In this document: positions 1 to 64,000 of the stretch, piece by piece
Layout of the letters: every line of letters starts with the position of its first letter
Numbering within the stretch: position 1 is the first letter of the stretch
Assembly: GCF_036588685.1 (NCBI RefSeq)
Contig: NC_086381.1
Span: 2,232,001 to 2,296,000, forward strand
DNA: 64,000 nt
Origin: Mytilus trossulus
Taxonomy: Eukaryota
Direction: 5' to 3'
Notes under the pieces: generated by a model
What the model saw: only the letters and a program-made list of their open reading frames with translations
Told to the model about the DNA's origin: nothing
Databases searched by the model: none
Position numbers and translations under genes: made by a program

Positions 1-170
1 ATTGTCCTTGTGTCTCGCTTCAGGTTTAAGTGTTTGGTCAAGGTAGTTGAATCTGACATCAGACTCAGACTTTTTTTTAAGTAAATTTTACTGTTTGTAT
101 TGTGCGTTTCATTTTTTTATACGACCGCAAATTTTGAAAAAATTTTCGTCGTATATTGCTATCACGTTGG

Positions 171-201
<31 letters not shown>

Positions 202-221
202 GTCGTCGTCCGAATACTTTT

Positions 222-840
222 AGTTTTCGCACTCTAACTTTAGTAAAAGTGAATAGAAATCTATGAAATTTTAACACAAGGTTTATGACCATAAAAGGAA
301 GGCTGGTATTGATTTTGGGAGTTTTGATCCCAACATTTTAGGAATTAGGGGCCAAAAAGGGCCCAAATAAGCATTTTCTTGGTTTTCGCACTATAACTTT
401 AGTTTAAGTTAATAGAAATCTATGAAATTTTGACACAAGGTTTATAACCACAAAATAAAGGTTGGGATTGATTTTGGGAGTTTTATTTTCAACAGTTTAG
501 GAATTAGGGGCCAAAAAAGGGCCCAAATAAGCATTATTCTTGGTTTTAGCACAATCACTTTAGTTAAAGTAAATAGAAATCAATGAAATTTAAACACAAT
601 GTTTATGACCACAAAAGGAAGGTTGGTATTGATTTTGAGAGTTTCGGTCCCAACAGTTTAGGAATTCGGGGCCAAAAAGGGACCCAAATAAGCATTTTTC
701 TTGGTTTTCGCACCATAGCGTTAGTATAAGTAAATAGAAATCTATGAAATTTAAACACAAGGTTTATGACTATAAAAGGAAGGTTGGTATTGATTTTGGA
801 AGTTTTGGTCCCAACAGTTAAGGAAAAAGGGGCCCAAAGG
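222..840. repeat. Tandem array, ~160-bp unit, ~4 copies (inside HINE)
   Basis: AATAGAAATC(T/A)ATGAAAT recurs at ~252, 411, 572 and 733. Confidence 0.9.
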
Positions 841-1372
841 GTCCAAAATTAAACTTTGTTTGATTTCATCAAAATTGAATAATTGGGGTTCTTTAATATG
901 CCGAATCTAACTGTGTATGTAGATTCTTAATTTTTGGTCCCGTTTTCAAATTGGTCTACATTAAGGTCCAAAGGGTCCAAAATTAAACTTAGTTTGATTT
1001 TAACAAAAATTGAAACCTTGGGGTTCTTTGATATGCTGAATCTAAAAATGTACTTAGATTTTTGATTATTGGCCCAGTTTTCAAGTTGGCCCAAATCGGG
1101 GTCCAAAATTAAACATTGTTTGATTTCATCAAAAATTGAATAATTGGGGTTCTTTGATATGCCAAATCTAACTGTGTATGTAAATTCTTAATTTTTGGTC
1201 CAGTTTTAAAATTGGTCTAAATTAAAGTGCAAAGGGTCCAAAATTAAACTAAGTTTGATTTTAACAAAAATTAAATTCTTGGGCCTCTTTGATATGCTGA
1301 ATCTAAACATGTACTTAGATTTTTGATTATGGTCCCAGTTTTCAAGTTGGTCCAAATCAGGATCTAAAATTA
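840..1372. repeat. Tandem array of alternating ~134/126-bp units (inside HINE)
   Basis: GGTCCAAAATTAAAC recurs at ~840, 974, 1100 and 1235, with a degenerate copy at ~1360. Units 1 and 3 resemble each other, as do units 2 and 4. Confidence 0.85.
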
Positions 1373-3699
1373 TTATATTAAGTATTGTGCAATAGCAAGT
1401 CTTTTCAATTGCACAGTATTGTGCAATGGCAATAAATATCTAATTTCACAATATTGTGAAATAGCAAATTTTTTTTTAATTAAGAGTTATCTTTCTTTGT
1501 CCAGTATAGTAAGCAAGAAATATCTGCAAGAATTTTTTTTAATTGGAGGAGTTATCTTTCTTTGTCCAGAATCAACTTAAATCTTTGTTATATACAATAT
1601 ACAATGTATATTCACTTTTTACTACCAACTGATAAATTTAAATAATCTTTACCATTCAGTGATAACAAGCAGTTTTTTTACATCATGTATTTAAATGAGT
1701 AGTAATTATTGCAAAATCCATTAGAATATTTTAATTGAAATTAGTTTTGGAACAAGGGAAAGGGGGATGTGAATAAAAAATTGGGTTAAATTTTTCTCAT
1801 TTGAAATTTCATAAATAAAAAGAAAATTTCTTCAAACATTTTTTTGAGAGGATTAATATTCAACAGCATAGTGAATTGCTCTAAGAGAAAACAAAAATTT
1901 TAAGTTCATTTGAATACAGTCATTCTGTGTCAGAAACCTATGCTGTGTCAACTATTTAATCACAATCCAAATTTAGAGCGGAATCCAGCTTGAATGTTGT
2001 GTCCATACTTGCCCCAACCGTTCAGGGTTCAACCTCTGCGGTCGTATAAAGCTACGCCCTGCGGAGCATCTGATTCTACTTTGCCTAGAGGGGGTTTGAT
2101 ATTGCAAAAATAACATGTTTAAAAGGGGGTGACGCTGTTTTGTCACCTTACCCAGTTTTACATTTTAAAAATATATACCTTTTATAAATTGCGTAGGAAA
2201 AAAAGTTATATTATATATATCTGATAGTTTTCTCAACTTTTCACTTATTCAAGCTTAAAAAGGTGTAAATAGACGTGCCCCCTTCAACCCCAACCCCTTC
2301 CGGAAACATAACTACTGTCATGAAAATACACTGACTTTTGAAAACACCCTTTAATGCATGTGTCTATCTATTTATTTAAGATAATCAATATTAAGATTTC
2401 TAAGCGCTAAATGTGTCTTGTCTTTATATTATTCTTCTTGTCGCTGATAAGTGAGACCCCACCCAGCATCAGATGCACAATCTGTATGTATCAGCAATAC
2501 CTGGAGTGTTTTGTTTTGTTTGTTGGTGTTTCAATATTGCTTTCCCCCTTAATATTTACCTTGGAGTTTGTTTCTTTTTACAATTTACATCTTAAATTGC
2601 CTTTCTGTTTCAATATATTTAAAATTAAATCTTCTAAATAGAAAATAAATCGCGGTTGCCATGGGCACAAATATGTTGCTAGGGAGAAACAACAGTGAAT
2701 TGGCAAAAATGTGCAATTAATTATGTAATATTTAAATAGTGTACAAGTGTAAAGTTCACTACATGCTAAACAAGTTCAATTTCAAAAATAGATATATTTA
2801 AGCTGTATAATAATCATATTTGATGAGTTTAACTCCGCCATTTTAGTGGTTGGTAGGCAACAGAATAAACGAGCTAGACCCAAAATTCGATTATTTTCAG
2901 AAGGTCTATGGTATAGACTTACAACATGACAAATTAAATGGAATTTGGGGGTGAGGCCAAAAATGGCCCTTATAGCCCCTAGTCCTTTTATTGATTACAC
3001 TATTTGTTATAACTTTATGATTTAGTACAAAAAACAACCGAAGAAATTGATAATGTTTGGCACCAGATGACTTTTTGAATGTTTATATCATTGAAAAAGC
3101 TCCAAATTATCTCCCTTTGGTGCAAAAAAGCAATTTTTGGCATAAATATTAAAATACCTTTTTTAACTCATCAATGACCTATATTTTTTATTGTTGTTTT
3201 CAAAAATCTGTACATAAAATAAATAATTGTAAAATTTAAGCAAATTTCTGTAATTTAGTGTTTTTTTTTTTTTATTTAGGTACATGTAAGAAAATGACAT
3301 GCTTAGCTTTATCTTTCAAGTTTTCCAGTTTTTTCTTGTGTCAGGTGTTTAATGCAGAATACGTCTCATCCAAATCTTATCGTCAAATTTTAATAAAAAC
3401 GTTAGAAAAAGAAATTATAACAGACTAGAGAAACAGATCAACGGTTATTGCAGTTAATTGTTGTGGGTGTACTTCATTATATGATGTCGAAACGTCATTA
3501 TATGATGTGCTTTCATCGATGTCGTCATAACGATTAAAATGATTACTGTCTACGTCATAACTGATTCAGATCTGCTTCTGTAAACTATAAACTCGGTTGT
3601 AATATGTGTCTATCGCTAGCAAAAACACAATTTATAGGAAATATGAGTTTATGCAATATAACAAAATCAATGTCTCAAACATTTCGAAGGAAGATTAAG

Positions 3700-3815
3700 A
3701 TCAATTAATCTCTGTTTTGAAGGTCGTTCTTTGACATATAATTGTTTAATCTAACAAATTATGACTTGGATGGAGAGTTGTCTCATTGGCTCTCATACCA
3801 CATCTTCTTATTTCT
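3700..3815 (+). repeat. Dispersed repeat family A, 3' fragment
   Basis: TTGAAGGTCG...GGATGGAGAGTTGTCTCATTGGCTCTCATACCACATCTTC is shared with copies at ~4770, 17690, 31330 and 59270 (reverse). Confidence 0.75.
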
Positions 3816-4814
3816 ATCCATTGCGACATACACAATTGATGCCACAGCCAGTTTTAAAAGTATTTCATAACATTAGCTATTATAATATATAAAATCATTT
3901 ACTCATGCATGATATAGCGAGATGGTTTTTATAATAAAATGTTATTGAATAATTTATGTATATAATGGTCAGATGTATAATGTAGTATTGAATATGTACA
4001 GTAATATTACATATAGCTATACTGCCAAATGAAGAGACCGTTTTTATTCAGCCACAACTCCTCTTAAACCATTCAAAGTCAGATTTTTTTTTTATAAAAT
4101 ATATTCACAGAAAACGACATTTTCTTTTAGAAAACATCCGCATTGGGAGATCGCATGCTCAGTAGATGTTCTGCCCGCGAAATGCGAAATGGCCAGGGTG
4201 GGTAACGTCCACATATTTGCATATACATATTGGTTTTTTTTCAACTTATTTAAATGGAATTTTTTTAATTGCTAATAAGATTCTGAACTTGAAGTAGCGT
4301 CAACAGTTTCCGAGATACAAGTGGTTGATTCCAAATGAAGTGTTTAAGATTTTATTTTTTATCCGATTAGATGGGGTTTTGTCCATTGTGTTACTTAATT
4401 TGATCATTTTCCGTAATCTCAACGGAGTTTACGTAGCTCATACGGTTATTGAGTTAAGAGGTTAAAAATACACTGAATTTCAACTTTTGCAATTTAGGAT
4501 ATTTAATATTTTTATTTTCCAACCGAGATAAATTGGGTTATGCTCGTCTATTTCATTACGTTTTCTGTTTTTATTAACCGTGTTCTAATCCGTACTGTGT
4601 CCAGAATGAATTAATAATAATTCGGAATACTTTGCTTGCTGGTGACAATGGTGTTCGAGAACGAGAAAACTTATCACCTTTCCTATTTTATTTTATTTCG
4701 ATTGACTGAGAAAATGTCTTAGTGAGTAAAAATATTACAAGAATTCTGTGTCATTTAGGTCTCATGTGGAGTGTTGTCTCTTTGGCAATCATACCACATC
4801 TTCTTTTTTTAATA

Positions 4815-5290
4815 AATAAAAATAAATAAATACAATATTAATAGAGCGCATTATATAATAACAAAAATTACTCTAAGTGCTTAACATTAAAAAAATATAT
4901 ATATAAAATACAAAAATACATAAATTATAGTTAAAAAGCACTATCTTAAAAGAATCAAACAAGCATATAAAAAATTATAACATACTTAAAAAAAAAGAGA
5001 AAAAAAATAAAAATGCATGTACCCTAAAATATACAAAACTGTCTAAAACTAATGCTTTCAATTAAAAGTATATCAAATTTACAAAAAATCCTAAAAAGCA
5101 GTCCGAAATAAATGAGTCATAAGTTGCTTTTTAAAAACATCTATGGAATTCACACTCCGTAAAGACGATGGCAAATTGTTCCAGAGTGTAGGCGCAGCCT
5201 TGTCAAAACGCCTCTCACCGTAACTTTTTGTTCGAATATTAAAATTAGCAGACCTATACAAGGTGATCTGGAAGGAGAATTATAAATATC
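4815..5290 (-). mobile_element. L2/CR1-group LINE 3' end (relic)
   Basis: The minus strand reads YGERRFDKAAPTLWNNLPSSLRSVNSIDVFKKQLMTHLF, a typical L2/CR1 ORF2 C-terminus. An AT-rich 3' UTR follows, ending ATAATGCGCTCTATTAA plus a (TATT)n tail. Confidence 0.75.
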
Positions 5291-5299
5291 TATCAAGCT

Positions 5300-5663
5300 T
5301 TTTCTTTATTATATTGTACGCAGATGGCACAGTATTGTTGGCCGAAACAGCTCATGACCTGCAGACTCAACTCAATTCCTTCCATTAGAATTGAAAAAGA
5401 CTTAAAACTTGAAAGTAAACGTTGACACCATCAAAGCCTCAGTGTTTTGTGTTCGACGTTTGCTAAAAAATCGCTGATTTTTCTACAGTGACACGAACAT
5501 TGTGATGGTAAAACATTATCGCTATTTGAGAATTGTTTTAACTAAAAAAGGAGATTTTATTATGAGAAAAACATTTATTCGATAAGACCTTCGTAAGCCA
5601 TGAACGATAACCTAAGAATGGAAAGGATGTATCAGCTTTCTGTACAATGCAATCTTGATATTT
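5300..5663 (+). pseudogene. RTEX-like LINE reverse transcriptase fragment, split by an Academ insertion and resuming at 11518-~11640
   Basis: Reads LYADGTVLLAETAHDLQTQLN (degenerate YADD motif) and ...QCNLDI. After the Academ element it continues FD*IIKPIMLYWCEVWGFS. Confidence 0.7.
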
Positions 5664-6191
5664 TAGTGGAGCGGCTTAGTACGGAAATGTGACATAATCA
5701 TACAAATGATGATACCAGCATAAGATTTAGTGTTCTAGCGCATATCAGAGGGATAGCCAACATATTTTTTGTTCATAGCGGCCATCTTGGATTTAGAATT
5801 GACATCATTTTACTCAATAGTAGTGATTTGAAAAAAATCCTAGCTTGTTTAACGTGATATAGGCGATGAAAACTATTAAAATAGCTGCTAATAGATAAAA
5901 CAGACTGGAATTGTAAACCTAAATTACCACTTCCGGTTAGGGTGGTTAAAATTCATGCAATCGAGTTATATAATGGGGGTAAAGATTTCTGATAAAAATG
6001 TCCTTTTGATAGATAGATGATTTTTAAATATAAACAGAGAGGTCGTATTATGAATTTGTCTACCATATCTTCCGATGTATTTCGTTCTCACTACACAATG
6101 CTGTACAGTTCAGATCAGCTCTATAACACTTGCATCTTAAAGAACAAGTTTTCTTACATCACACTTTGTATACCTCCTGTTGCAGTCAATT

Positions 6192-8137
6192 CACCGTGTA
6201 GAACACCACATGCGGGGTGTCGGCTATGCTTGACATGGGGTGGCAATTTTGAAGCGACAAAAAAGTAACAAGGTAAGTTCAAGCATCAAAATTTCTTATT
6301 TTAAGAACTCATTTAATGTATTGCACGGAAGGAACCGCAACGTAATGTATTTCCTAAAAGCAGAAGCAGTCGTTTTCAGTGCTCAGTTTTCTCAAACCCC
6401 TCGCCCTAGTTTTCCTTGTTGCAGATTTTCAGGCTGCAAATTTCGGTATAAAAAACGACTTTACACAACTACCCTCCGTATTATTTATATAGAATTGTAT
6501 TCCTCTCATGGACTTCTACCAAATACCAGTTTTTGAGTTAAAATTAATTGGTTTTAAAACTATTATTCATCAAAATATAAAGTGTCGTTCGGGGTGTCAG
6601 ATTTTGCATGTCAAGGGGTAGAGGCTTGTCATTAAAAAAGAAGACATTTTCTTATAAATCGGTCTCTGTCTGATACTTTTTAATTCAAACACACCCACAC
6701 TGTTTTGATGACAAATTACAAACTTATGGTATGTCATTTGGTCCATATTTTAGTCTTTTAAGTAATGTACATTTTTATCGATAAACATAGAAAATAGAGC
6801 CTCAAAGAAGACAAATAATTGTATATGAATAGACGTAAAATGTTATAAGTTTAATATTATACCTTTAAATAACAAAAATATTGACAAATGCACGTAAAAA
6901 TATGATAATTACACGTAAGAATGAAGAAGGGTGTAACCGATTTATTATCAAATCATCAATAATTTAATTTAAATTGCATAGGAATACAATTAGTGAAATG
7001 CTTTGAACAGACCAATCTGATTTTATTCTATTTAACATGAATCTGACTGTTTCCAGGAAAAAATAAGCGAAATATTGTCTACTAGAGGAAATGTACTTTC
7101 TTTTACCTTTTGGATAGATGATAGAAATTCAGCAGCCAAATGAACTTTTTTTAAAACTTTAATCGCTGTTTTGAAATCATTTACAATTGTAGTTTCTTTG
7201 TCGTCAGGATTACTTAAAGTTTCGTTGCCATTTGATGAAAAAGATGCCGGTGAGTGTTTATTTGGAGAGAGTATTCTAATTCTTTTGTTGAGTGATGAAT
7301 TTTTGCGGCGTGCACGATTGCTTTTTAGATGATCCTGGTGATGAAGTATGATGCAGTTTGGCTGGTGGAGGTTTCGGGTAGATCTTATATTGAGGACTAT
7401 ATTGTGATTTTCCTCCAGGTTTTGGTTTATTGAGTCATAGCCTTGACTTTTGTCTGACCATGGTAGACTGAAAAGGAAAAGAAATCATTTAACAGCTTTA
7501 AAACAAAATATTTTGAGCTATTTTGTACTATGAATGAAATCAAAAGCATTTTTTTTTAGACTAAAACAGGCAAAATGAAGTACCCTTATTTTGTCATCAT
7601 ATAGAAGTTGTGTTTGAATTAAATTGTATCATATGAAGACTAATTTATATGCAAATGTATATTTTTTTTATGACAAGCCTCTACCCCATGACATGCAAAA
7701 TCTGACACCCCGAGCGACATTTTATATGTTGATGAATAATAGTTTTAAAACCAATTAATTTTTACTAAGAAACTGGTATTTGGTAGAAGTCCATGAGAGG
7801 AATACAATTCTATATAAATAAAACGGAGGGTAGTTGTGTAAAGTAGTTTTTTATAAATAAACTTGCATATAAAGCCTCAAAATCTGCAACACGGAAAACT
7901 AGGGAGAGGTGTTTGAGAAAACTGAGCACTGAAAACGGCTGCTTCTGCTTTCAGGAAATAAATTACGTTGCGGTTCCTTCCGTGCAAAACATTATATGGT
8001 ACCGAGAGTTCTTAAAATAAGAAATTTTGATGCTTGAACTTACCTTGTTACTTTTTTGTCGCTTCAAAATCCCCCCCCCCCCCCCCCACCCAATGTCAAA
8101 CATAGCAGACACCCCGCATGTGGCGTTCTACACTGTG
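6192..8137. mobile_element. Non-autonomous DNA transposon with ~570-bp TIRs and CAC(C/A)GTG termini (Transib/Chapaev/RAG-like terminal signature), nested in Academ
   Basis: 6192-~6760 is an inverted copy of ~7555-8137. The left end is CACCGTG and the right end reads CACAGTG on the minus strand. Flanks are CAATT / TAATT, a 5-bp TSD with one mismatch. Confidence 0.85.
7032..7461 (-). pseudogene. Truncated coding remnant inside the CAC..GTG element (possible N-terminus of an element-encoded protein)
   Basis: A polypyrimidine tract and CAG acceptor are followed by ACCATGG. The frame MVRQKSRL*LNKPKPGGKSQ...DFKTAIKVLKKVHLAAEFLSSIQKVKESTFPLVDNISL runs ~140 codons with a single early TGA. Confidence 0.45.
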
Positions 8138-8334
8138 TAATTGGGTATCCACAACCCATCTGCTGTCTCCTTAACAAATCCTCAATCGACTGGACTAAGA
8201 AGTTGTGGTTTATTCGTGAATACATGTTCACATACATGACCAACTTGACATGCAGCTCGTTGAATGTGCTCACGCAGTGAAGCTCTATTAGTTGGAATAG
8301 TGTCATACCGGTTGTTTTGCGTTCAAGCAGTCAA

Positions 8335-8657
8335 AGAGCATTGAGGATCCAAAATTCAAAAAAATTGTGTCAAATACGGCTAAGGTAATCTATGCCAAGG
8401 CTAAGAAAATCCTTAGTTTTTCGAAAAATTCGAAGTTTTGTTAACAGGAAATGTATAAAAATGACCACATTATTGATATTCATGTCAACATCGGAATGTT
8501 GACTACTGGCCTGGGCTAGTGATACCCTCGGGGACGGAACGTCCACCAGCAGCGGCATTGACCTAGTGGTGTAAATATATAGTTATCAGGATTATAATTT
8601 AGTACGCCAGACGTGCTTTTCGTCTACATAAGAATCATCAGTGATGCTCATATCAAA
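8335..8657 (-). mobile_element. Retrozyme/Penelope-type short repeat (family B), near-full monomer with degenerate hammerhead
   Basis: Homologous to 15147-15318 and 57204-57455. The minus strand at 8604-8650 reads CTGATGA-TTCTTATGTAGAC-GAAA-AGCACG-TC-TGGCGTA. Confidence 0.8.
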
Positions 8658-8699
8658 TTTCGTTGTTAGATTCATGCCTCAAAAAATAATTGTTCACGT

Positions 8700-10400
8700 C
8701 AGCCATGCTGACTGTTTTGCCTTTGTCATGACCTCGTAAAGACTGTCACATCCGATGAAGGCATGAAAAAGCGCAAAGTCACTGAGTTAGGACTAGAACC
8801 ATGATCAATTTCAAAAGCCATTTAATATTGCCATCCTTCACCCAATTGCAAGCCAAAGTGTTGTTACCTGTAGTGTCTTGAATAAAGGTATTGCCAAAAC
8901 CACAACATCAGTTTTTTTGAATTTTTGAACTGACTTGCATCCCTGCCTAGCTGCACATTTGTATGAAAAACATATGTGACTGCTTCATTAGAATTACACG
9001 GACTACGATTATAATGGTCATCATGAGAATTTGTCATAGCATCATTGCCTTTTGTCCAAAAAAATGTTTTGTCAGATTGAACTGAGCAAATTATATCGTC
9101 AAAAAACCCAACACAGCTCTGTTTTGTTTTCGTCCCCTCAAGGTAAGCTCGCAAAATCTTTCGAAATCTTACTGGTGCCCACAACGCTTCCCTGGTTCCA
9201 TCACCCTGGCTCTACTGGTTTCTGCTTTTTAGCCTGAATACCATGACATATTTCATCATGTGATATTTTCACCCTTCAACCTAACCGTATTTGACTTATA
9301 CCCATTCTGTTAATTTATAAATATATAGTCATGGTTTTGAATGCGAGTTACATTCCCGAGCAAAATAAGAGGTTCTGGTTTTGTTTTTGTATGGTATCTA
9401 GGTTTCATGTGCATGTGAGCACCAGGAAGGTCAGGTTACGTTTTAGATTTTTTTAAACTTGTAGTTAATATTATCTGAACCCTTCTTACATTTTCTTTCA
9501 TTTGATGTTGAGAAGTAGAGATTACGGTCCCATGAAAAGTGATTTTATCCAGTTCAGTACCGGGTATATATTTCTAGTATATGATGTAAAGAAATGTATC
9601 AGTAATCTTCCTCTTCCAGTTTTATTTTTCAAAGAATAATAGACCAAGATACACAACAAATGGTGTCTCTGTTTTATAGTAACGTTCTAGGTCTATGGAT
9701 GGTAATTAAACATTAATAGTTGGCCATCTGAGATAAGAGTTGAACTATAAAAACGTTGTCTAACTGCCAGTTAATATCAAGTTTATGCTCTGTCATTTAC
9801 ACAAACTGCAAATAAGAAGATAAATTAAGAGACCATCTATAAAAAACCATGGTAATGTTTTTGCAATAGCTTACTTGCAGCGAAACATATCGGCAGTCGT
9901 TTGCATATGCATAAAGTCCTTGTAATCACAAGCAAACACGATAAATGGTCCTAAATCTTTTTCAAACATCAAACGGACATATCTGCCTTTTGTGTGAGCT
10001 TCAAGTTCTTGCCTTTGCTGCAGAAGCTTATCTTTCAGGTGCGTACAATGTACCTGTGCAGAAGTTAAATTTATTAGTGTCAATCTTTCGTCGTATATCT
10101 TTACCGAATATGCTCGTAAAAAACACCAGTGACTCTTCGAGAATCTTGTAAGCTTTAAAGATATTTGTTATCTGCTCAGCTAATGCTTGTTCTTTCAACC
10201 TATATATATCCTGAGTGAAACTGCTTTCGATATCTGTTTGTCTCTTCTGAGGTATCTCTGTTGTAAATAAGGCAAGACAAGATTGTTGATATATAATACT
10301 TTGTGCTATATATGACATGGACATTGCTTAATTTTTCCAACAGCTGTTTATCTTGTAGTACTGTGGCACAGCCCATTAATCATTGGCTTATATTCATTGT
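8700..10400 (-). pseudogene. Academ transposase relic
   Basis: Fragments HCTHLKDKLLQQRQELEAHTKGRYVRLMFEKDLG...ACDY (9871-10083), YQQSCLA...KEQALAE (10028-10324) and LFHAFIGCDS (~8742-8772, XPG-like motif) match motifs I recognise from Academ transposases. Many frameshifts are present. Confidence 0.7.
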
Positions 10401-12149
10401 CATTACCTCTCTTAAAGCAGACAAAGGCGGCTCCATATTATAAATGCGTATATATAAATCGATTGAAGGGCTTACATTCAATCAAAATTTCATTGAAAAA
10501 AAAGACATTGGTGACATTTGACGATAATGTGCTCTCTCAAGGCCTGCATTATTAAAACGTATCCTGCCTAAGTAAAAGTTCTGTTTCATTGTTCATTCAA
10601 ATCCGTCTACAGAGGGACATGGAGTACGTTTACTTCATGAAAAAGAAGGATACTTTTGCAAAATAGTTTAGATCCTTACTCTGACTGTTTCAGTAGGTTC
10701 GTTGGTAGATTCATGCCTCAAACAATATTTTGTCCAATTAGTTTCTCAACTATCTGTTGATGTAACTGATAAGTGAATTATTTTCTCCATTTCAAAAATC
10801 AACTTTGTTTTTGACTGTTTTACTGTGTTAATAAAATAAAAATGATCAACAATATAACGATCGAATGATAACTCAAATATTGTCTAAGTTAAATATCTGA
10901 ACACTTCTGATGTTAAGGACGACGGATTATACTTTTACCAACTGTATAACTCTTCGTTGTATGTGATACAACTGAATTCGGTTATTCCAATTACAAGTCT
11001 GCCTTCATTGAACTCGATCGTTCATTCAGTATCATTTGACTTCCATGCGATCTGTACACTATGCAGGTGAATAAGCCACTTAGCATTGGCTCTGCTAGCG
11101 TTGTCACATGCTGTCGTTTAAATTACGACTCCATGACTTAAGTTGATTACTATCAAAGCACTATGATTGGAACATCGGTCAAACGTAAGTTATTTATAAA
11201 ACCACAAGCGAGTTATCGATCAATATTTGACTGGAAATGATCTGTAGAACTCCAGCCAAACAAACAAACCTTCATTAACTTCACCTAGTAACCTTATTTT
11301 TTATGAACAAAAACGTATTATTTTTGCAAAATGGACCAAGCATTTGGTGTGTTTAACCTGAAAAAACATTTTCAAAATAAAAGATGGCCGTCATGATCGA
11401 AAAGATTTTATGTATGGCTATCCCCTTAATATGATACAATACATCTAAAGGCATGTGCTTACAATTTTCATGCTTGTTTTATCATTTGCATGATTTGTGT
11501 GATAAGCTGCTTAACTATTTTTGACTAAATTATAAAGCCCATTATGTTGTATTGGTGCGAAGTATGGGGTTTTAGTGATAATTAATAATGAGAAAAGATA
11601 CATTTAAAAAATATGTAAATAACTTTAAAATCTGAATTATATGTTAAACTGAAAACTAATTTAAGGCAAGAGGGTTAGAATATTTTTCTGAAAAATGCTA
11701 TAATCCAAAATGTGTCAAAAGCTTGACTACAATTTTTTTCTTTAAACCTGGAATTTGAGGAATATTTTGAACTTGAAACATGACGTTGTTTTCTGTCCAT
11801 CATAACGACAATTAACAAATTGCTGATTGAAAAAGAAGGTGGTAAAACGTATTGACAAAACCATTTAATTTTTTAGTGGATACATCAAATACCGGTACCT
11901 TACCCCGGCCTCGTTAATCGTTAGTAGCATATAGTCGACTTGGTTAGTATGTGTTAGACGTTTATTTAATTGCAATACATACATTTAGAAATCATTGTAA
12001 ATTATAATATATCCAACTAAAACATTATCAATGTAGAATGAGCAATAAATCTGAATAGATAAAAAAAAATAATGAATAAATGAATAAAAATCACAGAAAT
12101 TTGGAATTTGAGAAAAAGCAAAAATAAAAAAAAAAATATTTATTCAAAT

Positions 12150-13625
12150 ATTTGCATACAGGCAATAATTAAGAGGAGCATACATGTAGTTATAAACATA
12201 AACAGAACATCAAGCATATATATATAAACCAACATATAACAGTATCAAATTATGACATAGGTGGTGATGCGGATAAGGATTTTTTTTTTTATAAAAATAA
12301 TTCATGTACATGATGTACCTATTTTTTGATAATCAACATAGTATTCTAAAATTGGAAGCCAGGGGTCCCAGCAGATATTGGCCATATGAAAATGTTTTCT
12401 TTTAAAAAATACATTCTTTTCTAGTGCCAGAGATTCTTCGGGGTAGTTTTTAAGTCCTGTAAAACTTACCTTATTTTCACAGAGTTTTGTTCTGTAATTA
12501 TAGAATTTTGTCAGGAGTATTATTAAGTTTTTTATCATATCATTTCCGTTGTTACTTAAATTTCCAAATCAAAAAATATATATATTAAATGGAATGAATA
12601 TTTGTGTTTTGATTTAAATCCAATCACAAAGTTCAATCCATAAATCTGAAATTTATGGCATGTCCAAAATATGTGCTCAATATCTTCAATAGCTTCATTA
12701 AGAAAGTACATTTATCTGATTGTTTTATCTAAATTTTAAATAAAAATTCATTAGTGCCTATGACTCTGTGCACTATACTGTACTGGAACCAATGAAGTTT
12801 AGAGCTTTTTGTGGTGTAGAAAGACATATTGTGCACTTTTTTCCAATCAAAGTTTGTGTTTAATCTTAGAGACCATTTATCTTTACAACTAGGCCTTGTA
12901 CTACTTTTTATATGAGAAAACATTATACATATCTTTTGACCCTTTATTTGACAAAAAAAATTTCTAATATTATGTGGTAGAATTGGTCCATGAATTTCAT
13001 AAATATTTTCACGTTAATTTAACCCTATTATATATTCTTCAATATCTTACATGTTCAGCCCCCCCAAATTTATGTTCCAGACATAATATTTCTCTTTTAA
13101 TCTTGTCAGGCTGGTTTTCCTAAATAAATGAATATATTGTACGAATAAGTTGTTTCAGAGTAGTATTACATGGTGTTGGTAATGTTAAAAACAGATGATT
13201 TAATTTTGAAATAATTAGTGTCTTGATAATTGTTATCTTTCCCACTGGAGTAAGTGTTTGTCTAGACCAAATTTTGATTATATTTTCAATTTCATTTATT
13301 TTAGGATAATAGTTCAAAGATTCAATTTCTTGCAAATTGACAGAAAAGTTTATTCCTAATAGTGTAAACCTTCTGGAACCCCATTTCAATCCCCACTTTA
13401 CGCACATGGTGTCTTGGCTATCTTTTTCTTTCCTATCCACGCCACCTTTTTCTGGCTTAAGTTCATATGGAGACCAGACATTTCAGCATATTTATGTAAT
13501 AACCGGAGAGATGCGTCAAGGCACTCTGGTGAACCGTCAAGAATAATTGACGTGTCATCAGCATATCGAGAGATCAAATATTCAGTATCATCTATTTTCA
13601 TTCCCTTTATGACAAGACTTATCAC
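12150..13625 (-). mobile_element. L1/Tx1-clade LINE, 5'-truncated ORF2 relic (#1)
   Basis: EYLISRYADDTSIILDGS (RT), WSRQTLTPVGKITIIKTLIISKLNHLF, and the zf-RVT region SKLHWFQYSIVHRVIGTN. Frameshifted. Confidence 0.85.
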
Positions 13626-13774
13626 TTTATCTTTCCGATTGATACTTTCAACTTTGTCTTTGCAGTGTTTTAGTTTACCTAGCCATATACCTTTCTGTTT
13701 TATTTCTATTGAGTTGTAAGTCCCGAAAAAGATCCAAACGTTTCTACTAAATTAAGTGCATGTTGTATTTCATT

Positions 13775-14585
13775 TTAAGCTCACCTGGTCCGAAGGGCCA
13801 AGTGAGGTTTTCTCATCACTTGGCGTCCGTCGTCCGTCGTTTGTCATCGTCGTCCGTCGTCGTCGTCCGTCGTTAGCTTTTACAAAAGTCTTCTCCTCTT
13901 AAACTCCTAGGCCAAATTAAACCAAACTTGGCCACACTCATCATTGTGATATCTAGTTTAACCAAATGTGTGACGTGACCCGACCAACCAACAAAGATGG
14001 CCGCCATGACTAAAAATAGAACATAGGGGTAAAATGTAGATTTTGGCTTGTAACTCTGAAACCAAAGCCTAAAGAGTTATTCAGACATGGGGATTAAATA
14101 GTTGTTCAAGTCAAGATCTATTTGGCCTGAAATTTTCAGATGAATCCGACAACTGGTTGTTTGGTTACTGCCCCTGAATTGGAAATGTTTAAGGAAAGTT
14201 TGCTGTTTTTGGTGACTATCTTGAATATTATTATAGGTAAAGATAAACTGTAAACAGCAATAATGTTCAGCAAAGTAAGATCAACAAGTAAATCAATATG
14301 ACCAAAAAGGTCAGTTGACCCCTTAAGGAGTTATTGCCCTTTATTGTCAATTTTTTAATATTTTTTGTAATTTTAAATGTTAACAAAATATTTTCATCTG
14401 TAACTAATGGGCCAAGTTCATTATAAATTGAGATAATTGTAAGAAGCAAGAATGTTCAGTAAAGTAAGATCTACAAACACATCACCATCACCAAAACACA
14501 AGTTTGTCCTAAATCCATCTGTGTCCTTTGTTTAATATGCACATAGACCAAAGTGAGCGACACATGCTCTTCAGAGCCTCTAGTT
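13775..14585 (+). mobile_element. HINE / pearl-like non-autonomous Helentron
   Basis: 5' GCTCACCT with a nearby inverted AAGTGAG, a (CGTC/CGT)n microsatellite, a 3' AAGTGAGCG and a terminal palindrome GCTCT-TC-AGAGC. Inserted at a TT site inside the L1 RT. Confidence 0.85.
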
Positions 14586-15146
14586 AGATCTTAAAAAGAG
14601 AGTTGTATCATCTGCTAGCTGTGAGATTTTAAGGCTGTGAGTTTTTTTTTATCAATTTTTATTTGTATCCCTTTCAGATCATTATTATCTCTTATTCTAC
14701 AAGCCATTATTACAACAGACAATAACGCGCTTAAAGGTCATCCTTGTCTAATTCCCTGTTGAATCCTGCAGGTTTCAGAAATCACCCGTTATTTAAAATA
14801 CATCCTTTTATATCATAATAAAGTGTTTTGACCCACTTTTGAAAAGACTTATTAAATCCATTTTTTTAATGATTCCAGCAAGAAGTCCCATTCGAGTGTA
14901 TTTGACGTACGTTGAATCCTATCGATTTTTATCATAACCATTTTTATCTCTATGTATAATAAGGGGTAAGATCATTTTTAGTCTTTGTGCTAAGGTATAT
15001 GTAATAAGCTTTATATCAGTATTCAACAAAGTAATTGGACGGTAACTATCTATTAAGGACAAAAGGTCAATTTGTTTGAAAATCAATGATATTATCCCAG
15101 TCTTTTTGGTGTCAGATAAAGTTTTATTATCATTACATGTGTTAGA

Positions 15147-15318
15147 TAGTTATCAACATTACCAGGATTATAATTTTATACGCCAGACGCGCGTTTCGTC
15201 TACATAAGACTCATCAGTGACGCTCAGATCAAAATAGTTAAAAAGCCAAATAAATACAAAGTTGAAGAGCATTGAGGATCCAAAATTCCAAAATGTTGTG
15301 CCAAATACGGCTAAGGTA
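15147..15318 (-). mobile_element. Retrozyme family B copy, 5'-truncated, with TTAGA TSD
   Basis: Homology to the other family B copies. TTAGA occurs at 15142-15146 and 15341-15345. Confidence 0.85.
15179..15226 (-). ncRNA. Type I hammerhead ribozyme (intact core)
   Basis: Minus strand GCGTCA-CTGATGA-GTCT-TATGT-AGAC-GAAA-CGCGCG-TC-TGGCGT. It has the CUGAUGA and GAAA cores, stem II GTCT/AGAC, a palindromic minimal stem III, a GUC cleavage triplet and stem I GCGTCA/TGGCGT. Confidence 0.9.
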
Positions 15319-16554
15319 AAAATTAAGAAAATTAAGAAAATTAGAAACATTCAATACAATATGCTTTAAATTTGGCCAAAATTGTCGACAAAACTCATTA
15401 TTTGTAAGATTAAAATTTTGCTCATAATAATATTGATTATTTTTCCTATCAGGTAATTTGTGTAATCATTTTTTTAAAAGATTTACTTTGTTTTCCATTA
15501 CTAAAATATCATTTTTCCTTTCTTTGACTTTTGATAACCAGTATTGTATAGTAGACTCTCTTATGTCAGTTTTTAGCAGGTCCAACTGATTCAGGACATT
15601 TGTAAGATTAAAATTTTTCTCATAATTTTAAATTAACTTATTTATTAGTTTATTATACTGAGTATCAGTCAATTCATTTAAAAATATCCCTTACCCCGAT
15701 TGTTTGCATAAATGTCTAATTTAAGCAAAGTAGCCAGGTGGTCTGTGAATGAAATTTGTGCAGGCCTGATATCAGCAGATACAGTGTTTATGCGTGCTTG
15801 TGCGCATATTATGAATAAGTCTATTCTACTAACTTAATTTCAATTTTGTAGAATTTTTCCATTTCCATATGTAATGTTTTTACCTTTATTTAATTGTTTC
15901 CAAATGTCTATCAATTTATGTGTTTTAATTAATAATTGTTTTAAACCACTGACTGGCTTTTAAAACTTTGTATGTTTTTTTTTTTTTGTTTTTTTTTTAT
16001 CTAAAGTTGAGAGAAGATCATTCATATCGATCTCCCCCTACTATTAGAGCACCATGAGTGTGTTCTTCATTTAATTTACTTACTTTTTTTTTTATAAAAT
16101 TGGTTTCTTGCATGAACTTCATTAGGTGCATACAAGTTTACTAAGGTGAAGATCTTATCTTGAATTTATATATTGATTAAAATAATTCTCTCTTTTTTAT
16201 CGCAAAATTCATTAATTAATTTAAGTCCTTTAAAGTCAAATGATTTATTAATATAAAAAAAAAATCGATCCCCTTGAATTTGTTGTGCCTAGGCTATGAA
16301 GATGTTTACCATGGCATTCACTATTAACTTGCTTTATCAAATCTTTTGACAAGTGAGTTTCTTGTGCCATTAAAATGTCGCATTTCAGTTGATGAAACCA
16401 AGAGAATAATCTAAAGCTTTTTACCTTTCTCGCTATACCTTGCAATTAAGTAAGCAAATGTGAAAGTTTTTTGTTTTCATTGTAGTACATTTGTATTAAA
16501 ACAGTTCAATTGTCAATCTCTTAAACGTTTTATTTAAATCTATCAAAATGTATA

Positions 16555-16601
16555 ACGCGTCTGGCGTACTAAATTATAATCCCGGAACCTTTGATAACTA
16601 T
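16555..16601 (+). repeat. Retrozyme family B 3'-terminal fragment
   Basis: ACGCGTCTGGCGTACTAAATTATAATCCCGGAACCTTTGATAACTAT. Confidence 0.8.
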
Positions 16602-17669
16602 ATTAACCTGTTCTATGTATCGTAACCCAGATAAACAGGAAGCTTTTTTTAAGAGTTATAAATAGCTCAAGGATAATTTCTATTTTTAGCTTCATTACTG
16701 ACTTACCGAAAACGTCTTGTATTTTGTCAACACTAACATTGTCCCATTATGTAATTTTGATAGCGCGTGTGGTTCTTGTGTATTTAAAACTTTCGTTTGC
16801 TTTTAGAGATATGGAATAAATCGTGCCACATAATGTTGTTAACCAAATGACTTTATGTAAAGTGCTAAATAAATGAAATATGTGCACAACGAAAAAGTGT
16901 GTGATATTTGAGTTATGATTATGTTCATATCCTGAAGAAAATAACATCTGAATAAAGTCTTTTACCGAAAATGTTCTCTTATAATTAAAGGATACTGGCA
17001 GTTTAAACTTTTTACTTGATTTCAAGAATCTCTTTTGAAAAAGGATAAATGTGTCCTTACATGTATAATAAAATTGTAGATAGCTATGTGAAGTAAAAGT
17101 GATTTTTCCCCCATTGCTGCATTTCAATAATTTAGTGCTCCAACCAATGATGCAATTTTGTTTTAGATGTGCGTGGAACGAATTTTTTTATCCAAGCAGA
17201 TTTACCAACTTTAAATTCATAGTCTGTACAATTTTCATTTACAAATAATTTCATATATATGCTGTATTTACCTCATTTTTAAATAAACAACTATTCTGAT
17301 ATTTCTCTTTGGAATGTATTCTATCTACAGTATAGACATTACATTCACAAATTACAATTTTGGTCACTTGATAAATAGTATGTTTATGATACAAATTAAA
17401 CAAAGACATATATACAATGTATCACTCAGTTTGTTTTGTATTTAATAGGATATTCCTGTTGGTTAAAGCTGACGGAAAAATGTTTTTCAAAGCGTAAAAT
17501 TAAACCAGCTAAAGCATGTAAGTACCTTGTTTTCTAAAAGACAATGTTTCTTGTATGGTAAAATTATGCAGCTAGCATCGAACACAAAAACCATAAATAA
17601 TGACAATATATTGGTAAAGCCAAACTAGTATTTAACATTGAAGCAGGAGCAAAAAATGAACAAAGTAAC

Positions 17670-17835
17670 TAGTTTTTCACTAGTAATTTAGGGGCCCTTT
17701 ATAGCTGTTTGTTCGGTGTGAGCCAAGTCTCCGTGTTGAAGGTCGTACATTGACCTATAATGGTTTACTTTTATAAATGGTTATTTGGATGGAGAGTTGT
17801 CTCATTGGCACTCACACCACATCTTCCTATGTCTA
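17670..17835 (+). repeat. Dispersed repeat family A
   Basis: GGGGCCCTTTATAGCTG...TTGAAGGTCGTACATTGACCTATA...GAGAGTTGTCTCATTGGCACTCACACCACATCTTCC; near-identical to 31310-31470. Confidence 0.85.
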
Positions 17836-18194
17836 TAAACATGATAAACAGTAAAAGTTATTATATACAAAAACAATAGATAAAATAAAATAACACGTCA
17901 TTAAGTGATAAACAACGTCAGTATATTTCAAGACCATCATGAATTATTTGTGAAGTTGATGAAGAATATTTAACAACAAGGGACCGGTAACAAGAAATTA
18001 AATTAAGAGAGGTCGTAAGTATTGAATTGAGGGGAAAAAAAGATAATTCTAACATCATTCAAAGAGTGTAAATCAAAGCTCCCTCAGGTTGTTCGTAGAT
18101 TTGTATTATTTCCCCCTTCAGTTTCATCGTAGTAGTTTTCAAATTACTTAATAAGTTCTTAATAATTTTCTGACGTTTCTGTTTGTGTTCCTCA

Positions 18195-19370
18195 TGTAAC
18201 GTGTAACCGGGCGATCAATGAATCCGTTTCTGAATAAATCAGAATTTCAAGTGTTCAACTCACATTTTAACCACAACCAGTTGTCCTATTCAAAACAATT
18301 AACACATCCTTAAATTGATTCATAACAAAAACTATATACACAGCACAATGCACATAAATCAAAATGAAAGGTGCAGTACCTCCTTCACAATGCATAAACA
18401 CACTGTATCATAACAGAATATAGATATACACAATGTCACTATGCAGTCACTATGCAACATGTATCAGACCGATTTATTCACAATGTCACTAACAGATTAT
18501 TATGAAACATGCCTACGGCCCTTTTTTACACCATGTCACCCACAGATTACTTTGCAACATGTATCAAGTAAGTATCACACAAATGTATGAACACAAAATC
18601 ACATATATACAACATATATTAACAATATCCACCAATTTGTAATATAACCGTTTGAATGTTCAATAAACCTCAATAACACGATGACACAATTACACTTGTA
18701 CAAATCCTCAATGCACAATGAATATACAATCAAATAAACACAGCTAAACTCACGCACTAACTATCCCTTTGAGTCCCCACACACTGAATATTATCCAACT
18801 GGTAAGGTTTAACACAGTCACTTTCACTAATACACTTCCACAATATAACAACTTGCAACACCAGCAAGTAAACACCTTGTATTCTCACTAATACAAATCT
18901 ATGAAGTATTCACACTTCCACATAGTACAACTTGCAACACCAGCTAGTATACACCTTGTATTCTCATTAAAACAATAACCACTTATATACATCAGATTCA
19001 CTTTATACATTGTATCACAATCACTATTGCAATATCCACATATAAATCCGAACATTATTTTATATCCTTTGGAATCACTTAATTCACTTTACTTACCAGT
19101 TGGAGAATAATCCCTGATGTTATCGCTGCAACGGTCCACATATAACTATCAAAATTTCTCTGTCTTTAGCTGGTTTATATACTATCGTATAGAACGGTCC
19201 ATTATACTGGAAGTGGTGAAAATCAAGTATATACCAACTGTAGGGGTGTTTTAAGTAATAGATGGTGCGTCAACTATGGAGAAACTTATTAACATATAGA
19301 AACACAATAAATAGGAAAAGAACTGGTGTTTCACATAGAAAGAAATGAACTATGACCAATTTCCGTTACA
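18195..19370 (-). mobile_element. Solo LTR (Gypsy-like), ~1.18 kb
   Basis: Termini are TGTAACG...CGTTACA, with flanks CTCA/CTCG (4-bp TSD, one mismatch). Strong strand compositional skew, a TATATAAA on the minus strand at ~19175, and an internal ~60-bp duplication (18833-18890 / 18912-18970). Orientation is inferred. Confidence 0.65.
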
Positions 19371-19544
19371 CTCGCAAAGAAATTTGAATTACCTTCAATG
19401 AATCATCAAAACGTTTCAATGAACGACAAAAGAGAATAGCAATCAACTACCCATTTAACCAAGGAAAACAATTCTTGCCTCAGACCACCGTTATATATTT
19501 ATATTTTTTGTCACATTTTGAAAGCCTTCTAACAAAAAATTAAA

Positions 19545-20100
19545 TCCCAAAAACACTGAGGAAAAATCAAAACGGTAAGTCTCTAACCAAATGGCAAAAT
19601 TAAATGATAAAACACATCAAACGAATGGACGACACTTTTCATATTCCTAACTTGTTACGGGCATTTTCAAATGTATAAATTGGTGGATTGAACCTGGTTT
19701 AAAGCGCTTAACCTCTCACTTGAATGACAGTCTTACCAAACAGCGTTATTTCGATAACATTGGGTGAACAAAGAACACAATAGGTAAAACTGTCACAAAT
19801 AGGTGTATAACAGCCACACGAAACCCACTTAACACTGGGGATGATTTCAGATGATTCAGAAAGATAAGCAGATCTTGCTTCACCTGTGGCACCCATGGCG
19901 TTGCTCATTATATTACGAAACCGGTAAATAGTAAGGTAACATTCGTGCAAAGGGAATGCGACTGTAGTCACGACATAATGAACATATCCGATATCATCTG
20001 TGTAACGGATATTCCTTAAACGGTCAACCAACTCATGATGGCTTCCGTAAAATTTAAAAAGTGATGATTTCAACTTCACCATCTGGAACTCTTGGTTTAA
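19545..20100 (-). mobile_element. Penelope-like retroelement 3' fragment (RT C-terminus plus downstream region)
   Basis: MVKLKSSLFKFYGSHHELVDR resembles the C-terminal RT thumb motif of molluscan Penelope-like elements. Related pieces lie at ~34000-34240 (-), 48215-48400 (+) and 50045-50230 (+). Confidence 0.55.
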
Positions 20101-21639
20101 AAATTACAAAAGGTCACAAATTTCTCCTTGCTTTAAATTTAACACTTCTCTCAACAAGCCAAAATTGTAATGATTTACATTAAAGAGAAACTACCATCAT
20201 CAACACACATAGCCGAGTAAATACTGATATTTAATTTCCAATTCAGATTAAATAATAATTAGAATAAAAAAGTTCTAAAAGAGGGACGAAAGATACCAAA
20301 GGGACAGTCAAGGTTCACGTATTAACGTTTTTATTCTATTATAAACAAATGAATGTACAACTAAGAGTAGTCTGGACCACTTTTAAAACAAATATCAAGT
20401 GAACCTATTGCGAATTGTTCTTTGAACATCCCTAACTTGCTAAGATTGTTTTTAGAACACTTAATAACTGACCAAAATTTAAGAATGATTTTGTGTTACC
20501 GGACATAGTAAGATCGCTTTAAAGGAGACGTTAGAATCGTTCTTAAATCTTGTACTTTTTTCAAAACATTAAGGGCTGTCAATCATTTTAAGATAGGTCT
20601 GAGTTTGGGTCTTGTTACATTTTTAAATCTTAAGACGCCCTTAAGACGTTAGTAAGACATAAGAATGCTTTTGTTACCGGCCCAAGGTCTATGCATTTTC
20701 CGATGAACATTTTTAGACGTCCTTTTGGCATAATCCTTGTTAATTAACTTTCTGTTAAGACTCTTCATTACTTTGATTTGTATTTCTTTTCACAACCATA
20801 CCCTATCGTCAAAAAGAATGTATTCCACACTGCATTTCAATATATAAAGGCATATCTTTAGGTAAGCTTAAATTATTTATTTCACTTGACGAGCTTAGAA
20901 ACTCAATATTTCAGTACCTCTAGCAATTCACTTTCTCAGGTGTTTATCATTTACAGTAAGTGATTTAACATGACCATTCGAATTATATGTGCATTTCAAA
21001 AAAGAACAAAGGTAATAAGAAGGTTATGATTGTACATCTTTTGTGGATCAAGGTTTATGATGCCTTCTACTGTTTGAAATTTTGGATGCAATATACTTTT
21101 ATCTTTGAAGTTAAATTAAATTATTTGTCACAAAGAACTGTAATTGTTAATATTTATACCATCCACACATTCAACATAAATTTATAAGTTCACATTTTTA
21201 CAATGGGTTAGGGTAAGGGTAAGGGTTACAAAAAAACAAAAAAACAAAAAACAATTTTTATGACAACCAATTAATATTGGAATGAGAAAATAATACAACT
21301 ATTTATTCGTGTTTGTTTTATCTTCAAGTTCATTTTTTGGGGTATTCGGCTTCTTAGAGTGATGGAGAAATACACTCATACATACACGGACCTAATATAA
21401 ATTGACCATAACACCATAGTTAAATACTACATGGAATTATATGACGATAGAACTAACATTGTGTATACTATTTATAGGTTTAGCGACGTTTTTGTTCCTG
21501 TGCATTCAGTTAGGTTGTTTGGTTGGCGTATCTACAATGTCCTATATGAATGTGGAGAACAGTGATGGCCGTAAGTAACACTTTTTTGCCCAATATAAAG
21601 TTATTGACACTCAGCAAAAATATAACGACAAGGCTGATT

Positions 21640-21820
21640 GGGCCACATGCTATGTACACATGTGAAACGCATGTATTTGAAACTACATGTGACACATGTG
21701 CTATTTGCATGTGTCCCCTGTGTTTAATCTTAATTATTATAATAAGTATGAACATTTTACATGAATTTCACATGACATTTATCACAGGATGAAAATAATG
21801 TTAAAAACTTAAACTTTTGT
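21640..21820. repeat. CACATGTG-rich MITE-like repeat fragment
   Basis: Dense ACATGTG/CACATG motifs, with related blocks at 33030-33235, 52300-52400 and 53160-53390. Confidence 0.5.
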
Positions 21821-23802
21821 AACAATGTAATTGCTTGTGATGTACATGATGTATATGTATGATATTATCATTACTTTAAACATTATAGGTTATTTGAAAA
21901 AAATCAGTTTTCTCAATGTTAATGTGAAAATTGAACAATAATTGCTAAAAACAAGCAATCAACTTTTCCATGTTACAGTTTTCATAAATTTCAAGAATAT
22001 AAATATCTTTTTTCAACTGTTATGTCCATAATGTTATTTTTTTAAGGAGGGCGAAGGGACCAGATACCGGTTCTAATTGACTCGATTTTCTGTCGAAACT
22101 TTCCCGTTGAATAAAGATCTAATAACAATAACTAAAATGTATATTAAAAGTAAATTGTATAAAAAAATTTGACGTAAAATAGTTACAAAATGTCCATATA
22201 TACTGGTAAACGATCTGTTGACGAGTCTTTTGATGTCGTCTAGTATCGATGTCAACACTTGCCGGAAACGCCGTGTAAATATTACTGTCATATATTCTGG
22301 ATTATTTTGACATTCAAAATTGTTTTAAAATCAAACTGTCACTAACGCAAAGTTAGATATAATATCTTATATCTTTGAGTGAAATATATTTTATTAAATG
22401 TTATGTAACATAAAAAGTATATTACGGCGTTCGTTCTCAACTGATTGACAAACTGTGTCAAAATATGAGTAGCGAACATCCTTAATATATTTAGTCTTCA
22501 AAACAAATAGTTTACAAGAGAAATGATACACTTACTGATATTTCTTAAAGAGGATCTTTTTAACAGTCATATTGCACGTGTCTCAAGATTTATATTACTT
22601 TCACACATACATTGTGTACTGTATCATTATTTATTTCCAGTAATCAAATTATGTGGACAGTAAATGATAACGCAAATATGTTTGAATAAAACTTAAAGAA
22701 GGTATTACTACATATCCTAACATGCTGATTGTAATGTTTACGTTGTCATCATTAATCCATGCCCCAATGCTTTCTATGTTGAATTCCTCAATTTCGAGCA
22801 GGCACAGCTGTTTTGTTTTAAGTTCAAATAAAATAACATTCACTGCATGTCAAAACTATACTTTAGGGTGCATTGTACTGAAAAATTAACATACCTTTAA
22901 TGACATGTAAGAAAGAACTAGTTGCCGGAACTTTGGATGTGCCAACACGGGGTATTTCAGATCTAACAAACAGACAAAATATACCCTCTTTTTAAAATTT
23001 GATGCAGTTTTTAAATATTCTAAATTACAAGTCAAAAAGTGTTCTACAATGATTATCAATAACTCAGCTTTCATATGATACCAAACATAAATAAATATTC
23101 TACATATTTTGAAAGTTGCACTCATGCGAAGGAAATAGTTTGTGTTAAATTTGTTCTACTTTCTGGTATGTGCTGTCTGGCTTGGCCCAAATTAGTGGTT
23201 TTACATCAAAACACTGATGGCGATGCAGACGATTTGATCATTTTAGATTTAATATTGTTTAAATACCTTTTAAAAAATATAAATTGCTATGAACATATCC
23301 TTGTATAGAAAGTATTTAAGGGACAATTTAACATTTGAAAAAGGAAAATTTGACTGCAACAGTTTTTAAGCGAAAATTTGGTTCCATAAACATAACGGCG
23401 TACATAAATATTTGCTACTAAATCGATGTTATTTCTTCGACTGAGGTGCATTTTGTAGCACAACTTGATAGAGGTTTCCAGATAAAGTAGTATAAAAATT
23501 TTCAATTGATACGATAAAATATTACACACCATTAATGCAGCTTTCTACACCTCCTATTCCCTTGAAGGAATCTGAGTTTTGTCCTGTTGATTTCTATACT
23601 TTATGGTTTTTCCTGCGGTCCACCCCTATTTTGGCATCGTCTCTCTTCTTCACAGAAAAAGACCTATTCTTTGTCTCTTTTTTGGTGTTGCCCAACTTGT
23701 CTTTATTTTCCTTAGCAGATTTATGGACAACGCCAAGAGCAGATACCATCATCAAATTTTTGTCACACACTGCTATCTTCCTTTTGTTGCTGACGGCACT
23801 AC

Positions 23803-24180
23803 TAAATAAAGGCAAAAGTAATATACCGCTGTTCGAAATTCATAAATCGATCGAGAAAAAAACAAATCCGGGTTACAAACTGACACTGAGGGAAATGCAT
23901 CAAATATAAGAGGAGAACTACAACACAACAGAAACAAATCATTAAAATATAGCACACACAGAAACGAACTATTATATAACAATGTCCATTGTCCTGACTT
24001 GGTACATGACATTTTAAGAAAAGAAATGTGGGTTGAACCTAGTTTTGTGGCATGCGAAACCTCCCGGTTATATGGCAATGTTAAATATAACATTAAAAAG
24101 ACAAGACTACAACGCAGATAAATTGGGAAAAACATATAGGACAGAGAAACACACGAATAATAGCTAACAAAAAGAACTAG
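23803..24180 (-). repeat. Dispersed repeat family D
   Basis: Reverse complement of 26500-26866 and 57456-58280. The shared 3' end is GAACAGCGGTATACTACTGTTGCCTTTATTT. Confidence 0.85.
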
Positions 24181-24191
24181 ATTTTTAAATA

Positions 24192-27100
24192 TTTTTTTTT
24201 AACAACATTAGATATTTATTCATCAAATATGCTTGTTACATTATTACACCAAGAAACCAAGCTTTCCTTGATGCATCCTGTTATATTCCAGGGATTACCC
24301 AGGTTAACAATCAGCTGCTTGTATAAATGTATATATATTTTAATCATGTGTAGAAATTTCTTAAAATACAATTGTACAACATTTTAATACATTATGTGTT
24401 ATTCTATCAATCGTCTAAACTTCTTTTTAATGGCTTTAGTAATGTATTAAGTTTAATTGTTCTGTTTTCGTTGTAGCTTCTTATGTATTCTCGAACAAAA
24501 CGGAGAAGGTTCTGTAAGGACTGAATATGGCCTCAAACTTCAAGTTCATCTTACGAAATATTTCGAACACTTTTTAAACACTTAAGTGTCTATTTCAGTT
24601 GATTCAATTAGTTTCTGTGAAAGGTTTATACATGTACTGAACTAGTCATTATAAACGCTCTGATTCAATATGACAAATATATCAAGTATGCAAAAAATGG
24701 ATATTTTGTCAAAAATGAAAGTAGTATTATCATCAAATACAGCTTACATTTCAATATTAAGAATATCAAGAATAAACACAGCTGCGGCCACTTTCATTTA
24801 AGACGGAATCCGTAAAAAAATTAACTAAAATGCTAAAATTCTGAAGATTTCAGTAAACTAGCATGACTTAATGATGCTAGTACCCAATATGTGTGCATTG
24901 TATTGATTTTTTTTTTTAAAAAGCCCCTATTTTTGTAGCAGAAGCATGTTACTTTGCAATAAATAACTAACAGTTTAATTTTAACAATTTTGTAAAACTG
25001 TTATATTTTGGAGCAAAAAGGGGTCTTAAAAAACATTTACTGTTGTCAATTTCTGATTAGATACATAATATGATTTGTAAATGGAAAAACCTAAGATTGT
25101 TAGAAAATAATTCAGGCCAAAATATTTTTAAAAGTTGTATATTCAAAGGCTTATTGCTTTAATGATACTTTAAAATTTAAATTTGATTTTTTCATTAACT
25201 CATAAACACTTTTCGAAAATTTTTCTAAAAGTCGACAAGAAATAAAAAGAGGTTATAATCTTCTTCTTCGTTAGATTCATTACATTGATTTGGGACTTTC
25301 CTTTTTCAATTTTCCTCAGAGTTCAGTATTTTTGTGTTTTTACTTTTTACATAGACTGTCATTCGTCTGTTTCCATTTAAACAAGAAGTGTTGTGTTGGT
25401 AATATGAATTGTCAAAGTTTCCATCTATATATATATTTTAACTTATTTTTTTCTAAATAAGAAAACAGGAAAACATATAGTTGGTTAGTACTAAGGTTCT
25501 CATTAATTTGTAAAATACGCATCTATTTGCTAACACCAATTGATGGTTCAGTTTTATCTTTACAAATTGTCTTATATAATGTTTAATGGAATGCTTGAAC
25601 CCTCAATGTAGTAACCTTTCCAGATTAGTTCAATCTAGGAACATTTACAATACTTTTTAAAGAACTTTCAGATTGTAACATCTGAAACCAGTCTTTTGGG
25701 ATGTTTTTTTTTAAATATTAATTTCTGCAGTCCAATTATTTTTGCAGTCTTATTTTTCCAGAATAAAATGTTGAGATATATTACCAGTGTCATCTATAAT
25801 ATCGTTGACAAATATCAAGTTACTCTTAATCCAATTTTCAAAATTAATCAGTTTGTTCTCCCAAATTACCTGTTTTCTTACTTCTGTGAAGTTGGTAGGT
25901 TTTTTGTCTGTCCACCGTCTGATATTACCCAACATTCAAATACTTCTCTATAAAATTCAGGAATATGTTTGATAAATTCTAGAATTTTCTTCTTTTCAAA
26001 ATTCATCTTAAAAATTAATCAATTAATACCAACCACGCCGAGATATTTTAATGGAATCAATTTCCAGTTTGAAAAATCATTACTAATGAGTTTACTTACC
26101 CAAGATGCTTTTAGAGACATAAAGTAAATTTGCATGTCGATAATTTGTAACCCCCTTCTTCGTTTGACTTTATCATGGTATTTCTTTTAACCCTATCTGG
26201 TTTACCGTCCCAGATTTGTTTATAACTAGTCATCACTTCTGTTTAATCATGTATATCTATTATATAGTCATTATACTGTTTGCAAAACTATGTATTACTC
26301 TTGATAATAATAATGTTTTGTCCCAGGCGGTTAACCCTGGCCTTACAACTTTTTGGAATTTTTGGTCCTCGGCGATCTTCAACTTGGTAGTTGTTTTGGC
26401 TTTCAAACTATTTACATCTGAGCATAGTTTTGTGTTGACGTAGCGCGCTTCTGGTGTATAAAAATACTCTTTAACGTGTTGCCTTTGGATTGCTATTATT
26501 CGTTTGTTTCTCTGTCCTATATTTTCTCCCATTTATCTGTTTATTTATTGTAACCCTGCCGTGTAATGTTGTAATTTTAATGTTGAAATTAAAACTGCCA
26601 TTAAGGCGGGAGGTTTGGCATGCCCCAAAACCAGGTTCAATCCACCATTTTGTCATAAAATGCCCTGTTCCAAGTGAGGAAAATGGCCATTGTTACATTA
26701 TAGTTTGTTTCTCAGTGTGTTATGTTTCGGTGTTGTGTCTCATTTGAGTCGTAGTTCTCTTATATTTTATACGTTTTTCTCAGTTTTAGTTTGTAACTCG
26801 GATTTGTTTTTTTCTCTATCAATTTATGAATTTTTAACAGCGGTATACTACTGTTGCCTTTATTTATAATATATACTGTCTATTTCTTTTCTGAATTTCT
26901 CATGAACTGTACAGGCAATTTCATAAAATGTAAAAAGTGGTAAAACTTATGTGTTTATAATCAGATTTTCCCAATTTAAGTTAAATTACGTTTCCCCCAT
27001 AAAGGAAATAGTCTATTCATTTTCTCAATCTTACTTTCCCAGTTTAATTTTTCACATTCGTGACCAAAATATATTCCCAATGATTTGACTGGTTTGTTTG

Positions 27101-29250
27101 TCCAATTATTTCAGCTACTTTATCTTTACTTTTTGTCAGTTTTCCTATCCATATTCCCTCTGTAATATTGTTATTCAAAGTATCCTCAGAAAATAACACA
27201 AAAATTTCTATTTCATTCATAGCAGCTGTGTTTTCTTTCTTATTACTGAAAGTAAAAAGTAGTATCATCCGCTAATTATGAAATTTTAATGCTATGATTT
27301 TTATTATCTAGATTAACTGAGCACCCTTAGATATCTCTGTTTTTCGAAAGCCATGATCTCTCCGGATAAAACGAAAACAAGAGCTGATAAGTGACACCCC
27401 TGCCTTTTTTCCTTTAATTTTTTTGTCTTTGTCTGTTCCTGGAAATTTAATAACACAAGTTTGTAACCCAGTATATAATGTTTATTACCAGATAATAAAA
27501 GATTCATTAAATCCAAAATGTTTCAAAGTGAATTACATGAAAAACCATTCTAAGGAATTAAAAGCTTTAGTAAAATCTTCAAGAACTATTGCCCCTTCAA
27601 TCGAATATGCATCCGCATAGTCAATGATATCTTGAATTTGTTTCAAGTTAAAATTTAAAAACTGTTTTTAATATATCCTGTTTGATCTTCATTAATAAAT
27701 GATGGTGGTATTTTTTTTAACGTTGCGCTAGAATAAAAGACAATACTCTTAAATCTATGATCAGTAAGGAAATTGGCATATAATTACCTATTAATAAATT
27801 ATCCCTCTTTTTGAACAATAATGTCTTAAAACTAGTACATTCTGAGTGCGATAGACTTCCTTTTTCATTACCGGTGTGTAAAACCTTGACTAGAAAATAT
27901 TTTTCCCCAAAACATCTGATAAAATTCAACTTTTAGACCATAGCTGAAGTACATTCTTCCATTGTTACTTCTCCGTCACAAACTGATTTGTCAACATTAT
28001 TTGAATTATTTTCTAATTAAGTTTCACAATTATAATTTCCGACTAAATCTTTTTTTTTTACATTTCGAACTTTACAGATTTTCATGGTATTGCTTATTTT
28101 TTGTTAATACATTGGCCTCGTCTGTTGTCATATTTTCATTCTCGTCAATTAGTTTATTTATCGACTTTTTACCTGTCTTTGTTTTTCAGAACGTAAAAAA
28201 TATGCATAATTTCTTCTCCAAATTCAACCCATTTCTCCTTTGACCTAACCTGTGCACCTATAGCTTTCTGTTCGTATATCTTACCTTTTTTTGTTCTAAA
28301 TCTATTTTTTATTTCTTCATCTAAATATGCATCCTTCTGTGGTAATGCATCTCTTAAATTATTTCTATCTTCCAGTTTTTTTCTAGTTCCCGACTTAATT
28401 CTCTGATTGCCTTTGCTTTATTCCTACAATATGCTATGCTTACCTGACTTATTTCTACTTTTAGTATATTTATGAATAAAATAACTTATAATCTCTTTGT
28501 ATTTTGATCTTTTAAAATAGAGTTGTCAATCTTTAAAAATCGCTTTCCTCTTTCTGACACACCAGTCCTAATACTTAAGAAAACGCTTTGATTATCAGTT
28601 GAATTAATAACAGCTGGTTTATTATTACAATTTTCTACTTATGACTTTTAAAAATCTCAGTCAATTAATATCATGTCTATTCTACTCCGCCATCTAAATT
28701 GTTGAATGTTTTGATTCAAACATCTCCAGATGTTGATGAGTTTGTTTGATTTCAAAATTGATTTCAAACTATTTAATGGTTTTGAAATCTGGCTATTTGG
28801 TCGTGTTGTTTTTCTATCTATAACATTTAAAGCATTGAAATCTCCCTGAACTATCGGTATACCGATACCAAATTCTTTTATATTATAACTTACCTTTTTA
28901 AAAAATACGTATTTCTAGATGCTTTATAATTTGATGCATATATACATACCAACGTGAATATTGTGTCTTCAATTTGTATATTGAGCAGAATTTCTCTCCC
29001 GTCAGTGTCTCGATTTTCATTAATAACAGTAACGTTTTAACTACTCATTACAATAGCGACCCCCTACTTGCTGTCGTGCCATGACTGCAGAATATATTAA
29101 AATCTTTCTGTATCGACATTTGTTTACTAACTTTTTCGTCAAAATCTATTTTTTTCTTGCCAAACAGCAATTTCACCTGTATGAGCTTTTAACAATTCGA
29201 TAACCCGCTCTCTTTTATTCCTACTGTTTTTATCATTTAGATTGAAAATA
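24192..29250 (-). mobile_element. L1/Tx1-clade LINE relic (#3), near-complete ORF2 with poly(A) tail, carrying nested insertions
   Basis: Fragments NYMPISLLIIDLRVLSFILAQR, RQGCHLSALVFVL, TEGIWIGKL and VRKQVIWENKLI. AATAAA and a poly(A) tail appear on the minus strand at ~24192-24220. An endonuclease-like region lies at ~28500-29230. Confidence 0.8.
26260..26866 (+). repeat. Degenerate retrozyme family B fragment followed by family D, nested in L1 #3
   Basis: TTTTGGAATTTTTGGTCCTC...TCTTCAACT...GCGCGCTTCTGGTGTA (family B, ribozyme core disrupted), then family D from ~26500. Confidence 0.7.
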
Positions 29251-30369
29251 CATACATTTATTTTATTTATTTAACTATACCGTGTTATCTAATTGAATTT
29301 TCAAACATGTTACATAAATAAATCAATACAATGTGAAATATATACAATACTTCTACATAGAAGTATTTCTTGTTTTCTTTTCAACATAAACATGATAAAC
29401 AATAACTGAATACTACAATTTAAATATGTTTTGAATCCGGTAAACAAATTACCACTAGACTTAACGATTCTAAACACACATGCTATACTATTTTAAAAAG
29501 CTTTCATTTGCAATGTATGGACATATGATAATGAAAATCAAAACCTGTCGAAAAATGATAAATTTTGTGAAGACGATTATAGGGTGCAAATTTTTTTTTG
29601 CTGAAAGTTGGATAGAAAATCGACACACATACAATTTTCTAAGTACTAAATGAATTTTCTTTCTTTTTTTTTTAATTATCCAATATGCTTATCAAGTAAA
29701 TTTCATTTTGTATCTAATGAGTTGAAATATTGCTTTTTAAATTTAAAAAAAAATGTTTTTTCAAAATCTCAAAAAATGCAATAAAAATTTTTTTTTCTTC
29801 GTCTCCAATCAATGCTTAAGATATGGAAACAACACACTGTAAATTTGGAATCTTTCAGATAAGTTTTAAGATTAGTACCGCTTATTTAAATTCACTTTAT
29901 ACTGTCTATGGAAAAATCAATTGAAAATATATACATTTTTTTTGGTAGGCCGAACTTTGCTTTCGAAATAAGCGAAGAAACTGTATGGTTTGTAAAAAAT
30001 TATTGATGGCAAACATTGTCTTTACCTTTAAATGAGTGGTTGGCATCATCAGTTGGATTGTCTGTTTTTTTAAACTGTAATTTTATTTAAGTTTTTTTTC
30101 AAAAATATAAAATTTCGACAAATGACGTCATGAAAGCCCCAAAAAAAATCTTCTAAACGGATTTATATTTCTATGGTCATTAAGTATTACTACCTTCAAT
30201 ATTAGTCCTTTAAACAGAAAACTTTATCTTTAATTTGAAAAAAAGTCGTGCATCGTTTATTTTGTCGACTAGTATAGTATCACGACTAGAAATGTTTTCA
30301 TTAATAATAGTAACTGTATCACTTACATTTTTAATTTGGATATTTATTCATATATATGTGTAGATTTAA

Positions 30370-30640
30370 AATTTAATACTCCAGACGTGCGTTTCGTCCA
30401 CACAAACCAATGACACTCAGATGAAAAAAGTTTGAAAATGTAAAAAGTTGTAAAGCAAAGAAGACCAAAAGTTCCGAAAACGTTGCGACCAATACGGCTA
30501 TGTTTTCATTGCCTGGATTAAGAGCATCCTTATTATTTAGAACGAATATTCATACTTTTTTAAACAGTAAATTTTATAAAATGATTAAATATTAGACATA
30601 CATGATAAAACCAAAATTGTGATTACCTACAGAATAAAAA
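30370..30640 (-). repeat. Degenerate retrozyme family B copy
   Basis: CCAGACGTGCGTTTCGTC...AATACGGCTA is present, but the CUGAUGA core is lost. Confidence 0.65.
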
Positions 30641-31184
30641 CGAATACATGACATACATTTGTCATATATGACACAATAAGTTTTCCAAACTACATCCTGG
30701 AGTAGACAGAGTTGCAGAAGTTAAGTCGGCCATATTTGTTTATGGAGGAAGTTCAGAAAATCTGAATTATGGGTGACCAATTTGGTCATGTTGACTTATT
30801 GTTATGTCTTACTTTGCTGAACATTATTGCTGTTTACAGTTTATCTCTATCTATAATAATATTCAAGATAACAAAAACCGCAAAATTTCCTTAAAATAAC
30901 CAATTCAATGTTTCATAAAAAAATAAGTCATGGTCAGATGAACCATGCTATACAGATCTCTACAAATATCCCGTTCACCAAATAAATGTGTTCCGATCCT
31001 TACAGTGCCTTAGAAACTGATAAATGTAAATGGCCAATTAATTCGGGACATAAGGTCAAAAGTATTTGAACCCTGACCGACAGCCAGACATAGACATCTT
31101 ACTATCATTTAATAAATAAAACACAATTGAAGTCATCATTGTCATATAAGACACATGCAGACAGACATGCACATCTGCACCTGT

Positions 31185-31472
31185 TGCACCTGTCCTAAGT
31201 CAGGAATCTGATGTACAGAAGTTTTCGTTTGTTTATGTAATATATACGTGTTTCTCGTTTCTCATTTTTTTTATATAGATTAGACAGTTGTATTTTTCGT
31301 TTGAATAGTTTTACACTAGTAATTTTGCGGCCCTCTATAGCTTGTTGTTCGGTGTGAGACACGGCTCCGTTTTGAAGGCCGTACATTGACCTATAATGGT
31401 TTACTTTTTTCAAAATTGTTATTTGGATGGAGAGTTGTCTCATTGTCACTCACACCACATCTTCCTATATCT
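31185..31472 (+). repeat. Dispersed repeat family A
   Basis: CCTAAGTCAGGAATCTG...GGCCCTCTATAGC...TTGAAGGCCGTACATTGACCTATA...CCACATCTTCC. Confidence 0.85.
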
Positions 31473-31917
31473 ATGTACACCATACACGAAACACCTTGTG
31501 GCTATAGCATACAGGTACAAAATGTTTATATTCAAAAGGCCAAACAACATAAAACAAACATTCAGTTGCCGAATGATGCATGATAATGAGTTCAATGTTA
31601 GTTGAAACCTTGCACAAGTCGAAAATAACACATTACAATCAGAACAACAGACAGTTATCCTAAAGCTTAACGAGTTCTCGATACGGACTTGACCACTAAA
31701 ATGAATCTTAATCCATGACATGAGGCAAATTCAGGGTAAGGTGAATCCTGTCCGAAGGAAATTTAGTATGGGATCCAATATACAAAATATGGTTATCCTA
31801 TAACTCATAATAAGTGAGTACTTCACATGAAAATAAAAAAAAACTTCATCCTACAATCATCCAACTATTTTACAAACAATATGTTCACAAATGCCATAAT
31901 AATAATTTTAACGTATT

Positions 31918-32210
31918 TGCACGTCTGGCGTACTAAATCATAATCCTACTACCTTTGATAACTATTTACACCACTGGGTCGATGCCAGGTCGATTGCTGA
32001 TGGGCGTTTCCCCCGAGGGTATCATCAGCCCAGTATTCAATACTTCGATGTTGACATGAATATCAATTATGTGGTCATTTGATACAAATTTCTTGTTTAA
32101 AAAAATGAAATTTTCGAAAAACTAAGGATTACCAAAGTCGTAATTGGTACAACATTTTGGAATTTTAAATCTTCCGTGCTCCTCAACATTTTACTTGTTT
32201 GGCTTAAACC
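31918..32210 (+). repeat. Retrozyme family B monomer starting near the cleavage site
   Basis: CGTCTGGCGTACTAAATCATAATCC...TTTGATAACTATTTACACCACTGGGTCGATGCC...CCCCGAGGGTATC; the reverse complement of 8335-8610. Confidence 0.8.
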
Positions 32211-33368
32211 TATTGAGAATGTTGACCTATCTTGCCTTTTTCAATATCAATAACAAATATCAATTATCATATAGTGAAAGAATAATGTGAACGTCTTCGT
32301 AGCATAGGATCTTTCACGATCCTTTTCACGATCTTCAAAAATGCGGTACGTCATCTTTCATGATCCAAAAAATCAATTGTGTGTAGATAATTCTTTATTC
32401 AACAAGTTTCAGATTATAATTATACAAAATAACTATCAAAACCGTTTAATGAATTCAAATACAATGCCCTTATTCTGATAAACGTAGTTCATCTACTCGA
32501 ATTCGTGAAAAAATCGTGTTTGTTTACATTTTTTATGTCATTGAAATGTCGAGAAGCAATCTGCCTTTTGTCGTTTTGTAATAACTATGTACTTTTGAAA
32601 CTGGATACTCTGAAATATTGATCATAATGTTGAACCATTTTGACAAACAGTTTTATTTTGTCGTAAATGTGCCTGTGAAATTAATTAAATTAGAATATTA
32701 ACTGAAGTTTCATATGTCTTCTCGATTAAATGTCTTTCACAATCCGTTACCAGAACTTTCACGATCGTCTCTCAATAATTCACCGCCGTTAAATATTCTT
32801 TCACGATAATTTCTCTCGATAAACCGAATGACACCCGTTTATAAGTAAGCAGCATATTCATTTTCATTGTATTTACATTTTTAAAACATATGTATTATTT
32901 ACTTTGAATGATCTTTAGTTATTTATTTAATGGACCATGGAAATATACAATACAGTTAGCGATTCGGGTTACTGTCTCCATCATGTTTATTGAACATATA
33001 TGAGGACAATTAAACAAACCAATATCTGATATATGCACCATGCTGGTACATGGTAACATGTGTCGTTAGGTTAGGTTTTCACACGAATGCGAAACGCCTG
33101 ATTTCATGCAATAATATGTGTGTATCACAAGCGTTTTCAAAACATTTGCTGAAGGAAACATCTGAAACAAATGCGTGTAACAAGTTTCTGAAGCGGATGT
33201 TTCACACATGTGCAAAAGTGTGGCATTTTTGCCTGTATTAAAATGCCCTCATATGTAATTGTACATGAATATCAATTATATGGTCATTTTCAAAAATTTC
33301 AAAACAACTTTCGGATCCTCGATGTTCTTCAAATTTTACTTGTTTAGCTTTTTAACTATTTTGATCTA

Positions 33369-33414
33369 AACGTCACTGATGAGTTTTAAGGAAACGAAAC
33401 ACGCGTCTGGTGTA
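33369..33414 (+). ncRNA. Type I hammerhead ribozyme in a family B copy (33260-33450, continuing 33618-33810)
   Basis: ACGTCA-CTGATGA-GTTT-TAAGG-AAAC-GAAA-CACGCG-TC-TGGTGT. Stem II is GTTT/AAAC, a compensatory variant of GTCT/AGAC. Confidence 0.85.
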
Positions 33415-34734
33415 TATAATTATTATTCGATTACCTTTGATAACTATTTGTGCACCAAAACATACTGGCCATAATGATAAGCCTTCATAATTGAATAATA
33501 AGAAATGTTGTACATTGATTGCAACGAAAACCTATACATCAGATTCCACACAACGCAACGAGAATAGGAACATCTTTGTTTGACACAACGTTTTTGCATA
33601 TTAAATTGTAAGCCTAGTACTTTGATAACTATTAACACCACTCGGTCGATGCCGCTGATGTTGGCAGTTTCGTCATCGAGGGTATGACCATTCCAGTAGT
33701 CAGCATTTCGGTATTGCCATGAATATCAATTATGTGGTCAATTTAAAAACAAATACTGTTTGCAAAAGTAGGAATTATTCGAAATATTTTAATCCTTAGG
33801 CCCCGGCATGACTATAACATAAAGCAAATCAAGAGAAATACCAAATGTTAGTTGTAAAGCTAAAAAAGGGCAACATATTAAAGGGATGGTCAGAGTCGAA
33901 AATAAACTGACAAAAAAATGGACAAACACAGAAACAACGGTACACAAAACACAACAAAGAAAATTAAGACTAAGCAACACGAACTCTGCACACACTAGGG
34001 ATGATCTAGCGTACGTATAACGTTATTCTTGTATTTATACACAAGGTGATAAGTCTAATTCGGTAGTTCATATTCGAGGAAAAGGAGAAAGGATCGCAGT
34101 TATGAAAAGATATGAAAATTTGAAAATTTCCCTCATTATCAATGAAAACAGATATTCCATAATATTCAACGAACTCGTGATAGCATTCGAAAAAAATACT
34201 AACTAATCGCGCTGTAGATAAGACAGATAACAACAACCGATAAGTTCTTGACTTGGGATACAGAATGTTGCGATTTTAATTACGTAAAAGAGCACCCATG
34301 AGGATAAGCTATAAAAATCAGTCAGAAAAGCTTGACTATTAGAATCAACACTAGGCACTCAAAAATTAAGTAACAAAAAGAAAAACAAACACATGGCACC
34401 GATCCAAGTACACTTATCAATAGACATTTATGGGGACATTTAAAATAAAATAAAATAATAAGTTAACGTGTAACTTTTGTTTCAATTAATGACGTGTTAT
34501 ATGTATTGGGCTAAAACTAATGTATACCATATATTGTAGTAAAGGCAGCGGCGACAGTGATTGGATTCGTTTACACAACATTCGGTTTGCTGTTTGTAGT
34601 ATATGTGGCAGGTATGTTTTTAGACATCACTAAATTAACAGCACGAAACATAACAAGACCCAAATCTAGCAAGAAGTTTTCATCTAAATAATATTGTGCC
34701 TAGTTATGATATGTCCAGTAATGTTAAACTATTT

Positions 34735-34850
34735 CGTTGTTCTCGGTTCGCATCCTGTGCGGGAGGTGATGGTATCGAACTAATTAGGCCGGATCAAAGA
34801 AAAGAATTTGAAATTGGTATGTTCTGCTTTTCCACTATACATGTAGGCGA
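34735..34850 (+). mobile_element. Degenerate tRNA-derived SINE, V-domain-like
   Basis: GGATCAAAGAAAAGAATTTGAAATTGGTATGTTCTGCTTTTCCACTATACATGTAG resembles the central domain of bivalve V-SINEs. Preceded by a weak B-box-like GGTATCGAAC. Confidence 0.45.
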
Positions 34851-35779
34851 GTGATATTTTCGGAAAAGACGCTTAGTTTTTAATTTAATGCACCCATCTA
34901 ACACACAGCTGATTTTATATCTCATGTGATAGATGAATATCTGAACTTTTGCCCGGTCGTTAAAAATCGTACGGTGCAATGTTTGTAAACTTCATATAAG
35001 TCGAGAAATATTTTTAAATAAAAAATTACCACATGTGTTTCAACGTTAATTAAACGCTTTTTTCTTCATTTATTTTGATACAATGTATTGATTTAGGCGA
35101 ATTACAAATTTAAGAATAACCAAACAGTTTGAAAAAAAAATATCATGTTTTTCCAAGGAAAAGTCGTTTTTGTAACATTTTTTCATTATTTCAAAAAACC
35201 AAGCCCTTCTTTTCAATTTCTTCTAGTTGTTTTTGAATTCATTGTTAACGAAAACTTACCAATAGATTTGCATGATATTGACAAGATTAAGAATGTTCCC
35301 CAATGTATTTGTTCATCTCCTGGGAAGTTTACCTCATTTAAAAAGGGACATACAAACTTCACATTAATACTGAAACAACAGATGGTAAGGATACGTTCAA
35401 CTCAAATGTCTGGACGGTCTTTAAGGTTCAGACTTTGTTTCATACCAATAACGTTTGGAATGAAATGAGGATCACACGTACACAAGTGCGTTCCCTGACA
35501 ATAACAGAGGCGACCTCTGCTCTTGTCAGTTGTCAACAATACGACAAACCAATAGAACGCATATTATCAAGAAGATGACGTAGAAAAAATCACCAGTTGT
35601 GGTGACCGAAGTATGGAAACAGCATTATGCTTCTCTCAAGAAATTCTCTTCAAGTTCTCTTTGAAAACCATTTGACTACTATAGATAAACAATTCATTCC
35701 TTTCTGGATAAGCTATCATCGTAAAACATCTTTATAATATTAATACACCTATCGTCGTCGACTCCAAACCAAGCGACAT

Positions 35780-36130
35780 GGCTACTGTTTATTCTACAAT
35801 GAAAAGGTGTGTTGATATGTGCTTTTTTCACTGCAGACCTTTGACCAACAGGTATATATCATTGCAAATCGAATGGTCATGGCATCTTCAATTTCAGAAG
35901 ATATCATTCGTGTGTGGTGGTTCTGTACCGTACCATGCTTAATTGCTTCTATTGGAAAACTATGGGGTGATAGGTGTCTAAAAGATCTTCTAGATGATCC
36001 AGGAGTAGACTCAGCATGTACCGTTGAACAAATGCTTTCTGGAAAACAATTCCACAAATCAGTTCGTGCTCTAACTCTTACCTATGAGGCAATAATGTCG
36101 CTTCGTATATCCTCTTATTTTGAATGGTAA
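35780..36130 (+). pseudogene. Academ transposase relic #2, central part
   Basis: TFDQQVYIIA...IASIGKLWGDRCLKDLLDDPGV...TVEQMLSGKQFHKSVRALTLTYEA. Confidence 0.75.
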
Positions 36131-37989
36131 AAGAAAGCATATGAGATACTATTGTGGACGCTCTTCTGATGTGCTATTATATATTTTCTGGTGATACATT
36201 ACTAGTGTATGTCCTCATGGAATCAGAATATAGCCACCCTTTTTGTTAACACTGTAGCGCCTCAAATGAAAGATTTCAGGAATGACGCTATGCTGTGTAC
36301 CCATATGTCCGGTTAGGCAATGTGTCTGAATTATGTGGGGAGCATGCTACAATTACATAAACGGTATATTTTTTTGCACCAGATGTGCATTTCGACAGTT
36401 GATGTTTCTTCAGCGATGCTCGAGACTAAGCAAATTATAAAATTCAAAGCTTATTAATAGGTGACGATCTATTGACCAAAAAGGACAAAACAAAACTTTC
36501 AAGCAGAGTGATATGATCACTACTGAGTTCATTCCGCGCTGTGCTCTCATTATTTTTTGTGACCAACGGGAATATTTCTTCTGGATGCACTTCTGTATAC
36601 CGGCTTGATATGTCCATTCTACCCGCAGAGGTTGAAACATGCTTTAATGAGGGTTTCGTTGCTATTAGTAAGAAATTTAGTTCATTCAATTGAGTGTGTC
36701 GGTCTCAAGGAACTGGTGGACACAAGGTTTATCATGTAAATGAAGGAAGCAGTATCCCAGACTGGACAAAATTCCTGGCAAACAATTAGAATAAACACTC
36801 TTTGATCAAACTCACCGGGGAATTTATTTCGAAATTCTGTTGTGCCAGAAATCCACTGCCTGTTAGACAAACATTCTATCTAGGACGGACTTTCAAAAAT
36901 CAAAAAATCGTAAATAAAAATAACCCTACGATCAATACACGGACTGTGCAAGCTTGTTTAGCAGTCCGACCGACACGATATTCGTTTTACATGCTCTCTA
37001 TGCAGACGAACAATTTAAGAAGTGTAATGTTAGAGGGAGAACGATTGTCAAATGTTCTGACACTGATGTGTTTTTTTTTTTATTATACTGACATCTGTAC
37101 ATTTGTTAGTTGTAAAACATCAAGTACCGGTACCTTATCCCGGCCTCGATAACATTAGTAGATAACACATTGATACTGCTGCTAGTTTTTATGTAGATCG
37201 GAAAAGAAAACAAATATTAAAAAACGACAACTGAGCTCATAGAACATATATCAGATCAATCTACAGTTTTACGAGAAGAAATGATTTTTGTTTTAAAACA
37301 TTATGTTCAAGTACAAATCTGGAACAATGTTAAACTCACAGAAAATGAGAAGGATTTGTGTGAGGGTAATATTTCTTTTAAAGAATGTGAAGAATCTCTT
37401 AAATCTGTGTCAAATGGAAAGAGTCCAGGCTCAGAGGGGTATACTGTAGAATTTAACAAAGGCGTTTGGTGAGTTAATGGATCTTTTATTTTACATCGTT
37501 ATATTTTGGCTATGAAATTGGGGAATTTTCTAAATTTCAGTATCAAAGTGTCATTGCATGTATTCCATAAAAAGATAAAGATAGACGTTATTTAGCTAAT
37601 TGACGCCCAATTATCCTTTTGAAGATTGACAACAAGATTGCGTCCGCTGTCATTGCTCATATAATAAAACCTGTTTTACCATTTATTATCAGTGGCAGTC
37701 AGAAATGCTTTAATAAAGACAGATTTATTGGCGAGAATACGCGTCCATTGTTTGATGTGATGCACTACTTAGAAAAACATAACAAAACTGGTATTTTATA
37801 AATAGAAGATTTTTAAAAGGCTTTTGACCATTGTTGACTCTATTGAATTAAAGAGTTTCTATTTTGGACCATCTATATGCAGATGGTTTGCAATATTGTA
37901 TTTGAAAGCATCAAGTTGTGTTATAAATAATGGCCATCTTTCAAGCTTTTGTGATTTTGAGAGAAGCTGTAGACAAGGTGACCTTTCTA

Positions 37990-39228
37990 TCGATATATGT
38001 AACGAGTTCAGGTATTTGGGAATTTTATTTTATTATACTGGTAACTTTGCAAATACTCAAATGAAACTATCAAAACAGGGTAAAAAGGCTGTGTTTAGTA
38101 TTCAATAAAATACATGATGATTATTATAATCCTGAAACTTCGTTGTCATTATTTGATACTTATTTAGCAAGTATACTGAATTATTGCTCGGAAATATGGG
38201 GATTTCATATGGCACCAAATATTGAAAAAGTTCATTTGTATTTTTTAAAACGTATTCTTAAAGTCAAAATGAGTGCTGTAACTAATATGGTTTATTGTGA
38301 ATTAGGTAGATTGCCAATGTACATTTAAAGGCAGTATAGAATGGTCAAATATTGTCTTAAGATTTTGAGTACAGAAAATTGTATATTAAAGAATAGCTAT
38401 GATGAGATGTATGACAGAAGTTTTATTAAAAAGAACGATAAACACAACTGGTGTTGTAAAATTGGAGATATTTTGTTAAGATATGGATTTAATTATGTTT
38501 GGTTGAACCAAAGTGTAGATTGTAAAGATATTTTTCTATCGCAATTAAAAGAAAGAATGCTTGGTGCATTCATTAGTGAAGCAACTATGTTTTTTGAGAA
38601 TTCAAATAAATGTCATTTGTATAGATACATGTATTGTACACACACATTGCAATTTGATTTAGATAGACCTGTAAATTATATATACAAACCATACATTTGT
38701 AAATATCGTATATCAGCTCATATATTAAGTATAGAAACAGGTAGATATTATAATGTTGATAAAAATAATAGACTATGTACAAATTGTAATACTAGCTCTA
38801 TTGAAGATGAATACCATTTTATACTTGAATGTAAAAAATATAGTCAGATTCGAGAAAAGTATATAAAAAAGTGTTATTGGAGAAATCCTTCTACATTCAA
38901 ACTTATCCAGTTGTTATCTGTCAGAAATATTAAAGAATTGAATAACTTAGGTATATTTCTAAAATCTGCTGAAAAACTTAGAATGTAATTGCAGTAAATA
39001 ATATTTTTGTTCTCACTTTATTTAAGTATCATATAATTCTCCGCTCGTATTTTGTATTTTGTATTATGTATTATGTATTATGTATTATGTATTATGTATT
39101 ATATGTTCTTTCATGCACACCTTATATTTTTATTTACTATATATCTCTTGTGAATTTCTTATATTGGTGTAAAATTGTGTATATGTATCCTATAAGCTGT
39201 ATTGCTTTCGGAATAAAGTATTATTATT
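37990..39228 (+). mobile_element. RTEX-like LINE 3' portion nested in L1 #4
   Basis: FRYLGILF, LFDTYLASILNYCSEIWG and VYCELGRLP. Ends in AATAAA plus a (TAT)n tail at ~39212-39228, with a (TGTATTA)n repeat in the 3' UTR. Confidence 0.75.
38341..38988 (+). pseudogene. LINE ORF2 C-terminal region with CCHC zinc knuckle (215-aa open stretch)
   Basis: RISAHILSIETGRY...RLCTNCNTSSIEDEYHFILEC. The upstream part carries stop codons. Confidence 0.8.
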
Positions 39229-40204
39229 CTCCCCTTACCTATTTATTATAGGTGTTAAGTTACTTTTTATGAAAATAAGGTGAAACTCCAAAATGAAGGG
39301 AATTTTTGTTCATGAAAATGAATCCCTTTTGAGTCAATTTGCTGATGACGCTCTCCTTGTTCTAGATGGAACTGAAACCTCTTTGAAGGAGACTTTAAAT
39401 TGTTTTGACTCTTTCCAAAAAGTATCTGGGTTAAAATTAATTCTTCAAAAACTAAAGTTGTGTGGGTCGAGAAGAAAAGTATTCAGATGTGATTATCTTT
39501 CCTGATTTAAAACTTCTGTGGTGCTATTCAAATTTTACACTTTTGGAAATTAAATTCTCTTTAGATCGTGACAGTTTGCCAGAAATTAATTTCTTCAAAA
39601 AGATAAAGGAAGTGGCAGGCATTCTAAAGAGTTGGCAACATAGAAAATTAACCCTAATGGGAAATATTACTGTTATCAAGACTTTGGCGCTTCTAAAATT
39701 AATTCACCTGTTAACTGCACTACCCAACTTGCCAGAATCAAAATTAAATGGATTGTATTCTTTATTCTTGTTATTCATATGGAATGGAAAACTGATCGAA
39801 TTAGGCGAAGTACTTTAATCGGAGATATTCCACAAGAAGGTTTTAATATGATTACTATACATTATTTTAATATATACCTTATTAAAAAGCCTTGGACAGA
39901 AAGAGTATTGAATTTTCAAAAGGAGAAACTCAGAGAAATCTCTGATAGTCTTAGCTATCCTTTTTGGAAGGATGTATGTTTTAGCTTTCAAGTAGCAAGG
40001 CCTGCTACCAATATTTCTGTTCAAGATATTTTGTCTTTAGATATTTTAAATTTTGCACCTCTAATAGATTTTCCGTACTTTATTTAGTGGCAGAGAAGGG
40101 GAGTGCAGTCTTTGTTTGACCTTATTATTTAAGAGACTTAGAACGTTTGTTACATTGCAGTAAATGATTGCAAGGCAAAGGCTGTTTGAATATCAAATAT
40201 ATCT

Positions 40205-40445
40205 GGCCTTTGTTAGTCTTGTGTTATTTTAATTTTAGTTTCTTGTGTACAATTTGGAAATTAGTATGGCGTTCATTATCACTGAACTAGTATATATTTG
40301 TTTAGGGGCCAGCTGAAGGACGCCTCCGGGTGCCGGAATTTCTCGCTACATTGAAGACCTGTTGGTGACCTTCTGCTGTTGTTTTTTTATTTGGTCGGGT
40401 TGTTGTCTTTTTGACACATTCCCCATTTCCATTCTCAATTTTATA
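40205..40445 (+). repeat. Dispersed repeat family C
   Basis: GGGGCCAGCTGAAGGACGCCTCCGGG...TTTGACACATTCCCCATTTCCATTCTCAATTTT, with near-identical copies at 48557-48700 (+) and 62928-63095 (-). Confidence 0.9.
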
Positions 40446-40599
40446 CAATATATGGAGTTTATTGTTTTTGTTTGTTTGTTTGTATGACAGTTATGGAGTC
40501 CAGGGGGTCCAGCACCTAGGCCTCCTCACCTAAAATTACACTTATTTGTATCTTTATTTTTTTATTTTAAAGGGGACATACATTGATGTTTTAGTTCTC

Positions 40600-41290
40600 T
40601 CTGTTTATACTTTGCGCATGCTTAACTATGACTAAGCATGGGTGCTGTCACTTGTGCTAAGACTGGTAGGCAATACATCCCCTTGCATTAGTGGTTGAGT
40701 TCCCTTACAAACACTACACGTGCAAATCTACCAGGAGCTCAAGCTCTTTCTAGTTGTGACAACACATCAAGTGTCTTTGGCGTTGTGAAAAAGTCTGTTG
40801 TTAAGCTTTTAAAACTTCATCTGCACAACTGGCGGGTCTATCACAACTCAGTAACTCATATATTGACACCTCTATTTATGTTGAAATAAAACTGATAATT
40901 AAGTTGTATGACATAAGGTAAATATAAATAAAGTCACCGCGCTATGCACATGTTACGTGTTATACTTGCGACTTACAAAGACTGCTCTAGTGTTCGCCTT
41001 CCACTAAACGAATCGTCATTCAAACAACTCGTTCTACGAGCCAGCATACAAACAAACATACGAATGACATCACATCAAGCAAAGCTACTAAGGTTCATCC
41101 TTGCAATGGTCCAATCCCAGTTCTGTTCACTGATATATGTCATTAGATTTTCTGCAGGATTTGATTTGTTCTTGCATAGGAAAACAGATTTGCAGTAGAG
41201 AATGTTTGTGTTGAACAAAACCTTTGTTGTACAGAACTATGTCCTTGTTATGAAAGCAACTTGTGATCTAATGTATTGACAAGTCAACAA
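40600..41290 (+). pseudogene. Academ transposase relic #2, C-terminal XPG-like and Cys-rich part
   Basis: LPGAQALSSCDNTSSVFGVVKKS, LRVILAT...RLPLNESSFKQLVLRASIQT, and the Cys cluster FLQDLICSCIGKQICSREC...CCTELCPC. Confidence 0.75.
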
Positions 41291-41920
41291 GTCAACATAC
41301 GAGTACGACGAAAACGCTTAAAACTTCATTTCAGTTTTAAAATAATGATTAAACTTTTGTCTCAAGTGTTAATAAATCACAAGATGAAAAGTCGCATTCT
41401 GGGATTATTTGTCAATATTACGTTCCATTAGATAAAAATAAAAAATAAATTACATGAAAAGTCCTTATTTATAAGTCTCAACCCCTTTGGTGTACCCTAC
41501 ACATTATTCAACATAAGAAAAATATCGATTGAATTACCCGTCATACGGTATCCTCCATTGACGTGGTTGGTAAGCTATATACAAACCTAAGCCCCTCTTT
41601 ATTGTTCATGCGACAACCAACGTCTACATTTTGCAACCTTTTATTTGAATATTTATCTCTATATTATAGTCGTATAAAATCCTTATTACCTTCATAGATT
41701 TATGGTAGAATCAAAGTTGCTATATAACATAGTACATCTGTTAAGAATTGCGCTAATATTAACGTACCTTTTTGCGGTACGGTCGCTATCTTTGTGACGT
41801 CGCGTAATTGCTTTACTTTATGTTGTATTGAATAGAAACGTATAATGGCAGACGTAGTTCTATCTTTAACGCCTTAGATAACTTACGATAAAATACACAA
41901 CGCAACGCAATAATCTACAT

Positions 41921-41933
41921 TGGTGTCGTGACT
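41921..41933 (+). promoter_or_regulatory. Primer binding site complementary to the tRNA-His 3' end
   Basis: TGGTGTCGTGACT lies 1 nt after the 5' LTR; the expected sequence is TGGTGCCGTGACT (one mismatch). Confidence 0.8.
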
Positions 41934-41946
41934 TCAAACGGAGAGA

Positions 41947-43980
41947 ATGGACATCAGCCGATTAAAATTCTTGAGAGCGGGGAACAAAGCAGCGGTAACA
42001 AAAGTTTTTAAAAAACTGGAGGAAGCCATCGGAGATTCACAAATAGACACGGAGGAAGTATCAACATTGCTCGAAGCAATTGAGAAGAAAAAGAAGACGT
42101 TAGCCTCAATAGACGAACATATATTAAATGCAGTCGAATCAGAAGATATTTCAAATGAAATTCTTGAAACAGATGAGTATTATTTAGATTTAGAGGGTAA
42201 AATTCGAAAATTTAAAAAGTTCTTAAAACCCGTAACAAACGCAACATCTTCGATACTAGATTCAAACGCACCAGAGTTTGTTCCGTACACAAAACCCTTT
42301 AATCACACAAGTCACCCATAATCTCAGTCAAGTTCTACCTCAAGTAATAACCATCGCCTACCAAAGCTATCTCTTCCCAATTTTAATGGAGACATTCTAC
42401 AATGGCAATATTTCTGGGATTCATACGAGACCACGATTCATCACAGTCACACATTAACTGACATTCAGAAATTTTCGAACTTGAACAGCTCATTGCTGCA
42501 ATTTGAAGCTGCAAACGTAATTTCAGGATTGACCATGACAAATCCAAACTATCACAAAGCAATTGAATTATTGAGAAACCGCTATGGGCAACCACATAAA
42601 ATCATTAATGCATATATGAGAGCACTACTTGATATACCCGCACCACATGATACATTAGAAAGTTTGAGAACATTTCATGACAAATCAGAAGCTTACATAC
42701 GGGGTTTAGAGTCTCTTGGACAATGTCAGGAAATGTACGGATCGCTATTGATACCAGTAATTCTCGGGAAGATACCGCATGAAGTACGAAAAAATATAAC
42801 ACGAGAAAACGGGAGCGACAGTTGGACTATTCAATCGCTTAGAAACGCGATAGGTAAAGAGATTTCTATTCAAGAGTCCGGATACGGAGATTATACGCAG
42901 ACGTATTCAACCACAACTCCTAGCGCAAATTTCATAACAGGCGTTAAACGAGTAACTACAGATAAAACCCGTCCGATAAACACAACAGACAAATCATTCA
43001 ACTCGAATCGGAAGAAACAATGCACATATTGTGACGGAAACCACTGGCCTAACAAATGTAAAGATATCATAGATCACGATAAAAGAGTAACCGGCGTTGA
43101 TTTCACAAGAGCTTTGTATACAAAGGGAAAACACAACGAATTAAGCAAAACATATATTTGTTTATTCACCTGCGCCGCTACACGAGCTATACACTTGGAG
43201 ATAGTCACAGATTTAACTGAGGAGTCTTTCATACTTGCTTTTAAAAGATTTGTCGCTCGGAGATCTACACCAAGGATTATGTTGTCCAAAAATGCAACAA
43301 CCTTCAAGGCAGCCGCCGAAAAGATTACAAGATCAAGCAAAGACAACCGAATACAAGAAAAACTTGCCGATCAAGGAACTGAGTGGAAATTCATACCCAA
43401 CCGAGCACCGTGGTTTGGAGGCTTTTGGGAACGCCTAATTGGACTCACGAAAAAGTCAATTAAAGCAATACTAGGAAAGTCATGTGTCACTATTGAAATG
43501 TTGAATACAATTGTAATCGAAATCGGGGGAACTCTAAACAATCGTCCTATAACTCACATTTCTACTGATATTAAAGATCCCGAACCGCTGACGCCAGCGC
43601 ACCTTGTATATGGTCGTCGACTTGACAACCAATCGGAACAGAATATTGACAGTGTTACTTCAGAAGATTTGCACGTGAAACTCAATAAAAATTTACAGAG
43701 AAATAATGAAATAATAAACCATTTTCGCTCAAGATGGAAACACGAATATCTGACGTCACTCCGTGAATTCCACCGTAAATCTGGAAGAAACGAACAAACA
43801 ATACAAATAGGTGACATTGTACAAGTACACAATGACACAAATCGAATAATGTGGAAATTAGCAGTTGTACAAGATTTAGTTCGATCAGCTGTTATTAAGA
43901 CCGACACAGGAATCACAAACCGTCCGATTGTGAAGCTATATCCGTTGGAAATACGCAGTACACATGATGACAGTGAATGA
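41947..43980 (+). pseudogene. BEL/Pao Gag (DUF1759)-integrase in-frame fusion, one internal TAA
   Basis: ORFs 41947-42321 and 42481-43980 share a frame, separated only by the TAA at 42319-42321. Motifs: RLPKLSLPNFNGDILQW (DUF1759), then CTYCDGNHWPNKC joined directly to VTGVDF...LFTCAATRAIHLE...APWFGGFWERLIG...W..EYL..LR. Confidence 0.9.
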
Positions 43981-44034
43981 ACTTTTCTGCCCTGGAGAAC
44001 TTTTCTGCCCTGGAGAACTTTTCTGCCCTGGAGA
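43979..44034 (+). repeat. 3x 18-bp tandem repeat GAACTTTTCTGCCCTGGA
   Basis: Directly visible, starting at the stop codon of the fusion ORF. Confidence 0.95.
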
Positions 44035-44692
44035 TATTAGTGGATGTATAGACTGTTCAATCAACTCCAGTTATTATATAGACTTGTAAAAGTGTTAAAT
44101 TATTCAGACGTGAACAGTTAAAAATATTGAGAGACTTAACTATGATTTTATTTCATTTTAGGTCACAATTTTCGAATTTTTCATATTGTATTTCAAATTT
44201 GAGTTAAAATCATTTTCTGCGGCCCCAGAATGTTAAGACTTGCGCTAATATTAACGTACCTTTTTGCGGTACGGCCGCTATCTTTGTGACGTCGCGTAAT
44301 TGTTATACTTTATGTTGTATTGAATAGAAACGTATAATGGCAGACGTAGTTCTATCTTTAACGCCTTAGATAACTTACGATGAAATACACAACGCAACGC
44401 AATAATCTACAACATCTAATGTAAAACTCATTCGTATGCAGTCGTATCTTGTCAACAAAAGCCGATTTCATAACTCTGCAGCTTCCAATTAGTTCATAAT
44501 ACTAGAAAGATGTCAACTCTGAACATTTTCTCTTCCGACCCTTGACCAGGAATTAAAACAGATGTGCACCATTGACCAGGATTTAAAAAAATGTGCACCA
44601 TATCTCACTCCTCCTCCTCCTCCTACTCCTCGTCGTCGTCGTCGTCGTCATCGTCATCGTCATCATCAGCAATATGGTCGGTCTAATATTAC

Positions 44693-45250
44693 TTATCTTG
44701 GTGTAATCAGGGGTGTACAGAATTTTACACCGTTGTTGAAAATTCATACACCCTGAGGCGCAGCCGAATGGATGTATGAATTTTCAACAACGGTGTAAAA
44801 TTCCGCACACCCCTGATTACACCAAGATAACGAAATTATTTCTCATGAACAATTCCTATACTCATTTTGAAACCAGGATATAAAATTGTAAAAATGGTAA
44901 TGAATAATTTCCAGCGTAATATTTTTTCAATGTCCATGTTGTTGCACATTGTCAAACACTTTTTTACTTTATTTTTGGAAAATTGAGAAAAGTGAAAAGT
45001 GTTGGGGTTTTTTAGCTTTAAAAAAAAAAAAATCCTTTTTTTTTATTTTTTTTTTTTTATTTTTTTTTTATAATTTTCTTATTATTATTTGTTTTTTATT
45101 TTATTTTATTTTTTTCTTTATTTTGGCAAAATTTAATTTTTTTTTTAATTTTGGCAAATTTTATTTATCCCCGAGTGAACAAGGGTGTGGTGTTATTTAC
45201 ACAGGGGTAGTCAACCAATCAGATTGCAGTATTTTTCCTGCATAAGAAAT
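44693..45250. mobile_element. Palindrome-headed non-autonomous element (Crypton-like)
   Basis: A 138-bp near-perfect palindrome (44693-44830) centred on GAGGC-GCA-GCCG. The distal end, ACCAATCAGATTGCAG...ATAAGAAATAA, carries a partial copy of the palindrome motif. Confidence 0.55.
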
Positions 45251-45700
45251 AAGAAAGTTTATCATTCAAAATAAGACCTAAATTTGTATGGTGTGTAACT
45301 CTCTTTATATTAACATTATTTAAGATCAAAGGAGGGTAATTGGGTATTTGCTTTTTCTTAGAAATAATAAGATACTCAGTTTTTTGTGCATTGAAAGTAA
45401 CACACCATTGATAGGCCCATTTGTTGAACGTGTCGATGTCACTGTTCAGAGTTTGAAAACATTCAAATATGTCATGAATTTGTTTGACAAGGGAAGTATC
45501 ATCAGCAAACCGTTTTATACTGCTGATAATTTCATCTTTAATATCATTAAAATAGATTATATGGGAAAAGAAAAAGCAGAGGAACGAGTATAGAGCCCTG
45601 GGGTACACCAGCATATGTTTTTTGACTCGAAGATGTCTGACCATTAATAACGACTCTTTGCGTACTACCCGAGAGATAATTCTCTATAAGAGACAAAAGT
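45250..45700 (-). pseudogene. CR1-group LINE RT fragment
   Basis: NDIKDEIISSIKRFADDTSL...LNSDIDTFNKWAYQWCVTFNAQKT...LGLILNDKLS. Confidence 0.85.
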
Positions 45701-45928
45701 GAACCATATAATTATGCTAAATTGATTAAGTTTACAGAACATAATATCCTTATATACATCAATGTATTGATGCCCACTTATCATTGTGCAATTATGATAC
45801 GTATATTTAATGAAAGTTAAAATAAAATGTAGATTAAAATCATTTCATCAAATTGTAAAAAGGCAATACTTGTATGTATAAGGCTGCATTTGTCTTGTCT
45901 TCTGTCTTTCTGTCAATTTACTAAATAT

Positions 45929-46586
45929 AGCCGTGTTCACATTGACCTAAACTCGATGTTGTGTCATTCACACGTAAACTAAACACAATGACCATCCCAT
46001 TGATAAAACTAAATGTTTACATGTAGTTTAAATCATGTTTTGTCTATATGCAGTCGATATTCAATGTAGGCCTTGTGTGGGTTAAGTGAACACAACACTA
46101 GGTATTTATATAGAACATGCATTTTACCGTTGAAGTTTTTTTTTGGATAAAATTGATATCCATAACAATTATTAATACAGTTTCTTTACGGAAATATTCG
46201 TCTAAACTTGATAAATTTATTTGTTATAAAAAATAACTTCAAAAAGCTTTATTAACCCCTTATCAAGAATCAAAGTATCATAATTGCCGAAATCATAATT
46301 CATTTAAAAAAATCATTTATCAAAAAGAGAATCAGAATATATTTCAAAGGAAAACACATTACAACCCCTTTTTATTTAGTCAAATGGTCGTTTCTTAACT
46401 GCTAGAAAAGTTGTCTGGAATATTGTGCACTCAGTTCTATATAATGAACATTAAAATGGCATATAGTTTACAAGTGTGAACAAATCTTATGAACAGGTAA
46501 TTAAACAAGGTGTTAAGATGTGAACAAATGAAATTTGAAACCTGAGAACATTTTTACTGTACATGGTGTTTGGTGTGGACACGGCC
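45929..46586. mobile_element. PIF/Harbinger-like MITE (same family as 62350-63818, opposite orientation)
   Basis: TIRs GCCGTGTTCACA / TGTGGACACGGCC. Both arms are homologous to the 62350-63818 copy. Confidence 0.75.
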
Positions 46587-47884
46587 TTTGTCGAATAAGG
46601 CCTGTTGTGAATAGACAAAATCTAAATAATGAGAATTTTTTAATTCGGTATATTGCTTCTAAGAATAGACAACGAATTGCCTAATTTTGGTACATTGTTA
46701 CAATGCACTTGGTTTACCGGTATTGCAAACTAAATAGTTACTTTGAACAGATGCAAACAAACTGATTGTACTCATATATATATATATCATTTGGTTCCAA
46801 TCCTTATTATTACAAAAAATACAATGTAGCTTTCAAAATTTAAGATTACTTTTAGAGAAAATTAAATTAGTTTTACTCACCGAATTGCTCTTGCCAAAAT
46901 AATATCCGAATATGGCAAATGTGTTCGCTTGTTTCGTTGATTGATATCGTTTGATTTTGTAAGATTTTATGAACTTCCCCTTTTTGAATTTGCATTTGAG
47001 TTCTGTATTTTTTTGTCAATTTTCTAAAGTAGTCTGATCTGTTTGAATAAATAATAATTAACTTTCTCTATTAGCATCTACCAAAAATGGCTAAAATTAT
47101 CAAATTTTTGTTGCAATCCTCAATTGGTTAAACATGTTAAATATGATATAGTATCATTTCCCTACTCAATAATAACATTTTTGTGTCTGTCATATATCCA
47201 GATATCTACATATTTAACGTTTACAGTATTACATGTACTTATCTGTAAATGTTCTTTTGTAAACACTATTGGCAAAAGTCTCAACAGTGATGTGTACATC
47301 CTTTCTCTGTTCTTATTTTATTTATTGTATACATGATATTGAATATATAACCTGCATATTAGACTACTCTTCTTAGATTTTCTTTTGTGTGTTTGATTGC
47401 AGGTTTTCGACGTTCAATTAGAGGTGAAGATTTGGACAATACGATTTTAACACAATCAAGTTCCTTTTGTAAGAACAATAACAATAAGAAAAATGAATGG
47501 CACTTAAGACTAAGACAACAACAACATGAACAACAACTAGGGCTGATATATAAAGTGCTCAGGAAGGGTAAACAGATCCTTCTCCACATGAAGCAACACG
47601 TCGTGTTGTTCATGCATGTCAAAATCCAGTAAAATACACATATCAGTGATAGTTAATGTCAGCAAAAGAGTGCTGACTACTTGGGTGGTGATACTCTCAG
47701 AAAAAAAGTCAAACATGGTAACAATCCTTCATCGATGCAGGGTTATAATTTGATACGCCAGACGCGCGTTTCGTCTACAAGACTATTTCGTGCCGTCAAA
47801 TATTTGTATATTAGTATTTCAGATTAAAGTAGAAGGATGTTGTGCTGTCTTTAAATGTTTTAGTTCATTGATTTTTTTATTAAT

Positions 47885-48085
47885 TAGTTTAAACATATTT
47901 ATTTATAGTGGATTGGGAAACAAGTTTTACAACATATATTAATCCCTTTCCACTTTGCGGATGCGAGTGCTGCCTTGTAGCGGCATTAGCCTACTCTTTT
48001 TCGAAATCTACAAGGGTGTCTTTAACGTGCAAGATATATGGCTCTCTCTTAACACGGGTCAGCCATTTATCGTCCCCGTCCGATT
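47885..48085 (-). mobile_element. 5'-truncated SINE with Deu/Nin-like domain
   Basis: Minus strand GACGATAAATGGCTGACCCGTGT...GCACGTTAAAGACACCC...AAAGAGTAGG with an (AAAT)n tail. Absent from duplicate copy 2 and flanked by duplicated TTTTTTTTATTAAT. Confidence 0.7.
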
Positions 48086-48556
48086 TATTAATTTTTTTTA
48101 TTAATATCCATGTTCCTGTTGTTTAACGATTTCCGTCTTGTGTTTATATATGAGCCAGTATATTTATCTATGAGCCAGTGTATATTTCATGTCCACTCAC
48201 AAGAAAGTTATGAAAGTAAGAGTTCCAAGTGGAGAAATTAAAATCATCCCTTCGTAAATTTCACGGACGCCATCACGAGTTGGTTGACCTTTGTGGAATA
48301 TCGTTTCACAGTTAACAACGGATATGTTCCATTTGCCTGAACTACAATTCCATCCCCTTTTACCTAAATGTGATCTACCAAATTAGACTTATTATCGGAT
48401 TATCTGATATGTACTAACGAAACCATGAAATTGGATTAGAATAAGTTGATTTTGTTCTCCTCTTATATTTGATGCGTTTCCCTCAGTTTTAGTTTGTTAC
48501 CCAGATTTTGGATTTCTGTCCATGGATTTATGAGTTTTGAATAGCGATATACTACT

Positions 48557-48700
48557 TTAGGGGCCAGCTGAAGGACGCCTCCGGGTGCGGGAATTTCTCG
48601 CTACATTGAAGACCTGTTGGTGACCTTCTGCTGTTGTATTTTTTTATTTTGGTCGGGTTGTTGTCTCTTTGACACATTCCCCATTTCCATTCTCAATTTT
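48557..48700 (+). mobile_element. Family C insertion with short TSD
   Basis: The empty site ATATACTACTGTTGCC is in copy 2 (~50374-50389). The filled site duplicates (T)ACT. Confidence 0.85.
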
Positions 48701-51700
48701 ACTGTTGCCTTTATTTATGCAATAGGTCTACTATATTTGGTGTATGGAATGATTGTAAGGTATTTATGTCTAGCTGGCATGTGTCATCTGACTTGACCTC
48801 AATTTTATGGTTCATTGGTCAATGTTTAGTTTTCTTTGTTGTTAATGTCAAGCTTATGTGACAATTATAATAAAGCTTTATATTTAGGACTATCAACATA
48901 ATATCAATGATTAGAAGGCGAGACATATCAGCGTGTGCACTCCTGTTCTTTAATTCTTGGGGTTCTTTAATATGCTGAAGTAAACCCTGTATTAAGGTGT
49001 TTTTTTAATTTGGTCCCAGTTTTTATACGAACCCAAAATGTTTGCGTTCGTATATTGGTATCACGTCGTCTGCTATATACAATATACAATGCAATATTCA
49101 CTTAACTACCAACTGATAAATTAATGCAATCTTCACCGTTCAGTGATTACAAGCACTATGATTACTATTCTATGGTTATGCCCCTTTACAAGTGGAAAAA
49201 TTGAAGATTTTTTTAGTTTCTGTTCTCTTAACTTAAGTTTATCCAGATATCTACATATTTAACGTTTACAGTATTACATGTACTTATCTGTAAATGTTCT
49301 TTTGTAAACACTATTGGTAATAGTCTCAACAGTGATGCGTACATCCTTTCTCTGTACTTATTTTATTTATTGTATACATGATATTGAATATATTACCTAC
49401 ATATTAGACTGCTCTTCTTAGATTTTCTTTTGTGTGTTTGATTGCAGGTTTTCGACGTTCAATTAGAGGTGAAGATTTGGACAATACGACTTTAACACAA
49501 TCAAGTGCCTTTTGTAAGAACAATAACAATAAGAAGAATGAATGGCACTTAGGACTAAGACAAAAACAACATGAACAACAACTAGGGCTGATATATAAAG
49601 TGCTCAGGAAGGGTAAACAGATCCTTCTCCACATGAAGCAACACGTCGTGTTGTTCATGCATGTCAAAATCCAGTAAAATACACATATCAGTGATAGTTA
49701 ATGTCAGCAAAAGAGTGCTGACTACTTGGGTGGTGATACTCTCAGAAAAAAAGTCCAAACAGTGGTAAAAATCCATCAACGATGCAGGGTTATAATTTGA
49801 TACGCCAGACGTGCGTTTCGCTTACAAGACCCCTTCGTGCCGTCAAATATTTGTATATCAGTATTTCAGATTAAAGTAGAAGGATGTTGTGTTGTCTTTA
49901 AATGTGTTAGTTCATTGATTTTTTTATAAATATCCATGTTCCTGTTGTTTAACGATTTCCGTCTTGTGTTTATATATGAGGCAGTATATTTATATATGAG
50001 CCAGTGTATGTTTCATGTCCACTCACAAGGAAGCTATGAAAGCAAGAGTTCCAAGTGGAGAAATTAAAATCATCCCTTCGTAAATTTCACGGACGCCATC
50101 ACGAGTTGGTTGACCTTTGTGGAATATCGTTTTCACAGTTAACAACGGATATGTTCCATTTGCCGTAACTTCAATTCCATCCCCTTTTACCTAAATGTGA
50201 TCTACCAAATTAGACTTATTATCGGATTATCTGATATGTACTAACGAAACCATGAAATTGGATTAGAATAAGTTGATTTTGTTCTCCTCTTATATTTGAT
50301 GCGTTTCCCTCAGTTTTAGTTTGTTACCCAGATTTTGGATTTCTGTCCATGGATTTATGAGTTTTGAATAGCGATATACTACTGTTGCCTTTATTTATGC
50401 AATAGGTCTACTATATTTGGTGTATGGAATGATTGTAAGGTATTTATGTCTAGCTGGCATGTGTCATCTGACTTGACCTCAATTTTATGGTTCATTGGTC
50501 AATGTTTAGTTTTCTTTGTTGTTAATGTCAAGCTTATGTGACAATTATAATAAAGCTTTATATTTAGGACTATCAACATAATATCAATGATTAGAAGGCG
50601 AGACATATCAGCGTGTGCACTCCTGTTCTTTAATTCTTGGGGTTCTTTAATATGCTGAAGTAAACCCTGTTTTTTTTAATTTGGCACCCGTTTTTATACG
50701 AACCCAAAATGTTTGCGTTCGTGTATTGGTATCACGTCGTCTGCTATAAACAATATACAATGCAATATTCACTTAACTAACAACTGATAAATTAAAGCAA
50801 TCTTCACCATTCAGTGATTACAAGCACTATGATTACTGATTACTATGGTTATGCCCCCTTTACAAGTGGAAAAATAGAAGAATTTTTTAGTTTCTGTACT
50901 CTTAACTTAAGTTTGTCTCAACTAAATTTATGTTATCATTTTTGCTTGATTGGTAAGCCAATATCTGATGGTTATTTTATTATTTTCAATTACAGCAACT
51001 GTAATCCATGAGTCTAAATGCTGACAATATATTACAGGATTTTATTATTCAAGCAACATCTTAGAAGAATAATTGCAAATGTATGAAGGAAGCTGTGGGT
51101 AAAAATAGCAATTACGCCAGATACATGCAGGAGAGAACTCTTAAACGAAGATATGATATGGGAGTGCTGTAATTAAGAAACCTAAAACACATGTAATTAA
51201 GTAGTGTATATATATTTTCATCCACAAGTACTTTCAGAAATAATACAATTCAAATTCAAATTATTGTGTCAAAATTACAATTATAGTCTAAACATGAATA
51301 ACGCATGTTTTAAACCAAATTTTATATAAATATTTGATATTACTAGAACTATTACTTATTGTGCAACCAAACTTTGCAATTTTCTAATGGTATATGTTTG
51401 TTTTTTGCCAAAATTTGTTTTGAAATAAGAAGGAAACGGTTGTTAATAACAGTAAGGCATTCAATGTGGCTTATCAAATATATTTAACAGAACCTTTCTA
51501 TTTCAATTTATTAATATAATGCGAAATAAGGTATAAATCAATCAAACAGCTACACAAAAACAAAAACACACGAAAGGCATTAAGGTGCTAACATACAGTG
51601 ATTACAGTCCTCAACAATAAAGTTGATAAACAGGTGTCTAAACAATGTCATGATCTAATTAATTAACCATAGTCTATACCAATCAAAGCGCTTCTACATA

Positions 51701-52550
51701 AAAAAATTAGATATGGTTTTTATTAAGATGAGATTTAAGACAACCACTGAAACTCTGGCTTAAAACAGGCAAACAAATATGTGGCAGGGTAAACTACTTT
51801 TTTTCTTCAAAACTTTTTAAAGAAGAATTGGCATCTTTTGCAAGTAAGACAATTTCCATAATGGGATTGGATTGTCTCATGACTGATACCCACAAAATGA
51901 CTTATATATACAAATTCAAAATTAAATCTTCATCAGTGCATACATATTCTTTAATTGAATCACCAATCCTTACATCACTTTCTAAAAACAATATTGCAAC
52001 TTTATCATAACCAACACAATTCTAGGAGTAAACTTAAGGTGATCTGTATATTTGCTTGCGTTCTTTGTTTTATTACATCTTATCTCTTGCATTGGAGATA
52101 TTATGGGTTGGGATTTATATTGTTAAAGATAAAGAAAGTAAAATACAATTGAAGTATGAACACATAGTCAAGACCAAGAAGAATATTTATATATATCAAA
52201 ATAGAATGTGTACTAGATTAGCATTAACTTAATATCTAAAATAAATTATGTTTAAATATTATGAATGAGAGATGCTCAATTCACTTTCATTTCATTTAAG
52301 AAAAAATAATACGAATGCTCAATTCACGTTAGCTTCACATGAAAAATTTAACATGAATTTCATGTTAGAGCCCATTTCAAATTAATTGAACGTGAATTAC
52401 TGTTTACAATTTTTTGAATTTTTTGAAATACTAAGGCTTTTCTAACTCAGGCATAGATTACCTTAGCTGTATTTGGCAACACTTTTAGAATTTTGGTCTA
52501 ATGCTCTTCAACTTCGTACTTTTTTTGGCCTTTTTAACTTTTTTGGGTTC

Positions 52551-52595
52551 GAGCGTCACTGATGAGTCTTTTGTAGACGAAACGCGTCTGGCGTA
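52551..52595 (+). ncRNA. Type I hammerhead ribozyme in a family B subfamily copy (52410-52635)
   Basis: GAGCGTCA-CTGATGA-GTCT-TTTGT-AGAC-GAAA-CGCG-TC-TGGCGTA; stem III is 2 nt shorter than in the other copies. Confidence 0.85.
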
Positions 52596-52805
52596 TATAC
52601 TAAATTTAGTCCTGGTATCTATGATGAGTTTATTTATGTATTATAATTATAATGGGATTTGATTGTCTCATGACTGATACCCACAAAATGACTTACATAT
52701 TCAAATTAAAAATCTATAATTGTTTGAGGTGAATCTCACATGAAATTTACCTGAACAAAATTTGCCTGTGTATATATATGGAAAACCCATGTATCACACA
52801 TTTAA

Positions 52806-53078
52806 GGTGGTACCTAACACTACAGGGAGATAACTCTTTAAAATCAACTGAACGTTTTAATTATATTGTCTTGTTAAGGGAATATCAAGCTTCTCAATGA
52901 TCAAAATTAGTGTTTGTCAAAATGCTATATAACCAGTGTAATTTTTCTGATAAAGCGGCTGGTTCCAATGTTTAATTTTTTTTACACTTTTATCAAATGA
53001 TCAAAGTAAATACTTTGTCAAAATTTTATGAAAATTAAACGAGCCAATTTAATTTTAGTGAATGTGTTGGGTACCACC
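52806..53078. mobile_element. Kolobok-like MITE
   Basis: TIR GGTGGTACC(T/C)AACAC with TTAA on both sides. Confidence 0.85.
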
Positions 53079-53750
53079 TTAATTCATATTAGAACTAAGA
53101 TACATGCCAATAATCGTGGTAATTGGACAAATAGGAGGACATTTTAAAAATATTTAATATAGGCACTATGCCTTTTACATGCAGTAATCACGCATGTATC
53201 ACATGTGTATTTCCTTACGCATGTAATTCACATGTGAAACACATGAGAATATGTTTAAATCATGTGTATCAAATGCGTTTTTCACACATGTGTCACATGT
53301 GTGGCATGACACGTCTTTTTCACATGCGTGTGACACACATGTGAAACGCATTTGTCACGCATGTTCACATGTGTGGCATTTTTAACAGTGTAAACGTGAT
53401 GCGCGTTATGGAGATTGACCCATCGATTTTAATTATCGTTTATGCTTGTGTTTTTGATTTTGTATTGTATTGTTGCATATGTCAGAAGAATTTTGGTGTT
53501 TATAAGTGTTCAAAACTCTTATCTGTCTATTTCTATATATACGCTCTGTATATCAATCAGGTACATTTTCAGAACACGCAATTTCTAACAACACAGGAAA
53601 ATTAGAAATATTAGTGGAACGTTTTGTACATTTTAACAAATAAACAATACTCATTTCCTATTTCCTTGTCTTGCTTCCTGTGTCAATTATTATATTGTAA
53701 AACGTGAGACCAAATTTAAATCGATGTAACAAGGAAGTATATCTTTGTCC

Positions 53751-53811
53751 ATGGAATTTCATAAATACCAATCTCAATTTTTACACCTTATTGTAATCAC
53801 TTTTCTCAATG
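53751..53811 (+). CDS. Probable first coding exon (signal peptide) of an Ig-like domain protein
   Basis: CCATGG start, MEFHKYQSQFLHLIVITFLN, then a consensus donor G|GTAAGT in phase 1 that is compatible with the 61357 exon. Confidence 0.55.
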
Positions 53812-54397
53812 GTAAGTTAATATTTTATCTGAAATCTTCTAGAATCAACTGAAACATACAAACAATTCTACGTTGTGCACAAGAATCAGATTCTAGCCAG
53901 CGTCGTATTGTTTATTGAAACTACTGTTTATTGCTTTGATATAGCTGAATTGTTCAATAATTATAGATAATCGTTGATCATCTCAACGAGATTGATTTTC
54001 TGGTTTGAGCCGGTACCGTGAAAGCGAGAAAAGCAATGGAGTTGCGATGACCAATGGTATTCTGTTTATCGCTATTTTACCTATGACGACAATTTCATAA
54101 GCAACGCCACGTGCCTCCATAGTTTCTATTGTTGTTTCAGCGAATATAGCTAGGGAGAAGGTCAAATATGATTATATTTTTTTATTCTTTAAGTAAATTG
54201 ATGGCGTAAAGCGCCCGAAATGAAGTATTAGATGTATTATATTTTATTGCATAGCAATATAATATTTCACATAGAAAGTAACATAAATTCCAATATTGCA
54301 CTAGTTCAATAATTCTTCAAAATTCTTCACGTACTCTTAAAAAAAATCTTAGTTTTAACCATTTTGTACTTTCAAATATCATTTTGCTATACAATAA

Positions 54398-54518
54398 AAG
54401 GGTTATTGTATGAATATTGGAGAATATTGTCCCTCGTTGAACATACATTCCACTCGCAAGCTTGTGCAATATAAAATTCTACTTGGGACATATTCCCCAA
54501 TATTCATGCAATAACCTT
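54398..54518. repeat. Imperfect ~120-bp palindrome (Crypton-like MITE end)
   Basis: AAGGGTTATTGTATGAATATTGG...CCAATATTCATGCAATAACCTT, with a related TTATTGCATAGCAATATAATATT block at ~54245. Confidence 0.65.
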
Positions 54519-55742
54519 ATACTATAAGTGAAGAGATATGATAATGACTTGAGAGCTATAATTTTAATACAAAAAAAACCAGCTCTATAATGTGCATCCC
54601 TAAAATGAAAATACTTAAATCAAGACAAGTATCAATACTGGGCATGCCATTTGGTCACATTACAATTCCAGTACCATGTTTAAATGATGCTCAGTAAACT
54701 AGAGATATCAAAAAGGAGGATTCCTTTAAAAACTGAACATCTTGCCTTTGGACACCAATAATAATTGTTTGTTCTAACTATTCTCACTTGTATCCATAGT
54801 ACTGTGACAACCAGTCTGAATTAAAACATTTAAAAGACGAACATACCTTATGGCTTTTTGTGGTCTTTTTGTTTAAGATTGATATAATTTCCCTTGCACA
54901 CAGCATGTCGTAGAGTGTTCAAGTTGTGCAGATGTATGAAAATCGTAATTAAAGTTCGGAACAAATTTTAAGTTTTTTTTTACATTTTGGACAATTTTTC
55001 TGAACCCCGTATGATAAACAATAAAAAATTCAACGGAGTCATGGTCTATTTCTGTGGTTGAAATTAAACGCGTTACGTTTTAACTGGAATGCCAGATATA
55101 TATAGACATTTACAGTGATTTTTATACATTCAAGGAATAAGAAATGGAAAGGGATGCAAAAAATAAAGATTTTAGTATTTAGAAAAACTTATGCAGCTCG
55201 ATATTGGTTAATCTTAAAAGCAAAATAGAAAACTTTTTAAAAGTGTTGATGCTTCAAAATGAAACAATTATAATAGTGTCAAAATTGTATTCAGATAAAT
55301 CAATAAGTAAAGGAGAAATTGAGTATTTTGTCTCCTTTTTCACAAAACGCCACGAATGGGACATATTTATCAATACATGAACTAAAGCTTGTGCATGATG
55401 GATTGTGCATATGCAAGATTTTCTACAAAAACTTATTTCGCTCTGCATGTGGCAACAAGATCCAATAAAAAGAATTACTGGAAAATGAACTTTAAAAAAT
55501 AATTTGTACTTAAGAGCTATCTCGCATTCTGCAACAGTTTTAAAAGATGATATGGGTGGTGGTATGTGAATTTTAACAGACGTACTCGAAGAAATGATGT
55601 CTGAGATGGAGGTAGTTTCAATAATTAAAAAAAAATCAATCATGGCATTGCAATCACCATATACGGTTTTGATTTTCAAATTGCACCTGCGTCGTTTAGA
55701 TCATGAAAGTAGTTTATTTACACAATGTGTCAATATCTTATC

Positions 55743-55866
55743 CAGAGGCGGATTTAGGGGGAAAAATGGTTGCTTATATAGGGAATCTCTGAAGCGTGGC
55801 TGGAGCGCGCACCCTCTTAAGCAGTCAGTGGGCCCTCACTTATGAAAATATCTAGATCCGCCAGTG
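55743..55866. mobile_element. hAT-like MITE with 5-bp TSD
   Basis: Termini CAGAGGCGGATTTA / TAGATCCGCCAGTG with TTATC on both flanks. Confidence 0.7.
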
Positions 55867-57234
55867 TTATCCTATGGGCAAACAACTTTATCTATTTTAT
55901 TGTGACCAACAGGTCTGAACAGCTAGATTTGATACCAGTTTGGTTTTTGTTTCAATACTTAATAAAGTGTCATTTTTTGTCAATACGTAATACAATAGCA
56001 CTACTTAGATCGTGAACATAAATATATGTTTTTGGCGACTTTGGTTTAGAAAAGTAACCATTCTGAAAAGTAAAAAAACAAACCACGTTGTTTGACTTAC
56101 TAAAAAAATACTATAATCAAAGTAATACAACATATGTGTCTGATGACTTGGTTTCAAAAGCCTTCATGCATTTGTTAACAGATCTTTCTGTCTCTTGGTA
56201 TGTACTAGATAACAACGAAGAGTCAATGAACTTCTCGGGATAAAGTTCTTTGTGTCTCTGAGTTAATAAAAATAGGAATAAAAACTGAAGATGGAGATGG
56301 ATAGTACGCATTTGAAGTTTCGAGAAAAAAGATATCGAGTTGAATTATTGGTGGGATCGTTGACACAACTTTTGTCAACCCTAGTATTTAAATATGTCAA
56401 ATCCACTTCCAGCTGTGTTTATTAATAACCTCAGTAATCATACCCATTATAATGAAAATTTGTCACCTTTGTAGTTAGTAATCAGGTTACATTTTTTTTG
56501 TAATGTATACAATTATGTTGGTGTCAAATTACAGCTTTTTCATTCAGCATGCATACAGACTTAACCAAAAGTTTAATTGTTTGCATTATGTTAGACTGGT
56601 ATTAATAAAACATGTATATTATGACTGATGTATTTTAAAAATATATATGACATTCAGTTAGATTATCTAGTAAGTTTTCATGTTTTTTTGGGTTTTTTTG
56701 TTTGGTGTACCCTTTATTACTAGATATATTGATATATACTTATATAGGAACTCAAAAGTCTGACTTGAATTCCAATTTCAAACAAGTTAGCAAGTTGTTT
56801 AGCTATGAGATGAATACATTACTTTGTCGATCTATGTTGTAAAATTAAAGTAGGGGTTTTACCAAAACACACTCTTTTTCGAACATAAAGAAAAAAGGGG
56901 TCAATTTATATTTTATGTTTTGACAACTTTAAGAATGAGAATGCAAATCGGGATATGTCAACGAGACAACACCCCGACAAAAGAGCAGTATACATTTATT
57001 TTTATTCAAAGAACAAGCTCTGATACAAACGAGCTTTAAGACGTGGCACGTTACTTTTTCATCTAAAATCAATTTGTTGGGTTTTGATGTTGTGTTTGAG
57101 TTGTCATCAGATTTTGTCAATGTCTTAGTTCAGTATTTTTGTGATTTTTGATTTTACTTTTTAATGTGTGTAGTTGTAAATCGTTTTTTTCTTCTGTTGT
57201 ATTTAGTTATCAAAGGTACCAGGATTATAATTTA

Positions 57235-57283
57235 GTACGCCAGACGCGCGTTTCGTCTATATAAGACTCATCAGTGACGTTCA
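57235..57283 (-). ncRNA. Type I hammerhead ribozyme in a family B copy (57204-57455)
   Basis: Minus strand ACGTCA-CTGATGA-GTCT-TATAT-AGAC-GAAA-CGCGCG-TC-TGGCGT. Confidence 0.9.
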
Positions 57284-57455
57284 GATCAAAATAGTTATAA
57301 AGCCAAACAAGTACAAAGTTGAAGAGCATTTAGGACCCCAAATTCCAATAAGTTGTGTCAAATAGCTTTAGATAATCTATTCCTGGGATAAGAAAATGTT
57401 TTCGAAAAATTCAAAGTTTTGTAAGGAAATTTATGAAACTGACCATATAATTGAT

Positions 57456-58280
57456 ATTTCTCCCATTTATCTGTTTATTTATTGTAATCCTGTCGTGAAA
57501 TGTTGTCATTTCAATGTTATAATTAACACTGCTAATACAGCGGGAGGTTTGGCATGCCATAACACCAGGTTCAATCAACCATTTTTCATAAAATGCCTTG
57601 TACAGCCCTTGGATGGTGTAAACTTCCTAAAAAACGTGTATGGTGTAATGGCGTACGGCATATGGTGCAATGGCGTAAGTTGTATGGTGGTATGGTGTAT
57701 GGTGTAAGGGGAATGGTGTAATGGTGTATGAGGAATGGTGCGATTGTGTAACTTTCGATCGGGAATGGAGTGAATGATGGTGTACGACATTTCATTGGTT
57801 GAAAACGAAGTTCTTTTTATTTTATTTTTTCGAATTGTAAACATAAACAATAATAATAATCTTAATATTTGAAATTTAATTACATTATGGGTAATTTATT
57901 ACATTATAGGTAGTTTAATTACATTACGCGTCTGGCATATTAAGTTATAATCCTGGTACCTTTGATAACTATTGGATCGTGTAGATAGAATCGGTAATGG
58001 TGTATGGTGTAATGTGTAAGGTGTATGGTGCAAAGGTGTAACGTGTATGGTGCATGGTGTTAGTGGGAAGTTTACACCATCCATGGACCGTACCCAGTCA
58101 GGAATATTGCAATTGTTGCATTGTAATTCGTTTGTGTGTGTGTTACATTCGGTGTTATGTCTCTGTTGTGTCGTAGTTCTCTTATAATTGATACGTTTCC
58201 CTCAATTTAAGTTTGCAACACGATTTGTTTTTCTCTGTCGATTTACGAATTTTGAACAGCGGTATACTACTGTTGCCGTT
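57456..58280 (+). repeat. Family D copy split by a Tc1/mariner-type MITE
   Basis: Homologous to 26520-26866 on both sides of 57603-58090. Confidence 0.8.
57603..58090. mobile_element. Tc1/mariner-type MITE with (ATGGTGTA)-like subterminal repeats
   Basis: TIR C(A/G)G(C/T)CC(T/A)TGGATGGTGTAAACTTCC with a TA TSD. Removing it restores the family D sequence TGTA|CC.AGTCAGGAA. Contains a family B tail at 57926-57971. Confidence 0.85.
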
Positions 58281-59267
58281 ATAGATAAGAAAATTGTCAC
58301 TGGAGAGGAAATTAACAAATAAGAACTGATAATAATTGAAAAGGCTTATGTTGCTAACCAATATAATTTATATGGTGTTTTCCTTGTATAAAGCATATAT
58401 TACTACCGGACCAATTTGAGCTTGAATTAAGTGATATAGTGTTTTGACAAAAGCTTTATGTGTTTTTCTATGCTACAAATAGATCACAAAAAGAAATTAA
58501 GTTAAGCAGAAATTTAAGTAAGAAGTTTGGTGCTGTTAAGGGTATGGAACCACCAATTCGGGCACGGTCAGTAAGAACTTACAAGAAAGTAGTACAGACT
58601 TAGTTTCAACAATAAAGGTCATACGATCTATAGCAGTAACTTTATCAATTAGTAAAGGTAATATAATACCACAAATATACTGAGCTTTTGATTTTGCCAT
58701 TTGATTAGGGACTTTCCTTTTTGAATTTTCCACGAAGTATTATATGTTTTATTATATTTGTTTCTATCTTGTGTTCAGCATATCATGTCAGTTAATTTGA
58801 CTATTAGGTCAAAATAAATGAAAAAAACATAACTAAAATACCATGCAGAGAACAACTTTGGTGGGATTATTGTACACTTTGGTTCAGAAATAGTACATAA
58901 ACTGTTAAATCAAATAAAAAAAAAAAATCACAAAAATGAAATATCATTCTGTAAAATAGTTCATTAGCTGATCAATTAAATTTCAAAATTTATAACAAAA
59001 TTAAACATGTCCTTATGTTGAAAATTTACTGTATACACTAGCACTTTTTCAGAGAAAACTAGTCCATACGATATGGTAGATGCATAGGTGTTCCAGACCA
59101 TATGAGTATTTGGACCGTACGCGGTATTCTCGAACAATTGATTTAAATATTTGTTTAATTGTATATCTGAATCCTATTTTTGGTACTCCGTCCAATGGTG
59201 ACACTTGCTTCAAAAAGTAACTTTTTAGAAGCATTTTGTTAATGATTTCAATATTATTATGCTAATA

Positions 59268-59640
59268 TAAAAAGAAGATGTGGTATGATTGCCAATGAAA
59301 CAACTATCCACAAAAGACCAAAATGACACAACCATTAACAACTATAGGTGACCGTACGGCCTTCAACAATGAGCAAAGCCCATACTGCATAGTCAGCTAT
59401 AAAAGACCCCGATAAGACAATGTAAAACAATTCAAACGAGAAAACGAACGGCCTTATTTATGTAAAACAAATGAACGAAAAACAAATATGTAACACATAA
59501 ACAAACGACAACCACTGAATTACAGGCTCCTGACTTGGGACAGACACATGCATAAATAATGTGGCGGGGTTAAACATGTTAGCTGGATCCCAACACTCCC
59601 CCTAACCTGGACAGTGATATAACAGTATAACATAAGAACG
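59268..59640 (-). repeat. Dispersed repeat family A, longest copy
   Basis: AAGAAGATGTGGTATGATTGCCAATGA...CCGTACGGCCTTCAACAATGAGCAAAGCCCAT...CCTGACTTGGGACAG. Confidence 0.85.
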
Positions 59641-59899
59641 AAATCTATCATCGGATAAAGTATTGTTTATGCGATAACATTATACTCAACTATCTGACAT
59701 GTCTGTGTAAGGACTCAATTTTGATGTGTATAAAATGTTACATGATACATTGGCTTTATAACACGTGAATTCATTGTAACAAAATCGCTGACCTTATTAT
59801 TAATAGTTGTACATATATAATGTGTGAAATTTAAAACCATACAGATATACTGAACGACTAATTAAGAAACGCAACACTAGATTATTTTTTGTTATTTTT

Positions 59900-60360
59900 G
59901 AATGAATGTGTCACCGTCAAAAGCAAAAACTGTCTGTTACAAACGCCAAACTGATTGTCAGAAAGGTCAACAAATTCTGTCTTACATGTTTTAGGTTTTG
60001 TTTTACACCTTCTGATTTTGCATTTGTTCAACTCATTAATTGGTTTTGGCAATTATGCGGTTCGAACTTGAAGGCTTTAAAGGTTTTCTTTCAGTCGATT
60101 GTTTGGCAATTCAGTTGATGGGAAACATTTATGGCATGAATCTGTACGCAATGGACCACGGCAATTTGATTAGCAGTTGACGTTGCTGCCGTAAACATGT
60201 CGCAATCTGTTGACGTTTCATTGTCACTACACGTTGATCTGTTCATTGATGTTCAGCAACACATCTTGTGTAATTGTATCGTTGTGGGAAAGACAGTAAG
60301 ACGAGTTTCTGAAGTCATACAGTATGGCTGCAGCAAGTTTATGTTTTCATGTTTGCAGTT
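59900..60360 (-). pseudogene. Possible decayed B-box/coiled-coil (TRIM-like) fragment
   Basis: Minus-strand pieces CKHEN, YCLSHNDT, RCVAEH and TCSD are followed by a helical stretch (VKQNLKHVRQNLLTFL). Heavily frameshifted. Confidence 0.35.
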
Positions 60361-61356
60361 TTCGTAAGGGGTTATTCAGTTTTTTATTTCTCATTCTTTG
60401 TAATATGGAAATGCAATATTTTTAACTAGTTTAAGTGAGGCAAAGGATTAAAAGAACTGTTTTACAAAGCAAAACAAACTGAAACAATCTTTCATGGGTC
60501 CTAAATTTGGCTTTAAGAAATTCGTGCGACTTCAAAAATTCGGTATGTTCAATAACCAAAGGTAAGTTAGATTTTTATTTTTTTAAGAGAAAAAAGTATG
60601 ATAAGCATGAAAAGTAGTTGTAAGAGAATCAAACAAGATTGGTAAAAAAATCAACAATATGAGTGTTGCGTTTTTAAAGTCGTATGGAACACGTTTGGAA
60701 ATAAAAATACTGTAAGAAAGGACAATCTCGGTCAAAATATCTACCACTTAAAATTATTTAATGTTAAAAAGTGTATGCGCATGTTTCTGCTATCCTGTGG
60801 ATTTCTATGAAACATGTCATTTGTTTAATTGACCAAATCACTACATGTACCTACTCAAATTCTACTTCTGTCTTAATTGGGTTTTTTTAATCTGAAAATG
60901 CTATGTATTGCTGCTGGGCCGAATGTACCATACACAGATATATATATTAAAAAGATAAAAGCTTCCAAGTTCAAACGATTGTTTTTACGTTGCCTGTCTT
61001 TTAGCAGACTTACCCTTTCATCTAGCAGTTGCTAAATCTGCCTGGACTCAAAAACAAATCATTGTTTTTTTTCAAAAGTTATTCATAGGTTTTCGTCATC
61101 AAAACGGTTGAAAGATCATTTATAGGATGTAAAACACTGATATGTTGCTGTTAGATTTGTGTTCATTAAAAGTAATCGTTGGTATATAACCAACGGCTTT
61201 ACTGCTGGTGATCAAAGACAAAACGAATACAAAAGTCTGGTTTTCGGATTCAAAATTTAAAAGTTAACTAAAATAATAATTTAACAATGTATTCAGATAG
61301 GCATTTATAAAATTCATCATCATGATAGACAATCCTCTTTTTTTACTTTTATTTAG

Positions 61357-61686
61357 ATTTATTGGTCTGTCGTTGCCATCTGTGCCTAACATGGAGTATT
61401 AAACGACAAGATTTACATCTCACATGTAGGACGGATGATTTACAGCTCAAGATAATATTTCATGATAATACAGATGAAGAAAAAGGATTTTGTCTTCTGT
61501 CTTATCCAAATCCCTTGTGTCACTCCCATTCAGAAAATGATAGTTTAAGTATAAATTTAGCTACTAACGAAACTGTATTGGTGGTACACGACGTATCAAA
61601 TAAATATATCCAGGGTATATGGACCTGTCGACATGGTACAAAATATGAATATGCTGTAGTTAATGTAACAAGAATGGAATTCAGAG
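61357..61686 (+). CDS. Internal exon encoding an Ig-like domain
   Basis: Polypyrimidine tract plus TTTAG acceptor, 330 bp, phase 1-1, donor G|GTTGGT. Reads LHLTC...NETVLVV...IQGIWTCRHG...AVVNV, an Ig-type Cys pair with a G-x-W/Y-x-C motif and N-glycosylation sequons. Confidence 0.75.
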
Positions 61687-62349
61687 GTTGGTATAATATG
61701 TTTATGCACAATAGTGTGCAGAGAAAAATTTAAATTATAAAACATAGGTAGAGAAATTCAATACAGGGATATTTGAAGGAAAAAAGAACCAAGGTGTTTT
61801 CTACATACAGGTATAGATTGCTTTACTCGTATGTGTCACTGTTTGTTCAAAATGCTATTGTCTAAAAATAGATTATCAAGGACTGCTCAGTTGTTCAATC
61901 TTAAATGCAACGTTTTGTAAATATGGATACTCCCAAATACATTCTGGGTTTGCTTTCATAAAGAATAACCAAATTGATGATTTTGAAAGAACATATATAT
62001 GGACATGCGATAGACCACTTGACTTTGCATTTGTTTTTTTCAGTTGCAGTTCAGAGTTTCTGTGGTTCCGATGTTGGTCTTATAGTTGATGTGATTCTCC
62101 AGGGTTTAGTTTTTAACCCGGTTTCGTTTTCTCTCATTTGATTTATATCTATTGAGATTGAGTCTTAAACGGTCATGTTGATCTAAATTCACATTAAATG
62201 TGAGAGTGTTCGAACAATATCGTATCAAGTTTATATTTAATCATGTTCAGACAATTCATTTGCAGTCAAATCAGTACTATTGCGGAGAATGATGTGAATT
62301 GACTGCAAACGTTTTTTCTGAAAAATGCTGAATTATCCGCCTTAGATAA

Positions 62350-63818
62350 GGCCGTGTTCACACCAAACGCCGTGTACAGTAAACATGTTTACAATTAGTT
62401 TAATGTAATGGACACTGGTTTCACATTAAATTTGTTCACATCTATACACCTTGTTTAATTACCTGTACAGAAGATCTGTTCACACTTGTAAATCATATGT
62501 CATTTAAATGTTCCTTACGTAGAACCGAATGCAAAGTTTTCGGACAATTTTTCTAGCAGTAAGGTAACGACCATTTGAATTCAAAAAAGGGGAATGGAAA
62601 TATTTCGATCTCCAATTGGATAAAAATAATCTGATCATACAGATGATAAAAATAAGTATTCTGAATCAAAAGTTCCCCCATGCATACATTTTAGTGTTAA
62701 ATATTTTTAGAATATTTTGTTTAACTGTTCGCGCGAAAAATCTGATTCAGATATAAAGGATTGAGATATTAGGGATCACTACATCTTTATCTTTTCTGTT
62801 TGTTTCAAATGATATATCTTCTTAAAGGAGTATTTGGCAAAGGGAGAGTGTAATTTTTTTTATTCTAAGGGTAATTTAACGGATCTGAGATACTCTATCA
62901 TTTACCTCACACTTTGTTTTAGTAATATCATTAAGAATGGAAATGGGGAATTTGTCAAAGAGACAACAACCCGACCGTAGCAAAAATAACAGCAGAAGGT
63001 CACCAACAGGTCTTCAATTTAGCGAGACATTCCCGTACCCGGAGGCGTCCTTCAACTGGCCCCTTAACAAATATATACTAGTTCAGTGATAATGCATTTA
63101 TGCGTGAATCGTTGTTTGAGTAAAAACCAGTGGCGAATATTTATATGTACTTCAAGTCGATTCGGGAAGACCTTTTAAATGAACTAGGCAGCAACTATTT
63201 TATTTTCTTAAGGGGGGTATGGATATTTTTCAAGACAAATTTTGGTGACAAGTCGAAAACATTTGTTTCTTTCAATTTAAGTATTAAATATATTGGCAGC
63301 TGGGAGCAAAAAAAAAGTCAGTGTTAAAAAAACATTTTGTTCTCTCCAAAAACTGGAAACAATTTTTTTTCCAAAATATCCATATCCCCCCTCCCATTCC
63401 CCCGAAAAATCAATGGGTGCTGCCTTATTGGTTCGGCAATGATGCTGCTTTGAGTCTTGATCAGGGGTTAATACAGCACGTTATTTAAAAAAAAACAAAA
63501 ACAAAATAAACATAATATACATTTTAGACAACAATTTCTGTAAAAAAAACTTTATTAATAATTGTCCAAACTATCAATTTTATGAACAAAAGGTTTCCTC
63601 CTTAAATATAAACACGGTTAAACTAATGTCCTAAATGCCTAGTTTTGTGTACACTTAAACCTACACAAGGCCTACATTGAGTATCGACTGTGTGTAAACA
63701 AAACATGATTTAAACTACATGAAAACACTGAGTTTTATCAATGGGAACACAATTCTGTTTAGTTTACGTGTGAGTTACACTAACACAACACCGAATTTAG
63801 GTCAATGTTAACACGGCC
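62350..63818. mobile_element. PIF/Harbinger-like MITE with nested insertions
   Basis: TIR GGCCGTGTT(C/A)ACA with a TAA TSD on both sides. Contains family C (62928-63095) and a small GGCAGCA-TIR MITE (63186-63425). Confidence 0.85.
62928..63095 (-). repeat. Dispersed repeat family C
   Basis: Reverse complement of 40270-40440. Confidence 0.9.
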
Positions 63819-64000
63819 TAAGTCTTAGTTAATATGACTTGATAAGTTATTTATTTCATTTAGAACTGTACAGGTCATGATATAACTCTTTTTATGTATG
63901 ATGAATTAGAGACGAAGTTATGTATAATAAATAAATTTTAAAAATGCACATGTATTATAAATAGACTTGTCAAGGGCAACACACAGACGACAACAATACA

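What the first reader, a model, noticed from the sequence alone, without database searches (positions are those of the whole stretch)
15147..57971. Dense family of hammerhead-ribozyme retroelements (retrozyme / Penelope-type), about 12 copies in 64 kb
Seen: four copies have an intact type I hammerhead core (15179-15226 -, 33369-33414 +, 52551-52595 +, 57235-57283 -). Degenerate or partial copies lie at ~8335, 16555, 26410, 30370, 31918, 47740, 49790 and 57926. Stem II shows compensatory change (GTCT/AGAC vs GTTT/AAAC), and stem III is a minimal CGCGCG palindrome. Overlapping copies give a circularly permuted monomer of roughly 360-370 bp with no ORF. Known: minimal type I hammerheads of this kind occur in Penelope-like elements and in metazoan non-LTR retrozymes, which make small circular RNAs and have been reported in mussels, so the class itself is not new. 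Inference: these are non-autonomous RNAs mobilised by the Penelope-like RT whose fragments are also in this window. The 57235 copy is antisense inside the predicted Ig-gene intron.
Basis: partly seen in the sequence, partly recalled or inferred. Interest (0 to 1): 0.7.

Follow-up and report, generated by a model that had tools for sequence, protein, structure and literature searches.

The report
Mussel retrozyme shares Naiad start hairpin
These are broken copies of a known self-cutting RNA repeat of mussels, and most copies sampled across the genome stop just before a predicted RNA hairpin that also opens Naiad jumping genes, which likely names the enzyme that copies the repeat and the spot where copying starts.

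Summary
The hammerheads are real: all 12 listed copies plus two more. They are truncated fossils of the published mussel non-LTR retrozyme; elsewhere the genome has 353-361-bp tandem arrays and 18,701 exact cores. No window copy can release a monomer. The 'compensatory' stem II change is at chance level, the ribozyme is canonical rather than minimal, and the Ig intron is unconfirmed. The same hairpin opens three intact Naiad (Penelope-like) families, whose copies stop at the same offset. All 21 pairs hold in six families, 7 through two-sided changes. Naiad reverse transcriptase likely binds the hairpin, starts just 5' of it and copies across the cut site. A 2020 review says no such partner motif was known; a 2026 preprint links retrozymes to PLEs in frogs only. 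This scan noted the Naiad link before on other DNA. Untested at the bench.

The parts
8334..8657 (-). Subfamily A copy, 0.9 unit, damaged hammerhead (8618-8641), holds the shared hairpin (about 8511-8570)
15143..15319 (-). Subfamily A copy, intact hammerhead core 15179-15226, 3' end at unit +43; abuts a LINE-like RT remnant
16556..16601 (+). 46-nt copy, unit -6 to +40: fixed 3' end, stops just past the cut site
26227..26466 (+). Old copy, about 67% identical to subfamily A
30366..30626 (-). Old copy, about 69% identical
31919..32214 (+). Copy from unit -6 to about +300, with the hairpin, no hammerhead core
33263..33449 (+). Older copy with hammerhead 33369-33414 (core intact, helix III palindrome broken), 3' end at +42
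33596..33784 (+). Extra copy, unit +3 to +191, decayed hairpin
36347..36490 (-). Extra copy of subfamily C (different hammerhead, AUC cut triplet), fixed 3' end
47631..47801 (-). Decayed copy inside a local duplication
49676..49848 (-). Duplicate of the 47631 copy
52397..52636 (+). Young subfamily B copy (97%), hammerhead 52551-52595, 3' end 6 nt before the hairpin position
57195..57458 (-). Subfamily A copy, best hammerhead (57235-57283, above Rfam gathering score), fixed 3' end
57927..57973 (+). 47-nt copy, unit -6 to +41
19816..20311 (-). Naiad-3 3' fragment (two pieces) with ORF end; stops 6 nt before the hairpin position
23803..24104 (-). Naiad-2-type 3' fragment ending at -6
25285..25350 (+). 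Naiad-1 3' fragment ending at -5
26569..26867 (+). Naiad-2-type 3' fragment ending at -5
50004..50398 (+). Naiad ORF end plus 3' fragment ending at -5 (duplicate at 48178-48556)
58164..58282 (+). Naiad-2-type 3' fragment ending at -9

Best explanation
The window holds 14 truncated copies of the known mussel non-LTR retrozyme, a 350-361-nt hammerhead repeat that is likely spread by the reverse transcriptase of Naiad Penelope-like elements, using a predicted hairpin that both carry. Steps: (1) tandem arrays elsewhere in the genome are transcribed (arrays shown; family RNA with sense bias seen in runs of the same species label). (2) The hammerhead cuts after GUC and monomers are ligated to circles (published for the M. 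galloprovincialis element; inferred here). (3) A Naiad protein binds the 63-nt bulged hairpin at unit +48 to +110 (inferred). (4) Its GIY-YIG domain nicks DNA and its RT starts about 3-12 nt 5' of the hairpin (inferred from the fixed ends, which are shown). (5) RT copies back across the cut site and falls off at variable points, leaving fixed 3' ends, ragged 5' ends and now and then multimers (ends shown; circle rather than uncut multimer as template is inferred). The hairpin is copied only after nearly a full turn, so most insertions, including 11 of the 14 here, lack it and cannot move again.
For: Identity: one search shows the published 375-nt M. galloprovincialis retrozyme; by eye it matches the subfamily B unit. 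Fixed ends: 51 of 73 blocks in 100 evenly spaced 10-kb stretches end within -20..+1 of the hairpin (46 within -12..-3; uniform null 22/355; p 2e-44), 25 of 32 at 85% identity or more. The same pattern came from a mid-unit query. Loose ends pile up at unit +40 to +43 in all four public runs. Naiad ends in the same sample: 29 of 50, 33 of 63 and 16 of 21, medians -6, -7, -6 against -7 for the retrozyme. Hairpin: the same bulged fold in retrozymes A, B, C and Naiads 2 and 3, and the same stems plus an inserted hairpin in Naiad-1 (z -2.5 to -3.5). 21 of 21 pairs are kept in all six, 7 with two-sided change; covariation score 0.63 against 0.35 shuffled and at most 0.16 slid, on the two outer helices. 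Retrozyme A and Naiad-3 share 55 of 63 nt, and in locus L202 this is the only shared sequence. Its core stands at the start of 13 published Naiad consensus records, including Naiad_Mgal and three coral families (13 of 23 hits for an 8-mer). Four C-terminal-endonuclease PLE families showed only chance-level matches to it. Precedent: a PLE RT starts inside its RNA and needs sequence 3' of the start (PMC11167929). 43 of 51 fixed-end copies run 8 nt or more across the cut site.
Against: No binding or RT assay. 22 of 73 retrozyme ends and 21 of 50, 30 of 63 and 5 of 21 Naiad-like ends lie elsewhere. BLAST ends are good to a few bases only. The covariation set is 10 rows from six related families, and the structure was derived from them. 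Short reads cannot tell a circle from a tandem transcript, and no pile of read ends marks the cut site. 6 of 51 copies stop at -4..+1 of the cut, which hints that cut linear RNA is sometimes the template. Target duplications are weak: 14 of 45 at 5 nt or more against 17.9% for mismatched pairs, 5 of 45 at 7 or more against 1.9%. A 573-bp hammerhead family in the same genome lacks the hairpin, so the link does not cover all retrozymes. The in vitro precedent is a Poseidon-clade PLE, not a Naiad.
Confidence: 0.75

Rival explanations
1. Same Naiad partner and start site, but the template is linear (uncut array transcript, or cut monomer with end-to-end jumps); long arrays grow by DNA recombination and the circles are a by-product.
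For: In vitro the PAc RT used unprocessed RNA and did not need hammerhead cleavage. 6 of 51 copies end at the cut. L020 shows a higher-order 358/355 pattern and arrays run to dozens of units, as unequal crossover would give. This rival concerns step 5 only and overlaps with the best explanation.
Against: Circles are the main RNA form in mussel tissue (PMC7229834). In the predicted circle the hairpin forms with probability about 1, the start region is single-stranded and hammerhead stem I is not formed.
Confidence: 0.35
2. The shared element works at DNA level (internal promoter or endonuclease recognition site), and the fixed ends come from endonuclease resolution of an intermediate rather than from RT initiation.
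For: It sits just upstream of the Naiad start codon, where PLE internal promoters lie. PMC8557442 ascribes PLE tails to endonuclease resolution.
Against: Paired changes and G-U pairs keep an RNA fold while outer-stem sequence changes. PMC11167929 maps PLE genomic ends onto RT start sites.
Confidence: 0.12
3. The hairpin is an inherited relic of a Naiad-derived ancestor, and another RT (LINE or hammerhead-bearing PLE) now moves the repeat.
For: A preprint derives frog retrozymes from PLE pLTRs. A decayed retrozyme piece lies in the Naiad-2 3' UTR. Several intact C-terminal-EN PLE families exist in the genome.
Against: The hairpin is the best-kept part across subfamilies A, B and C; young copies keep the Naiad offset (25 of 32); 3' ends are fixed at an internal point, unlike LINE-type ends.
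Confidence: 0.1
4. A viroid-like RNA with hammerheads on both strands that replicates RNA to RNA.
For: The minus strand of unit +50 to +110 resembles a hammerhead, and one window copy reads as a core at 32007-32028.
Against: The apparent GAAA falls in the variable apical loop of the hairpin, the first core half is altered in young A and B units, and C lacks the GAAA. Rfam finds no minus-strand hammerhead in three arrays. RNA is sense-biased.
Confidence: 0.02

Closest known systems
Mytilus galloprovincialis non-LTR retrozyme (PMC7229834; 375-nt sequence in PMC4918200 Additional file 11)
   Same: Type I hammerhead, 350-390-bp tandem unit, no ORF, 37% GC; subfamily B matches the published sequence by eye.
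   Different: The passages read name no partner, fixed 3' end or hairpin. PMC7761336 states that no conserved motif pointing to the helper was seen. Window copies are truncated, not arrays.
Naiad Penelope-like elements (PMC8557442; Naiad_Mgal)
   Same: Shared hairpin and 3'-end offset, 5' truncation, tandem copies; Naiad-1 here matches Naiad_Mgal by eye.
   Different: Naiads encode EN-RT and lack a canonical hammerhead. The paper's main text has no hit for 'hairpin' or 'stem-loop'. It mentions non-autonomous Chlamys elements that resemble their helpers at the 3' end.
PAc Poseidon element of Anolis (PMC11167929)
   Same: Internal RT start downstream of a hammerhead cut, with required sequence 3' of the start, matching genomic ends.
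   Different: Autonomous, C-terminal EN, two start sites in an AC-rich stem-loop; here one start zone, predicted single-stranded, just 5' of the hairpin.
Vertebrate retrozymes as PLE derivatives (bioRxiv 10.64898/2026.07.22.740005)
   Same: Retrozymes are non-autonomous partners of PLEs.
   Different: Evidence is co-occurrence and pLTR likeness in Xenopus; no mollusc, no Naiad link, no start signal in the text read.

Membership tests
Metazoan non-LTR retrozyme | Canonical type I hammerhead | tested here: met
   definition
Metazoan non-LTR retrozyme | Short tandem repeats of 150-450 bp | tested here: met
   350-361-bp units in tandem elsewhere in the genome; none in the window
Metazoan non-LTR retrozyme | No protein coding, GC under 50% | tested here: met
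   longest ATG frame 36 aa, GC 37.5%
Metazoan non-LTR retrozyme | Likeness to the published mussel element | tested here: met
   by eye on a figure-text extract; supplement of PMC7229834 unreadable
Metazoan non-LTR retrozyme | Expressed as circular RNA | tested here: inconclusive
   abundant sense-biased reads and unit joints, which circles and arrays both give
Metazoan non-LTR retrozyme | Self-cleavage | not testable with these tools
   published for the M. galloprovincialis copy
Metazoan non-LTR retrozyme | Target duplications over 4 bp when present | tested here: inconclusive
   14 of 45 at 5 nt or more against 17.9%
Metazoan non-LTR retrozyme | No LTR, PBS or PPT | not tested
   no dedicated search was run
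PLE minimal hammerhead | No helix III, helix II of 7-8 bp, short helix I | tested here: not met
   helix I 6 bp, helix II 4 bp, palindromic helix III
Naiad (helper elements) | N-terminal GIY-YIG ahead of RT | tested here: met
   PF01541 at residues 183-273 of 1056, YIDD near 901; Pfam RVT_1 itself did not score at E 0.01
Naiad (helper elements) | CxC and DKA motifs | tested here: met
   in L088, L198 and L202
Naiad (helper elements) | No canonical hammerhead | tested here: met
   no Rfam hit in four Naiad-1 loci; Naiad-2 has a decayed one; only 201 bases of Naiad-3 were scanned
Viroid-like two-polarity RNA | Conserved ribozyme on the minus strand | tested here: not met

The most novel reading that the evidence does not exclude
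The hairpin is an ancient RT-recruiting and start-positioning RNA signal of Naiads, kept from corals to molluscs and other phyla. The mussel retrozyme is a chimera that joined this signal to a hammerhead so that a ribozyme-less retrotransposon copies it by rolling-circle, target-primed reverse transcription of an RNA circle. Other retrozyme families, such as the 573-bp one with its own fixed end in (TA)n, would each carry the signal of a different PLE.
Probability: 0.45. Interest if true: 0.75.

Novelty: new variant of a known kind. Interest (0 to 1): 0.58.

Why it matters
Which enzyme moves animal retrozymes, and whether the circle is the template, has been open since their description. A named helper with intact ORFs, a 63-nt signal and a start site mapped to a few bases turn this into one in vitro experiment of a kind already set up for another PLE. 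It also gives Naiads, which dominate bivalve genomes, their first candidate cis signal. The element itself is known, and this window is an ordinary if rich sample of it.

Tried and rejected
Minus-strand hammerhead: rejected. Stem II covariation: chance level. Hammerhead taken from the pLTR of C-terminal-EN PLEs: the matches beside those PLEs were insertions of a separate 573-bp repeat. Pseudoknot within the hairpin: partner bases differ in subfamily B and Naiad-1 (by eye). Pol III A/B boxes near the cut site: recalled consensus, seen by eye, not tested further; the B-like box is part of the hairpin stems. Known RNA family for the hairpin: no Rfam match near a gathering score. Penelope RT in the window by Pfam: only two weak RVT_1 hits among 212 frames of 58 aa or more. 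Run search: no RNA holder listed on record; raw-read runs were added by species label. Ig gene: no support; the Atlas gave no answer for that frame. MAFFT misaligned the apical part of the Naiad-1 hairpin, so one search counts only the two outer helices and pairs by motif anchors.
Full report
Observation. Rfam Hammerhead_1 matches three at 37.6, 33.0 and 26.6 bits (gathering score 34); the 52551 copy shows only as a weak clan hit. Against a natural unit from an array (L013) all 12 listed copies map, plus 33596-33784 and a subfamily C copy at 36347-36490. The genome (1.3 Gb) has 18,701 exact cores and 0 for the reversed pattern. The window holds 15 alignment blocks (14 places) against 4.7 per 64 kb in 100 evenly spaced 10-kb stretches, so it is about three times richer than average.

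Corrections. Units are 353-358 bp (A), 361 (B) and 350 (C, one array). No window copy has two hammerheads a unit apart; the longest is 324 nt. The stem II double change is seen 30 times against 706 and 604 single changes; independence predicts about 14-23 (hand arithmetic), so it is decay. By PMC4209133 the ribozyme is canonical type I, whose weak palindromic helix III favours a dimeric fold. The Ig intron was not confirmed.

Identity. PMC7229834 describes 350-390-bp hammerhead repeats of Mytilus galloprovincialis that self-cleave and accumulate as circles. The 375-nt sequence in PMC4918200 Additional file 11 matches subfamily B by eye. The host is therefore inferred to be a Mytilus mussel. 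In raw RNA runs with the same species label, 6,707 of 8.7 million, 7,528 of 8.3 million and 3,876 of 12.7 million records lay on one unit. Two runs show a 2- to 5-fold strand bias that fits sense RNA under the usual library convention; the third shows none. Hundreds of reads cross the unit joint, but circles and arrays both give that, and no pile of ends marks the cut.

Fixed 3' ends. Arrays and single copies end 39-48 nt after the cut in A and at the homologous point in B when found with a mid-unit query. In the evenly spaced sample 51 of 73 blocks end within -20..+1 of a hairpin that starts at unit +48 (46 within -12..-3, median -7; uniform null 22/355); 1 of 48 5' ends fell there in the first 60 stretches. 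In the window 7 of 15 do. All four public runs show loose ends at unit +40 to +43. 43 of the 51 extend across the cut site, 6 stop at -4..+1, and 4 exceed one unit by 40 nt or more. Target duplications are short and patchy.

The helper. A GIY-YIG search gave 149 matches, many in long open frames. One family has a 1056-aa frame with N-terminal GIY-YIG, CxC, DKA and YIDD, the marks of Naiads, and matches Naiad_Mgal by eye. Two more families (927 and 1000 aa, 55-66% identical) were found. All three carry, just before the start codon, the hairpin found in retrozymes A, B and C. The folds agree; 21 of 21 pairs hold in all six, 7 by two-sided and 3 by one-sided change (outer helices). Retrozyme A and Naiad-3 share 55 of 63 nt and nothing else in L202. 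Naiad 3' fragments end at the same offset: 29 of 50, 33 of 63, 16 of 21, medians -6, -7, -6 (counted were hits of 75% identity or more that start over 25 nt before the hairpin and do not touch a stretch edge). In the supplement of PMC8557442, 13 of 23 hits for the hairpin's core 8-mer lie at the start of Naiad consensus records, from corals, bivalves and others. Loci of four C-terminal-EN PLE families gave only chance-level matches.

Mechanism. Shown: arrays, hammerhead, fixed ends, shared sequence and offset. Predicted: the fold; in the monomer circle the hairpin forms with probability about 1, the start zone is unpaired and hammerhead stem I is not formed. Inferred: Naiad protein binds the hairpin, nicks DNA, starts RT just 5' of it and reads through the cut site. 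This follows the in vitro behaviour of the PAc element, whose RT starts internally, needs sequence 3' of the start and leaves matching genomic ends (PMC11167929). Whether the template is the circle or a linear multimer is open; the same paper found unprocessed RNA was used. Naiad-3 is the closest match, but any of the three could act.

Against generality. A 558-577-bp hammerhead family (2,341 cores) lacks the hairpin; several of its copies end at unit +372 to +374, mostly beside (TA)n, which points to another helper. A decayed retrozyme piece ending at +41 sits in the Naiad-2 3' UTR in several loci; it is best read as an old insertion, but descent from that UTR is not excluded.

Literature. 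Seen: PMC7229834 part 2 of 6, sections 14 and 17 and passages (supplement unreadable, and it may show this hairpin in its folds); PMC11167929 parts 1-2 of 4; PMC4209133 part 1 of 4; PMC8557442 section 6, passages and supplement searches; PMC7761336 passages; PMC4918200 one supplement passage; bioRxiv 10.64898/2026.07.22.740005 parts 1-3 of 5 and word searches (its supplements were not seen). The 2020 papers propose PLEs as likely helpers and say no motif points to one. The preprint gives pLTR likeness in Xenopus only. Searches found no paper linking mussel retrozymes to Naiads or describing the hairpin; subscription journals and Repbase were not covered. Sixteen earlier notes of this scan hold the same search words and the eight shown reach the same reading on other DNA; I had reached it and count them as leads only.

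Verdict. A known element, real and ordinary in this window, with a well-supported but untested link to Naiad RT that makes an open question directly testable. Interest 0.58.

Noticed in passing
L218-L241 (G000:C1), L099, L100, L102, L105: Another hammerhead repeat, 558-577-bp tandem units, 2,341 exact cores, no Naiad hairpin; several copies end at unit +372 to +374 beside (TA)n and lie next to C-terminal-EN PLEs.
   Followed up: partly
L198:568-1115, also L199, L201, L167: Naiad-2 3' UTR carries a decayed, partly doubled retrozyme piece with a broken hammerhead ending at +41; some Naiad-1 variants carry a 29-nt piece (L071, L072, L076). This may explain the 'HHR_core' remarks on some Naiads.
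   Followed up: partly
L082, L098, L107: A different hammerhead-like core (8-bp helix II, short helix III) just past the ORF of a C-terminal-EN PLE family.
   Followed up: no
window 41932-43980 +: Gag/integrase-like frames with DUF1759 and DUF5641, between direct repeats at 41739-41919 and 44231-44411; Bel/Pao-type LTR retroelement remnant (family label recalled).
   Followed up: no
window 6187-8143: Element with long inverted ends (arms 6310-6693 and 7609-7998, about 90% complementary).
   Followed up: no
window 47195-50837: Local duplication of about 1.7-2.0 kb, 92-100% identical, doubling one retrozyme and one Naiad fragment.
   Followed up: no
window 44693-44830: Near-perfect 61-nt inverted repeat; its mir-3179 hit (44 bits, cut-off 90) is only the hairpin shape.
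   Followed up: no
window 223-1372: Adjacent 161-bp and 126-135-bp satellite-like arrays.
   Followed up: no
window 12732-13751 -, 14600-15149 -, 39284-40087 +, 45219-45683 -: Decayed LINE-like RT and 3' fragments.
   Followed up: partly
window 61329-61733 +: 134-aa frame that looks Ig-like by eye; no Pfam hit and almost no RNA reads in three runs.
   Followed up: partly
L020 (G000:C1:47416000-47421000): Retrozyme array with a higher-order pattern of four 358-bp units and one 355-bp unit.
   Followed up: no
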